Assembly: GCF_006345805.1 (NCBI RefSeq)
Contig: NC_043001.1
Location: forward strand, 39,866,001 to 39,930,000
Direction of reading: 5' to 3'
Length of the DNA stretch: 64,000 bases
Source: Octopus sinensis
Taxonomy: Eukaryota
Part shown: in pieces, positions 1 through 64,000 of the stretch
Position numbering within the stretch: the first letter of the stretch is position 1
Layout of the letters: each line of letters opens with the position of its first letter
Translations under genes and position numbers: made by a program
The notes under the pieces: generated by a model
Told to the model about the DNA's origin: nothing
Databases searched by the model: none
Seen by the model: the letters and a program-made list of their open reading frames with translations, nothing else

Positions 1-2570
1 TATTATTATTGCTTATTTAGCTTGTGTTCGAATTTATCAATAAAATTCTTTTCTCTGATTCTCCTCTCGATTTCACTTGGTGCAATTGTTATTATGGATA
101 CCGAATACTATAAGGATTTGGTTGAAGACCAACTGAAGGATACAACCTTCTATTGTGAAATACCCGCAAATATAGACCACCACATCATGAAAAAGATCAA
201 CAACCTGATCTCAACACACCACAACTCACTTACGGATAATGAAAAAGACTACATCACCAATTTCGAACCAAAACCCAGCAACTTCTACGGCTTACCAAAA
301 ATACACAAATCAAAAAATATTCAACAGGCAGTAAAAGAACAAGAAAGTGAGTACATAAAATTATTACATCCAAAAGACCTAAAACTTAGACCTATTATAG
401 CTGGTCCAGCATGCCCTACACACCGTCTAAGCAATTTTATTGACATTGTTTTGAAACCACTATGTACTTACATACCAAGTTTCATCAGGGATGACATCGA
501 CTTCCTGTCCCATCTTCCCAAAACAACAGAAACAAATTCAGTTTTACTAAGTTTTGATGTGGTAAGCCTCTACACCAATATTCCACACGATTTAGGAATA
601 AAGGCGATTAAATACTGGTTAGAAAAACATAGAGAAGTGATTCCCAGCAGATTCACAGTGCCATTTATATTAGACACAGTCAAACTTATTCTAGAAAATA
701 ACACATTCTTCTTCAATGGAAAGAATTACATCCAAATTAGAGGCACGGCGATGGGAACGAGGTTTGCTCCCGTTTACGCCAACTCTGTAATGGGATACTT
801 AGAACAACAACTCTACCAAGAGGTGGAGGTAAACTATGGCACTGGATTTAGAAAGTATATTGAAAAGGCATGGAAGAGATATCTAGACGACTGCTTCATA
901 ATCTGGACAGAATCTCTAAATACTCTGGAAGAGTTCAATATCCTCCTGAACAACCTACACCCATCTCTCCAATTTACAAAGGAGATGAGTAGTACCAAAT
1001 TACCATTCCTAGATATAATGGTAATTAAAAAAGACACCACCATCACCACAGATATATACTATAAACACTCAGACACACATCAATACCTAAATTTTAAGTC
1101 GTGCCATCCACCACATACAAAACGTAACATCCCATACTGCCTAGCCAGAAGAATTTGTACCATTGTAGAAGATGCAAATATCAGGAACAAACGCCAAATA
1201 GAACTAAGAGAATTTTTGCTCAAACAAAAATACCCATCTCTACTTATAGAAAATGGCATACAGCAGGCTATAAAAATACCCATACAACAACTTAGGACAA
1301 CCCAAGGAAGAGGAAAACAAGAACAAGTCATACCATTCATAGTGACACACAACCCATGTCACCAGAATATCTTCAACATTGCCAAAGCAAACCTACCAAT
1401 CATTGCCCAAAGTAATGAATTAAAAGACATAATCACGGATCGAGCTATGGTGCTTAGTAAAAGACAGCCTAAAAACTTGAAAACATTACTAACAAAGGCA
1501 AAATTTGACCTTAGCAACAAAGACCAAACATTCACGGTATCTAAATGCAATGATAGCCGATGTGGCACATGCCAATTCATACATACCGGTCAATATATAA
1601 ACACAAAAACCGGGAAAATATTCACAAACGCGAATATGAACTGCAAAAGCAGAAATTTAATTTACTGCATCAAATGCCCAAATTGTGAAGAAATATATGT
1701 AGGTCAGACGTGAAACGCACTATTAGAACGCTCACGTGTACACCGGCAACAGATTAGAGACCCAGAGGTCCGTCAGATACCTTTGAGTAACCACCTAGCA
1801 ACATGTGGCCGGAAAATGTATATAATATTTCCGTTCTACAAATTACACAGCCCAAGTGAAATCGAGAGGAGAATCAGAGAAAAGAATTTTATTGATAAAT
1901 TCGAACACAAGCTAAATAAGCAATAATAATAATACTTAGAGGTATTACTTCCACTGCTACGACCATGACCACTAACAACAACAACAATACTAAAGGTGAT
2001 CAAGATGAAGATAGCAGGAAAATTATCTTATTTAGGGTTAAAAGTTCTATTGCCACCACCATCACCACTAGCAACAATAATTAAGGTGCTGACAATGATG
2101 ATGATGACAATTGAAATATAAAAATATAAAAACCTCTGGCAAAGGATATTTACAACATTTCTAAAAATAACCCAACAATTGCTGCTTCGGCCAGGGTCAA
2201 GATACAGGACTCTTGACATGTCCAACAAAGCGTGATGCCTAAACCAATCAGCTCAACCAACCAATCAGCTTAAGTAATTGAGTGATACTACACACTGATT
2301 GGTCAGAATACAGTTTGCAAAACCTAGCACTCTGGAGCCTACCCAGCTGTATTTATAGCACAGAATCAATCATCTTGCTACAGTCAAAAATTGTGAAGCA
2401 TGACTGTCAACACTACTACATGAACCCGAAGATTGCAGAATTCAATGCATGGAAGTACTAGTTCAATCAGAATGAACATTTAACATTCTACTATTTCATT
2501 TTATTTTATTCAATTATAATATATTATCTTATAATATATCATTATAAGATTGTAAATAAAACGTGAAAAT
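1..2570 (+). mobile_element. Penelope-like retroelement including 3' UTR/pseudo-LTR
   Basis: RT-GIY-YIG ORF followed by a 3' region with a degenerate hammerhead-like segment near 2425-2460, then a (TA)n tract. Confidence 0.8.
22..1926 (+). pseudogene. Penelope-like element RT + GIY-YIG endonuclease ORF (5' end probably outside the window; one premature stop)
   Basis: RT motifs FYGLPKIHK, LSFDVVSLYTNIP, GTAMGTRFAP, YLDDCF; CxxCxxC region then GIY-YIG 'IYCIKCPNCEEIYVGQT'. TGA at 1711-1713; the same frame continues open (NALLERSRVHRQQI...KFEHKLNKQ) to TAA at 1924-1926. Confidence 0.93.
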
Positions 2571-2624
2571 CAGACAAGGTTGGAATTCCTTTTATTAATA
2601 TATTCTTCTATACACAATCACACA

Positions 2625-2790
2625 CACCCATATATATATATATATCTATATATATATATATATATATATTTATGCATATATATATATGTATATGTGTATA
2701 TATATATATATATAATATATATGCATATATACATACATATATGTACATACATCTATACGTATATATATATTTGTGTGTGTGTGTATGAAT
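2625..2790. repeat. (TA)n/(TG)n microsatellite
   Basis: Directly visible. Confidence 0.95.
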
Positions 2791-3639
2791 ATGTGGGCAC
2801 AGGACGTCACGAAACGTGTACAACAAAAAATACGAAGTATGAGATCATGGAATATGAACTATTTTTTCGAACAACAAAAGACACAAATGGAAAACAAGAC
2901 AAACAACATAAAGAACGACCCTTCATCAATTGTTGGCTGTTTTTCAACTCTCGTATTTCGAGCATTTAACAACAATATGCACTTTGGATAAAACAGTTGC
3001 TCCAACAAAGCAAATTAAATCAAATTTGGCATTTTGCGGAGGGTCAAAATTCGTAACACAAACAGGAAGGGCTGCTAAGCTAAACGATGTTGTGGTGGCG
3101 AACGTTTAAATCAAGCTTGGTCAGGAGACAAACAAGAACACGTCTTTCCTTGTTCCAGCTACAATGGTGAGAAAGAAAGAAACACAAGTTAGGAGAAGAA
3201 AGGAAGATGGCCGATGGTCACGTGGGAGCCACGCATGAAAGTTCAAAATAAAGGTAAGAGGCTTAGTGCCACATTTTTTATTGAATTGTGAAAAATGTAA
3301 GAGGTTTGTTGCCTCGTAAATGAATTTTGGTATTGAATTGTAAAAATGTTAGAGGTTTGTTGCATCGTGAATATAATATAAAAGAGCAATGTTCTCGGGT
3401 AAGCAGCAATCGGCGGGCGCTGCTTGTTGCCCTCATCATCATTTTTATTTGTCATTTCATAACATTATGTCTATGTCTAGCCCGTAGCTTCCCTTCTATG
3501 TAAGGCCTTTATGGCCAATACAATTAATAAAAGAAGTTTGCTTCCGGTCAAACGACGTCATTAGGGGTTTTTTCTGTGCACCGTAAGTCATCATTTTTTC
3601 TTGTTGAAATTCTGTTGATTCTTTTGTAAATTATTGTTA

Positions 3640-6600
3640 AAGGAGAAGGAAATGGTACACATGGACCAGGACAAAATAGACAAATGTCCCGCTCCAATTT
3701 GGAACGATATCATATATGTCACAAGAGGGAAAAAATTTGGTACTGTAGAAGCCAAGTTTAGGACAGCAGAGGGCGACGCACGTTCCGTGTTAAGGTAGCA
3801 GAAGTACCACCGGAAATTGATGCCGTGTGGGTGATGGCCGCCCTGTTATTCAACAGGGCAAAATACACATCTTACAAGTGACACACTCTTCCCCCCACCA
3901 ACACTGGCTCGGGCAGAGCATCGCGGCTATCATCCAAGCAGCACCTGAAGTCTTAGAAGGAATTCCCGATAGAGGGCTCGTGGTTGAGGAAGTGGTTCTA
4001 AAAATACAGGTTGAAGGGGAAAAAACTGGGTGCTTCAAATGTAGCCGAATGGGGTACATAAGGGCAGAATGTGACTCTGCAAAAAAGAAAGGGCAATCCA
4101 CGATACAAGAGAAAGGATATTCAAAGGCCCAAACATCTGTGATTACACCTACACCCGGCCCCTCACAAACCCCCAAAACTGTCCCTAAACCCATACACAC
4201 ACCAGCCCCTACACAAGTCCTCAAACAAGTGCTCCAAAAGCCCCAACCCATGCATGCACCAGTCCCGACAACAACAAAGATACCCACCCCCTCAACGTCT
4301 ATGGCACCTAATAGCCAAAGTGCAATTCCCTCAGACAACACCATGGAGGTAGTCAGCTAAAAGACTATTGTCCCAATCCTCATCCACAAAATCATAAAAC
4401 CTAGCCTCACAGACATTAAAAATAAAAACCCGCCCAACTGTCTCAGAAAATCCAGGGGAAAGAAGGATTTTAGTATCGAAGAACATGTACACCAACGAAA
4501 TAATACTACCACATCACACCACTGTGATATCCCCAGAGCATAAGGACCATCTAAGACAATGTACCTGGATAGGAGAAACGTTGTTCAAACAACTGAAGGA
4601 GAGGCATCCAAAGGCGATTTCATGATTAAAAGACCTTCCGAAACACCTCAGGAAAGAGGCAAAAAGAGGGGCCCCTTCACGAGACGTGAGATCATCCCCT
4701 ACATCGCCAACGAAAAAGTAAGCAGAACCTTTACTTTTTTCTTGAACTGTCAACACTTAACCTTGGTTGATTATATGTGTGTGGTCTGTGCTCGAAGTGG
4801 AAGCAAGCATGTTTCCTCGACATCAGATCACATGATATACATGTAATGGTTGCTACAGAGACAAGCTGGATAGGCTACATACTTTCTTGGCTCTCCTGAA
4901 TGGCTATGAGAAAATCATGTCTCCTGGCCAGACCGGAGGTCGAGTGAGTACAGTAGTTCTACTCCGAAAAGGCTTGGCTCTGCAGACGAGTAGTCTTTGT
5001 GGACCCTGAAGGTGGGCTGCTCGTCCTTGACGTGACATACAGCAGTAAGGCCTTCAGGTTGATCGGAACGTATGCACCTTGTGCAAGAAGACAGCAAACT
5101 GATTTCTCTCGGCGCCTAGAGAACTTTCTCGTAACGTCCAAGACATTAGTTGTGTTAGGAGACTACAATGCTATCCTGAATGCACGCCTGGACAGCTGTG
5201 GTTTGACTGGTAGGAGTGTTAACTCACACCTCATCAATCTGCTTAAGCGTTTTCAGCTGGCAGACCACTATAGACTTGAACGCCCAAGCATCCCAGTCTG
5301 GATTTGAATTACTGGCGATGGGTTGTTCAAGTCTTACTGAAGATAGTTATAAGGAGTAGTGATAAGTCTAGCTTTAGCTGTCCACAGTTTGTTCAAGTTA
5401 CCTACACTGACCATAAATTGGCCAAGTGTAGGCTGAACATAAACAGTGCTTATAGACAGGAATCCGGCTACTGGAAGCTGAACAAGTCTATTTTGGCTTG
5501 TGAAGTATGCTGTGACCGGATTAAGGAGTTAGTAAAAAGGGCATTAACCGGCACCATGGTGAATAACCGCTGGTGGTTTGCCCTCAAAAGACCATACGTT
5601 TTGAGTCTATTAGATTTAGCTGTCAGTTAAGTTTAGATAAGACTAGGATAGAAGGGAACTTACTTAAAGCTTTAGAAGAGGTGTTGAGATTGGGCTCTGC
5701 ATCCTAAATTTTGGCAGCGAGAACGGCTTTGGAACGTCACCCCAAAGCCAAACATGAAGGATGCAAGGTTCGGGCTAAAGTACGTGCATTAGGCCGCGAG
5801 GGAATTAATGTTGCCAGGTGGGTCCATACGGTAGAGACCCAGCGTGGCAATGATGCCATAATTAGGTCACTGATTGACGAAAATGGACGTTTGGTCATAG
5901 GACGGGATGAGATGTATGAGGCACTTTACAAGCAGTTCGTCGAGTTGTCCGGGAGGAGCGGGGCGCTAGACCATGGTAAGGCCCTACAGGACTTCCTGGC
6001 TGATGGCTCGCATCTCTTGGCACGAGAGGCTGAGTGCTGTGAGGGTCTAATCACAGCTGCGGAGGTGATTGAGGAACTATCTGAGGGCCCTGGAGACAGG
6101 TCACCGGGACTTGATGGTCTACCCTATGAGTTTTACAAAAGTATGCTAGACTTTTTGGGCACCTACTGGCCGACGTCAACGCCAACTGACAGCAGAATGG
6201 GAGAATTCCCAGATCTGCGAGCCAGGAGTGGGGATTTTGATCAGAAAGGACCCGAGCAAGGGGGATATTATAAGTAATTTTCGGCCCATAACTCTGCTAA
6301 ACACAGAGTTAAAGATTTTGGCCAAGGTGTTGACAAAAAGGTTGACGCATGTCGTGGAGAGACTTGTCAGGGAGGCGCAAACTTGCGCTATTCTGGGCAG
6401 ATCAATTCTCGACAATCTTCACCTTATACGCTACTCCTTAGACAGGGTTGGGAAAATTTCTGGCAGAGGTGTGGCACTGGTACATGTAGACCAGTCTAAA
6501 GCATTTTATAGGGTCGACCATCGGTACCTGGCGGCAGTCGTCAGGGAGGCCGAGTTGGGCCTGACTTTCCGCGGTTGGATTGCTGTTTTGTTCAGCGACA

Positions 6601-8200
6601 TCGAGTCTATCGTCCGAGTGAACAGTTTTTTCAAAGCCGTTCAAGATTGACCGCTCAGTTCTCCAGGGATGTCCTTTGACACCACTTTTGTATGTATTGG
6701 CTCTTGAGCCATTGCTGCGGAAGTTGGAGGCGTTAGGTGGCATGCTGCATGGTCTGTGGTGTGGAAGAGAAGCTACTGTGTATGCGGATGACATCTCCAT
6801 CATCGTGTCCGATGAAGGGCAGCTTCTTTGTGTGTGAAACGCCGTCAAAGGATATGAGGCGGTGGAAGGAGCAAAAGTTAACCAGGACAAGTCGGTCGGC
6901 TTACAACTCGGCACCTGGAGGGGCAAGTCGATGTCGTCCAAAAACCTTTAAGGTCCATTAAGTTGCTAGGAGTATGGTTCGGTCTAGACTTCTAGAGAGA
7001 GAAGAATTGGAGCGAGGTCACGAGCAAGGTGACTGTCCTAACCCAGACTTGGTCTGGGCGAGCGTTATCTTTGCTAGGGAGGGCAGAGGTGGTGCAGATG
7101 TTCATAGCATCTGTCATCACCTACCGCTTGACCATTGTGCCTTTCCCCGATTTATGGATGAACAAGTTGGGGAGAATCCTTTTCCACTTTTTGTGGAAGG
7201 GAGGAAAGCCACTTTTGAAGCGCTCTGTCTGCTGCCAAAAACCGCTAAAGGGTGGGCTAGGGATTCCTTGACTGAAAATGCGAAAACTCGCGTTAAAGTT
7301 GAGGTACCTCTCACTTTATCTGGATTGGGTGCAGGTGTGGTTACCGCACGTAAAGTTCTACTTTCCACAGTTGACATCCTTAATGGATATTGGTCCATGG
7401 ATCAAACGAAGACCTAGACTGGCGGATTGGCAATTGGAGTGTTGTCAGGCACTCCAGCTACGCTCTCGGGCGGGCAATACTGGCAACAGGAGTTCCACTG
7501 CGGATTTCTATAGCGGGTTTGTGGGATTTATGTCAGATGATGTCCTGGGTGAGACCCTGGGCTGTGATGGAAGTCAGTTGATCAACCTCTTCAAGAGAAC
7601 TTTCAAGCCAGGGTATCTGGATAATTATCAGAAATCCTTGGTTGGCAGTGCTACTCTTTGGCTTTGCCTGTTTGAGACAAGCTGTCAAGGCATGGAAGTG
7701 CTGTCTTGTCGACATGCCCAAGGTGCAGGTGGGACAAAGAAACTGTCTTGCACGCCTTCGTAGAGTGTCCTGAATTATCAAGACTGATAGCTTTTGTCGA
7801 GTAAGTGTTGTCAGCGATAAGAGTACAGCTATCGGCTGAGTCTATCATCAAGATTGTGCTGCCGCCTTCCCTTAACAGGGAAAGAAAGGCTTGTTATTTT
7901 TCTGTGTAGTAGCCATACTGAAAGAAACAGTATGGAAGACGTGAGTAAGAAGGACAGTGACAGGTACCTTCGTCTCCAGCCAGGGGTAGGTTAACGTTTT
8001 TAGTTACCATCTCAATAGTAAGATCAGGCTGGAGAAGTGATACTTGCCACAGGATATGTTCACAAAAAGATGAAAGCCAGTAGTGAGCTTGCTGCAAGTG
8101 ACTGGAACCAGGTAAGTGAGGCTAGAGAGAAAAGAAAAGGCTCAAACCTAGTTGTTGGGTGCCTTTCCTTTGGTTGCATACATTGCAAAATTTGCAATTA
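3640..8200 (+). mobile_element. Degenerate L1/Tx1-clade non-LTR retrotransposon (ORF1 zinc knuckle; ORF2 APE + RT); boundaries approximate
   Basis: ORF1 'CFKCSRMGYIRAEC' CCHC-like knuckle; APE 'FRLIGTYAP', 'LGDYNAIL'; RT 'SPGLDGLPYEFY', 'NFRPITLLNTELKILAKVL', 'DQSKAFYRVDH', QGCPL, YADD. Multiple frameshifts. Confidence 0.88.
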
Positions 8201-8344
8201 AAAATGATTATCAAACACTTAAATTTAAAATTTAAAAAAAATAATTTTTAACTGCATGACATTTTTATATTATCATCCGCAACATTTGCATTCGTAGTAA
8301 AGCAACTTCTTCACCCTCTATGTTTGTCTGTTCTTGTTTTCCCA

Positions 8345-8494
8345 ATTTTATGAAATAAAGAAGCTTGCTTCCCTACCACATGATTCTGGGTTCAGTACCA
8401 CTGCATATCACCTTGGACAAGTATCTTCTTCTATAGCCTCAGACCAACCAACGCCTTGTGAGTGGATTTGGTAGATGGAAACTGAAAGAAGCTC

Positions 8495-8533
<39 letters not shown>

Positions 8534-8700
8534 TTGTGTGTCTGTGTTTGTCCTCCCACCACCATTGCTTGGTTTGGCAAAAGAAACAGATAGAATAAGT
8601 ACTAGGCTTACAAAGAATAAGTCCTGGAGTTGATTTGTTTGACTAAAGGCAGTACTCTAGTATGGCCACAGTCAAATGACTGAAACAAGTAAAAGAATAT
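8345..8700 (+). mobile_element. tRNA-derived SINE with internal (TA)n
   Basis: Head 'gattctgggttcagtaccactgc', internal microsatellite and 3' 'gactgaaacaagtaaaagaata'; a similar copy lies at about 29900-30390. Confidence 0.7.
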
Positions 8701-9140
8701 AGAAGCAGCAATATCAATAGGACAAGATGGCTGCCAGAAGTAAGCAACATGCTGGATGGAAGTAAGAACCACATAGAAAAAATACATAACAGCATTAGAT
8801 ACAAAGCTTCGTGAAAGATAGAGTACATAGATTTACATTCAGTGGAAAAAAAGATGGGAAGATTTTCTTTTTCCAAGCCGGGACAGGAATGAAGAGAGAA
8901 CAATAAAATCAGGAAAGAAAGATTGTAAAGAGAGGTAGACCTGTGAATTATGTTGAATTTAATATTAAGCAGAGCTAGTGTGAAATATGGTAGGAAGCTG
9001 AATAGGATGATATGAAAAATGAAAGTGAGGAGTTAACAATCAAAACAAACTTCTCTGGATGTAGCTTTCAACAAGCATGGGGAAGTATAACAGCTAAGAT
9101 AACCATTTGAGGTGACACAAGGCTAGGGAGCATGTTTGTG

Positions 9141-9198
<58 letters not shown>

Positions 9199-9683
9199 CA
9201 AAATAAGCAACAAGGATATCTAGTCGTTTCATGTGACTCCATTTAATTGAACAATGGAAACATTACATTAATTTAAAATGTAGAGCAAGCTTCAGCTGCA
9301 TAAAAATATAGAATCTAGTTAAATTCGAAGGACTCATTTGTATAATTTTATCCAAAATCATCAAGAGAATAAGGAGATAGACAAAGAACATGTTTTACCA
9401 ACAACATCACAGTTGCAACTGAGATTTTTTCAAAAAAGACACTGCTTATCACTGATTATTTCTGTTATTTAGATTTACTTATGGGGGAGTGGGGTTCAGT
9501 TTTAATTTAATTTATAGTCTTCAAGGTCCCAGATTGTGACAGGAGTGTTTCAAGACTGCTATAATGCAAGAAAGTATACTAGTCCCTTGATATTTTATAT
9601 TCAGTATTTCATCTATTCAATAAGACAATCTATACTTCATTTCATTTTACTATATATATATATTATTTATACTATATATTCTA

Positions 9684-9934
9684 TTGCAGTATGGAAGGTG
9701 TTTGTAAGCCATTTAAGAAACACGCAAAAGCCGTTCAATTCACTTCAACATTTAAGTTTAATTTCGTCAAAATATTTTCGTCGCTATAAGACCGCAGCAC
9801 GGATTTTTGTCAGTGAACAGGTCGCGGTCTTATAGCAACGAAAATATTTTGACAAATTAAACTTAAATGTTGAAGTCAATCGAACGGCTTTTGTGTGTTT
9901 CTTAAATGGCTTACAAACACCTTCCACGCTGCAA
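9684..9934. repeat. Long near-perfect palindrome (arms about 110 bp)
   Basis: ttgcagtatggaaggtgtttgtaagcc...taagaccgc is mirrored by gcggtctta...ggcttacaaacaccttccacgctgcaa. Confidence 0.9.
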
Positions 9935-11074
9935 TTGTTTCTGTTCCAGCACACGATCTCAGATCAAATCACTTGCTATGCAAGTACATCTCCTATATAT
10001 TCTATATTCTACATTAATGTTATAAAGAATATGAATAAAACATAAAAAACAAAGTTGGAATTTCTTTGAATAATATATATACACATATATATATATACAC
10101 CACCTGTCTTCGTCTTTTGTTTTTTTCGTAAACTCCCCCTATATATATATATAGATGCTAAATCGTTTCACTACTCAAAGAAGTCACAAACACTCCTGTG
10201 AGTATATATAGATATTTCATTTATTTCTATTAGCATGCTCATTTTATATGCTGGCCACTGACAAATTTTTTTTAAAGTTTTATCCTCCATTATTGAAACT
10301 GAAATGTTTATGTGTGTGTGTGTGTGTGCACAAGTATAAATATTGGAGTGCAATTTCCTCGAATTACCTCCCTTAGATGCTTATTTTATCTGCTTGAATT
10401 TTCAATTTGTGGGAGTGATCGCCCTTGGACTATATTGATTCCCAATCTGAACTCTAGGCCAGTAGCTTTTAGGATTAGCAAGCGAATTCATTATATCAAG
10501 CTCAATATTTGACTGATATTTTATTTTGTCGACCCCCGAATAGATGAATAGTAAGGGAATTATTTAAGACAAGAACATTCAAACACTTTTGTAGAAGCAA
10601 TAACAATCACAAACAATAACAACCTTAATAATGGATGATATATTCCTTGACATGATTCTAAAAGAATGGATGGCCACAGTGGCATTTTAATTCAAGGCAT
10701 AAAGTTGTTATAAAAACCACTAACTATATTGTCCAACGTGCCAATGATTCTGGCAGCTTGCTGCCCTTGCCGCGATCTATATAAACATTATACAAATGTG
10801 AGATTCCTGTGAGCCAAACAAGTGACCATATTCTGTCCAACATTTTTATTGGTGGGAATTTTTAAGGTCGACTGAAGATACTGTTACCTTTTGAATATAA
10901 CTCGCAATTTTGAATAATTTGCTTCCAGCTAAAAATACTGTTTGTGTTTTCTCTAAGATTTATTTACATTCTTCTTCATAGAAATTCAAGCTGGTCGTTA
11001 ACAAAGTGACATGACTTTTTGAATTAAGACAATTTCTGGTGTTTGTAAGTATGTGATATTTAACAATAATTCTT

Positions 11075-11265
11075 TCTAATTTTGGTACAAGGCCAGTAAT
11101 TTAGATGGGAGGGAACTTGTCAATTACATCAACCCCAATGCTCAACTGGTATTTATTTTATCAATCTCAAAAGGATGGAAGACAAATCCAATCTCAGCAG
11201 AATTTGAACTCAGGACATGAAACTAGAAGAAATTTTGCTAACTATTTCTGCTAGCTTTGCATCTC
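11075..11265 (+). mobile_element. SINE-like dispersed repeat fragment
   Basis: 'aattttggtacaaggccag...ttattttatcaatctcaaaaggatggaagacaaa...gaatttgaactcag'; recurs at about 29140-29310 and 45480-45690. Confidence 0.7.
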
Positions 11266-11420
11266 ACTGTCAATAACAATAATAGTATTAGATTGATTAC
11301 AATGTCAACACAATGGAATGTGTTGGTATGAATAGTGTGTGTTTTTATAACTGAATCAGAGGAGCAAGGGGAGTGGTGCCTATGAAGAGGGAAATCCTTC
11401 AACTGAATATAATCAGTTCT

Positions 11421-11652
11421 ATATTTACATTATTTACATTTGACAGATAATTGTCCTCATCTTGCTTGTTGTTAACACAATGTTTCAGTTGATATACCCT
11501 CCAGCCTTCATCAGGTGTCTTGGGGAATGAGAACCCAGGTTCAAAATTTCCCCAACACACCTGATGAAGGCTGGAGGGTTTATCAACTGAACTGTTGTGT
11601 TAACAACAAACAAGAAGAGGACAATTATCGTCAAATGTAAATAATGTAAATA
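11421..11652. repeat. Palindromic element with degenerate hammerhead-ribozyme cores (Penelope pseudo-LTR-like)
   Basis: Inverted arms; CTGATGA-aggctg...GAAA core on the minus strand (about 11480-11520) and a mirrored CTGATGA at 11561-11567. Confidence 0.75.
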
Positions 11653-12644
11653 TAATCATCCAGTTATTTCCTCCCACCTCATTCCTTTCCCACTGCATTT
11701 TCTCATTTCTATTCTTACATCCATAGGAAGACAATTTTTTGTTTTCACAAAATAGTTATTTCTTGGAACCATAGTTTCTTTTACTACATGTCTGCGACAG
11801 ATAATTGTTGATTGCTCTATTATTGGACTCATTAATTTTGCAAGTTTATATAAATTCATTAATTTTGCAAGTTTAGAGAGCCTACATCCTAACTAAACTA
11901 TATGAATATGTCATTCATATAACAGTTCATTTATTCAATATGAACACTACTTGATCTGGATAGCTATTTGTACAAACTGTAAGTTTAGTTTTTTAACACA
12001 TAGCTGTTCTTACAACTTAGATTGGAAAGTTTTTATATATCTTAAAAAAAGAGTCAAATTAAATTTTATTGAAAAGGTAAACAGAAGATAAAATATTTTA
12101 AAAAGTATAATTGAGCTTTGTTTACCATTAAAACTATAGCAATAATAAAATTGTTAAACAAAATTAAAGCTAGGAAATACAGTGAAAAATACACATAATG
12201 TAAAATGTTCTTAAGTTGTGACCACTTAGTCATAAATTAAAATCTTACTGCAGACATACTCATATCCATATGTAAGGCTCATAACTCTGTATGAAAAAAA
12301 TGGATGTGAAAATGAAGAAAAAATTTATTTTCTAGAAAAGAAAACAATACAACGCAAAATATAATGTGAACAGAAAACTCATACTGAAACTTATGTCTTA
12401 TGAAAAAATCACATTTAGAATTTTCAATTTATACCCTATTGTAAACCCGTTTTACACATATTTACATGCATACACAAAAAATATACACACAAACAGAAGA
12501 TGAATTGGTCAAATTATGATAAAAAGTAATTAATCCTTCTTGAAAAGCCAGTATCTACATTCTTTTGTAATATTACAAAAAGAAATTAAACAAATTAGGA
12601 TATGAAGCTAATTGAAAGCAAATTCTGTTAGATAGTTTCATCAT

Positions 12645-13510
12645 CATTTAAAGTCTATTTTCCATGCTGGCATGGATTGGATGGTTTGCCAGGAGCTGGT
12701 CAGCTGGACAGCTGCCCAGGCACCATGTCTGTTTTGGTATGGTTTCTACGACTGGATACCCTTCATAATGCCAACTACTTTAAAGAGACTAGTGGATGCT
12801 TTTATGCAGCACATGTGCTTTTACATGGAAATGGCATGGATACTTTTTTATGTAGCATTAGCACCCACAAGCCTGCAAGATTAGGAATGTTCCACTGAAG
12901 AGAGATGCAGGGGACATGCCTGTATGCAAGAACAACAGTGGTTTTACTTAACTTGATTTGTCTTCTCAAGCACAGCAAACTACCAGAAGTCTTGGTCCCC
13001 TATCATACTCTCTGTGAGGCCCAACATCTGGAGATCCTTTTTCAACACTTCCTGGGTCTACCTCTTCTACATTTTCCCTCTACAATTAGGAAACAGCACC
13101 TTTTCATGCAACTGTCCTCACTCATATGCATTACAAGACTGCACCAGCACAGTCTTACACACTACATTTGATGTCCTGCATATCCTGTTTTTCTCTCCAG
13201 CCACTTACACTCTATCATAAATGGACACTGATATTACCCATTCATCATTTCTTTCAAGCCTTTGCATGTCCTCAGCAGTCACAGCCCATGTTTCACTGTC
13301 TGTTCATACACAGGCATAATAAAATCTGCCTTTAACTCTGAGTAAGAGGACCTTAATTACTAATACAGGTAGTAACTCTCTGAACTTTGCCCAGCCTATT
13401 CTTATTCTAGCAGCTATGCTTTCAGAACAACCTCCACCACTGCTAACTTGGTCACCTAAGTAACAGAAACTATCTATTACTTCTAAGGATCCCTGCCAGA
13501 AATTTGAGGG
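12645..13510 (-). mobile_element. RTE LINE 3' fragment with (gat)n tail
   Basis: Reverse complement of the RTE C-terminus and tail seen at 51700-52000 and 52560-52630. Confidence 0.75.
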
Positions 13511-15018
13511 AGTCTATTTTTTTGTACATTTTTGGTGTTTACTGTACCTACACATCTTCCACATGTAAAAATTACTTTCTCTCTATATCTTCCAGTAATA
13601 CCAATCCACCTTTTATGTATCCAAAGCTTGCACTAGGTACACCATATGGAGTTTCGCTTGACACTTTTCTACATATGGAAGGGAGTTTTGACTGATCTGT
13701 TTCCCTAAACAAAGAGAAGCTAGTAGCAACATATTTAATGCATGAATAATTTTAAAATGAACTAGAAATAAATAAGTAACTAGAAAAACATCATGATATT
13801 AATCACTGATTAATATTTTGATGTTTTCATCAACTCTGAACAGGTTTTAGTTTTATTCTGACCTTATCAGCAAAGCCTAGCCTTGACAGCACTTGCTGAA
13901 ATAGTGAAGAAATGATTATTATCTAAAATGCACAAGATAGCACATATTTTTGAATTGTTAAACAGAACTATCCAACCCACGCCAGCATAAAGGCAGATGT
14001 TAAATGACAGTGATGACGACAATGACTTGGTAACAAATTAAATATTTCAGGGAATTATTTACGATTAGAATAATCAAGCACTTTTACAGGAACCATGTGA
14101 TAACTGTTCTCGAGGAATGATAATATACACCTTAATATAATTCTGAAAAAATGGGATGATCATAACCAAACACCAATCACAGGTCAGCTCAATCAGGCCT
14201 GACCTACAGCTAATAACATAGCTGCAAAGCTCATGTCTAAAAATCAGAATAGAATTTAAAATGTATAGAGAGAAGAGATAAAATAACAAAAGTAATAAAC
14301 TAGGTATTGCGTATTCAATGCTTCCAAGAGAAGGAATGAAATAAGATCTTTAATTTTATGCTTTCTGTATGTAAGCATAGTTGGAAAACTTCCAACATGT
14401 CTTGTTGCTGGGAGAATTCCATGTATTGAAAGAATGATTACACGTGGATATCAAAAAATATAGCCACACAATCACCAAGAAAAAAAATTAACTCTGGTAT
14501 ATATAATTTGAGTATTTAAAAAAAAGCCGACCCAAGATTCAAAAGGGCTAAAAACATAAAATTTGAATTTAAATAATGCCATGGACTATAATTCTGAATT
14601 TATGTATATTTAAATGTGATAGAAGGAAATCAAAATACACAGATCACAATGAAGTAAAATAACAGAAAGTATATATAGAACAAACATCACAAATTTTGAT
14701 CATGCAGTCACAGCCATGTTACTAATTATCCATAGTGTTTTACTCGATGATGACTCATGTATGAGAAAAGAAATACCAAAATTTAACTGGTTTACTTCAT
14801 TTATGCAAATGTTTAGTTATAGATAGACATTTATAACAATTAAAAATCAATCGAAAATTTGTCAATGCAGTGAATACAAAAACAATGATGCAATTCAGCA
14901 TATAACAGAGATCAATAGTGTTTGGTAGTATCAGATATTTAGTTCAAATCTGTAGTGCTTGTAAAAAGTGTTCCATGAAATGATGACAATGAGACTGACT
15001 TAGGTTGCTCACAAGGTT

Positions 15019-15102
15019 TCATTCAGTTCTAGAAGGTGTTATTATATTACAGGTTCTAGGTTCCTTTTGTTCATCTGAAGAACATGGACCTTCACTGGTA
15101 AT
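15019..15102 (-). CDS. Candidate terminal coding exon (phase 0): ITSEGPCSSDEQKEPRTCNIITPSRTE*
   Basis: Strong acceptor ttttattcttttattttttAG; the phase-0 reading matches the phase-0 end of the 19304-19359 exon. Confidence 0.6.
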   Translation of the reverse strand: MTSEGPCSSDEQKEPRTCNIITPSRTE

Positions 15103-16479
15103 CTAAAAAATAAAAGAATAAAAATGTACATGAAATGCTATCATGAGATCCTGATCTCTTGAATAGTTATTTGATGCTTGGTCTTTGTAAAAATAATTAC
15201 AAAATAATTTCTGCTTTACAGAAAAATATTTAAGTATTAGATATTGCTAGGAATTCATCACTTCACTGCATTGCTGTGCCAGTCAAGATACATTATATTT
15301 CATAAACAATACATGATACTTTCAACAAACTACAATACTCTCCAATTAAATATTAGACCATACTTGCTTAAAATACATGAATGAGTGTAACTTCGAAATT
15401 AAGTGCTCAAATTGATATCTTATATGCATAGATCTCTTCATAAGGATAAAGAAAAAACTTTGAATGATGATCTTAGAGATTACATTTAAAAGATGTAAAA
15501 ATTGCCATAAGTTACAATAATGTCAATGTGGATTGATAAGGGCAATAAATTCTAAAGATTTAGCATAAAGTCTTGCTAAAACATTAAGCTTTTATGACCA
15601 AAAGAGAGTCTGTCACATATTCTCAGGTACCTTATTTTTATTTACAATTGCTATACATTTTGTATAAAATCAGAGTCTAAAATTAAACCCTTGTTTCCAA
15701 GTTAGTGACCAGTAAATGAAGAGTGGATGTTTAGCAAATGATAGTCTTTGACTGTAATGAATATCTAACATTCAATCAACAGTGGTAAACAGTGGTATGA
15801 TTACCCTATCACCAGCATGTTACAATTGATATTTATTACATTCCAAGTGGTAGCTTATTCACGCATGCGCACACACATATGTGCACACACACACACGCAC
15901 ACACGTACACACATATATGCACACACACACACACTCAGCGTAGATTTGAATATAGAACCTATTTGTGCATTATAAATTAATTATTGATGCAAACAAAAAA
16001 GATATACGAAGGTGAAAAAAATGATGAGAATTAAACCTCTCTCTCATGACTTCATGGTGCATTAACACCTATACTACAGCTTAGGAGTCAAGTCAGCATG
16101 GAATTAGTGTGAAAGCTTGTGCATTTGAGAACATTGAAGTCATTGAGGATAATGAATTTGAGAGGAGAGAGTTGAGATAAATGTTCTCAATGTAGGAAAA
16201 ATTATGGCCAAAGAGTTACAGATGTTTTAAGAAGTCCAGAAAGTGATAGAAGGAAGAGATGTATTTGTGGGAATGAGGGAGGAAAACTTAAAGCTAGAGA
16301 AGTTGGACATAATTATTGCAGAAATACACATGAGAGAGGTAAGACACATGGAGAGCAGAATCTACAAAGTGCATTCCAGATGTTTTGGGGCTTTTTCAGG
16401 AGAGACATTTATTAATTTCAAAGAAGTACAAAACTCTAATCTCCTTCAAAGTAGGATCCTCTGACATCAATGTGCTTAT

Positions 16480-17060
16480 TATAGTTAGTGTTCCAACCAC
16501 TTTGTGAAGGTCCTATGGAAGTCCTTCAAAGTGAGAGTATCCAGGACAGGTGAGGGATCGCTTTGATGCCCATCTCTGTCAAGTATTGATTACCAAGATG
16601 GAATTGTGGACTGGTGAATTGTCCTGATGCAGGTGCTAAGGCCTTTTATGATGAAATCTCTCCTTGAACTCCCTCATAAACTTCCACTCTTTGTAAACCA
16701 TCTGGCCAGATAGAACTCAGTGGATGTAGGTGATGACCTTACTATCAAAAAAGGGGATCATCATGAGCTTCCCAGTGGACTTGCTTTGCATAGTACTTGT
16801 GCCAGCAAAAAAACAGATGCTTGATTCATATAAATTAATCCATAAGCAGGCTGGTACATTTCATAAGTTTCTGTAGCATTTTTGCCCAGTTTAACGCAAA
16901 ACTTTATAATATAGCAAGCTTCCAGATTGTCCTCATGTCCCAACTGCATTCTACAAACTAGTCAGCAGTGACATGCAGTGTTTAGTAGGATGTATTCAAA
17001 GTGCTGTTATAGCCATCTCCTTCAATCTGGAATAACAAAAGTTGAGAGGTCAGTCTAATA
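16480..17060 (-). mobile_element. Internally deleted mariner remnant
   Basis: 'IIKFCVKLGKNATETYEM' N-terminal helix-turn-helix region; frameshifted HQDNSPVHNS and YLTEMGIK C-terminal motifs. Confidence 0.7.
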
Positions 17061-17859
17061 TATATATAGTAAGGATATACTAAATTTACAATAATCATGA
17101 ATAGTTATAACTCTCTCTCTCCTTAGAAAGTATCAAACTTTCTGCAATGCACCTTGTGTGTACAGCTACTTTATTGTTGAGTGAAGCTGGAGAAGAATGT
17201 AATGTGGAAAATGGAATTGGGTTGTAAATAGGTGTTGAGAAATTTGCATCATAGAGAGAAATAAGTAGTGTGGTTTGTGTGTAAGATGTGTTATGTAGAT
17301 TCTAGGTTGGAGAGGAAAGTGGAGAAAGAATTGATCAAAGGATTCAGATCTAATTTTTGGTATTGAGAGAAAGATAGTAGGTGATGAAGTGTGAAAGGAT
17401 CACACAAATTCCTGGGATAAAAATCTGATCTAAATGTTTGCAACAGTGTGAACTCTGCTTTGACACCCAAGGGCCAGATGTCATCTAGGTGACATTAAAC
17501 TGCAGCATAATGTGTCTGCTACCCCATCCATAAAAAAATTGGAAACCAGAATCTGATATATGAGGATGAACAAGAGAATATGGAAAATAAAAACTGTGAG
17601 ATCATAGTAGTGGTAGTGGTAGAAGTAGTAGTAAGATCCTCAACAAAAAAGACTCTTTTCTTTCCTCTTGCCTGCTCTTCAGTCACCACATTGTTTCACA
17701 GTGATTCTGAAGAAATGCATTCAAGAATATTGTATATAATTTATACATAACATTCAAGTATACTTTTTGATACCACCTCATACATATATCACCTTAACTA
17801 AGAAAAGGTTAAAAAGAAACTAAATTATTTATTCATTATATACAGTTCAATGAAATCAT

Positions 17860-18110
17860 CATCATCATCACCATCGTTTAATGTTACTTTCCATGCTAGC
17901 GTGGGTTGGACAGTTTGACTGAAGACTGGTAAGCCAGGAGGTTGCACCAGGCTCCAATCTGATGTGGCAAGGTTTCTACAGCTGGATGTCCTTCCTAACA
18001 CCAACCACTCCGAGAGTGTTGAGGGTGCATTTTAGATGCCACCAGCATGGGAGCCAGTCAGGTGGCACTGACATCGACCATGCTTGAATGGTCCTTTTTA
18101 CGTGCCATAG
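17860..18110 (-). mobile_element. RTE-tailed SINE-like retroposon
   Basis: Reverse complement of '...ggcatccagctgtagaaacc...catgccagcatggaaa...gatgat'. Other copies at about 22410-22660(+), 24325-24610(-), 36245-36690(-), 41285-41733(-), 52900-53215(+), 56400-56700(+). Confidence 0.75.
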
Positions 18111-19303
18111 GTATGAAATCATATAAATTAAATCTTGAGAATACTTAATGTATGCATTTTGTTTAAATGCTTTTAGGTTGTGGTATTTCATCTAAGGAAA
18201 GTCCCTTTAAGATGTAGAGTGTTAAAATACACTGTACACCTCAAAACCAGGCAAAATGCCCCATAGTTAAATGGGAACAACAGATAGTGATATTTTGTTG
18301 TTATTTTGGCTTATCCATATCCATACCATATATTTGAGTCACCCTCAAAATGAATTGAAATCGCTGGTCTGATGTATATGCAAATGGCACAAAATCTATC
18401 AGCTGATGTGCAACAGTGCCACACAGTGTTACATCTAACTCAAAAATTTTGTTTTACTTAGATTTCACACTATTTGCATATACATGAGACCAGTGATTTG
18501 AATTTTGAAGGTAGCACAAGTATATGACACCAATGAGCTGAAACAACAGCGAAATATCAATATCTGTCATTCTCATTCAACTATGGTGGGGATTCCTTTC
18601 ACCTGATTTTGATATGTTTCTTAACACTATGTCTTAAAGGAAATTTCCCTTGACAGAATATCACAGCTTAAAAGTCTTTATACGAAACGCATACATTAAG
18701 TATGTTAGTAAGTATGTAACATCAATAATAATTATAAACTATTTCTTTTTCCATAGGCTTAAGTTTTAGCTTGCTATTACTTTTAGTTTGCTTAGTTTTA
18801 TAAACAGTTGTTCTGCAAATGGATATAGTTAGTCTAGAATACATTAAAAAGAAGGTAAGAAAATGTTAATATATGTCTATAGTTAAGTATATTTTATGAA
18901 TACTTTTAAAACATATTAGAAACATGTTTTTTTAATACATGACATCATCATCAAAAAAAATACCATGGAAGAAGAAAAATCAATAAAACACAGTTTGATT
19001 TCAAATACAGTAAATCAAACTTTAATATTCAAACCAACCATATCATGTTTTATACTCAAAATGATCAGCTCCAGTCTCTCATACCTACCCAATAATGTCA
19101 TTCTAAAAATATACAATCACATCACCAAAATCTCAAAACTATAAGATAATGTATGATTAGTTCAAAACAATGTTAATAAATAAATACTATATTTAAGAAA
19201 GTAATCTATGAAGGAACAACTTAATCATATCCCAACTATTCTGACACTATCTACTTTCAAGAAAGCAAGACATAAAAAGGTAATAAAAAACACATGTATT
19301 TAC

Positions 19304-19359
19304 CTCATTCCTTTGATTGTTGTTTTCATAAATGTTATTCAGGCTACCATTTACAGTGT
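19304..19359 (-). CDS. 56-bp exon C (phase 1 to 0): (D)TVNGSLNNIYENNNQRNE
   Basis: Acceptor ttttacttgacatgtctAG, donor GAG|gtaaat; carries an IYEN motif. Confidence 0.7.
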
Positions 19360-20143
19360 CTAGACATGTCAAGTAAAACAGTTGAGTATAGATATAGAAT
19401 ATATATAATATATACATTAATACAAAGCTTAACAAAAAGAAAAGCAATTACATAAACAGCATTAAAAATAGTGATTTTTTTCAGTGGATACAAATTAGAC
19501 AAAATAATTTAGTAGACCATTGATATTTATTGTGTTGATCATAGAAAAATTAAAGACAAAATTGACATCAATGGAATTTGAGCTCAGAATGCAGTGGGAC
19601 TAAATTTAATAATGCCAAGTATTTAATTTGGCATTCTACTATTTCTGTTACTCAAATATTTTATTGATATTTAAAGGTAGTAATATTAGATTAAGAGAAA
19701 CCATTCACTCCAATATTATTTTCATTCCAAAGGTATCTATAAGCAGGACTGATTGTGGGTATTCAACAACAATAGCTGATCAAGGTGTGAAATATTCGCC
19801 ATTGCAAACCAACTTTATACTTAGTGTCTCATGTCTAATAACTCAGAACTAATTTTATCATTTTTTTGTTTCTTTGTATAAATAAAGGTTACAAAAAATA
19901 TATTAATGAACTAGACTGTTAGTAAGGATTAATAAAAGTGCAAAAGCATAGTTATATATGAATGTTTGCAAGAAGTAGCTTATACAAGCAATGAAATTTT
20001 AATATTTTAAGGGACTTCTTTAAATACATGAATACATATGTTATTAAGCTGTATATTCTATTCAAACAAATAATGAGTCAAAATGTTTTCTAACTCTTGC
20101 TTTAATGAAAGTAATTTTAATAAAAGATTGCTTATATAGTTAA

Positions 20144-20185
20144 CATTAGGTCTCCTTGGAAGATTAACATAAGCAACATCCACGA
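20144..20185 (-). pseudogene. Type B microexon with mutated donor (TT): VDVAYVNLPRRPN
   Basis: 42 bp, homologous to intact B exons; AATG|ttaact in place of gtaagt. Confidence 0.75.
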
Positions 20186-20329
20186 CTTTAAAAAAAAGTA
20201 AAAAAAGAATAAATAACAATGGTTATAAATAACATTTAAAATATGTCAGTAGTGTGTTGACACTAATAATAAATACTAATAAAATAGGCTCAAATGCACA
20301 CACACATATGCACATGTTCCTATGGGGCA

Positions 20330-22000
20330 ACTTATTGAGGTCCATAGACCAAATTTATAGCTGGTGCAAAGTTACAACCAGACCTAGGGTGACATGGTGG
20401 TGGAACAATGAAGTAGAGTATAAGCATAAAGAAACAGGCCTGAAAGGAGTGGAAGAGTGGGAATAGCAGATAAGTATACAAGGTAGCTAGAAGGGAAGCT
20501 AAGTGATGAGTATATTTAGCTAGGGAAAAGTAGAAAGGAAGACATTTGCCAGTGTTCTGCACTGCAAGGGCAAGCGGTGTGTGGTGTTTTGGATTACTGG
20601 ACAGTGTCAGAGAAAATCATGATGTTGTAGGAGAGAAATGTGTCTGCATGGATGATGGTATACTTGCACTTAGAGAATTTTCAAAGAAAATGAAGTGTCA
20701 CTAAATGTGGAGAATGCCTGGGAGAATCTTCTTAAACTGAGTCCAACAGAGGGGCTAGCTATCTGAGTTGAAAGCAGCATGATAGGTAAAGCAATTAAGG
20801 ATATAAAAATAGGGAAAGCCCTTGGTCTATCAAGAATTATCACCAAGATGCTTAAGGTATCTGGTAGTGTGTGATATGGCCTAGTCACCAGTTTAGTTCA
20901 TCAGGTTGTCCAGGAAGGGGTCACACTCAATAACTGATGCAGCAGCATTACAATCAACTATTACAAAGGTAAATGTGATGCCTAGGAGATAAGTAATTAC
21001 AGAGGTATCAAATTACTGGAGCAGGAAATGAAAGTCACTGAGAATGTCATAGCTCAACTAATTAGAAAATAGTTGACATAGATGAGATACAAACGCTATC
21101 TTCTTAATAAGGCAACTGCAGGAGAAGCATTTAGTGAAAAATGGCCTTAGAGTTAACTTAGCAAAGACTAAAATATTAGTAACCAGGAGTGCAGATAAAT
21201 TACTAATATATTCTGGAAAATGGTCATACTGGATATGTATAAAAGGTGTAGTTAGAAATTTCCTATACTGTATCTACTGCAAGTTAGAAGTGCAGTGGAA
21301 TCAGAGGTAAGTTAACAGAGGAAGTAGTCTGTGTGTATGGCAGATGTGCAGGTACAATAAACACTAAGAATACACAGGAAATAGACTTCCTCAAATGCCC
21401 AGAGAGATCCTTAGAGATATCAAATAGTTTCTGTTACATAAATGACCAAATTGGTAGGAGACAAAAATGCTCTAAGTGTAGTTACTAGAATATGAACAAG
21501 CTGGATAAAGTCCAGAGTTATTACTGTTGTTGGTAACAAAGGGTTTTTCTCTGTGAGTGAAAGGCAGATTGTATAAAGCATTTGTATGGACAGCTATGCT
21601 ATATGGCAGTAAAACATGAGTTGTGACTAACAAGGACAGGTGAAGGCTTGAAAGAAATGAAGCAGGCAAACTCTGTTAGATGTGCAATGTCAGTGTGAGA
21701 TTCGACAAAGTGTAAATCTTTTAAGAGAAAAATTGTGTACAAGTGACATCAGATGTAGTGAAGAGAGAAGATTGTGCTGCTATGGTCATGGATGCATATG
21801 GATGAGGACAGCTGCATAAAGAAGGGCTGATCTCAAAATGCAGAGGGAACCTGTAGAAGGGGTAGACCCAGGAAGACATGAGACAAAATAGTGAGAAATA
21901 ATCTTCACCAGGGATGACAGAGGAGATCATAAAGGACAGAGACTATCAGTGATTTGCTGTGCTCAAGAAAACCTACCCAGCTAAGTAAAATTGAGGTCCT
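20330..22000 (+). mobile_element. Degenerate 5'-truncated RTE LINE
   Basis: RT-region homology to 27630-29800 and 50643-52000; followed by tail sequence to about 22660. Confidence 0.78.
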
Positions 22001-22862
22001 AAAGACATTTCTTTTATGTTTATGCCCCACCTCATGCACACAAACCATCATCCAACATTTCCCATTAACCCATCATCCACCACTCACCCCACCTATTGCA
22101 TTCCCTTCCACTCTCTCTCACATACCTACCTGCATGCAATATGTCTCCATTGAATTTCTTTCCCACAACATCCCCTGCCATACCCCCTCCCTCTAACTAT
22201 TCCCACTCATTACATCCCCTCTCCATCTACCACTCGCCTTTCACAATCTTGTGAACTCACTCATCTTCTCCAATCCACTCATCATCACATCTTCATCTTC
22301 TCTCTCTCCTTTCCCTCTCCACTCAAAAACTACCTGAGATAGTCACATTTCTTCTCTAATGCATGACTCATTTTTCTGTCCCTCAATAATCCTCCCACCC
22401 TCAGGTGAGAGCTCTTTTCTTGCTAGTTACTTGGTGACCTCACTGCTGCTGGTGCTATATAAAAGCAACCAGCACACTTTGTAAAGTAATTGGTGTTAGG
22501 AAGGCATCCAGCCATAGAAACCATGCTAAAGCAGACAGCAGGAATTGGTGCTACTTTTTGACTTGCCACTTCCTGTGGCACCGCCTAATCCATGCCAGCA
22601 TGGTAAACAGGTGCTAAACGATGTTGTTGTTGTTGCTGCTGCTGCTGATGATGATGATGATGATAGGAAGAGGTACAGCAATAGCAGGAAGAGGGTTGGG
22701 GAAGGGGAGGAAGAGGAATGGGTGGGAGGATGAGAAGGAAGATGGTTAGATGGGGGAGGGGAGACAGTGGAGGAGAAGAAGAGAGTGATATAGATTATAG
22801 CTGTTAGCTTTCTATTTTTACACTATTCTGAAGTCATGCTGTCCAATATTGTTTATACTTAC

Positions 22863-22922
22863 CAGGGTGTTTCATACACACATATTTCAACTCACTGACT
22901 TCAACATAATAATCTTCCACAG
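22863..22922 (-). CDS. Type A microexon: (x)VEDYYVEVSELKYVCMKHPG
   Basis: Acceptor tttaatttcttgaAG, donor CCTG|gtaagt; 60 bp, phase 1-1, open. Confidence 0.8.
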
Positions 22923-23222
22923 CTTCAAGAAATTAAATATAAAACAAGCATATTTATTGTTTGGGGAGAATGCTTTAACTATTTCTTTATTGCACAGAAA
23001 GTAACAAATATAATACATTTTATAGGTATATATGTATATAATGCTGCAGGGGAACTTGTTACCACTACAATATGTAGTGGCGGGAAGTCAACATGTTGTC
23101 CTGAGACTAACCTAAGAACTTTTATTTTTGGATATAATTGTGTTACTTAGATGTATTGGGTTATTCGCTTCGGCTATTTCCAGAGGCGCATGTGAGTATC
23201 TTACTTATATTCTCTTGTAAGC

Positions 23223-23280
23223 TCAACTGAAGACGAATGAACCCTTATGTGGTTAATTCCGAAATTGATTCAATATTGAG
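23223..23280 (+). ncRNA. Type I hammerhead ribozyme motif (one core-adjacent mismatch)
   Basis: CTCAA-CTGAAGA-cGAATGAACC-loop-GGTTAATTCc-GAAA-TTG-att-CAA-TA/TTGAG: stems I, II and III all pair; the G10.1 position is C. Confidence 0.72.
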
Positions 23281-23431
23281 ATAACGAAATTTAAATGTTC
23301 CAAAGGTTTAGTTGCCCGAATTTCAATTCAACTTTCTGTAGCAAGTAGATTAAATGTGGAATATCAGTATATTGGCTTTAGAATAACCTTCTTTAGCCCT
23401 TGCTTATAAGATATATATATATATAAATATA

Positions 23432-23996
23432 TTGGGTTGTCCAGAAAGTTCATGCCGATTTATAGTAGCTTACCTTTTGACTTATTTTAGAACATGGTTG
23501 AGTTCATAAAATAGGATTTGACTACACCTCCATTTAGAGCACAGTTTGAGCTATCTTTTCGTGGAAGAAGGTTTATGTTCCTATAACCCGTGTTAATTCT
23601 GTAACCCTTTAAAATGGAAGGTAAGAAAGTTCAGTTTCAACACTTGATGCTTTGGAAACCAGACAAAAATTGCTGCAGCTCGGCTGGGATGTGTTACCCC
23701 ACCCTCCATATTCACCAGATATTACTCTTTTGGATTTTCACTTATTCAGGTCTCTGCAGAATAGTCTTAATGGTAAAAATTTCAATTCCTTGGATGACAT
23801 AAAAAGATACCTTGATGAATTCTTTGCCATGAAACCACCTCAATTCTGGGAAGAGGGTATTTTCAAGTTAAAGGAAGATGGAGATGCATTGTGCAACAAA
23901 ATGGTTCATATTTGGTTGATTAAAAATGTAATGGCAAGTATTTATTGACCTTTTTCTTTCCTTTAAACATTGGCACAAACTTTCTGGACAACCCAA
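23432..23996 (+). mobile_element. Internally deleted mariner (DD34D family) with intact TIRs
   Basis: TIRs ttgggttgtccagaaagtt / aactttctggacaacccaa in TA context; 'HPPYSPDITLLDFHLFRSLQNSL'. Confidence 0.9.
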
Positions 23997-24991
23997 TATA
24001 TATATATATATATATACCCCACTCATGCCAGCATGGAAGGTTGATATTAAATGATGATGATATATATATATATAGAAACAAGTATTTAGAAAACTTATTT
24101 AAAATACAGCCAAACTTTAATGTACAGTATACGTTCTTCATCCTCACATTGATGTCTTGAGAAAATGAAAAGTCGTGCTGAATAAATTCATTGCATATGA
24201 AAAAGTGGAAAGAAGGGTATTATTATGGTATTTTAAAATTAGAGTTTGCAGAGAAGATTTCTCAGTAAAGTGGCATTTGAAATTTTATTCCATAAACAAA
24301 ATATTAATTTTGTTAGAGAAGTTATCATCATCATCATCATTATCATCATTTAACGTCCGTTTTCCATACTGGCATGGGATGGACAGTTTGACTGGGGTCT
24401 GAGAAGCCAGGAGGCTGCACCAGGTTCCAGTCTGATCTGGCAGTGTTTCTACAGCTGGATGCTCTTCCTAACCCCAACCATTCCATGAGTGTAGTGGGTG
24501 CTTTTTACACGCCACCGGCACAGGGGCCAGAGGAGGCTGGCAACAGCCACGATTGGTTGGTGCTTTTTACGTGCCACTGGCATGGAAGCCAGTCAAGGCA
24601 ACACTGACATCTTATATAAAAAGTATTACTTATAGAGTCTCACAAAACAAAATTTACTTCAATGAAATTTGAACTCAGAAGGTAGTGGGACTAAATTAAT
24701 TACTGCCAAATAATTAATTCCATATGGCATTGGTTTATTTGGACAACTAGATGTTACACAAGACATGTTTATGGACTGGATTATTAGTAAAGATAAATAA
24801 AAGTGTAAAATATCAGTTACATAGGAATATTTTCAGAAATTTTATTATATATACAATGAAATTTTCACATTTTTTAACTTTTAATTATGTTTGTACACAT
24901 ATTAAACTGCATATTCTACTTAGAATGAGCTAAAATATTTGTTAACCCTTGCTTTAATGTAATTTTATTAAGAGGTTGCTTATATACTTAC

Positions 24992-25033
24992 CATTAAGTT
25001 TCTTTGAAACATTAACATAAGCATTGTCCATGT
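24992..25033 (-). CDS. Type B microexon: (D)MDNAYVNVSKKLNG
   Basis: Acceptor ttaatttcttaaAG, donor AATG|gtaagt; 42 bp, phase 1-1. Confidence 0.8.
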
Positions 25034-25751
25034 CTTTAAGAAATTAAAAACAAAACACATATCATGGCTATATGCATAACAGGCACAGAACATATATGTA
25101 GTAATAATGGGTTGGGGATGTAGGTATATTTTTGGCAGAGAAATGAGTAGCTAAGGTAATCATGGTAGTTAAGGTGTGAAATAAGATTGTTAGCCTAAGA
25201 GTAATCTTTGCTAATGTTACAGTGTTACTTACCACTGCATATGCCCCACTGAACTGGCAGAGGATCAAAAGGACCAATACTATGAGGTTCTTTTGCAGAC
25301 TACCTCGATGATGAATAGCAATAACTTTATTATTATGGTTTCAGCAGATATGTTGGGCAGCACTCCAATGGATTTCATGGCATGCATGGTGGTTAGGGCT
25401 CCAGAAATGAGGAGGATAAAAAGCTGTTTGAGTTTTGAGGTGCAAATGGCTTGTTGCTCTGCAGCACTGCCCTCAGAAAACCTGCCAGCTACCTAATCAA
25501 TTATTAATCTATTTGGCACAGAAGCTAGATTGACTATATTTTTATTAGAAAGCGAGATAGGGAGATGCTTGTCCTTTCCTTGTGAGAAATATACACCTCA
25601 ACATAGGGCTATAGGTTAATGACTTCAGACTTAGGGTTAGATGGACTCAGAGATACAAACCAATCTGGAAAAGGAAGATATAGAAACTTAAGGGGATCCT
25701 TCAAACAGTTAGAGATTCTAACTGAAGCATTTGATGAGAAGGAGGAGGAGA

Positions 25752-27612
25752 CATATATATATATATATTTTAAACGGACTGGACGTAAACATCCAATTCA
25801 CGATGGAATATAGCCAGCAACAACTCCCCTTCCTCGATATCCTCATTAAGAAAGCTAATAATATAATAGAAACAGACATATATTATAAGCCTACAGACTC
25901 TAAGCAATATTTTCCATTCAATTCATGCCACCCCAGACACACCAGGATGAATATCCCCTTCAATCTAGCAAAAAGGATATGCACTATAGTCTCTAACGCA
26001 AACACCAGAGACACACGACTACAAGAACTAAAAGATACCCTTATCACCAGGAACTATCCACCTTCACTTATTGACAAGTGCATTCAACGTGCCCTTCAAC
26101 TTAACATCAAGGAACTGAGACATCCCAAATCAAAGAAAAACTTACAACCAAAAGCCTTACCATACATCTCCACACACAACCCTCTCAATAACGAAGCCTT
26201 CAGCACCATCCTCCACAACATACCCCTCCTAAAAAAAGACCACAGAATGAACACAATCCTCCAAACACACACGATCATAAAAAGCAAGAGACAGCCTAAA
26301 TCCATGAAAAGTCTCCTAACACAAGCCCGAATTCACTCTTCAACACAGAAGCCAACAGTAAAAAAATGTGGAAGACCCAATTGCGGGATATGCGACTATC
26401 TAATTGAGGGATCAGAGTTCTCCTTCAAACAGGGACAACGGTTTACAGTGAAAAGCAACTTCACATGTGCTTCGGAGAACCTAATATACTCACTAACCTG
26501 CTCCGGGTGTCAAGAGCAGTACATAGGCCAAACAAAAAATAGTTTGCGTAAACGAATGGCCCTGCACAGATCCCAGATAAAAATTCCCCAAAACAGAAAA
26601 ATAGCTTTTAGCCAACACATAGACACTTGCGCCAACAAAAAACACCAAGCTTCAGGATTTTCCCCCTCTACCAATTTAGGGACGATACAACCTCGAGACA
26701 ACGAATAAGTAAAGAAACTCTCTTTATTACAAAATACAGGCCACTTCTTAACGGGTCTATGACAAACAATTAATATACCTCAACTTTAGAATAAAAGAAA
26801 TATACACACACAAATATTACATTCCAAAGAATCCATTACTAATCAGTCCCAATCACAGCTATACTCCATAACATGCCAACTTCAAGTCATACAACACCTC
26901 ACTACTTTCACCCATTCATATTCTCCCTTCTCTGTTTTTTTCTTCTTCTTCCTCTTCTTCTTCATCATCATTATCATCATCATCGTCGTCATCATCATCA
27001 CCACCATCATCATCATCATCATCTTCTCCTTCTCCTTCTTCTTCTTCTTCTCCATCATCATCATCATCAACATCGTCATCTTCTTCTTCTTCATCATCAT
27101 CATCAACATCATCTTCTTCTTCTTCTTCTTCTTCTTCTACTTCTCCACCTTCTAACCCTTAACTTTGTCACTAATGTTTTTTAGTATAACACCTACGCAA
27201 ATTCCATAAACAAGCCTTTCAATAGAAATATTCTCCTGAATTGAACTGCGACTGCTAGCCGCCACTGACCATTCAAAATACGACCATCAGGGCACTCCCA
27301 GATTTTCCCACCCCCTTTCCTCATCAGCCTTCTTCCTCTACTACCCTACCAAGAACTCACAACGACCTCCAACACACAAGTGCAAACAAGGGAGTCAGAG
27401 AAAGGCAGAATGCCACTTATATCTGAACACTACTATAGAAATATTCCTTTAAAAAAACTTTTCTTCTAATTTTTCTAAATTTAATTATTTAATCGTTACA
27501 GTTGAAAAGGTCTCAAAATGACCGAAATCAGTACTGAAATGTTCACTATAAAATTATTTTAGCATTTTCTATTTTTGACTTGTTTTTTCATATATATATA
27601 TATATATATATA
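25752..27612 (+). mobile_element. 5'-truncated Penelope-like element (C-terminal RT + GIY-YIG, ORF to 26708)
   Basis: 'IQFTMEYSQQQLPFLDILI', 'YKPTDSKQY', 'CGRPNCGIC', 'YSLTCSGCQEQYIGQTKNSLRKRM'; flanked by (TA)n and a repeated 'acata'. Confidence 0.9.
26935..27150. repeat. (CTT)n/(CAT)n compound microsatellite
   Basis: Directly visible. Confidence 0.95.
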
Positions 27613-30057
27613 TAACATAGAGGACAACTGGAAGTTCTTACAGGACAACCTACTGAGGGCAACAGGCCAAATCTGTAGCAGGAGCAAAGTTTCAGCAAAA
27701 TCAAGGGTGACATTGTGACAGAAAAGTGAGGCAAATAAAGCCATAAAAGCAAAGAGATAGGCTTGAAAAGAGTGAGAAAATGGGGGCAGCAAAGAACTGT
27801 GTCTGGTAGCTAGACAGAAAGCTAGGCACCAGGTTTATTCAGCAAGAGTAGAAGCAGAAAGGAAGAGGTCTGCCAATGTTTTACAATGTGAGGATCAGAA
27901 GTGAGAGGTATTTCTCATTGCAAGACAGTGTATAAGAGAGAATCAAGATATTGTAAGAGAGGAGTATGTATGGATGGCTAGCATTATGCTTGCACTTAGT
28001 GATCCTGAAAAGAAAGTGGCATTGAAGTGCTACTAAGAAAGGTTATCAAATGTGGAGAATGCATGGGAGAAAGAGAGTCTCTCCAACATTAACCAAACAG
28101 TGGGGCCAGCTGTCAGAGTTGACAGTAGTATGATAGATAAAGCAATTAAAGATATGGAAACAAGAAAATATCCAACAAAGTAGGTTATGGTCTAGTTACC
28201 TGGATAATCATGTTACACAGGAAGATATCATCCCCAATACCTGGTATAGCAGCCATTGCAAGGATAAAGTTATAGGTCATGAAATTTACAAAGAGAGTTA
28301 TTGCTCAAATAATTAGAAACAGAGACTTGACAAGATGCACTGTTGTTTTGTGCTACTGATGCCATCTTCCTAGAGAGACAACTACAGGAGAAAGATTTAG
28401 GTAAGATAAGCCATTGCACTTGGCATTCATTGAGTCCCTTCAACAGAGTCCCTCTTTCTGCAATGTGGTCTCTGAGAAAGCTAGGGATAGACAAAATTTT
28501 CTGAAAGCTGTACAAGTCATTTATGGGCGTGCTGTCAGTAAGATGAGAGTTTCCCATAAGTAAGTACAGTGATGAATTTAGAGTACAGGTAGGTGTCCAC
28601 TAGGACTTGGTTCTCAGTACCCTCCAAATTCATCATTGTGCTCCAGGCCATAACACATTAATTTAAGACCAACTGCCCTTGTGAATTACTATGCACTGAT
28701 GATCTCATGCTCATATCAGAATTGAAAAAAGAAATTCCAGATGTTGAAGCAAAACCTGGAATTGAAGGGGCTTAAAATTAGTTTAATAAAGACCAAGGCT
28801 TTAGTAAGCAAGAAAACAGACAGGGCCTTACTTCATGCAAATGGCCCTGCTTGTTATGTAGGAACTGTTTAGGTAGCACTAACTATGGATACACAAGATG
28901 TGCATAGGAATCAGTGGAAAGTTAATAAAGGAAGTAGTCTTTGCATGTGGAAGATGCACAAGTGTCATGGAGACTAAACATACAAAAGAAATTGATTCTT
29001 TCAAATACCTTGGAGGCTCCCTAGAAGTAGTGGATAATTTCTGATACTTAGGTGACCTATTTAGCAATGGAGAAGGATTTTCAGAAAGTGCAGTTGCTAG
29101 GATGGAGAAAATTCAGAAAGATATTACCTTTGGTTTCAAATTTTGGCAAAAGGCCAGCAATTTCAGGGGAGAGGATAAGTTGATTACATCAGCCCCAGTG
29201 TTAAACTGGCTCTTATTTTATTGACCCAAAAGGATGGAAAGCAAAGTTGACTTTGGCAGAATTTGAACTCAGAACATTAAGATGGCATTCTAAAAATTCT
29301 GCCAGCTTAACTCCTTAAGAGATATTACCTTTGTTAGCAACAATTGTATAATGCCTCTGTTCATAAAGTAATGTTACATGATAATGAGGTATGGGCTCTG
29401 AATGCAGGAGACATACCAAGAAATAGAGAGGAAGAAAGCTAGTATATTCCACTGCATGTGCAATGTTATTGTGCATGTGTAACAAGGTGCTAATGTACTA
29501 AGAGAAAAATTAGTCATAAAAGAAATCAGATGAAGTGTGCAACATAGAAGACTGTGCTAGTTTGATCATTGAATGCATATGGATGAGGACAACTATGTAA
29601 AGAAATGCTGATCACTTAAAGTGGTTGGAATTACAGAAAAAGGGAAACCCTAAGAGGTATGAGACAAAGTAGTGAAGGATGACTTCAAATACTGAACCTT
29701 ACAGAGGAGATGACAAAAGACCAAACTGATTGGGGGGTTTTTGTGCTCAGTGAGACCTGTTAAGCTATCCAACTAATGCAAGCATGGAAAATAGATGTTA
29801 AACAATGATGATGATGATGATGTATTGGTACAACCATAACAAATATTAATGAAATACACTTAAACACAGATACACGTGTGCACACACACACACACACACA
29901 AAGGCAAGGGTGTGTGGTCAAGAAACTCATTTTAAAACTGTATAGTTTGGGGTTCAGTCCACTGTGCAACATCTTGAGCAAGTATCTTCTACCATAGCCC
30001 TGGACTGACCAAAACCTTGGGAGTGAATTTTGTTAACAGAAACTCAGTGGGAAACTG

Positions 30058-30116
<59 letters not shown>

Positions 30117-30140
30117 GTGTGTGTGCGTGTGTATTATGTA

Positions 30141-30173
<33 letters not shown>

Positions 30174-30489
30174 GCGAGTGTGTCTTTGTGTTTGTATTTG
30201 TCTCCCCCACTGCTTGACAACTGGTATTGGTTTGTTTACATCCCTGTAGCATAACAGTTCAGCAAAAGAAACAGATTTAATAAATTCTAGACTTAAAAAT
30301 GAAAGGAAGTACTAAGATTAATTCATCTGACTCAAACCATACTATGTTGCCACTGCATGGCCACAATCCAATGACTGAAACAAATAAAAAACAATAAAAG
30401 AAGTGATATATATTATAATTCTTAGCTTTCTGTTCATATTTTAGACAATCTTTAAGATCATGCTGCATATTATCATTACTGATTCAACT

Positions 30490-30548
30490 TAATGTGTTTC
30501 ATGCATAAATATTTGGGCTCAGTAATTTCAAAATATGATCTTCCACAA
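30490..30548 (-). pseudogene. Disrupted type A microexon (1-bp deletion, donor lost)
   Basis: Acceptor intact; GTGGAAGATCATATTTTGAAATTACTGAGCCCAAATATTTATGCATGAAACAC aligns to type A; no GT donor. Confidence 0.75.
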
Positions 30549-30654
30549 CTTCAAGAAATTAAATATAAAAAATGGGAATATTTATTCAGTTTTATATTTA
30601 AGAGATGAGGAATTATGTCCTCATCTTGTTTGTTGTTAACATGCCATATGCCTG

Positions 30655-30895
30655 TGGGCATATGGTGTAGTGGTTAAGAGCATGGGCTACTAACCCCAAG
30701 ATTTTGAGTTCAATTCCAGGCAGTGACCTGAATAATAATAATAATAACAACAACAACATCGAAAAATACCTTAGGAATGAGAACCCATGTTCGAAATTTG
30801 CCCAAGACACCTGATGAGGCTGGAGGGTATATCAGCCAAAAATGTTGTGATAACAATAAACAAGATGAGGACAAATATCTGTCAAATGTAAATAA
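30655..30895 (+). mobile_element. tRNA-like SINE head joined to a hammerhead-bearing pseudo-LTR arm
   Basis: 'ggtgtagtggttaagagc...gagttcaattccagg' A/B boxes; cacCTGATGAGGCTG...CAGCCaaaa (GAAA mutated); homologous to the 11421-11652 arms. Confidence 0.6.
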
Positions 30896-32931
30896 TGGAA
30901 TATTTATTGTTTGTAGAAGAAGATTTAATTATTTTGATGTTGCACAGAAAATAGCAAAAGCCATAATAATAAAATATTTTGTAATGTATATTATATCATA
31001 CAGATAAACATGTACTTGAAAACAAAAAATATTTGAAATACAGCCAAACTGAGTGTAAAGTATAGGTTTTTCATCCTTGCTTTGATGTATTTTAAAAGAG
31101 TGTAGTAATACCTAATAAATTCATTTGCTATGGAAAAGTAAAGAGGAAAGAAAGCCTAATTTTGGTAAATATAGCATTTCAAAGTTAGTGCTTGGAAAGA
31201 AAGTTCTTTAGTAAAGAGGTTCTTAAATTATATTCCATACTAGCTTAAAGGCAGCACACTGTGCAGACTTTTAAGCTAGCTCCTGTGGAGGGCTAATTGG
31301 GTCTGTGGCTCAAAACTAAACAGAGCTATGTAGCATGATTATCATACTTATAATGACTATATGTCACAGCAGTGTTTGATCAGAGGTTAAAGACAGATGG
31401 GAATTAATTCTGTAATGCAATCATTCTATTGTGCCAGTCCTAAGTTGAATTCCAACTGTTAACCAATTTGTCCCAGAGTTCTCATCTCAAAGTAAAATTC
31501 ATGAAGCGAATGTCAGTTATCTTCCCCTCTGATGTCATCTGACAAATGCCAACCAAGATGGCATGAATCAGCTAAACTTTAACTGCTAGAAAAGGCAACC
31601 CAATGCTTTTAAATCAGATCCCAATAATGTATGTTCAAGAACCAAATGAAGGGCAGATTTTCCATCCTGTGATCATACTGACTCCAAAAAGGTATATGTC
31701 TATGTAGAGCAAATTTAGACTGAGATACAGGATTCCCAGAGAGAGAGAGAGAGACAGACAGAATTTTGCTTTTATTACTATAGAAGCAAAAAATGCTAAT
31801 ATTAGTAGAGGAATTATGTAAAAGTAGTATTTATGTGTGGGAGGATTGCTCACAGAACAAAATTTACTTTAAGTTTTAAACAGTGGCTAGAAAAAGGTTG
31901 CTTGAATGCATGTGTCAACAAGATAAAAAAACAAAAAACATTTTTTTCTTAAGGATAATTTTTATACTTATTTTCACTTTAAATTACTCCCAAAACTAAG
32001 GAAACAATATTTTCATTCTCTTAAATTATTAAAATAAAGACTAAAATGTAATAAAATCATTTTAGCCAAAATCATTTGAGATTTCAACATTGTTGCTGTA
32101 TATTGTTGTACACATGAGGAAATTCAGTGTATTTTTCATATCCAGAGCTAGCTGAAGCATCACTTTCATCTGTGATTCCTAGAGTATCATCATCATCATC
32201 ATCATCATCGTAATCTAACTCATCTAATGATGAAAACAACCCAGAAAAATCTTCTTTATCACTGTATAGATATTCCATTTATGACTTGATTTCTCTCATC
32301 AGTAAGGGCCACTTACACTAAGATGCATTTGATGAAGTCGATGCTCAGGTGTCACTTGAAGATGGCTGTATTCGTGTAAAATTTTTAAAACTCAGTTGAT
32401 GATGCCCACTGTTCTCTAATAAAACATCAGTTGATGATGTTTGCTGTTCTCTAATGAAATATCAATTGGTGATGTCTACACCATTTAAGGATTAAAGGGA
32501 TTTGACCTCAGAGTCTAGTGAGATTAAATTTAATACTACTAAGTGTTTTATACAGCATTCTACTATATCAGTCATCAAATATTTTACTGATATTTAAAAG
32601 TTACCATTAAGAGAAACTGCTCACAAATATCTCTACAGAAATAAGATACTTTCCAAGATTAATTTCATGTCAGAGGTGTCCATAAGCAGGATTGAATGTG
32701 GCTATTCAACAAAAATAAATGATAAAGGTGTAGAACTTTCCCCATTGCAAATCTCTTCCAAACTATTTTGTCTAATCTCTATGCAGATATCTGGTGAATG
32801 CAGTACTACTTATATCATTATTTGGTTTATTTGTTGTACAACTGACATTTACAGAAAATAGTTTTATCAACTGGATTAATAAAATGGTAAAATATTGGAG
32901 GTACAAGTGAATGTCTGCATGACGTTTATCA

Positions 32932-34207
32932 TACGAGGGACGTTCAATAAGTAATGCCTCTGACCCACTTGCAATTGTTTGATCTAGCTGAAATTTTGCA
33001 TGTGCAATCATTTATATCTATATATCTGTGCAATCATTTATATGGTTTCTGATTTACAGGTGTTTGAACCGAGTCAAGTGTGAAATGGAGCCTGTTGAGT
33101 GTCGAGCAGTGATCCGGTTTTTGTATTTGAAAGGACGCACACCACGGGAGACTTTTGATGAAATGAAAGTAACTTATGGTGATGATGCCCCATCATATGA
33201 CCTTGTAAAACGCTGGCATCGTGAATTCAAACATGGTCGGAACTCTGTGGAAACAGCTCCCAGATCTGGTCGCCCCTTCTGCCATTGATGAGGCATCTGT
33301 CCGTCAAGTTGAGGCTGCCATTTTGGAAGATTGACGCATAATTATTCGCCAAATAGCCCATGAGGTCAAGTTTAGTACCGGGTCTGTGGAAACTATCATT
33401 CATGACCATTTGCATATGCAAAAGGTGTCTGCCAGATGGATTCCCAGGTTGCTCACGCCTTTCCAGAAGCAAGAACGCGTCGAGTGCTCGAGGGTGAATT
33501 TGGAGATGTGCCAAGAAGATGAGTCAAAATTTTTCAAAAGACTGATTACACAGGATGAAACCTGGGTCCATCACGATGATCCAGAGACCAAAGCCCAGTC
33601 AATGCAGTGGAAGCACCGTGACTCACCCCCTCCAAAGAAGGCAAGGGTGCAGCCCTCCGCTGGCAAGGTCATGCTCACAGTCTTCTGGGACCAGGACGGA
33701 GTAGTGATGACAGATTTCCTGGCAAAGGGTACCACAATTACAGGAGCCTATTATGCTTCACTTTTGAGGAAATTAAGAGAAGCTATCAAAATCAAGAGGC
33801 AGGGCAAGATCAGCAAAGCATCCTCCTCCTGCAGGACAACGCTCCGGTCCACAACTCGCTTGTCGCCAGATCAGAAGCACAGGCGTATGGCTATGAACTC
33901 CTCCCCCATCCCCTACTTTCCTGACCTTGCACCCTCTGATTTTCACCTCTTCCCAGTCATGAAGTTGTTTTTGAAAGGAAAGCGTTTCCCAGATGATGCA
34001 GCCTTGATTTCTGAAGTCACGTTCAGGTTGGAGGACCAAGCTGGGGTCTTCTACAAAAACGGTCTCCAGAGCTGCATCAAGCAATGGGAGAAATGCGTAA
34101 CTCTGGGTGGTTCCTATGTAGAAAAAGACTAATAGCTGTGCCAAGTTTCGTTGCTCTACTGCTATGGGAAGTGGGTCAGGGGCATTACTTATTGAACGCC
34201 CCTCGTA
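32932..34207 (+). mobile_element. Full-length mariner (DD34D) with a frameshifted transposase
   Basis: About 38-bp TIRs tacgagggacgttcaataagtaatgcc / ggcattacttattgaacgcccctcgta; WIPRLL, QDETWVHH and YFPDLAPSDFHLF motifs. Confidence 0.93.
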
Positions 34208-34340
34208 TATTCAATGGACTGCTATCATTTTCAAAGTTTAAATTGCAATCCTACCAATATATTAAACTTTATATTCTACTTAAAGAAATAATGAGCCAAA
34301 ATTGTTACTAACTTGTCCTGCAATACATTTAAATACTTAC

Positions 34341-34382
34341 CATCAGGTTTCTTTGGAATGTTAGCATAAATAGCGTCCAAAT
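34341..34382 (-). CDS. Type B microexon: (D)LDAIYANIPKKPDG
   Basis: Acceptor ttatatttcttaaAG, donor GATG|gtaagt; 42 bp. Confidence 0.82.
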
Positions 34383-34618
34383 CTTTAAGAAATATAAAGG
34401 AAAATAAATAACATAGCTGTAAATAATATTTATGATATGTTAGTAGTGCTCTAATACTATCAGAATAAATATTAAAGGCATACACTGAAACAATGCATGT
34501 GCACACACACACATACACACACACACATCAACAGAAAAAAGTTAGTGTTAGCATTCTATTTAAGTTTTGCACTATTCTGAAGACATGCTGTGTACTTCCA
34601 ATATTGATTCATACTCAC

Positions 34619-34678
34619 CAGGTTGTTTCATGCATACATATTTGGGCTCACTATCTTCAGCATGTTCATCTTCCACAA
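34619..34678 (-). CDS. Type A microexon: (x)VEDEHAEDSEPKYVCMKQPG (copy 1 of 3 identical)
   Basis: Acceptor aaatttcttgaAG, donor CCTG|gtgagt; 60 bp. Confidence 0.8.
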
Positions 34679-35090
34679 CTTCAAGAAATTTAATATAAAA
34701 TGGGCTTATTTATTTTTAGGATATTTTAAGTATTTCAATATTGCACAGAAAGTAGCAAAAATAAAATGTATATTTTGTATATAAACATGAATTTGAGAAA
34801 GAAAATATGTTTGAAATACAACCAAACTGAATGTAATGTATAAGTTCTTCATCTTCTCATAGATGTATTGAAAAACAAAAATATTGCCACACAAATTCAT
34901 TTCTTATGAAGAAACAGAAAGATCAATTTCGATAGATAAGACATATCAAATTTAGTGTTTGGAGAGAAAGTTCCTCCATAAAGTAAGACACTAAAAATTT
35001 TTTCTATCCACAAAATTAGCATTTTGTTATAGAAATTACATGAAAGAAGTACATACTGGAATATTCAAGAGATTGAAAAATGAACACAAA

Positions 35091-35900
35091 TCAAGAGTGC
35101 AGAGAACAGGGATGGACTATTGAGTATTACCACCTGACAGTGGAGGCAAGAGGTTTCATTGAAAGGAAAATGATGACGTCATTTAACAGAGGTTTGCATT
35201 TTCGAGCTCAGAGCTGAGAAAAGTAATAAGGAGGATACAAGAGGCAGTCGAAAAAGCCAGCTTCTATGTATGGCTGAAGTGAGAAGACCTAAAATGGCTT
35301 GAAAACCATAACATACCAACTGGGGAATAGCATTGCTAGGTGAGGCTGGCTGACACTTAAGCAGCATCACTGATTGACAGTTGGGCCAAGGTAATGATCT
35401 CATTCTTTGCATGCCCTCCCTCTGGTTTGAAGACATGTACCACCAAACAGCTGGTCAGATCTGACTGCTGGAACTGAAACTAACACAACACTGTTCGAAG
35501 GTAGATTTAAAGAGGGCATAGGCTAAAATTACATGCCCTTCCCCTCCATTGGTTAGTGGAAGCTTAGACAGTGTCATGCGGCAGTTAGCTGGTGCTGGCC
35601 GCTGGAGCCTACCGGTGAGTATTTGATGGGAAATTTGGCAGGATAGTCAGTTGCCCACTGACATTCATTGACACTGCATTGAAGAAACCAAAGAACAAAA
35701 GAAAAAAGGAGAAAGAAGAAACGCACTCGACACCAGAGCTGAAGACACCTTTAAGAGATGAGGGGCCCACCACATCAAAAAACGGTTGAGGAGTAGGGAC
35801 CGAAACTGGACGTGGTTTCTCCTGATGTCTTTAGCCACTGGATCCTATAAAGAAGCTGTTGAGATGGTGAACCACAAAATGTGGTTGGAATTCCTAACAG
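35091..35900 (+). mobile_element. 3' fragment of an RLE-type (HERO-like) non-LTR retrotransposon; duplicate at about 40136-40940
   Basis: 'ECREQGWPVEYYHLTVEARGF...RKVIRRIQEAVEKASFYVWLK*' resembles the RLE ORF C-terminus; empty site in the paralogous intron at about 43285-43310. Confidence 0.6.
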
Positions 35901-36078
35901 CTAAAATATGCAAGTAATGAGCAGATACTACTACAATGAATACCAAGATACACTCAAACACTCACATATGAACAAAAATAAAAAGAGTGCTAATTCAAAT
36001 TATGGTTGTTAGCTTTCTAATCATGATTTAGACTATTCTAAAGTCATGTTGTGTGCTATCAATGTCTGTTATATTTTC

Positions 36079-36138
36079 CAGGCAGTTTTGGGCATATATT
36101 TTGGTGCTCACAAACTTCAAAATATTGATGCTCCACAC
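36079..36138 (-). pseudogene. Type A microexon with GA donor: VEHQYFEVCEHQNICPKLPG
   Basis: Open 60 bp, acceptor intact, CCTG|gaaaat. Confidence 0.72.
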
Positions 36139-36689
36139 CTTCATGAAATTAGATTAAAAACAGGTTGTTTATTGTTTGGAAAGGATGTTTTAAATATGTT
36201 ATTGTTACACTGTAAGTCATAAAGCAAATGACAAAATATACTCATCATCATCATCATCATCGTTTACCGTTCATGTTCCAAGCTAACATTAGTGGGATGG
36301 TATCACAAAAGCCAGTCAGGCTGACGCCTGCACTAGACTTCTGTGATTGTTTTGACAGGATTTTTATAGCTGGATGCCCTTCCTAACACTAAGTTCACTC
36401 AGCGGAGTGGACTTAGTGCTTTTTATGTGGCAAAAGCACAGGCAAAGTGAGTAGTTCTTTTATGTGGCACAAGCACAGTTGAGGATAGTTTTGACAAGGT
36501 TTTTACAGCTGGATGCCCTTCCAAATACCAACCACTTTACAGTGTGGACTGGGTGCTTTTAAGTGGCACCTGCACTGACAGAGTTACCAAGTACTTGCAA
36601 GACAAAAACTTTTAAGAGGGAGAGAGGCTTTGGAGGAGGTGATGATCAAAACGTTATAGCGAGACAGATACAGGTGTCTTGCTGTAGAA

Positions 36690-39620
36690 TAGGGTTTCTC
36701 AACAGGAGCCATATGACCCTCTAGGGGGCCATGAAACATTTCTTGTAGGCCACAAAGCTAAGTTTGAAAAATAGGGAGCCACAGGGGTCTACGGGGGGTG
36801 GGGGCACAGAAATTTTGGGGATCGTAAATTATTAACATGTAGGTATGTATTTTTATTTGTAAAATGCATGTTACACATATACATATAAGAAACACGTGTA
36901 TATGCAGTTATAATTTTGATGGATCATCCTTATGTACTAATTTTATATTACACACATATATGTACCTAAAGAACACATGTTAGAATATTAGATTTTAAGT
37001 GTTGTATGTTTGGTTCATAAGATGAACAGTTACATATCATTGCATCATACCAAATTGCTCCAAAATTTTAAAGCTGCAAAACATACATATATAACGGACA
37101 GCACAGAAGGCAAAGTCGCAGTTATTAATCAAAACTCCACTTCAACATTTTGGATGAAGCACTCCGTCGGTTACGACGATGAGGGTTCCGGTTGATCCGA
37201 ATCAACGGAACAGCCTGCTCGTGAAATTAACGTGTAAGTGGCTGAGCACTCCACAGACACGTGTACCCTTAACGTAGTTCTCAGGGATATTCAGCGTGAC
37301 ACAGAGAGTGACAAGGCCGGCCCTTTGAAATACAGGTACAACAGAAACAGGAAGTAATAGTGAGAGAAAGTTGTGGTGAAAGAGTACAGCAGGGATCACC
37401 ACCATCCCTGCCGGAGCCTCGTGGAGCTTTAGGTGTTTTCGCTCAATAAACACTCACAACGCCTGGTCTGGGAATCGAAACCGCGATCCTATGACCGTGA
37501 GTCCGCTACCCTAACCACTGGGCCATTGCCCCTCCACACTTCAACATTATCGACAACATGGAAAATCCATTCAATCAACAACGTCCATGCTAACTGGTTA
37601 ACATTTACACAAGTCTCTTTAAGATTCATTTTTCTTTTTTGTTTTGTCAAATTATACCACTTCTTTCTCTCTCTCTTCTTATCTCATCTTACTTTTGTTC
37701 TTGATTCTGTACATTCTTGTTTAATTATATTTTTCTGCATCGTTAGTGTGCAAGTATCTACTCCTTTTTACTTCATTTTACCTAAGTATTTATAAGTTAC
37801 TTTGATTATCATAAATATGCCATCTAGATCTATAGTGAAAGAGGCGAGGGTGGAAACGTCAATCTACCAAGTTAAATCATTGATCAAGCATTCAAACTGA
37901 ACCCAAGCAGTCAGGAAAACTGTTTCTTCACATATGAGTATAGGATTTATTTTCAAAAAACCTATAATTTGAGAAGTATCCAAACTAAGATGGGGAATCA
38001 AGAGGGAGGTGAGAGGCTGAGGATACCCCGAAAACAAACAAACAAACAATTCATTAGAAAACTAGATAAAATCATTCTTATATGCCTTTTTATACAACTA
38101 TTAGATTATTAATCAATTTAATGATTCAATAATTAGTCACTGAATAGTATTATATACTTAATTGAATTAGAGTAAAATTTAATATTGAACTATGTTTAAT
38201 AGACTATAACAAAATATATTATAAAATCATTTTTTTTTAAAAAGAAAATACATTTTCAATATAACTCTTTTAGGCAATTCGAGTTTGATTCAGCAATAAA
38301 TCAGCCCTATTTTTTCCATGAGCTTACCAGCTCACTTGCTTTATCGATCACTTTTATAATTTAGTTTCTTTTCATCAAATTAATTTTCTTTCTGGATTGT
38401 CAACTGAAAAGGGAAAGATGAATTTTGTCTTGTTATTTTTATCTTTTTATAAGCATAAATATTAATCTGTTTTTCTTGATTATTAAAGCGTTTGATTTAG
38501 TTAACTGCATAATATATTGACTTTATAAACTTGGTTTTAGAACTAATTTTATTCTTGGTTAAAAAGGTATATTGGTTTACCTTACTTTGTATTCACCCCT
38601 GACGAAAACGCTTGAAACTAACCTCTTGTTTATTCAACATTTTTGAAAATATTTGTTTATTATTTCAGATAAACATGGCAAGTGCACCTAAAAAAAGTGT
38701 AGATAATATTCTGTCGAATATCTTGCTTATGGATTCATTAAATCTTCACAAAATTCTACCATACCTAATGTGTCTGCTATTCAAGACCTTGTTCTCAAAT
38801 GAAAATATGTGTCCCTGCAAACTAAAAGAACATCTGGAGACTGCACATAGAGATAAGAAATACAAGCCACTAGATTTCTTCAAAAAGTTATATGATGAGT
38901 TTCAAGGAAGGATGACAGTGGATCAAATGTTCACTCAAAAAGCAGCAAAAGTAGACAAAGAAATGTTGGCTTCTTACAAGATAGCAAATTTAATTGCAAA
39001 AGGTGGTAAGCCATTTTTGATCATGCCTGCAGTGGCTGTAGTGCTTTCAACAGTCATGTATCATAGTCCACAAGAGGTTACAAGTGTTATTCCTCTGAGC
39101 AACTCATCAGTATCATGATGGATTGATGAAATGACAGCTGATGTTGAAAGCTAATTAGTTTCAAAACTTAGGGTAAATGAGTTCTCACTTCAAACAGATA
39201 AATCAACTCTACCTGATAATTCTGTTTTTTAAATGGCATTTGTTAGGTTTCTTCATGTTAATGATATATGTCAAGAATTGCTTTTATCTGTTTTGAAAGG
39301 AAATCCATCTTCAAAACACTTGAGGCCTATTTCGAAGAGAACAACATTCCATTGAAGAACATTGTGGCTTGTACAACAGATGGCATTGCTACTATGATCA
39401 GAAGATATTGGTGATTCAGTGCTTACTTAAAATAGTTGTGCTTTTTGTGCACTGTGTTCATTGACAGCATCTTGTTGCCAAACACATAGGAAACATTTGA
39501 ATGATGCACTTATAAATGTTATCAAAGCTGTCAACTTGATAAAAAAGTATGCACTGCAAAATCGCCTCTTTAAGCAATTATATGAAAAAAATTACGAGGA
39601 ATTTGAATGACTTGCGTTGT
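36690..39620 (+). mobile_element. hAT (Buster/Charlie-like) transposon, 3'-truncated; deleted duplicate at 41734-42740
   Basis: Terminus (c/t)agggtttctcaac preceded by ctgTAgag (nnnTAnnn Buster-type site); 'FSNENMCPCKLKEHLETAH', 'SYKIANLIAKGGKPF', 'IPLSNSSV', 'FSLQTDKST'. Confidence 0.82.
37150..37536 (-). mobile_element. tRNA-derived SINE with 12-bp TSD
   Basis: TSD cacttcaacatt at 37138-37149 and 37537-37548; single unoccupied copy at 42178-42189. Confidence 0.9.
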
Positions 39621-39665
39621 ATTCTGAAGGCATGCTGTGTTTTTCCAATGTTGATTCATACTCAC

Positions 39666-39725
39666 CAGGTTGTTTCATGCATACATATTTGGGCTCACTA
39701 TCTTCAGCATGTTCATCTTCCACAA
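39666..39725 (-). CDS. Type A microexon VEDEHAEDSEPKYVCMKQPG (copy 2)
   Basis: Identical to 34619-34678; AG/GT intact. Confidence 0.8.
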
Positions 39726-41123
39726 CTTCAAGAAATTTAATATAAAATGGGTTTATTTATTTTTAGGATATTTTAAGTATTTCAATATTGCACAGAAAGT
39801 AGCAAAAATAAAATGTATATTTTGTATATAAACATGTATTGAGAAAGAAAATATGTTTGAAATACAAACAAACTGAATGTAATGTATAAGTTCTTCATCT
39901 TCTCATAGATGTATTGGAAAACAAAAATATTGCCACACAAATTCATTTCTTATGAAGAAACAGAAAGATCAATTTCGATAGATATGACATATCAAATTTA
40001 GTGTTTGGAGAGAAAGTTCCCCATAAAGTAAGACACTAAAAATTTTTTCTATCCACAAAATTAGCATTTTGTTATAGAAATTACATGAAAGAAGTGCATA
40101 CTGGAATATTCAAGAGATTGAAAAATGAACACAAAACAAGAGTGCAGAGAACAGGGATGGCCTGTTGAGTATTACCACCTGACAGTGGAGGCAAGAGGTT
40201 TCATTGAAAGGAAAATGATGACGTTATTTAACAGAAGGTTTGAATTTTCGAGCTCAGAGCTGAGAAAAGTAATAAGGAGGATACAAGAGGCAGTCGAAAA
40301 AGCCAGCTTCTATGTATGGCTGAAGTGAAAAGACCTAAAATGGCTTGAAAACCATAACATGCCAACTGGGGAATAGCATTGCTAGGTGAGGCTGGCTGAC
40401 ACTTAAGCAGCATCACTGATTGACAGTTGGGCCAAGGTAATGATCTCATTCTTTGCATGCCCTCCCTCTGGTTTGAAGACATGTACCACCAAACAGCTGG
40501 TCAGATCTGGCTGCTGGAACTGAAACTAACACGACACTGTTCGAAGGCAAATTTAAAGAGGGCATGGGCTAAAATTACATGCCCTTCCCCTCCATTGGTT
40601 AGTTGAAGCTTAGACAGTGTCATGCGGCAGTTAGCTGGTGCTGGCCGCTGGAGCCTACCGGTGAGTATTTGATGGGAAATTTGGCAGGATGGTCAGTTGC
40701 CCACTGACATTCGTTGATACTGCATTGAAGAAACCAAAGAACAAAAGAAAAAAGGAGAAAGAAGAAACGCACTCGACACCAGAGCTGAAGACACCTTTAA
40801 GAGACGAGGGACCCACCACATCAAAAACGGTTGAGGAGTAGGGACCGAAACTGGATGTGGTTTCTCCTGATGTCTTTAGCCACTGGATCCTATAAAGGAG
40901 CTGTTGAGATGGTGAACCACAAAATGTGGTTGGAATTCCTAACAGCTAAAATATGCAAGTAATGAGCAGATACTACTACAATGAATACCAAGATACACTC
41001 AAACACTCACATATGAACAAAAATAAAAAGAGTGCTAATTCAAATTATGGTTGTTAGCTTTCTAATCATGATTTAGACTATTCTAAAGTCATGTTGTGTG
41101 CTATCAATGTCTGTTATATTTTC

Positions 41124-41183
41124 CAGGCAGTTTTGGGCATATATTTTGGTGCTCACAAATATCAAAATATTGATGCTCCACAC
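41124..41183 (-). pseudogene. Type A microexon with GA donor: VEHQYFDICEHQNICPKLPG
   Basis: Duplicate of 36079-36138. Confidence 0.72.
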
Positions 41184-42790
41184 CTTTATGAAATTAGATT
41201 AAAAACAGGTTGTTTATTGTTTGGAAAGGATGTTTTAAATATGTTATTGTTACACTGTAAGTCATAAAGCAAATGACAAAATATACTCATCATCATCATC
41301 ATCATCGTTTACCGTTCATGTTCCAAGCTAACATTAGTGGGATGGTATCACAAAAGCCAGTCAGGCTGACACCTGCACTAGACTTCTGTGATTGTTTTGA
41401 CAGGATTTTTATAGCTGGATGCCCTTCCTAACACTAAGTCCACTCAGCGGAGTGGACTTAGTGCTTTTTATGTGGCAAAAGCACAGGCAAAGTGAGTAGT
41501 GCTTTTATGTGGCACAAGCACAGTTGAGGATAGTTTTGGCAAGGTTTTTACAGCTGGATGCCCTTCCAAATACCAACCACTTTACAGTGTGGACTGGGTG
41601 CTTTTAAGTGGCACCTGCACTGACAGAGTTACCAAGTACTTGCAAGACAAAAACTTTTAAGAGGGAGAGAGGCTTTGGAGGGAGTGATGATCAAAAGTTA
41701 TAGCGAGACAGATACAGGTGTCTTGCTGTAGAGCAGGGTTTCTCAACAGGAGCCATATGACCCTCTAGGGGCCATGAAACATTTCTTGTAGGCCACAAAG
41801 CTAAGTTTGAAAAATAGGGAGCCACAGGGGTCTGCGAGGGTGGGGGCACAGAAATTTTGGGGATCGTAAATTATTAACATGTAGGTATGTATTTTTATTT
41901 GTAAAATGCATGTTATACATATACATATAAGAAACACATGTATATGCAGTTATAATTTTGATGAATCATCCTTATGTACTAATTTTATATTACACACATA
42001 TATGTACCTAAAGAGCACATGTTAGAATATTAGATTTTGAGTGTTGTATGTTTGGTTCATAAGATGAACAGTTACATCATTGCATCACACCAAATTGCTC
42101 CAAAATTTTAAAGCTGCAAGACATACATATATAATGGACAGCACAGAAGGCAAAGTCGCAGTTATTAATCAAAACTCCACTTCAACATTATCGACAACAT
42201 GGAAAATCCATCCAATCAACAACGTCCATGCTAACTGGTTAACATTTACACAAGTCTCTTTAAGATTCACTTTTCTTTCTGGATTGTCAAATTATACCAC
42301 TTCTTTCTCTCTCTCTTCTTATCTCATCTTACTTTTGTTCTTGATTCTGTACTTTCTTGTTTAATTATATTTTTCTGCATCGTTAGTGTGCAAGTATCTA
42401 CTCCTTTTTACTTCATTTTACCTAAGTATTTATAAGTTACTTTGATTATCATAAATATTCCATCTAGATCTATAGTGAAAGAGGCGAGGGATGGAAAGGT
42501 CAATCTACCAAGTTAAATCATGATCAGAAGATATTGGGGATTCAGTGCTTACTTAAAATAGTTGTGCTTTTTGTGCACTGTGTTCATTGACAGCATCTGG
42601 TTGCCAAACACATAGGAAACATTTGAATGATGCACTTATAAATGTTATCAAAGCTGTCAACTTGATAAAAAAGTATGCACTGCAAAATCGCCTCTTTAAG
42701 CAATTATATGAAAAAAATTACAGGAATTTGAACGACTTGCGTTGTATTCTGAAGGCATGCTGTGTTTTTCCAATGTTGATTCATACTCAC

Positions 42791-42850
42791 CAGGTTGTTT
42801 CATGCATACATATTTGGGCTCACTATCTTCAGCATGTTCATCTTCCACAA
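42791..42850 (-). CDS. Type A microexon VEDEHAEDSEPKYVCMKQPG (copy 3)
   Basis: AG/GT intact. Confidence 0.8.
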
Positions 42851-43490
42851 CTTCAAGAAATTTAAAATAAAATGGGTGTATTTATTGTTAGGACAGGATA
42901 TTTTAAGTATTTCAATATTATACAGAAAGTAGCAAAAACATATTATAATCTATATTTTGTATATAAACATTTGTATATAAACATGTATAGAGAAAGAAAA
43001 TATATTTGAAATGCAGCCAAACTGAATGTAATGTATAAGCTCTTCATCTTCTCAATGATGTATTGAAAAACAGAAAAATATTGCCTCATAAATTCATTTC
43101 TTATGAAGAAACAGAAAGATCAGTTTTGATAGATATGGTATATCAAATTTAGTGTTTGGAGAGAAGGTTCTTCCATAAAATGAGACACTCAAAATTCTTT
43201 TCTATCTGCAAAATGCTATTATTTTTTTATAGAAATTACATAAAAGTAGTGCATATTGAGAACTTTAAGGGATTAAAAAATGAACACAAAACATTGATAT
43301 AACATCTAAAATATGCTGGTAGTGAGCATATACTATTACAATGAATACCATTAACATACACTCAAACACTCACATATATACAAATGTAAAAAGAGAGGAG
43401 TTAATTCAAATTATGGTTGTTAGATTTCTAATCATGATTTAGACTATATCTAAAGTCATGCTATACACTATCAATGTCTGTTATACTTAC

Positions 43491-43550
43491 CAGGAGGTTC
43501 TGGGCATATATTTTGGTGCTCACAAACTTCAAAATATTGATGCTCCACAC
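43491..43550 (-). CDS. Type A microexon: (x)VEHQYFEVCEHQNICPEPPG
   Basis: Acceptor ctaatttcatgaAG, donor CCTG|gtaagt. Confidence 0.8.
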
Positions 43551-44073
43551 CTTCATGAAATTAGATTAAAAATGGGTTGTTTATTGTTTGGAAAGGGTGT
43601 TTTAAATATGTTATTGTTACACTGTAAGTCATAAAGCTAATGTCAAAATATATTGTAATACATATTTTATATATAAACATATATTAGGTAAAAAAAATTA
43701 TTTGAAATCCAGCCAAACTGAGTGTACAGTATGAGTCTTCATCCCCTTCTCTCATTGATGTATTCAGAAAAGGAAAAGAATTGTCTAATAAATTCATTTG
43801 GTATGAAAAAGTAAGGAGAAATAAAGTCTAATTTTATTTAATATGGCAAATTATGAAAATATGTGTATACACTGGATTATTAATATGGATTAATATGTGT
43901 AAGAAGTCAAGTTCTTTATATATGCAATGGGGTTTTCACATTTTCAAACTTTTCTAATTAAAAACATATGTATGTTATTAAGCAGTATATTCTACTCAAA
44001 GAAAGGATAAGCTAAGATATTTTTTAACTCTTGCTTTAATGATTATAATTTTATTGAATTGCCTATATGCTAA

Positions 44074-44110
44074 CAATCAAATTTCTTAGAAATAAGCACC
44101 ATCTTTGTTT
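44074..44110 (-). pseudogene. Deleted type B microexon remnant
   Basis: 'gatggtgcttat...ttctaagaaatttgat' sits in B-exon flanking context; splice sites degraded. Confidence 0.55.
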
Positions 44111-44353
44111 TCAAGAAAATCATTTTAAATATAAATAATGTGACAATAAATAACATTTAAAATGTGTTGCTAGTGTGCTGATACTACTAAAATAAATATT
44201 AATGAATGCACAAGCACATGTACACAGACATACACACATACACACAATGATAGGGTATATTTAGATTGTTATAAAATGTAGTCATTAGCTTTCTGTTCAA
44301 GTTTATACTATTTTGGGATTATGTCATGTGCTATCAATATTGATTATACTTAC

Positions 44354-44413
44354 CAGGGAGTTCTAGGCACATATCTTGGAGTTCACTAACTTCAATATAA
44401 TGATCATCCACAG
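44354..44413 (-). CDS. Type A microexon: (x)VDDHYIEVSELQDMCLELPG
   Basis: Acceptor ctaatgttttgaAG, donor CCTG|gtaagt. Confidence 0.8.
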
Positions 44414-44684
44414 CTTCAAAACATTAGATAAAGAGGGACATATTTATAGCGTGAAGAGAATGTATTAAATATTTTCATGTTGTACAAAAGGTAGAAAAAT
44501 AACAATATAATATATTGTAGGTATATTTTGATATATAAACATGCATTTAGAAACAAAGATTATTATTTGAAATCCATCAAACTGAACATAAAGTATAAGT
44601 TCTTCATCTTTGTATTGATGTATTTAAAATAAAGAATAGTATTACCTAATAAATTCATTTGATATAAGTAAGTAAAGAAGAAAT

Positions 44685-45097
44685 CGTTGTTGTGGCCAAT
44701 GCCAGGGCCACCTGACTGGCGTCTGTGCCAGTGGCACATAAAAAGCACCATTTGAACCATAGCCGATGCCAGTGCCACCTGACTGGCTCCTGTGCCAGTG
44801 GTATAGGGAAAGCATCATTTGAGTGTGTTCAATGCCAGTGCCACCTGACTGGCTCCTGTGCCAGTGGTATAGGGAAAGCATCATTTGAGTGTGTTCAATG
44901 CCAGTGCTACCTGACTGGCCCCCATGCCAGTGGCACGTAAAAAACACCACTACGCTCTTGGAGTGGTTGGCATTAAAAAGGGCATCCAGCTGTAGAAACC
45001 TGGACAGAACAGATTGGAGCCTGGTGCAGCCTCCTGGCTTGCTAGTCTTCAGTCAAACCATCCAACCCATGCCAGCATAGAAAGCAGACATTAAAAA

Positions 45098-45130
<33 letters not shown>

Positions 45131-45202
45131 GGTGGTGGTGGTGGTGATGATGATGATGATGATGATGAAGAGAGAGAGAGGGAGAGAGAGAGAGAGAGAG
45201 AG

Positions 45203-45275
<73 letters not shown>
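44685..45275 (+). mobile_element. RTE-tailed SINE with an internal 66-bp tandem unit, followed by (GAT/GGT)n(GA)n(GAAA)n
   Basis: Unit starts at 44766, 44832 and 44898; standard tail at 45060-45110. Confidence 0.8.
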
Positions 45276-45277
<2 letters not shown>

Positions 45278-46267
45278 CTATATTTGGTAAATATGGCATT
45301 TCAGAGTTAGTGCATGGAGAGAAAGTTCTTCAGTAAAGCAGCAATAAAAATTATATTCAACACGGAAAATGCTAATTTTCATACAGAAATTATATAACAG
45401 TGGTATTTACAGAGGGCTCAAAGGTGAAATTTCATTCAAAGAAATTTGAACACAGAACATAGTATGACTAAATTTAATATTGATTTCAAATTTTGACAGA
45501 GAACCATCAATTTCAGAGAGGGGATAAGTTGATTGCATTGACCACCCACTGTTCAACTCGTACTTATTTTATCAACCTTAAGAGAATGAAAGGCAAAGTC
45601 AACCTCAGTGGAATTTGAACTCAGACCGTAAAGTTGGACGAAATGCTACTAAGCATTTTGCCTGGCATGCTAACCATTCTACCACCTTGCTGTCTATAGA
45701 CTAAATTTAATATTACTAAGTATTTCATATGTCACTATTTCTGTTACATATTTCACTGATATTTTAAAATAATCATGTTATCATTAAGAGAAGCTTGTGC
45801 AATAAAATATTTTCTAAGATTATTTTCATGCTAGTGGTATCCAAAAGCAGGACTTATTGTGGTTACCTCAACAAAAACAGTTCATTTCAGTGTATAATAT
45901 TCCCCATTGAAAATCTCTTCTAAACTATTTGTCTCATCTCCAGGCAAATGTGTAGTAAATTCATTACTAGTTATATTATTATTTGGTTTATTTGTATAAA
46001 TAAAACTTACAAAATACATTTATGAATTGGATTATCAGTAAAGATTAATAAAGGTGCAAAAGTATGGAGTTACATAAAAAAGTTTACAAGACATCTCTTA
46101 TACATGCAATGGAAATTTAACATTTTGATGGTTTTATTTATATATATGCATACATATTTTATTACACTGTACATTCTACTCAAAAAAGAAAAAAGAATGA
46201 GCCAAAGTATTTGATAACATATGCTTTAATGAACAGAAGTTCATCCAGGAAATGTCTATATGCTCAC

Positions 46268-46309
46268 CTTCAGGTTTCTTTGAAAGATTATCATAAGCAC
46301 CATCCAGGA
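46268..46309 (-). CDS. Type B microexon: (x)LDGAYDNLSKKPEG
   Basis: Acceptor ctaattcttaaAG, donor GAAG|gtgagc. Confidence 0.8.
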
Positions 46310-46544
46310 CTTTAAGAATTAGAGAAAAGTATAAATAACTTGATTATGAATAAAATTTAAATATATTAGTAGTGTGTTGATATTACCAGAAAAGATACTA
46401 AGTAAATAGTCTCATAGTCACACACACACACACATTAATAGTTTGATATAAATTTGTTATTAACTTTCTGTTCAGATCTTGCTATGTACAATCCGTATCA
46501 ATTATACTTACTGGGGTTTTTTGAATAAATAACTTAATGAGGGT

Positions 46545-49500
46545 CACTGACCAAATTTATGGCTAGTGCAAAGTCCCTTCCAGCCCTAAGGTGACATGAT
46601 AGGATAATGGAACAGTATAGTACACAGGGCCATTAGACCAAAGAAACAAATCTGGAAGGATGGGCAGAATAGTAGTTGCAAAAATCTATATCAGGCAACC
46701 AGAAAGGGAGCTAGAAAACGTTTATTTTATTGTTATATCCATACACCTCCAATATCATAGCACAGTTGATATTTCCGGTGATAGATGAAGAATATACTGT
46801 AACAGTGTTATAACAATACAAAATAAAAACAGCAGCAGTAACAAACACATAAACCAACAATTAATATTTCCAACTCACTAACTTGAACTGTAACCTGTAC
46901 CTGGACTTTGAAGACCAAACTACAAACTGCTGCTTATGTCAGACTGCTACTATTTATATGTAGTGGTCTCATCTATTTCCATCAGAGGGTGTCGTACTCT
47001 CACCACAACATCTCTCCTTTGTGATTTTGAGTTCCAAGTAAATAAATAAATAAATTTTATTTATTATTGTTTTTTTAGTATCTTTTTCACTTGGGCCTTA
47101 TCTCAAGGTGTTCAGTCTGCTTCTGTTTTCTCACACTGGTTCTATGCGACTCCATTTCTGTTAGTACTGGGACATCAAATACATAAAAAATACTTCCATA
47201 GGAATCTCTCCACATTCCTCAGAATGTCTCTTCTTTTGCTGATTTATGTGTCTCTTATGTTCCCAACATGGTCCTTTAATTAGATAGTTTCTATTTTTTT
47301 GGTTACACAGCCATCCTCCCATTCTTCTTTGCCATTACTGTAGGTTTTATAATACACTTTGTCTCCTATTTCGAAATATTTCATTGTATCTTTCATATTT
47401 CCTTTACATCTTTTTTTCTCTGGCAATAAATTATCAAAAATCAATTCTGTTCTTCTCACAAACATCAACTCTGTGGGTGACTTTCGTGAATTTGTACATG
47501 GCTTTCTCTTATAACTTTAGAATCGTATCTCTTTAAATACTTGACATAATTCTCATATGTTCAATCATTTTTTGCCTCACTATTGTCCTGTTGCTGCAAT
47601 TTCGATTTTCTTCTGGTGAAGCTAGCCACTTATTTGACCACTTCCAGCTGTAGATTATATAAAGAACTCCTTTGCACATGGTTTATCCCAAACCTTTACA
47701 TCTTGCCCTACTATCTGACACTATCATATCATGACATGAAATATCCAGCCACTAAGTAAAGAAATTTCTCTTGTTTTCAATTGTTCATCATTCTTTTATT
47801 CATTTAACATGTATTACTAACATGCTAATATTCTTGAGTTAAAATAACTTCATAACCTGTTTTCTTTCTCTAATAATTTTAGAATCGTATCTCTTTAAAT
47901 ACTTGACATAATTCTCATGTGTTCTGTCATTCTTTGCCTCACTATTGTTCTCTTGCTGCTATTTTGATTTTCATGTGGTGAATCTAGCCATTGTTTGTTC
48001 ACAATGTGCCCACCCTTTCCCGCCCCACTACCAATACCAGAAATCCCTTCTCTTGTACTGGAAATCCCTTCTCTCATACCAGTAATCTCTTCTCTTATAC
48101 TGGTAATCTCTTCCCTTACACTGGAAACTCCACAGAGCTCTGCCTCACTTCTGCACCAGAAGACCTTCATATCTCTGTCCCTCCCTCTTATAATGCTTGT
48201 AATGTTGGTACATTTGTCAGAGTAGGCATATTTATTATTGCATCTGCCCTCAATGGATCAGACCATCTACCATTTTTATCAATTATTTGCCCTAAGTACT
48301 TAATTTGAGGCAAAAAGAATTTGCATTTTTCTTCACTCAAAGTGAACCCGTACTCTTTAATTTTCTTGAAAAAAGCTTTTATGTTCCGCATGGTATTCAC
48401 ATGAATTACTCTTAATCAATATATTGCCCAAATAATGGATTGCAAATTCACAATCATATAACATAGTATCCATGGTTTGCTAAAATATTGTCGGTGCAAC
48501 CTTTAATCCAAAAGGCAACCAGGTATATTTGTACAATTCTCTATGTATATTTATTGTCAGGTTCTTTGAGCATTTGTCATTTACTTTAAGCTTCAGACAG
48601 ATCCAATTTGAAGAAAATTTTTCCACCATTTAATTTTGCAAAAATGTCTTCTGAAGTCAGGAGTGGATGGTAGCATGTCTTTAAGAAGTCATTCAATCCT
48701 GTAGAGAAATCAGCATATAGCCTGATCTTATTATCTTTCTTTTTAATGCACACCATGGACACCGTCCACTTCAAGTAATCCACCTTTTTGATGATTCCAC
48801 TCTTTTCCAGTTTGTCCAACTCTTCATTTACAATTTCAATTGCTACAAACGGTACTTTTCTGTTAGATTTAAATATAGGCACAGCGTTTTTCCTTACTTG
48901 AAAGCAGGTTTCAGTCTTTTTACATAGACCTCAGTCCTCCAGGAAACATAGACCTCAGTCCTTGAGGAAACATCTTTTTCTCCTCAATTCCTCAGACGAT
49001 TCATTTTTAACGGAACAACCATTTATGTCTTTGCAGTAGAGACTTATGGGGAGGTACCATAAGTCAAATAACTCCAACCAATCTGTACCAAACAGATTGA
49101 TTGTATTTTCCACAATGAATATTTTTGCTTTGCATGTTTCTCCTTGAAATTTGACATCTGTACACATTTTGCCCATGAAATGTACTTAATTGCCCATCAC
49201 GCCACATGCAATGTTCGCTGTTTTACATAACCTCGGTTTCCCAATTTTTCTCCATATAGCCACATTTATGAGAGAAATATCACTACCCATACTCAACTAT
49301 AGTTTAATGCTTACACTATTTATGTATGAATTTTCTTATTTTTGTGTCTCGTTCACTTTCTGCTGAAAGCACCTTAGAACTTTTTGAGTTTGACCCTCAT
49401 AATCTTGTCCTGTAGTGTGAGCTCTTGTGACCAAGTTTCTGACAACTATAGCATTTTCGGTTTTTAAACAGACACCCTTTTCTGAAGTGTAGGTCTCCAC

Positions 49501-52005
49501 ATCCATAACATAGATTGGGGCCTAGCAATCTTTTTTGGTTGTACTTTCTTGGTCATTACATCTGTATTTTTGTGGAATCTTTCTCTTGAATTTTTTCACA
49601 TCATGCTTCAGGTTTACCATTGTTTGGCATTCCTCTGCAATTGTCTGTAGGGTTAAGTTTTGGTTCACTTGCTCCATTTTTGAAAGAATCCTTGCCTGAA
49701 TTGCTCTCTCTTTGGTTGCTGTAAGGCCTGTACGAATATAAGGGATTTAAACATATTCTATGTGAGTTTTTGAAGTTTAAAATTTTCACACATATGGTTG
49801 ACCACTCCAGTGTATATAATAAAGTCATCATAGTCATTTTTTGTTTAAGTTCCAACACTCCATTCAAGTGTTAAATAATGAACTTTTGTCACAAAAAAAT
49901 CTTTGATAGTAATTCAATAGTTTCTTGGAAACAAATCTCACTTGACTTTTTTGGCAATACAAAGTTACAGTAGCATGCAGGCTTGGCCAAAGCTACCTTA
50001 AGTAGTAATAGCCTCATTTTCTCTTCATCTGACCATGACTTGCAATCTTTGTAAAATATTTCCTTGTACCCTCTACAGTATGCAGGAAATGTAATACCCT
50101 CATCTGGATTATAAGTGAATTCAGAAATCGAGTTCACCACACTGTCTGGCATAAACAAACTTACTGAATTTTCAGACTTCCTTGACTATAACTCAATTAA
50201 CTGTTGTTGTTGTTGTAATATTTGTTTCTGCAATTCCTGTAGTGGTTCCTGTTGCTTCTCTTGTAGCTGTATTGCTACAGCTAATAGGTTCTCCATAATT
50301 TAACAATTTGTATGTGAATAAATTGTCAAATGACCTATGTGAGCTTCAAAAAACCTCGTCACCAGATGTTATATCCTTATCCCTCCAATATCGTAGCACA
50401 GTTGATATTGTCAATGATAGATAAAGAATACACTGTAACAGTGTTATAACAATACAAAATAGAAACAGTGGCAGCAACAAACACACAACGAACCAACAAT
50501 CAATATTTTCAACATACTAATTCAAACTGTACTTGAACTTCGAAGACCAAATTATGAACTGCCAACTACATCAGATTGCTACTATTTATATGTAGTGGTT
50601 CTCTCTATTCTCATCAGAGGGTGTTATACTCTTGCTACAACATTTACTAAGGGAGAAGCAGAAAGGAAAAGATTTGACAATGTTCTATGGTGTGAGAACC
50701 AGAGGCTTGATGTGCTTGAGATTACAAGACAATGTGTTTGAGGAAATCATGATGTTGTAGGAAAGAAATGTGTTCACATGCATGATGGTACACTTGCACT
50801 TAGGGAATCTTCAAAAAGGATGAAAGTGTCACTATGAAAGTCTGCTAAATGTAGAGAATGTATGGGTGAAGGAAAGTTTGCCTAATGTGGACCCAACAGA
50901 GAGACCAGCTATCCAAATCAACATTAGCTTGATAGATAAAGCAATTAAGGATATGAAGGCAAGGAAAGCCCCTGGCCCAACAGAAATCACCACTGAGATG
51001 CTTAAAATATCTGGTAGAGTAGGAAATCGCCTAGTTACTCATATAGTACATCAGGTTGTCCATGATGGAGTCATGGCAGTGAAACATGGGCAACAGAGGA
51101 CATGCAAAAACTTAACAGAAATGAAACCAGCATGCTCCACTGAATGGATAATGTTAATGTACATGTACAACAGAGTGTAAGTGATTTAAGAGTAAAATTG
51201 GACATAAAAAGTATCAGATATAGTGTGCAAGAGAAAAGATTGCACTAGTATGATCAAGTGATGTGTATGGAGGAAAAGAGCTGCACAAAGAAGTGCCTGT
51301 CTCTAAATGTGGAAGAAACCTGTAGATGAGGTAGACCCAGGAAGACATGGGATAAAGTGGTGAAAATTAGCTTCAGGTATTGAACCTCACAGAGGAGATG
51401 ACAAGGAACCAAGACATCTGGTGATTTACTGTGCTTGAGAAGACATATCAAGCTAAGTAAAATCATAGCCATCTGTACATACAGCCATGACCCTCTCAGA
51501 TACACCTGTCTCTGTCAAAACCCCTCTTCCTGACACCCCACTAGAGGCCCCTCACACACACACACACTCTCCCTCTCTCACTTTCTCTCTTTCTCCAATA
51601 AGACCCTTCCCAGCCACTCCAATTCCTTTCACCATCACTTGTTATCTCTAAACAGTTTCAATCACACTCTTATGGAACATCTCCTCTATCCCATCTTTAT
51701 TATTTATACTCGACAGAGTGTAAGTACCTTGAGAGAGAAGTTGGACCTAAGAAGCATCAGTTGCGGTGTGCAAGAGAGACGTTTGCACTGGTATGGCCAT
51801 GTGGCGAGAATGGATGAAGATAGTTGTGTGAAAAAGTGCCACACCCTAGCTGTTGAGGGAATCTGTGGAAGAGGCAGACCCAGGAAAACCTGGGATGAGG
51901 TGGTGAAGCACGACCTTCGAACTTTAGGTCTCACTGAGGAAATGACTAGAGACCTAGACCTTTGGAAGTATGCTGTGCGTGAGAAGACCCGGCAGGACAA
52001 GTGAG
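46545..52005 (+). mobile_element. RTE LINE fragment (46545-46730 + 50643-52005) hosting a Gypsy
   Basis: 'IDKAIKDMKARKAPGPTEITTEMLK' and 'RRLHWYGHVARMDED...GRGRPRKTW'; continuity across the Gypsy matches the 20340-20540 copy. Confidence 0.82.
46731..50642 (-). mobile_element. Degenerate, internally deleted Gypsy (Mag/K02A2.6-like) LTR retrotransposon
   Basis: LTRs 46731-47010 and 50367-50642 (TG...CA); PBS tggtgacgagg; PPT aaaggagaga; TSD tttat/tttac; gag 'FTYNPDEGITF...FVLPKK' and RT 'IRLYADFSTGLN...FKLDLSEA'. Confidence 0.92.
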
Positions 52006-52139
52006 ACCATCACCCATGGCCTCAATCCACTTATGCATACCTTTCCTTCTTGGGACACAAAACCCTACTTGTGAAGACCTGTTGAGGCAAGTGAAAATCA
52101 AAATCAAAAAAATCAAAAAATCAAAAATCAAAATCGATC

Positions 52140-52598
52140 AACATGAATGGAAATTGTCGCTGTGATATCAGTGCTGGTGGCACATAAGAGAACCATCCGA
52201 ACGTGGCCGTTGCCAGTGCCGCCCTGACTGGCTTCCGTGCCGGTGGCACATAAAAAGCACCATCCGATCATGGCCGCTGCCAGCCGCGCCTGGCCTCCAT
52301 GCTGGTGGCATGTAAAAAGCACAATCCGATCATGGCCATTTGCTAGCCTCGCCTGGCCTCCATGCTGGTGGCACGTAAAAAGCACCATTCAACCATGGCC
52401 GTTTGCCAGACTTGTCTGGCACCTGTGCAGGTGGCACGTAAAAAGCACCCACTACACTCATGGAGTGGTTGGCGTTAGGAAGGGCATCTAGCCATAGAAA
52501 CATTGCCAGATCAGACTGGGCCTGGTGCAGCCTTCTGGCTTCCCAGACCCCAGTTGCACTGTCCAACCCATGCCAGCATGGAAAGCGGATGCTAAACG

Positions 52599-52630
<32 letters not shown>
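52140..52630 (+). mobile_element. RTE-tailed SINE with internal tandem units of about 53 bp
   Basis: A closely similar inverted copy lies at 63372-63722. Confidence 0.8.
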
Positions 52631-52632
<2 letters not shown>

Positions 52633-52658
52633 CTGCTTCTCAATGTACGATGTGAAAA

Positions 52659-52710
<52 letters not shown>

Positions 52711-53542
52711 GACTGTATTTCTATCTTTCTCTTTAACTCTTTCACACCTTCCTCTCCTTCTTGTCCTACTGGTGTAGTCAAGTATCTACTCTTTGCAGAG
52801 ATAGAGATATCTCTGTCCCTCTATCACACTCTTACCACTTGTTTCGGATACAACCAGTTCTTTTGGCTCTACTCCCTCTCTCAGCTGAGAGATCTTTGTC
52901 TTGCAAGCTACTAGGTGATTCCACAGGTGCTAGTGCCAGTGTATAAATCACCTGTGCTGATGCCACATAAAAAGCACCTGTGCTGATGTTGTAAAAAGCA
53001 CTTGTTTTGGTGCCAAGTAAAAGGAGCTTGTGCTGGTGCTACATGAATAGCACCCAATAGACTCTGGAAAGTGGTTGGCATTAAGAAGTGCATCAAGCCT
53101 TGGAAGCATTGTCAAAACAGACATTTAGAACCTGGTGCAGCTCTCCAGCTTGCCAGTTCCTGTCAAACTGCCCAACCCATGCCAGCACAGAAAATGGACA
53201 TTAAATGATGATGATTTTATACAAAAATATATGTATACAACATGTTTTGAACAACAGCATAATGATCTTCCCCAGATTCAAGAAATTAAATAATATTTGA
53301 GCAGAATTATTTGCTTGGAGAATATGTTTTAACTATTTTGTTGTTGCACAAAAGTAGTATAAAAATAATATTGAAATATATTATAATGTATATTTTATGT
53401 ATAAATGTTATTTAGAAACAAAAATAGTGTACTGTATAATGTCAGAATCTCAGAATGGCTACAGCCTTGGGCTGAAATCAGTAAAAGAATAAACTTGTGC
53501 TTTAATGAATGTAATTTATTAAAGAAATGCTCATATACTTAC

Positions 53543-53584
53543 CATCAGTTTTCTCTGAACCATTCATACAAGCAATGTCCATAT
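53543..53584 (-). CDS. Type B microexon with Tyr replaced by Cys: (D)MDIACMNGSEKTDG
   Basis: Acceptor ttaatttcttaaAG, donor GATG|gtaagt. Confidence 0.75.
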
Positions 53585-53820
53585 CTTTAAGAAATTAATA
53601 CAAAGAATAGATAACATGTTATAAATAAAATAAAAACAAACTATGTTAGTGTACTGATACTACCAAAGTAAATACTAAGGAACTAGACTCACAAACACAT
53701 TCATACTCATACACATACACCAATTAATAGAAAAATGTTAGAGATTGATATTATTTAGGGTTGCTTGCATTCTTTCAAGTTTCAAACTGTTCTAAAATTA
53801 TGGTGTGTACTATCAATATT

Positions 53821-53835
53821 GGCTATTTTCCACAT
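53821..53835 (-). pseudogene. Type A microexon remnant (3' part deleted)
   Basis: cttgaAG-ATGTGGAAAATAG then jumps to downstream intron sequence. Confidence 0.55.
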
Positions 53836-53845
53836 CTTCAAGAAA

Positions 53846-54150
53846 TCTTTATATATAAAAGTGAAGTTGTGTGAGAGTCTGTCTACTCCAATTTAGATTC
53901 CTAACTACTCCCACATTTTGTGGTGCAGTTTAACCAAAAGCTGGTATCTTATAGTCGTGATTCATATCGAGCCCTTCTGGGTATTAGCACGTGTCTATGA
54001 TGAGTCTACGATTTAAAAAAATATTTACCATCGTTTTTCCGCATTTTTAATGCATTTTTGGCTCGGTTTATATAAGGGAAGTAACTCTCTAAAAATGCTT
54101 ATATAGTTATTTCCCTTACAAACCCGAGCAACGCTGGGCGATACTGCTAG
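53846..54150 (+). mobile_element. Non-autonomous Helitron
   Basis: 5' TC, 3' hairpin cccgagcaacgctggg then CTAG; inserted between A and T with no TSD (agaaa|ttagatat). Confidence 0.85.
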
Positions 54151-54549
54151 TTAGATATAAAATGGGAATATTTTATAGACTGGATTATTAATAAAGATTA
54201 ATAATTTTGAGTCAATGGTAAAGATATGCAATGGAATTTAACATTTTCTAAGTTTTATTGAAGTACAGCATGTGGATTTTAAATTAGTGTCTCTGTTTAA
54301 ACTAAAAATCAAATACTATTTTGAAAGTTATGATGTAAACTAATATTGTTTGTACATGACTTCAAAGAAATGACAAACCCAGACAGATTAAAAGAATACA
54401 AGTGGCCTGAGGAGTGGAAAAAGAAGGTGGTGGTGTCTGCAGTCTGTGTTGGCATGAATACCAAGGCTGACAACCTAAAGCTATCACTGCACATAGTCCA
54501 GAGGGTAAAGAAATAGTCAGAGGATAGTAACTTTGACATTAACACTGTG

Positions 54550-55370
54550 GCTACTTTGGGAAACTCATAATTGCAGTAAACAAAGGGTGAGAAGTGCTGA
54601 TTTCATCTAGAAAGTTAAGCAGTTCCTTAAGGAAGACCCCACCATTGGGATATGTGAGATTCAACTGCATTGATAAAATTATGAAAACTTGTGAGAATGA
54701 AGACCTTCATTACAAGATGCAGACAGGACAGTTGCTCACTCAGAAATCCTAAGGGAACCACATGAAGAGAAGCAAGGAACTTTTAAGCAAGTCAAAGTAT
54801 ATCTTGGATTCAAACAAGGTTTGGGTATTTTTCGGATGCAAACACTTTTGGTAAAACAAAGTACACAACAAGCAAAATAACAGATGGTTAGAAGTTAGCC
54901 AAGATGATGTTTCTAGGGACATGAAAAGCAAGATTCCTGTCCACATGGTTTCTTTGGCATAATCAGCAATGAAGAACATGTCATGCCCCCTCACATCTTT
55001 AATGTGGGGCTGAATGTAAACTAGGAGTTCTGGAGACTGTGATGAAGACCTGGATTAAAGATATCAGTAAGATGGTCAGGAGGACTCAAACATGGCTTTC
55101 AAACAACTTTACTATCATGTCAGCCCATACATGTGACATCCTATTTTCCGAACTGCAATCCTCTAGACTATTTTATTCTGGAGTACAGTCAAGAGAGTCC
55201 CTAACAAGACTACCTGCAGGATCAAGGATGGGCCAAAGCAGCACATCTGCTAGGCTTTCCAAGATTTATCAGCTGCAACTGTGAAACACACCTGTTCCTA
55301 ATTCCACAGTCATCTCAAGGAAGTTATTAAAGCGGGCAGGTGTTATATTGAATAACTATGTAGTATACAG
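54550..55370 (+). mobile_element. Degenerate Tc1/mariner-superfamily transposase remnant
   Basis: 'FGIISNEEHVMPPHIF' and 'PNCNPLDYF' motifs, frameshifted. Confidence 0.65.
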
Positions 55371-57879
55371 GCCAGTAACTTTGTGTATCTTTAATAGGAT
55401 GTGGCATGCAGGAGAAGAGAATGTGTTGGTTTGGACATGTGATGCATATGAATAAAGGCAGGCTAGAACCTCATATTGCGAAACATCATGGTCCATTGTC
55501 ATTTCCTAAGGTTGATCTCACCACTTCATCATATGTCTTCTTGGGTCTCCCTCTTCCATAGGTACCATCCACATAGGTACCAATGACATGCACTTCTGAA
55601 TATAGCCTGACATGCACTTCTGAATATGGAACTGAGTGCTAGAAGCATTGTGTCCCACCCACATGTAACAATTCTAAACAGCATCTTTCTCTCCTTCACA
55701 TTCCCTCTTCATAAACTATGATTGTCTTCCAATGCCTCATTGGATCACTATCTGCCCTCACTACCCTGCTCACTGTATCACTGCTTTTCCCCCCTCCATT
55801 TTTATACACAGGGTTTTGCCAATCACTGCAATCCCCATTCCCTACTAGCACCTTCTTGGCAATACTTGACCACATATATTATGACCTCCATACCTCTTCT
55901 TCCTTGCTCTACCATCACATAAATGCTCTGATCCTTGTTACTTGTGAGTATACCCTGGTACTTCACCATCTCTCTCCTACTCTCTCTTGCACTTTTGCTG
56001 ATTCTCTCTCTCTTTCCCTTGCTCTTCCCTTTGGCTGAGTAGCCATGTATCTCCTCTACAGCAGCACACCTGTTTCTGCTCTTATTCTTGATTGCTCCCT
56101 CTTCTTGACTTACTTTTCCCTCTGACTAGGTAACCAAGTATCTCCTTCACATCAGCACACCTGTTTCTGTACTCTTTCTTGTACCTCTCTTTCCCTCTCT
56201 CTCCTTCTCTCTCTTCCTCTCTTTTCTTCTCCTTCTCTCTCTCTCTCTCTCTCAATCTCTCATTTGGTAACAATGTTCCTCCTCTATAGTAAGACACCTC
56301 TTTCTGCTCTCTCTCTCTCTCTCTCACCCTAACCTTTCATCCTCTGACACAACTTCCCTCCTCAAATGCTCTTGCTCTCTCAAAATTCTATGTCTTCTGA
56401 GTTACTTGGTGACCCTGCCAGTGCTGATGCCACATATAAAGCATCCAGTCTACACTGTAAAGTGGTTGGCATTTGGAAGGGCATCCAGCTACAAAAATCA
56501 TGCCAAAACTAACCTTACCTGTGCTAGTGCCGCATAAAAAGCACTGAGTCCGAAAAGCAGTTGGTGTTAGGAAAGGCATCCAGCTGTAGAAACCTTACCA
56601 AAACAGACACAGTAGACTGGGGTAGTCTTCTATCAGGACAGCTCCTGCCAAACATTCTACCCATGCATGCATGGAAGACGGACATTAAACAATGATGATG
56701 ATGATGATATATATATATCATCATCATCATCATCTTTATCATAATTCATCACCATTGTTTTATTACTGCTTTGCATGCTGGTATGGGCTGTGTGCTTTTA
56801 CAGAATGCAGCAGGATTGAGAAGTGCATCATGCTCCAGCGTCACTGTTTTGTCCTTGTTTTGACAACTGAATGCCCTTCCTAAAGCCAGCTTTACTGAGT
56901 GTACTGGGTGGATTTTGACAGCAACAGATAGGTCATCTTGCAACTGGCAAACCTGAAGATTTAAAGCTGAGTGGCATATAGGAAGGAGAAAGTGTGTGAT
57001 GATTATAAGTAAGGGGATTAGGATAAAGTATGATGAGCAGAACAGGCTTGTAGATGTGAGAGGGTGATAGTAAAAAAGAGTAACAGAATAGACACTGTTG
57101 GGGAGCAGTGTGGAAGGAACAAGAGAAATGAGAAGGGAATTAAGGTCAGGACTCAGGAAAATTCTTGTAGTTTTCAGAGAAGATCACTATCAAGTATTAA
57201 GAAGTTAGGAGAAATGAGTTTAAAAAACTAGATAATATTAGAAAAGATTAACTAATATGGGTAAGGTCTAATTTGTTATGAGAAATGCATATGAATTCTG
57301 CAAAGGAGAAAACACCAGAGCAAGCACTTCTGAAGGACTGAGGTTTTAGATTCTATAATGACTTTGTGAGATTCTTTTAAGATCTTCTGAATTCATATAG
57401 TCTTTAATCATTTAAACTCTCTCCCTCTCCACTGATCTCTCTATAATTTCTTTAATGTATCTTGCCCCACTTACTTCTATGATCTATTAACTTTTTAACA
57501 ACTTATACATTTTCAATAGTATTTACCGTGTGTAATGTTTTTACCTTTAACAATTTTGTACAGGTTATCACATATCTGCTTAACTCAACTTAATCCTTTC
57601 CATGCAAAACTGCTTCAGGGATATAATTAGACAGACACACTGTGCTGTGTTTTTTATATATAATGTAAATACTTCTGGCATCTTAATCTATCATATACAC
57701 AGTTCTGGCGACCTGTTATATCTAATATCTCATGTAAGGATTTTCACTGCACTTAGCTCTGATCACTTCTACAAGTAGGCAACTTTTATTTCAATAACAT
57801 ACTTAACATAGTAATCTAGTTATTGTTCACATATGGTCCTTCTATTTCAGATATATTGCACTTTTGGATTCTATGTCCA

Positions 57880-59150
57880 TTTCTAATAGCCCATTAAACC
57901 TCCCTCTATTGGGTAATCTTTTCCTGTATTACCTAGAGAGCAAGGGAACTTGTGAAAGGCTTTCTCCAGGTTGATAAATGTTGAGTACAGTGGCTCACTT
58001 TTAGCTAAACACTTCTCTTGTAGTTGCCTCACAAGAAAGAGAGCAACAATAATACTTTTTTCCTGGCTCAAAACCAAACTGCATCTTATCTAAGCTAGTA
58101 TTCTACCTAATTAACTGGGTTATAACTCTTACTGTAACTTTTATAATTTGATGCAATTATTTCATATCTCTGTAATTACCTCTCTTTAAACATTTAGCAT
58201 TTAAACTGGCCATATCTATCCCAAATATTCTACCTGTTCAAACAGGCCAAATACAACTTCTCACACCTCCCATCCATTGTCATTCTAAAAATAAGCAATC
58301 ACATCATCAAAATCTCTGAGCTACAAGATAATGTATGATTAATTCAAAGCAATGTGAATAAATAAGAATTACATTAAACAGAGTAATCTGAGTACTAAAG
58401 GGTTTAAGCATCATATTTATACTTGCAACAGCTGACTATGATACTGCTATGCCAATCATTGGGTATGACTTCTGCACAGCCCAACAAATATGCAAGTTAT
58501 GAAGCAATATCCAATGCTGTCAGATATTTTAAGCCTTGCACCAGTAATTCCTGATGGTCTACAAGCTTTTCCTTGCCTTTATATCCTTAACTTCGTTTAC
58601 CTACTAGAGTAACCAGTTCCTCTATTGCATCTGCATTGGAAATATTTCATATGTAATTGCCTTTCACATTAGCATTTCTACACCTTTTTCTTTCAGTATT
58701 ACTAAATGTAAGTGTGCCATTGTCCATTTGTACACACTACTAACTCACAATATCATGATTCTTTCTGAGATACTGCCTTCCAATCCAGAACACCTTATTC
58801 CATCAGTCTTAATGTTATCCTCTGCTAAGTAAACCTGTCACTTGGCTTCCCTTCTACTATATTTCTTTGCTGTCCCCTTTCATTCTATCTTTTCATCTGT
58901 GTCACTCCACTTTCATGACTATTTACTTACTGTTCCACCACCATATCACTTCCATTCTGGTTAAAACCATATGCCAGTCATGGATTTGGTCTATAAGCTC
59001 CTCCAGTGAGTTGTCTCATGGAAACTTCTATTTGTCCTTTAAGCCATACATCTCCATTTCTTCCTCTTTTTCATCAAATATTTCAACTCATACTTCTCTA
59101 AATTTCTAACTGTTCAATAGACTTGTAAGTTTCCATATCTTCCCTTTCCA
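57880..59150 (-). mobile_element. Degenerate RTE LINE fragment
   Basis: 'FLVRQLQEKCLAKSEPLYSTFINLEKAF'. Confidence 0.72.
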
Positions 59151-59612
59151 GACTGGTTTGCATCTCTGATTTGCATTCACAACTAATAATTTCGTTCTTG
59201 GAAAAGGATGATGTCAAACTGGTTTGTGTGTCCACCAGCTTGTTAGTTGATCAGGTGGTTAGCTAGTTTCTTGAAGTTAGTCTTGCAGATCATCATGTCA
59301 TTTGGATTACAGAACTCCAAGAAATTTGTTCCCACATGCATTCACCAAACTCAGCAGCCTCCTTTCATAATAGCACTTTCATGTCAGTTTCTTATGTATG
59401 GTATATATTAATATATGTGTGTGTATATGTGTATATATATGTATGTATATGTATGTAAAAATATATGTATGTGTATGTATATGTGTGTGCATATATATGT
59501 TTGCTTATATGTGTGTGTGTGAGTGTCTATGGACAGTGACAAGTGTGAGTGATAGAAAGTGGAGGTGGTAAGGTCACCCTACTCTTTGTCTGTCTGCTAG
59601 ATAGTAGATTAA

Positions 59613-61468
59613 ACTGGGCAACAAAAAAAGATTTATTGTCTGCTACCCAGACAAATGGTGCTGTACTAAACTAAACCGAGTACACTGATTCCGAATCTGA
59701 ACTCAGAATTGCTGTAGCATGTTAGGATCTTGAGTTATGCACATAATTATATATTAATACTATATCAGAATCAGGAATAGTTAAGTTCAAGGTAAATAAT
59801 TATTATAATAGTATATTATCACTGTATATAGTAAATTTATGTTCAAGGCAAATAGTATTATAATATAATGGTACATAGTATATTTATATTAAGAGAATAC
59901 TCACTTTATTATTTATATACTCAGAAATGTTTGAGACACTTGCTCTTGTGCTTATGCATCATGCTGGTTTCCCATTGTAGGAACCAGTAGCCCCCCCCCC
60001 CCATCATGTGTGGATTGAACCAGCCTCATTTCCACTGCAGATATATCCTGGTGAAATCTCTCACCATGCTCATCACTAAGGGCACCAAGATTCGTTGGAA
60101 AAAAATCAAGATGAGTATGCAAAATGTGCATTTTAAGGGACATTCATCATCCCATTCTTTCATACACTGTCAGCATGTTGTTTATTAAATAAGCATGATT
60201 TTCAACTCTATGATTATCAAGAAAGTTCTGTACAACTGACACGAATGAATCCCATGCCGTCGGCTCAACTGGATTCAGTTTATCTCTGAATTTGCTATCA
60301 GCTATCAATTCTCTGATCTTGGGTCCAATGAAAATGCCTGCTTTTAGTTTTGTGTCACTTTTCTCTGCACCAAATTTTACTTTTAGGTACTGGAAGCCAC
60401 AACCATCATGTGCCATTGCTTTTACAAAGCTTTTCATGAGGCCGAGTTTGATGTGAATGGGTGGAAGAAAGATTTTTTTGCGGGTATACCATTGTATGCT
60501 CATTGTACCGCTCATCTCTTTTTGGCCGGTCTTTTACAGTGTAATGATTGCTGTCGTCACAGTTGTTCCAAACACATAAGAAGCACATATTTTGGTATAT
60601 CTCAGGTGCAGTCCTAAGAGGAGGGAAATCACCTTTAAATCACCACAAATATTCTACTTGCGAACTGAGTAATTAACTCCTTTCAGAAAGAGGGGAACTG
60701 GGACAGGGTTCTTGAAGTCATGTGGGACCAGTTTTAGAGCTGACTTACAATCTGCATACACAATTTTTTCTCTGTTCTTCTTTGAGAAACAGCTAATATT
60801 AGACATGCAAAAGTAATAATAAGAGATATGATTCCCTTCCATTTTCCATTCAGCTACTGTGTAAGCCCTGAGTAACACACAGTGTAGCATATGTGAGGTG
60901 CCCACCTCTTGCCTTGGTCCCCAACTTTACACTCGAAATAATATTTATAGGCTGCTTTTAATTTGGTGGCAATGTTCCTCCGCTGATCTCATGGAGCAAA
61001 TTTTCCATAGACATGACAAAAGTTGTCTGGGTAATTCACACAGCCCCTCCTGTTCGTGATCTAACACAATGAACACAGTTAAAACAGTAATCACGGAGAG
61101 AGTGAGAGATACACATACCACATGTGACAGTAGCACAAACAACACTGAGAGTTACCAAGAATAAATTTTTGTATTTTGCATTGCACACAATACATTAGCA
61201 TCATCTATTGCTAAACTAAATAATGAACTTTCTCTTTGTTTGTTTTATTGCTGTTATTTCTTTAATTTTGAATTAAGACTGCTTTCATTTTAGTAAATTT
61301 TATAATACAGCCTATATCTAGTTGAAAGTATAGTTATAATCTTGTGCATGCACATAACTCAAATCTGATGTGTTAGAACAATTCTGAGTGCAGATTCGAA
61401 ATCAGAATGCTCAATTTAGTCTGAAACACATGCTTTTACCCCAGTAGCAAAATCTTTGTTGTCCAGCG
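59613..61468 (-). mobile_element. Internally deleted Chapaev-like (CMC) DNA transposon
   Basis: Imperfect TIRs actgggcaacaaa / tttgttgtccagcg plus about 45-bp subterminal inverted repeats; 'LPPIHIKLGLMKSFVKAM' and 'MSLKMHILHTHLDFFPTNLGALSDEHGERFHQDI'. Family assignment is from recalled motifs. Confidence 0.72.
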
Positions 61469-61469
61469 T

Positions 61470-61848
61470 TATTGACAAATGTTATTGTAAAACTTGATAT
61501 TTAAGTATCTGCAAGGTGTTAGACCCTGATTTATGACCAAAATGCTGAAACTGTGGCCACCATCTCTGCTATTGCTATTGACATTGTTATTGTTGTTGAT
61601 ATTTATATAATTTTCTCGGTTGCATCTACACAGATATGAGAGGTGTGGCCTCGAATCACTATGGTTTGTCTGTTTGTTTATTCCCAATTGCATTATACCA
61701 CTAGCAATGTTGTTCATGATTTGCATAATGAGAATATTTATTGAGCATTTAACACCACTCATTGCATTTCTTGCTGAAAACCAAAGAGGTGAATTAACAA
61801 AGTTATATAATGTTTCAATAGCAATTATGTAACCCTGATGATAATTTG
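61470..61848 (-). other. Candidate juxtamembrane exon region (open frame, phase-1 acceptors; donor undetermined)
   Basis: Acceptor tatgtatttcAG at 61849-61850; frame continuous with the TM exon; contains ENYINI. Confidence 0.3.
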
Positions 61849-62210
61849 CTGAAATACATAAATGCTTATAAAGCATCAAATTTTATGTTTTCTGTATTTT
61901 TTAATACTATTAGATGGCTTATTTTCTACACACTTGCTTTGATACTCCACATCATATTGCACTGGATATAGGAGTGGGACCCACTACTGAGTCCGAACTC
62001 TGGTTATATGTCACAATCTGCAGCCTGTATATTCTTTACACACACACACACATGTACACACACATACACCCACATACACACACACACACAACATACACAC
62101 ATGCATATATATATATACACAAATTCTAACATATATTTAACCAAGAGAGTTTAAAGAATATGTATCTCAATGTAGTTAACAAATCTTAATAACGTGTAAA
62201 ACATACCAAC

Positions 62211-62315
62211 CTCTTATTTTGTGGAATTTATAAGCAACAAGCCCCAAAGTTATTAATAATAATACACTTCCTACAGTACAACCAATAATTGTTCCCAAAA
62301 AGACTTCTGTAATTT
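62211..62315 (-). CDS. Transmembrane exon: (E)ITEVFLGTIIGCTVGSVLLLITLGLVAYKFHKIRG
   Basis: Acceptor atatcttttcAG, donor GAG|gttggt; 105 bp, phase 1-1; hydrophobic helix followed by basic KFHKIR stop-transfer residues. Confidence 0.85.
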
Positions 62316-62622
62316 CTGAAAAGATATATTAAAAAGACCCTGCATTAATATATTAAAAAGATAAAGGGCTATGAAGAATTTTTCACTAATTATCTATCCT
62401 ATATTGTATGGTCAGTAGATATTGGGGTACACAGTTGCTGAAAAATTCAAAAACAATAAAAATGCACACACAGTTGTACACCCTTTTTATATCAACACAG
62501 ATATTGTACAGACAATTTGTTTACAATCATTGTAACACAAAGTGTTAGCTAAAAACACTATGAATATGTTCTATAGTACACTAAAGTAATGTATTATAAG
62601 CCTCAGAGTTTTTAGGTCATAC

Positions 62623-63321
62623 CTGAAGGTTTATAGTTTTTCCACAGTGTGTCCTTATTATACCATCATTTCATTCCACTTCCATTTCTCTCTATCACAC
62701 ATTTAATCCAACAAAAATGCCTTTTCATTATACATCCACTAAAAAAATCAATTTCTCAGCTTCCACTCAGTCAGTGATACATGTTAGTATTGCACATCCA
62801 ACAAATGGTGTTAATTCCATTCCTAACCAATATTCATATTGTTCTTTTATGCATCATTTCAACTTCTCACAAATGCACCATGCCATCTACCTTTCATATG
62901 AAGCTGCAAATTCTTTTCATTTTTAATAAGGGAAGAAAATTTTAGAACTTCTGTATTCTGTTCCAATCCAAGTTACAATTCAATCACTAGTACTACTTCT
63001 TGCACTAATCATTTTAACTACTTGGCTACTACATCTAACAAGCCAAATGAAACCCTAAGGATACTGAATTCATAATTTTCTATGTTTCTACTGTCTGAAT
63101 GCAGTTTGTGCACATAAGACCCTGGTTTCTTTACATACAATAACCAAATTGCATTACTGTGCACAAAGTGAGGGCATACATTTCACAGTATAGAATCCAC
63201 ATCTTGCCTGTATGATGTTGGCATGATGTTATACAACTTTTGAGGTCTATACTATCAAACACAGCCAATTCCTGCTCTTTAATTCTCCCCATATTAATAG
63301 AAATATCATCTCTGGTATAAG

Positions 63322-63330
<9 letters not shown>
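62623..63330 (-). pseudogene. Decayed Cys/Trp-rich ectodomain-like exon
   Basis: Donor TCAG|gtatga is phase-compatible with the TM exon; fragments SCITSCQHH, IVTWIG, EYWLGM...FVGC and HFCWIKC lie in different frames with several stops. Confidence 0.5.
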
Positions 63331-63358
<28 letters not shown>

Positions 63359-63371
63359 CATCATTATCATT

Positions 63372-63722
63372 ATTTATCATCATCATCATCATCATCGTTT
63401 AGCGTCCGCTTTCCATGCTGGCATGGGTTGGACGGTGCAACTGGGGTCTGGGAGGCCAGAAGGCTGCACCAGGCCCAGTCTGATCTGGCAGTGTTTCTAC
63501 GTTCCACTGGCACAGGTGCCAGATGAGGCTGGCAAATGGCCACGGTCGGATGGTGCTTTTTATGTGCCACCAGCACGGAGGTCAGGCGAGGCTGGCAAAC
63601 GGCCACGATCGGATGGTGCTTTTTACATGCCACCGGCACGGAAGCCAGTCAGAGCAGCACTGGCAACGGCCATGTTCGGATGGTTCTCTTATGTGCCACC
63701 AGCACTGGTATCACAGCTACGA
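63372..63722 (-). mobile_element. RTE-tailed SINE flanked by (ATT)n/(AAT)n
   Basis: Reverse complement of the 52140-52630 element. Confidence 0.8.
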
Positions 63723-63726
63723 TTTC

Positions 63727-63807
<81 letters not shown>

Positions 63808-64000
63808 TGATGATGATAATAATAAAATTATTGACTATAGTGCTCAGGTGCACTACAACTCATCAAAGGTGCATGTACAGTACATAGAATTATGTACAAA
63901 AGTCAGGAAAGTAAACAGTGTACGAATCATGTTATATGTTATACATGTGTGCATGTGTATGGAGGCAGAGATATCAGGTGTAATGTTAGCAAATTTCAGG

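Follow-up and report, generated by a model that had tools for sequence, protein, structure and literature searches.

We are inclined to conclude that the Octopus sinensis gene LOC115212119 encodes a receptor whose cytoplasmic tail is built from tyrosine-centred microexon modules, that isoforms annotated for its orthologue and paralogues include different subsets of these modules and thereby vary in the number and kind of tyrosine motifs, and that these motifs would serve to recruit SH2 proteins. The window, i.e. the whole stretch of 64,000 nucleotides analysed here, represents the 3' (tail-coding) half of this gene on the minus strand.

The product of LOC115212119 is an uncharacterised type I membrane receptor of the Ig superfamily. 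An exhaustive HMMER search recovered the NCBI model XP_036359229.1 with 100% identity to our hand-spliced product, and the model holds exactly the 10 splice-intact cassettes in genomic order. The microexons described in an earlier note on this DNA are annotated coding exons, and what they specify is the tail on the cytoplasmic side of this single-pass receptor. The Pfam families I-set and Ig_3 exceeded their curated cut-offs in four proteins (P0001, P0002, P0003, P0012), and the top matches among solved structures were contactin, ICAM-1 and CEACAM. Along with these Ig domains, the receptor has a single transmembrane helix, predicted at residues 214-249 and followed by the basic stop-transfer stretch KFHKIR, and an N-terminal signal peptide, which was judged by eye from the hydrophobic N-terminus (MELKLLYWKHLLTVQCLCVCLQ) seen in full-length products from O. 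bimaculoides and O. vulgaris. The Ig-domain exons are of ordinary size (about 260-310 nt), and microexons are found only in the cytoplasmic tail. The tail comprises 222 aa and is acidic (23% D/E); secondary structure was predicted nowhere in it, which is weak evidence because the whole structural model is poor.

On the minus strand, two microexon types, A of 60 nt and B of 42 nt, alternate in 17 copies that follow the transmembrane exon (62315-62207) and are succeeded by exon C (19359-19304) and a terminal exon (15102-15019); the coordinates are collected in the table below. The span of 19304-46309 named in the earlier note does contain microexons, and the array reaches further, to the B copy at 53584 and to the transmembrane and terminal exons. 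The A, B and exon C peptides quoted in that note were all recovered where it had placed them on the minus strand, as were two substitutions, Tyr to Cys in B at 53543 and first Tyr to His, with KYVCM kept, in A at 34619. AYVNL, which it had listed among the type B peptides, is indeed encoded, and the copy at 20185 that carries it has a dead donor and lies outside the gene model.

The array stems from a founding unit in which a 42-nt exon B lies about 250-300 bp beyond a 60-nt exon A, and it has grown by duplication of this unit and by a recent segmental duplication of about 5 kb. Every A and B copy is in phase 1-1, matching the phase-1 end of the transmembrane exon and the phase-1 start of exon C, which resets the frame from phase 1 to 0. 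The cassettes are thus symmetric, with lengths divisible by three and equal phase at both ends, so that any subset of them can be spliced in frame. The acceptor of intact copies is AG, invariably within AAG, and the donor reads GTAAGT or GTGAGT (GTGAGC in B 46309). Ten copies are splice-competent and 7 of 17 are dead, three being without a donor and four truncated or frameshifted; copies have been lost via donor loss, frameshift and transposon insertion. Two of the donor-less copies (41183, 36138) are of the YF(E/D)(V/I) type. The B module follows the pattern MDxxYxN(V/I)SKKP and the A module the pattern (V)EDxYxE(V)SEPKY(V/L)CMKxP.

Table. Exons, cassettes and relics of the tail-coding region of LOC115212119, in order of transcription.
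Feature	Coordinates	Strand	Peptide	Remarks
Transmembrane exon	62207..62315	-	(E)ITEVFLGTIIGCTVGSVLLLITLGLVAYKFHKIR	Phase 1-1; acceptor ttttcag, donor gttggt; identical to XP_036359229.1 residues 208-242
Type A relic	53823..53835	-		Acceptor and first ~11 nt left; exon body deleted
Type B cassette	53543..53584	-	DMDIACMNGSEKTD	Tyr to Cys; splice sites intact; in NCBI model. Cys common to O. bimaculoides
Type A relic	53230..53275	-	GEDHYAVV...	Cut off by SINE insertion; without donor
Type B cassette	46268..46309	-	VLDGAYDNLSKKPE	YxN; nucleotide-identical in O. bimaculoides
Type A cassette	44354..44413	-	AVDDHYIEVSELQDMCLELP	YIEV; first Tyr kept, second is Asp
Type B relic	44075..44108	-		8-nt deletion, in-frame stop, dead donor
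Type A cassette	43491..43550	-	GVEHQYFEVCEHQNICPEPP	YFEV
Type A cassette, identical copy 1/3	42791..42850	-	VVEDEHAEDSEPKYVCMKQP	First Tyr to His, KYVCM kept
Type A pseudo-exon	41124..41183	-	GVEHQYFDICEHQNICPKLP	Donor lost (GGAAAA); absent from model. O. vulgaris counterpart has GTAAAA at the donor
Type A cassette, identical copy 2/3	39666..39725	-	VVEDEHAEDSEPKYVCMKQP	First Tyr to His, KYVCM kept
Type A pseudo-exon	36079..36138	-	GVEHQYFEVCEHQNICPKLP	Donor lost
Type A cassette, identical copy 3/3	34619..34678	-	VVEDEHAEDSEPKYVCMKQP	First Tyr to His, KYVCM kept
Type B cassette	34341..34382	-	DLDAIYANIPKKPD	YxN
Type A pseudo-exon	30489..30548	-		Frameshift, without donor; both Tyr in ancestral reading
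Type B cassette	24992..25033	-	DMDNAYVNVSKKLN	YVNV
Type A cassette	22863..22922	-	AVEDYYVEVSELKYVCMKHP	YYVEV and KYVCM; sole intact copy with both Tyr motifs. O. vulgaris reads KYACM
Type B pseudo-exon	20144..20185	-	VVDVAYVNLPRRPN	AYVNL; donor TT for GT; absent from gene model. O. bimaculoides orthologue intact and annotated
Exon C, constitutive	19304..19359	-	DTVNGSLNNIYENNNQRNE	Phase 1 to 0; closes cassette array
Alternative terminal exon, intact, unannotated	16982..17026	-	IEGDGYNSTLNTSY*	Orthologous to O. bimaculoides annotated terminal exon
Terminal coding exon, annotated	15019..15102	-	ITSEGPCSSDEQKEPRTCNIITPSRTE*	O. bimaculoides counterpart frameshifted

Scanning of the assembled 222-aa tail, a check proposed in the earlier note, gave a divided outcome. 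The pY-x-N and pY-x-x-M consensus cores do occur, and above the level of composition-matched shuffles: YxN is present four times (0.8 in shuffles) and YxxM four times (0.43 in shuffles), an excess that duplication inflates. All four YxxM motifs read KYVCM, and the three from KYVCM-only copies are recent identical duplicates and hence not independent evidence. The ITIM-like reading of Y-x-x-V/I/L was not supported: the strict consensus [S/I/V/L]-x-Y-x-x-[I/V/L] has no match in the 222-aa tail, where position -2 is G, D, H, A, N or P, no tail Tyr fits the ITSM consensus, and the ITAM pattern [DE]xxYxx[LI]-x6-12-Yxx[LI] is likewise unmatched in the O. sinensis tail. One ITAM match occurs in O. 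bimaculoides, in its longest isoform, where it spans two adjacent B cassettes. The C-terminal end of paralogue P0016 reads TIYADL.

The modules thus offer a Tyr with a conserved Asn at +2, as in Grb2-type sites, and a Tyr with Met at +3, as in p85-type sites, classes to which we presumptively assign them on known SH2 specificities; judged from these motif sequences, SH2 docking of the Tyr modules is plausible. Splicing of cassette subsets would yield isoforms with differing number and kind of Tyr motifs, tyrosine phosphorylation of the modules would recruit SH2 proteins, probably of the Grb2/Drk type to YxN modules and of the p85 type to YxxM modules, and the signalling valency would follow from cassette content. 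The signalling tail of the receptor may therefore be adjustable by splicing.

Choice among cassettes is a matter of annotation in related genes. The O. bimaculoides orthologue is annotated with at least 15 isoforms, which carry 4-11 cassettes together and differ only in the 14-aa and 20-aa cassettes included; the annotated isoforms of three paralogues likewise differ only by inclusion of such cassettes. The same layout of one microexon per module is shared by the O. bimaculoides orthologue and one paralogue, and the architecture recurs in a cluster of Octopus-only paralogues. Both annotated O. sinensis isoforms contain all ten intact cassettes, X1 and X2 differing only at the N-terminus, so that the exon choice supposed in the earlier note is seen only in sister-species annotation; the O. 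vulgaris model also contains all ten. Such complete products, together with the strong donors (GTAAGT/GTGAGT), would suit constitutive cassettes that form one long, LAT-like multi-Tyr scaffold tail, the O. bimaculoides isoforms being splicing noise or annotation artefacts. We consider this unlikely, since numerous isoforms of the orthologue that skip cassettes appear in two independent annotation sets (UniProt/2015 models and NCBI Gnomon), skipping also occurs in three paralogues, and all cassettes have in common the weak AAG acceptor that is typical of regulated exons.

A second alternative regards the array as a neutral by-product, a duplicating intronic unit with chance splice sites and an open frame, whose peptides are without a specific function. 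The paralogous copies within the window agree with it: their exon bodies are not better conserved than their introns (A 0.75 vs 0.67-0.73; B 0.70 vs 0.67-0.69), their pN/pS of 0.8-2.0 reveals no purifying selection, and 7 of the 17 are already dead. Between species, however, orthologous cassettes have a pN/pS of 0.36 (Fisher p=0.034), indicating purifying selection, with pS matching intron divergence, and no orthologous cassette contains an indel, although the flanks contain many. Moreover, paralogues with only about 50-60% identity between their ectodomains have retained the modules and the key residues in them, and a distant paralogue keeps exon length and phase. On these grounds neutrality appears highly improbable. 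Family-wide conservation was counted over 51 distinct B modules and 44 distinct A modules. The +2 Asn is the most conserved B position (N8 47/51; Y6 43/51), with Ser in its place in 4 modules; with YVSV, some B modules of paralogues do not have the Asn needed by Grb2-type SH2 domains. Among A modules, Y14 is kept in 39/44 and M or L at +3 in 38/44 (M17 29/44, L17 9/44). The expectation that Tyr should be better conserved than its neighbours was therefore borne out in part: the B Y-x-N core and the second A Tyr are among the best conserved, whereas the first A Tyr (YxxV) is present in 23/44 modules, having been lost in about half, and other residues equal or exceed Tyr (D3, S10 and P13 in B; E8 and S10 in A). 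The modules might instead act as YxxΦ sorting signals, read unphosphorylated by AP-2 or related adaptors, with cassette number tuning endocytosis or trafficking. To this would correspond the fit of 10 of 12 tail Tyr to Y-x-x-[LMVIF] (2.6 expected in shuffles) and the conserved hydrophobic residues at +3 (V/I at B position 9, M/L at A position 17). Yet YxxΦ is a very permissive pattern, at least 10 redundant signals would be unusual, and the B +2 Asn (47/51), unneeded by YxxΦ, is what defines a Grb2-type SH2 ligand. We are doubtful of sorting as the explanation; a single motif can serve both purposes.

Beyond the SH2-docking reading of this one gene, we tentatively raise a broader idea, itself improbable at present: the Octopus-only Ig-superfamily cluster may comprise immune-type or recognition receptors, whose ectodomains diversify by gene duplication and whose tails are combinatorial products of Tyr-motif microexons, giving a signalling code per isoform. 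If so, the code would include emergent motifs made only by the adjacency of particular cassettes, such as the ITAM-like pair from the two neighbouring O. bimaculoides B cassettes, the second of which is without a splice donor in O. sinensis.

Several known systems resemble the octopus array in part. Shc, LAT and Met carry YVNV docking sites of the Grb2 type (pYxN), and the octopus modules have cores identical to Grb2/p85-type sites (YVNV, YANI, YDNL, YVCM) with acidic residues upstream; beyond these consensus sequences they add D at -3, S at +4 and P at +7 in B, and E, S and P ahead of Tyr in A. The comparison with CagA drawn in the earlier note is an analogy only. Schistosome micro-exon genes (MEGs) share tandem symmetric microexons, the skipping of which gives in-frame protein variants; MEG exons mostly measure 6-36 nt, account for the bulk of a secreted protein and are not known to be duplicates of two module types. 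A MEG of the schistosome type was rejected, as the octopus product is a membrane receptor with microexons limited to its cytoplasmic tail. Dscam1 likewise has tandemly duplicated exon variants within one Ig-superfamily receptor gene, but the exons of a Dscam cluster exclude one another, code for Ig or transmembrane parts and rely on docking/selector RNA pairing. A mutually exclusive cluster was rejected on the 4-11 cassettes per isoform, and docking/selector complementarity was not found, the scattered complementarities of 10-12 nt being at chance level.

PECAM-1 (CD31) is an Ig-superfamily type I receptor in which a 19-amino-acid cytoplasmic exon 14 with a functional Tyr is included in some isoforms only (PMC2132561). 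The octopus receptor is alike in being a type I Ig-superfamily protein with Tyr-bearing cytoplasmic exons, which vary among the annotated isoforms of the O. bimaculoides orthologue, and beyond generic Ig domains a sequence relationship between the two proteins was undetectable. Each distinct tail exon of PECAM-1 is single-copy and its Tyr motifs are ITIMs, whereas the octopus gene amplifies two exon types to 17 copies and leaves the strict ITIM consensus unmatched. The fester co-receptor (FcoR) genes of Botryllus schlosseri form an invertebrate multigene receptor family in which tail splicing alters the repertoire of ITIM, hemITAM and 'tyrosine core' motifs (PMC11507803). They share with the octopus genes, to which they are without homology, invertebrate multigene receptors and tail Tyr motifs that vary among isoforms, for the octopus genes in the annotation of the orthologue and paralogues, and differ in using intron retention and new stop codons rather than duplicated symmetric microexon arrays, and in having canonical ITIM and hemITAM motifs. 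Should the broader idea of a recognition-receptor cluster hold, the octopus genes would represent a splicing-based counterpart of the vertebrate paired activating/inhibitory receptors and of Botryllus FcoR.

The spliced product of the cassette array was identified by an exhaustive HMMER search, with 100% identity, as XP_036359229.1 ('uncharacterized protein LOC115212119 isoform X1'). Word-indexed protein searches with the spliced cassettes and, separately, with the transmembrane exon and exon C together had returned no match though the product is in the same collection; since it was later recovered by the exhaustive search, these negatives are tool misses and not a sign of absence. The other matches of the exhaustive search, the proteins P0004, P0006 and P0009, were unrelated metagenome repeat proteins. 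From N- to C-terminus, XP_036359229.1 has Ig-like domains, the transmembrane exon, precisely the ten splice-intact cassettes, arranged as in the genome, and then exon C and a terminal exon, and this terminal exon had been listed independently as a candidate before the model was found. Pfam domains I-set and Ig_3 scored above cut-off, and the closest solved structures were generic Ig-superfamily adhesion molecules. Probably incomplete, the O. sinensis model of LOC115212119 has no N-terminal signal peptide; the products of O. vulgaris (887 aa) and O. bimaculoides (986-1020 aa) have additional Ig domains and begin with a hydrophobic N-terminus. The annotated range of the gene LOC115212116 (product P0002, 1220 aa) spans the entire LOC115212119 locus (1-76704 of L001, the fetched O. 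sinensis locus, with the window inside), and the first ~320 residues of P0002 are those of P0012, which is the model of the window's gene in O. vulgaris. Either tandem paralogues have 5' Ig exons in common, or one model is chimeric.

The transmembrane exon (62315-62207) encodes a hydrophobic helix followed by KFHKIR and ends in phase 1 with G. Exon C (56 nt, downstream of the array) runs from phase 1 to phase 0, so the reading frame is kept with any subset of cassettes, or even with none. The tail is predicted to be cytoplasmic from the positive-inside rule and from the type I arrangement. The AlphaFold model, poor overall (pLDDT 37), contains the transmembrane helix and a tail without secondary structure, and given this poor quality it lends weak support to a disordered tail.

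A repeat finder revealed repeat families of 57-220 nt in the window, which read on the minus strand as short open reading frames between AG and GT. A systematic scan followed by hand curation resolved them into 17 copies of two exon types, 11 of type A (60 nt) and six of type B (42 nt). Every full-length copy has an AAG acceptor, G as its last base and phase 1 at both ends, and the donor is GTAAGT or GTGAGT in 10 copies (GTGAGC in the B copy at 46309). Seven of the 17 copies are dead, three of them by donor loss (41183, 36138, 20185) and the others (30548, 44108, 53835, 53275) by frameshift, internal deletion or SINE truncation. The ancestral unit is a type A exon followed about 250-300 bp further on by a type B exon, and several such units were lengthened by transposon insertions. 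A tandem segmental duplication of ~5 kb, also found in O. vulgaris, produced three identical A exons with KYVCM only and two copies of a donor-less YFEV exon, each duplicate having one live and one donor-less A exon. The pseudo-exon at 41124-41183 has the dead donor GGAAAA in O. sinensis but a donor with GT (GGTAAAAA) in O. vulgaris (~76891 of L002, the fetched locus of that species), indicating that exon death or revival differs between very close species. All peptides quoted in the earlier note were found at their positions, as were its two lost-tyrosine copies, with Tyr-to-Cys at 53543 and Tyr-to-His with YxxM retained at 34619.

Features of the LOC115212119 locus (window coordinates unless a locus is named; L003 is the fetched O. 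bimaculoides locus)
Feature	Position	Strand	Remark
Locus placement	chromosome CM016863.1, about 39.87-39.95 Mb		assembly GCA_006345805.1; gene on window minus strand
Annotated terminal exon (ITSEG...)	15019-15102	-	frameshifted in O. bimaculoides; similar endings in paralogues
Unannotated terminal exon (IEGDGYNSTLNTSY-stop)	16982-17026	-	intact in O. sinensis; annotated as the terminal exon in O. bimaculoides (IEGDGYYSTLNTPD-stop)
~5-kb duplication, full copies	34573-37149 and 39620-42189		97-99% identity
~5-kb duplication, partial third copy	42745-43850
Intronic transposon remnants	22-1713, 25731-26708, 5711-6650, 33386-34132	+
Tandem repeats of 63-66 bp	44697-44933, 52172-52449, 63525-63705		common motif GGCACGTAAAAAGCACCATC...
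B cassette pair with ITAM-type pattern	L003 74554-74592 and 79348-79386		O. bimaculoides

The window, which is eukaryotic DNA rich in AT, contains microsatellites, SINE-like repeats and transposon open reading frames, and Pfam revealed reverse transcriptases, a GIY-YIG domain and a mariner transposase. The GIY-YIG domain is typical of Penelope-like elements. The intronic remnants represent two Penelope-like elements (reverse transcriptase plus GIY-YIG), one LINE-type reverse transcriptase and one mariner transposase. That the window might be prokaryotic or viral is ruled out by its AT-rich eukaryotic DNA, abundant retroelements and mariner copy. The 63-66 bp tandem repeats probably represent internal repeats within a SINE-like element that is also the source of the (CAT)n-tailed copies scattered across the window.

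Among the paralogous copies within the array, exon bodies are 0.75 identical for type A and 0.70 for type B, against 0.67-0.73 and 0.67-0.69 in their intron flanks, and pN/pS amounts to 0.82 and 1.95, respectively. Exon identity on a par with the flanks, together with these pN/pS values, indicates that most positions are free or diversifying after duplication. The comparison of O. sinensis with O. vulgaris (99% identical, 2 exon changes versus 3.4 expected) is without power, as divergence is only 0.44%. Against O. bimaculoides, where introns diverge by about 5-10%, the eight comparable cassettes contain zero indels and their flanks many; pS in the cassettes (0.104) matches intron divergence, whereas pN is 0.037 (ratio 0.36, Fisher p=0.034). 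The cassettes are thus under purifying selection between species. Substitutions were fewer in exons than in flanks (12/302 versus 167/2752), a difference that was not significant (p=0.16), and all seven comparable tyrosine motifs were unchanged, which alone is not significant given an overall amino-acid divergence of only about 7%. A purely neutral array is unlikely in view of this between-species constraint and of the persistence of the modules throughout the receptor family.

Family-wide counts indicate which positions are retained. Across 51 distinct B modules the most constant residues are N8 (47), D3 (46), Y6 (43), S10 (42) and P13 (42), and across 44 distinct A modules E8 (42), S10 (39), Y14 (39), M/L17 (38), Q5 (34) and P12 (32); accordingly, conservation of the Y-x-N core of type B and of the Y-x-x-M/L core of type A lies well above that of the average module position. 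The first tyrosine of type A (Y6 of YxxV) is present in only 23 of the 44 modules, its substitutes D, H, C and N being single-base neighbours of TAT. Conservation of the tyrosines therefore held for the B tyrosine and the second A tyrosine but not for the first A tyrosine. In these alignments, both cores sit within longer conserved modules, and the YxxV tyrosine is dispensable. In the B module, D at -3, S at +4 and P at +7 relative to the tyrosine (e.g., 24992-25033) are as conserved as the tyrosine itself, and in the A module an E-x-S-E-P stretch ahead of the second tyrosine is also strongly conserved; these non-tyrosine positions suggest that each module is recognised as a longer peptide. 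The N-x-S of the B module resembles a glycosylation sequon, although a cytoplasmic location is expected for the tail.

The tail of 222 aa contains 12 tyrosines and 23% Asp+Glu. YxN occurs four times (0.8 expected from shuffled sequences), YxxM four times (0.43 expected) and YxxΦ ten times (2.6 expected), excesses that are inflated by duplication. pYxN is the Grb2-type SH2 consensus and pYxxM the p85-type consensus. The tail tyrosines may become phosphorylated and then recruit SH2 proteins, and the earlier interpretation of the microexons as a cassette library of SH2-docking motifs, sound in its gene and exon anatomy, stands in part. The main rival for the biochemical role would assign the YxxΦ motifs to sorting signals instead of SH2 docking, and both functions can coexist. 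The ITIM-like sites proposed in the earlier note were not borne out: the strict ITIM consensus [SIVL]xYxx[IVL] has 0 matches in the tail (0.46 expected), as have ITSM (0.05 expected) and ITAM (0.01 expected), which rules out membership of these classes. The only ITAM-type pattern (D..Y..I-x10-Y..L) spans two B cassettes that lie side by side in the longest isoform of O. bimaculoides; in O. sinensis and O. vulgaris, the counterpart of the second one (window 20144-20185) has lost its donor.

The suggestion that exon choice tunes the signalling output is favoured by annotated cassette variation in O. bimaculoides and in three paralogues, but both O. sinensis isoforms are all-inclusive. The two NCBI isoforms of O. 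sinensis differ at the N-terminus only and contain all ten cassettes, as does the O. vulgaris model; a constitutive multi-tyrosine scaffold tail is the main rival to a role in splicing. At least 15 distinct products are annotated for the O. bimaculoides orthologue LOC106869178 (NCBI X1-X7 plus UniProt and earlier models), which have the same ectodomain and transmembrane segment and vary only in their content of 14-aa and 20-aa cassettes, with 4 to 11 in each. The residue at the cassette junction (V or I) varies with the preceding exon in this species, as phase-1 splicing predicts from the fact that some of its A exons end in A and not in G. The three paralogues have annotated cassette-type isoforms as well as alternative terminal exons. 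Several cassettes are used together, which points to cassette skipping and not to mutually exclusive choice. Cassette content may be regulated. Dscam-like docking/selector RNA pairing was rejected: comparison of conserved intronic elements with the rest of the pre-mRNA gave scattered 10-12-mers only, of which one, at 59276, is complementary to the A acceptors, at chance level for about 1000 k-mers tested. The B1 cassette with Cys for Tyr (L003 55700-55738) is kept in both species with usable splice sites; in O. bimaculoides it has a GC donor and is present only in UniProt isoforms, not in NCBI X1-X7.

The exhaustive search recovered homologues only from Octopus (O. sinensis, O. vulgaris and O. 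bimaculoides), and so did a third search for homologues, the absence from other cephalopods being bounded by database content. All family proteins are annotated as 'uncharacterized' or 'Ig-like domain-containing' and have in common a multi-Ig ectodomain, a similar transmembrane segment and a tail composed of modules resembling A and B, whose number reaches about 30 in LOC115212116. Two members lie less than 0.6 Mb apart on one O. bimaculoides chromosome. At the genome level, the O. bimaculoides orthologue and its paralogue LOC106874069 have one phase 1-1 microexon per module, flanked by the same type of splice signals. None of the six LOC identifiers is mentioned by a paper in the library searched.

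The modules belong to a lineage-restricted receptor family, and octopus is noted for unusually expanded sets of cell-surface recognition genes. Copies that are live, recently killed or long dead adjoin in this array, offering a natural system for the birth, duplication and loss of short linear motifs. If cassette choice is regulated, it would be a simple genetic means to control how many docking sites a receptor has, and of which type. The likeness to schistosome micro-exon genes and Dscam exon clusters is limited to the idea of tandem alternative exons. Functionally, the nearest precedents are PECAM-1, where only some isoforms include a 19-aa cytoplasmic exon with a tyrosine (PMC2132561), and the FcoR genes of Botryllus, where ITIM and hemITAM content is switched by splicing of the tail (PMC11507803). 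While in these receptors tyrosine motifs are spliced in or out through single exons, the octopus locus appears to scale the principle up to a duplicating library in which two symmetric types of microexon are amplified in tandem.

Follow-up and report, generated by a model that had tools for sequence, protein, structure and literature searches.

We analyzed a 64-kb window of the Octopus sinensis genome that covers the 3′ half of LOC115212119 on the minus strand, a gene nested inside the span of LOC115212116. Its RefSeq product, XP_036359229.1, is an uncharacterised Ig-domain protein. Splicing the TM exon, ten intact mini-exons, a 56-bp exon and the terminal exon (Table 1) yielded residues 209-464 of XP_036359229.1 exactly, with one module per exon. 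The mini-exons thus encode the cytoplasmic tail downstream of the TM exon, as a preliminary description of this DNA had proposed. The array was termed hidden there, but it is not, because all ten intact exons are already used by the NCBI pipeline. Pfam analysis gave I-set, Ig_3 and ig matches above the cut-offs, confirming the Ig domains. The product is best explained as a type-I membrane protein that combines Ig-like ectodomains with a single TM helix and a cytoplasmic tail that is disordered. In O. sinensis the model is 5′-truncated: its first exon, of 20 aa, is odd, and the N-terminal Ig domains of the O. bimaculoides ortholog are missing; in the O. vulgaris model, a full 5′ ectodomain is joined to the same tail cassette. 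We detected the family in Octopus only, and our literature search found no paper on this receptor family.

Table 1. Exons, repeat units and inserted elements of the LOC115212119 tail region, listed from upstream to downstream on the minus strand, followed by transposons and the segmental duplication.
Feature	Position	Strand	Remarks
TM exon, 105 bp, phase 1-1, ITEVFLGTIIGCTVGSVLLLITLGLVAYKFHKIR	62211..62315	-	residues 209-242 of XP_036359229.1
Type-A remnant, downstream-intron part alone	53740..53870	-	nhmmer; exon gone
Intact type-B exon, 42 bp, MDIACMNGSEKTD	53543..53584	-	in spliced XP_036359229.1 reconstruction; Cys replaces motif Tyr in O. sinensis and O. bimaculoides; O. bimaculoides ortholog donor GC, not GT
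Type-A exon stump	53255..53276	-	cut by SINE insertion
Degenerate type-A remnant, exon 3′ part and intron	46440..46560	-	nhmmer
Intact type-B exon, LDGAYDNLSKKPE	46268..46309	-	YxN; 42/42 identical to O. bimaculoides ortholog
Intact type-A exon, 60 bp, VDDHYIEVSELQDMCLELP	44354..44413	-	57/60 identical to O. bimaculoides ortholog
Dead type-B unit	43978..44239	-	exon stump about 44108-44092; acceptor AG lost, 8-bp internal deletion, GT donor absent
Intact type-A exon, VEHQYFEVCEHQNICPEPP	43491..43550	-	second Tyr lost; 59/60 identical to O. bimaculoides ortholog
Type-B remnant, upstream intron alone	43259..43381	-	nhmmer
Intact type-A exon, VEDEHAEDSEPKYVCMKQP	42791..42850	-	copy 1 of 3 identical
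Dead type-A exon	41124..41183	-	donor GT to GA
Type-B remnant	40939..41014	-	nhmmer
Intact type-A exon, VEDEHAEDSEPKYVCMKQP	39666..39725	-	copy 2 of 3
Dead type-A exon	36079..36138	-	donor GA
Type-B remnant	35893..35969	-	nhmmer
Intact type-A exon, VEDEHAEDSEPKYVCMKQP	34619..34678	-	copy 3 of 3
Intact type-B exon, LDAIYANIPKKPD	34341..34382	-	YxN
Dead type-A exon	30491..30548	-	1-2 bp short, no GT donor; upstream intron part at 30961-30895, separated by insertion
Type-B remnant	29810..29888	-	nhmmer; SINE-cut
Intact type-B exon, MDNAYVNVSKKLN	24992..25033	-	YxN; no syntenic counterpart found in O. bimaculoides locus
Intact type-A exon, VEDYYVEVSELKYVCMKHP	22863..22922	-	both Tyr kept; no syntenic counterpart found in O. 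bimaculoides locus
Type-B exon, dead donor TTAACT, VDVAYVNLPRRPN	20144..20185	-	O. bimaculoides ortholog donor GTAACT, serves as cassette exon there
56-bp exon, TVNGSLNNIYENNNQRNE	19304..19359	-	contains YEN; 52/56 identical to O. bimaculoides ortholog
Alternative terminal coding exon, IEGDGYNSTLNTSY and stop	16982..17026	-	ortholog of O. bimaculoides terminal exon; unused in O. sinensis RefSeq model
Terminal coding exon of RefSeq model, ITSEGPCSSDEQKEPRTCNIITPSRTE and stop	15019..15102	-	phase 0 reading
Penelope-like retroelement fragment (GIY-YIG)	25731..26708	+	within array intron
Mariner-type transposase ORF	33386..34132	+	within array intron
Recent tandem segmental duplication	34573..42744	.	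34573-39619 vs 39620-42744, 97-98% identical

The array comprises 12 recognisable type-A units, six of them with an intact 60-bp exon (20 aa; family consensus ..EEQYAE.SEP.YL.MK..), and 10 type-B units, four with an intact 42-bp exon (14 aa;.MD..Y.N.S.KP.). At least 11 A and at least 6 B exons had been counted before, and the ten intact exons found here are the six A and four B copies reported then as having AG/GT sites and no stops. Searching the window with repeat-unit profiles (nhmmer) gave matches on the minus strand only, far beyond chance: nine near-full type-A units (E 1e-38 to 1e-64) plus remnants, and six near-full type-B units (E 1e-37 to 1e-68) plus four remnants. All units are co-oriented and lie between about 19950 and 54340. 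They derive from an ancestral A+B repeat of about 700-875 bp, homologous over its full length, rather than from two separate units of 240-280 bp. The frame-preserving 1-1 phase was borne out for all ten intact exons, which have an AG acceptor and a GT donor; type A follows the pattern AG...GT[AG]AGT and is open in phase 1. The last base of the array exons in the window is codon position 1 and always G. As the codon is split after its first base, the following exon sets the junction residue, and each exon is self-contained and can be skipped in frame.

Roughly one in two A and B copies is dead, and the array is interrupted by Penelope-like, mariner and SINE insertions, in line with the transposon disruption noted earlier. 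In the tandem segmental duplication, each copy contains a live and a dead A exon together with a single B remnant, and the copy at 34573-39619 was enlarged by insertions. The identity of the two copies, set against an interspecies intron divergence of roughly 6%, indicates that the duplication arose after the two species had separated. Together with the dead copies, this post-speciation duplication points to birth-and-death turnover, which is also evident in species-specific gains and losses of modules.

Both the ortholog and paralogs have annotated isoforms that vary module by module. The ortholog in the sister species O. bimaculoides, LOC106869178, whose locus has a separate exon for every module, has 14 database isoforms from two annotation generations; they are identical outside the tail and differ within it by whole 20-aa or 14-aa modules only. 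The eight RefSeq isoforms of the paralog LOC106874069 correspond to three cassette modules combined with two C-termini, one of them DYQ; for LOC106879981, one skipped B module and a GYQ C-terminus are annotated. The annotation of these genes therefore supports combinatorial cassette splicing, as had been suggested for the octopus array. At the O. sinensis locus, where solely the all-inclusive tail is annotated, cassette splicing probably occurs as well.

A further choice probably exists at the C-terminus. The TM and terminal exons listed in the preliminary description are real, but the 56-bp exon and the second terminal exon at 17026-16982 had been missed. The 56-bp exon turns phase 1 into phase 0, and the terminal exon at 15102-15019 is open in phase 0 only, so that the array joins it in frame solely via the 56-bp exon. 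If the 56-bp exon is skipped, the same terminal exon is read in phase 1 and gives DYQ and a stop, an ending found in paralogs. The C-terminus is thus probably switchable too: inclusion of the 56-bp exon would lead in phase 0 to IEGDGYNSTLNTSY or to the ITSEGP... ending, and its omission to DYQ.

The tail encoded in the window contains four YxN and four YxxM motifs; no canonical ITIM, ITSM or ITAM was found in it. Across paralogs, the best-conserved positions are Y14/L15/M17, E8 and S10 in type A and D3/Y6/N8/P13 in type B, with Met at +3 in 17/22 A and Asn at +2 in 24/28 B modules. The motif tyrosines are the same in O. sinensis and O. bimaculoides, but several included modules have lost a consensus Tyr (MDIACMNG, VEDEHAED for the first Tyr, DMCLE, NICPE). 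From these motifs, we infer that the tyrosines conserved in B (YxN), in A (YxxM) and in A-to-B pairs of the form YxxM-x8-YxN[IV] would be phosphorylated and serve as docking sites for SH2-domain adaptors, with Grb2/Drk-type adaptors as candidates for YxN and PI3K p85-type adaptors for YxxM. In that case, how many docking sites a tail has, and of which kinds, would depend on splicing. Overall, we regard an Ig receptor whose tail is built from mini-exon modules, varied by cassette splicing and used for phosphotyrosine docking, as the probable reading of the locus.

This reading has to be weighed against decay of a redundant 3′ cassette: the copy in the window (two Ig exons, TM, tail) might be a partial tandem duplicate drifting to a pseudogene, whose still-spliceable exons are merely joined in the RefSeq model and whose array has no selected function here. 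Such decay would fit the dead half of the units, the introns crowded with transposons, the odd first exon without the ortholog's N-terminal Ig domains, the nesting in LOC115212116 and the loss of the donor from a B exon that O. bimaculoides uses. Equal exon and intron divergence among copies had previously been named, together with a lack of junction reads, as a sign of a dead array, and identities within the window come close to this (type A, exon 0.76 vs intron 0.74 and 0.69; type B, exon 0.70 vs intron 0.63 and 0.72), with pN/pS among copies of 0.76 for A and 1.95 for B, that is, about 1 or higher. Between O. sinensis and O. bimaculoides, identity amounts to 95.3% for exons and 93.9% for introns, a difference that is not significant (p=0.20). 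As exon divergence is similar to intron divergence, the tail appears at best weakly constrained. However, ten exons are still open and retain acceptor and donor, although the older lineages among them have diverged by 25-35%. The dN/dS between species is about 0.45 in tail (0.48) and Ig exons (0.42) alike; the nonsynonymous-versus-synonymous test is significant for both combined (p=0.007) and not for the tail by itself (p=0.18). The motif tyrosines kept between species, the many ortholog isoforms in two annotation generations and the O. vulgaris model likewise speak against decay, which we consider rather unlikely.

Two other explanations concern the tyrosines and the isoforms. The modules could be spliced as proposed, with their motifs serving in sorting or endocytosis (YxxPhi), or as another linear motif, instead of as SH2 docking sites. 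Ten of the 12 tyrosines in the window tail fit YxxPhi (Phi = L/I/M/V/F), and the lack of a canonical ITIM, ITSM or ITAM there also favours this alternative. The conservation of Asn at +2 and Met at +3, however, goes well past generic YxxPhi needs, sorting signals are rarely repeated many-fold, and acidic residues upstream of Tyr are typical of tyrosine-kinase substrates; we therefore find this alternative improbable. Even less probable, in our view, is that annotation errors created the isoform diversity, with short reads misplaced across near-identical exons and giving false skipping junctions. Some O. bimaculoides isoforms do vary solely among near-identical FEDEH... modules, and the window holds three identical A exons. 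Yet unique modules of LOC106869178 are skipped too (VLDGAYDNLSKKPE in X2, VMDVAYVNLSRRPN in X3 and X7), the three cassette modules of LOC106874069 are all distinct in sequence, and older, separately made database models give the same module-wise pattern.

Among known systems, the tail exons of PECAM-1 and the schistosome micro-exon genes (MEGs) appear to be the closest analogues. PECAM-1 (CD31) is a multi-Ig type-I receptor with short cytoplasmic exons 9-16, including the 19-aa exon 14; several of them carry tyrosines, and their alternatively spliced combinations alter function (PMC2132561). The likeness lies in an Ig receptor tail made from a run of short, Tyr-bearing, alternatively spliced exons. 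PECAM-1 tail exons, however, are not a tandem paralogous array and have ITIMs as key motifs, whereas the octopus tail consists of amplified paralogs of two types with YxN/YxxM and no ITIM in the window; no sequence homology was detected. MEG micro-exons are symmetric, which permits frame-neutral skipping. Schistosoma MEGs consist of many very short exons with long introns between them, and isoforms that arise from one MEG by alternative splicing are documented (PMC10526429, PMC10399815). MEG proteins are secreted, trematode-specific and built from micro-exons nearly throughout; in the octopus gene, this build is limited to the cytoplasmic tail of a large Ig receptor, and the modules carry Tyr motifs. 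In arrays of the titin PEVK and collagen type, short in-frame duplicated exons act as cassettes by which a disordered or repetitive segment is made longer or shorter. Their modules are mechanical or structural, whereas the octopus modules resemble signalling motifs of receptor tails. Dscam shares with the octopus gene duplicated-exon arrays that give isoform diversity in an Ig-superfamily receptor, but each of its clusters contributes one exon in a mutually exclusive manner and encodes ectodomain parts, while the octopus array contributes many tail exons together.

The gene to which the array belongs was identified with an exhaustive HMMER search using the concatenated exon peptides, which covered 1.84 billion representative proteins. 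It returned a 464-aa protein with 99% identity, accompanied by longer relatives; this protein corresponds to the RefSeq entry XP_036359229.1, annotated as 'uncharacterized protein LOC115212119 isoform X1' of Octopus sinensis. Splicing of the transmembrane (TM) exon, the ten intact A and B exons, an additional exon at 19359-19304 and the terminal exon at 15102-15019 gives a translation that equals residues 209-464 of this protein exactly, which bears out the proposal in the preliminary description that the array codes for a tail downstream of the TM exon. The 56-bp exon 19359-19304 (exon X), which was absent from that description, is real and was recognised only once the protein match was known; it is required since phase 0 is the only phase in which the terminal exon is open. 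Other phase-compatible exons were sought by rule, both in the stretch from the TM exon to the array and on the array's downstream side, with weak candidates only, for example 12284-12249. When the concatenated exon peptides were run through a word-indexed protein search, zero matches were returned despite the 99% identical RefSeq protein. We regard this as a miss of the tool, and for concatenates of short exons a blank result is not proof of absence. The TM exon (62315-62211) encodes FLGTIIGCTVGSVLLLITLGLVAY, followed by KFHKIR. As judged by eye, a single TM helix is thus followed by basic stop-transfer residues and then by the cytoplasmic tail. In the locus of the O. sinensis assembly, two Ig-domain exons of ordinary size (261 and 309 bp) lie past the end of the window, 6-9 kb upstream from the TM exon. 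The protein has the features of a type-I membrane receptor of the Ig superfamily. The Pfam domains I-set, Ig_3 and ig passed the cut-offs in XP_036359229.1, as did I-set, Ig_3 and Ig_2 in P0038, another protein of the comparison.

The window consists of AT-rich animal DNA that is rich in SINEs and in LINE and Penelope reverse transcriptases and contains one mariner element. A repeat search revealed a 57-nt family (11 copies) and a 103-nt family (5 copies) at ~20-54 kb of the window, both of which, when read on the minus strand, show candidate exons between tttcttgAAG acceptors and GTAAGT donors. With nhmmer profiles of the repeat units, matches in the window were found on the minus strand only and comprised nine near-full type-A units (E 1e-38 to 1e-64) plus remnants, and six near-full type-B units (E 1e-37 to 1e-68) plus four remnants. 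The numbers of intact exons, six A and four B, are those originally reported (see table). All ten are symmetric, with phase 1-1 and a length divisible by three, while the remaining copies have lost donor, acceptor or frame or were cut by insertions. One 875-bp A+B unit is homologous to every other unit over its full length, and we therefore consider an A+B pair of ~0.7-0.9 kb to be the ancestral repeat. Tandem Repeats Finder did not detect the array in the window, given the strong divergence of the units and their many interruptions; a dispersed-repeat search and nhmmer were needed.

Features of the window (window positions)
Feature	Coordinates	Strand	Remarks
Intact A exons (60 bp), n=6	44413-44354, 43550-43491, 42850-42791, 39725-39666, 34678-34619, 22922-22863	-	AG/GT, open in phase 1-1
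Intact B exons (42 bp), n=4	53584-53543, 46309-46268, 34382-34341, 25033-24992	-	AG/GT, open in phase 1-1
Intron segment upstream of A exons, examples	44684-44509, 43110-42952, 39959-39812, 34913-34765, 31176-30972		repeat-unit comparison
Transposon ORFs	22-1713, 4999-7763, 25731-26708, 33386-34132	+	
Tandem repeats, 63-66 bp	52172-52449, 63525-63705, 44697-44933		within SINE-like elements with (GAT)n or (ATG)n tails

In O. bimaculoides, LOC106869178 is treated as the ortholog because synteny is shared and its intron blocks are 88-93% identical to those of the window locus. This gene has seven current RefSeq isoforms and at least seven further models, taken from UniProt and a previous release of RefSeq. 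When 14 of its isoforms were aligned, all differences were located in the tail, each corresponding to the presence or absence of a whole 14-aa or 20-aa module, and the number of modules per isoform ranged from 4 to 11; each tail module has one separate exon at the locus. The paralog LOC106874069 has eight RefSeq isoforms, in which three cassette modules (two B, one A) occur with two C-termini, GKISQNFWDDLIYV or DYQ, and the isoforms of LOC106879981 show one B skip and an alternative GYQ ending. For LOC115212119 of O. sinensis, the annotated variants are N-terminal only, with a single tail composition. In the NCBI pipeline, alternative isoforms derive from transcript or RNA-seq alignments. At the annotation level, individual exons of the O. 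bimaculoides ortholog and of the paralogs thus appear to be skipped or included. In both species, the motif Tyr of the first B module (53543-53584, minus strand; 54698-54739 at the ortholog locus) is replaced by Cys. The O. bimaculoides copy of this module has GC as its donor and is found only in older database models and in no current RefSeq isoform.

The 3' end of the gene is switchable as well, since exon X can be followed by the terminal exon T2 (RefSeq model) or T1 (the O. bimaculoides ending), or can be skipped, leading to DYQ*. T2 (15019-15102, minus strand) encodes 27 aa in phase 0 and DYQ* in phase 1. Its start, ATTACCAGTGA, is kept in O. bimaculoides, where the phase-0 frame of T2 is broken by a 2-nt indel. 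T1 (16982-17026, minus strand), the ortholog of the terminal exon in O. bimaculoides, is intact; it is unused by the O. sinensis RefSeq model.

Two other explanations for such an array were considered. A non-coding satellite or dispersed transposable elements as the origin of the units could be ruled out, as the copies are co-oriented and local and are found in frame in orthologous and paralogous coding sequences. A Dscam-type mutually exclusive cluster, in which one exon is used per transcript, is excluded, since many exons are used together: all ten are part of the RefSeq model, and the ortholog isoforms combine 4 to 11 modules.

Module conservation was scored with distinct modules of 12 proteins of the family and was highest at E8, S10, Y14, L15 and M17 in A (...E.S.P.YL.M...) and D3, Y6, N8, S10 and P13 in B (.D..Y.N.S.KP.). 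Y14 was found in 21 and M17 in 17 of the 22 A modules, and Y6 in 23 and N8 in 24 of the 28 B modules. The window tail (222 residues) contains 12 tyrosines, four YxN and four YxxM motifs, and the motif tyrosines show no change between O. sinensis and O. bimaculoides. A regular-expression scan of this tail gave zero matches each for ITIM ([SIVL]xYxx[IVL]), ITSM (TxYxx[VI]) and ITAM (Yxx[LI]x6-8Yxx[LI]). The sole relaxed ITAM-like pair is YVCM-x8-YANI; an A module followed by a B module reads YxxM-x8-YxN[IV]. Phosphorylated YxN represents the Grb2-type SH2 class and phosphorylated YxxM the PI3K p85 SH2 class. Because the two motifs match these classes, each A or B exon would add one putative phosphotyrosine docking site, and cassette splicing would tune the number and mix of these sites. 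The main alternative is that the motifs serve as YxxPhi sorting signals instead of SH2 docking sites.

Among the copies in the window, exon identity was 0.76 for A, compared to intron identities of 0.74 and 0.69, and 0.70 for B, compared to 0.63 and 0.72. The pN/pS ratio was 0.76 for A and 1.95 for B, and a third-position excess was absent. Between O. sinensis and O. bimaculoides, substitution identity was 93.9% in introns (17,783 sites) and 95.3% in exons (548 sites; p=0.20). According to the Nei-Gojobori method, interspecies dN/dS was 0.48 for the 1:1 tail exons (5 synonymous and 10 nonsynonymous changes, p=0.18) and 0.42 for the two Ig exons (p=0.02), with p=0.007 for Ig and tail exons combined. 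The preliminary description had named equal divergence of exons and introns, together with a lack of junction reads, as the mark of a dead, neutrally decaying array. Such equality is indeed seen among the window copies. Between species, the gene overall is under moderate constraint; the ratio of the tail is the same, with too few sites for proof. We also observed that, in comparisons of the units, the intron segment just upstream of the A exons (positions ~700-875 in the A+B unit) reaches 75-79% identity, slightly above the ~70% of the exons. This segment could be a splicing-regulatory element or a product of gene conversion.

The array follows a birth-and-death pattern, with unequal crossing-over as the driver. 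The two copies of a tandem duplication (34573-39619 and 39620-42744) share 97-98% identity, and the duplication is therefore younger than the species split. No syntenic counterpart of the exons B25033 and A22922 was found in the O. bimaculoides locus, and the FEDEH/VEDEH copies of the two species differ in order and number. The donor of the B exon 20185-20144 is TT in O. sinensis; in O. bimaculoides it is GT, and the exon serves there as a cassette. The window copy may be partly decaying.

Relatives in the HMMER search came from O. sinensis, O. vulgaris and O. bimaculoides only, with several paralogous genes on the same chromosome-scale records. Three non-Octopus matches (P0004, P0006 and P0011) were rejected as unrelated proteins with YD(S/T)SFGN or YDSLTGKP repeats. 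In the 1220-aa paralog P0002, many consecutive A and B modules make up a 423-aa tail that terminates in DYQ. In the O. sinensis assembly, LOC115212119 is located wholly inside the span of the gene for this paralog, LOC115212116, on the same strand. No exon of LOC115212116 was found within the window or the 76.7-kb assembly locus L002 (1-76704), of which 17723-76704 and beyond correspond to the window (window coordinate c = L002 position 81723-c). The O. vulgaris model P0013 has an N-terminus of which about the first 320 residues are nearly identical to those of P0002, joined to the Ig-TM-tail cassette of the window, and the complete 5' ectodomain is also present in the O. bimaculoides ortholog. 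This points either to mis-partitioned models in O. sinensis or to common 5' exons that supply alternative 3' cassettes. For the neighbouring family member LOC106879981 of O. bimaculoides, the comparison of P0014 and P0054 suggests alternative 5' ectodomain cassettes: the N-terminal ~330 aa of X2 (about three Ig domains) differ but are paralogous, and the remainder is identical. The O. vulgaris paralog P0022 contains five copies of a third module type of ~17 aa (D[VD].[ED]LYAKVNKP.K..), and the repertoire of tail modules is therefore wider than A and B. Its C-terminus carries NYAEL and TIYADL, which are ITIM/ITSM-like.

As a tentative interpretation, which we consider possible rather than probable, these genes form an Octopus-restricted, immunoreceptor-like Ig family with 'splice-programmable' signalling tails, a quickly remodelled array and 5' exons possibly joined to alternative cassettes. 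The amplified mini-exons would each bring one SH2-docking Tyr motif, adjacent A-to-B exons would form ITAM-like pairs, and cassette splicing would set the number, order and pairing of docking sites. Unequal crossing-over would rapidly remodel the array between species. Shared 5' ectodomain exons may join alternative downstream Ig-TM-tail cassettes, as suggested by the nested LOC115212116 and LOC115212119 and the O. vulgaris model. If splicing and motif function are real, these genes would be a natural example of a receptor whose phosphotyrosine docking tail has its valency and composition specified one exon at a time and altered through splicing, and of the way in which exon amplification and loss can reshape signalling output within short evolutionary times. 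It would also add a candidate lineage-specific receptor family, possibly for immunity or cell recognition, to cephalopod biology, in which such receptors are poorly known.

The nearest functional analogue is PECAM-1, a multi-Ig receptor in which the short exons 9-16 encode the cytoplasmic domain and are alternatively spliced with functional consequences (PMC2132561). In contrast to those of the octopus gene, however, the PECAM-1 tail exons are not amplified paralogs. Homology to PECAM-1 was not detected: a phmmer comparison of the full ortholog with all PDB chain sequences yielded zero matches at E<=0.001, and the relatives returned by the library-wide HMMER search were from Octopus only. Very short exons between long introns are an architecture that the octopus tail shares with schistosome micro-exon genes, for which alternatively spliced isoforms are documented (PMC10526429, PMC10399815). 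The schistosome products are secreted, with coding sequences mostly made of micro-exons, whereas the octopus gene encodes a membrane protein with mini-exons in the tail only. A literature search with the LOC identifiers and for cephalopod Ig/ITIM receptors yielded no description of this Octopus family. Overall, the interpretation given in the preliminary description is essentially right, except that the array it had called hidden is already annotated, its exons being used in RefSeq models, and is weakly constrained. What is new is the undescribed architecture of amplified, motif-bearing cassette mini-exons in a receptor tail, together with its turnover, and not hidden exons.

The transposon ORFs of the window comprise a 563-aa long open Penelope-like reverse transcriptase, LINE-type reverse transcriptase fragments, a Penelope-like GIY-YIG fragment and a mariner transposase. 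The two 63-bp arrays at 52172-52449 and 63525-63705 have opposite orientations.
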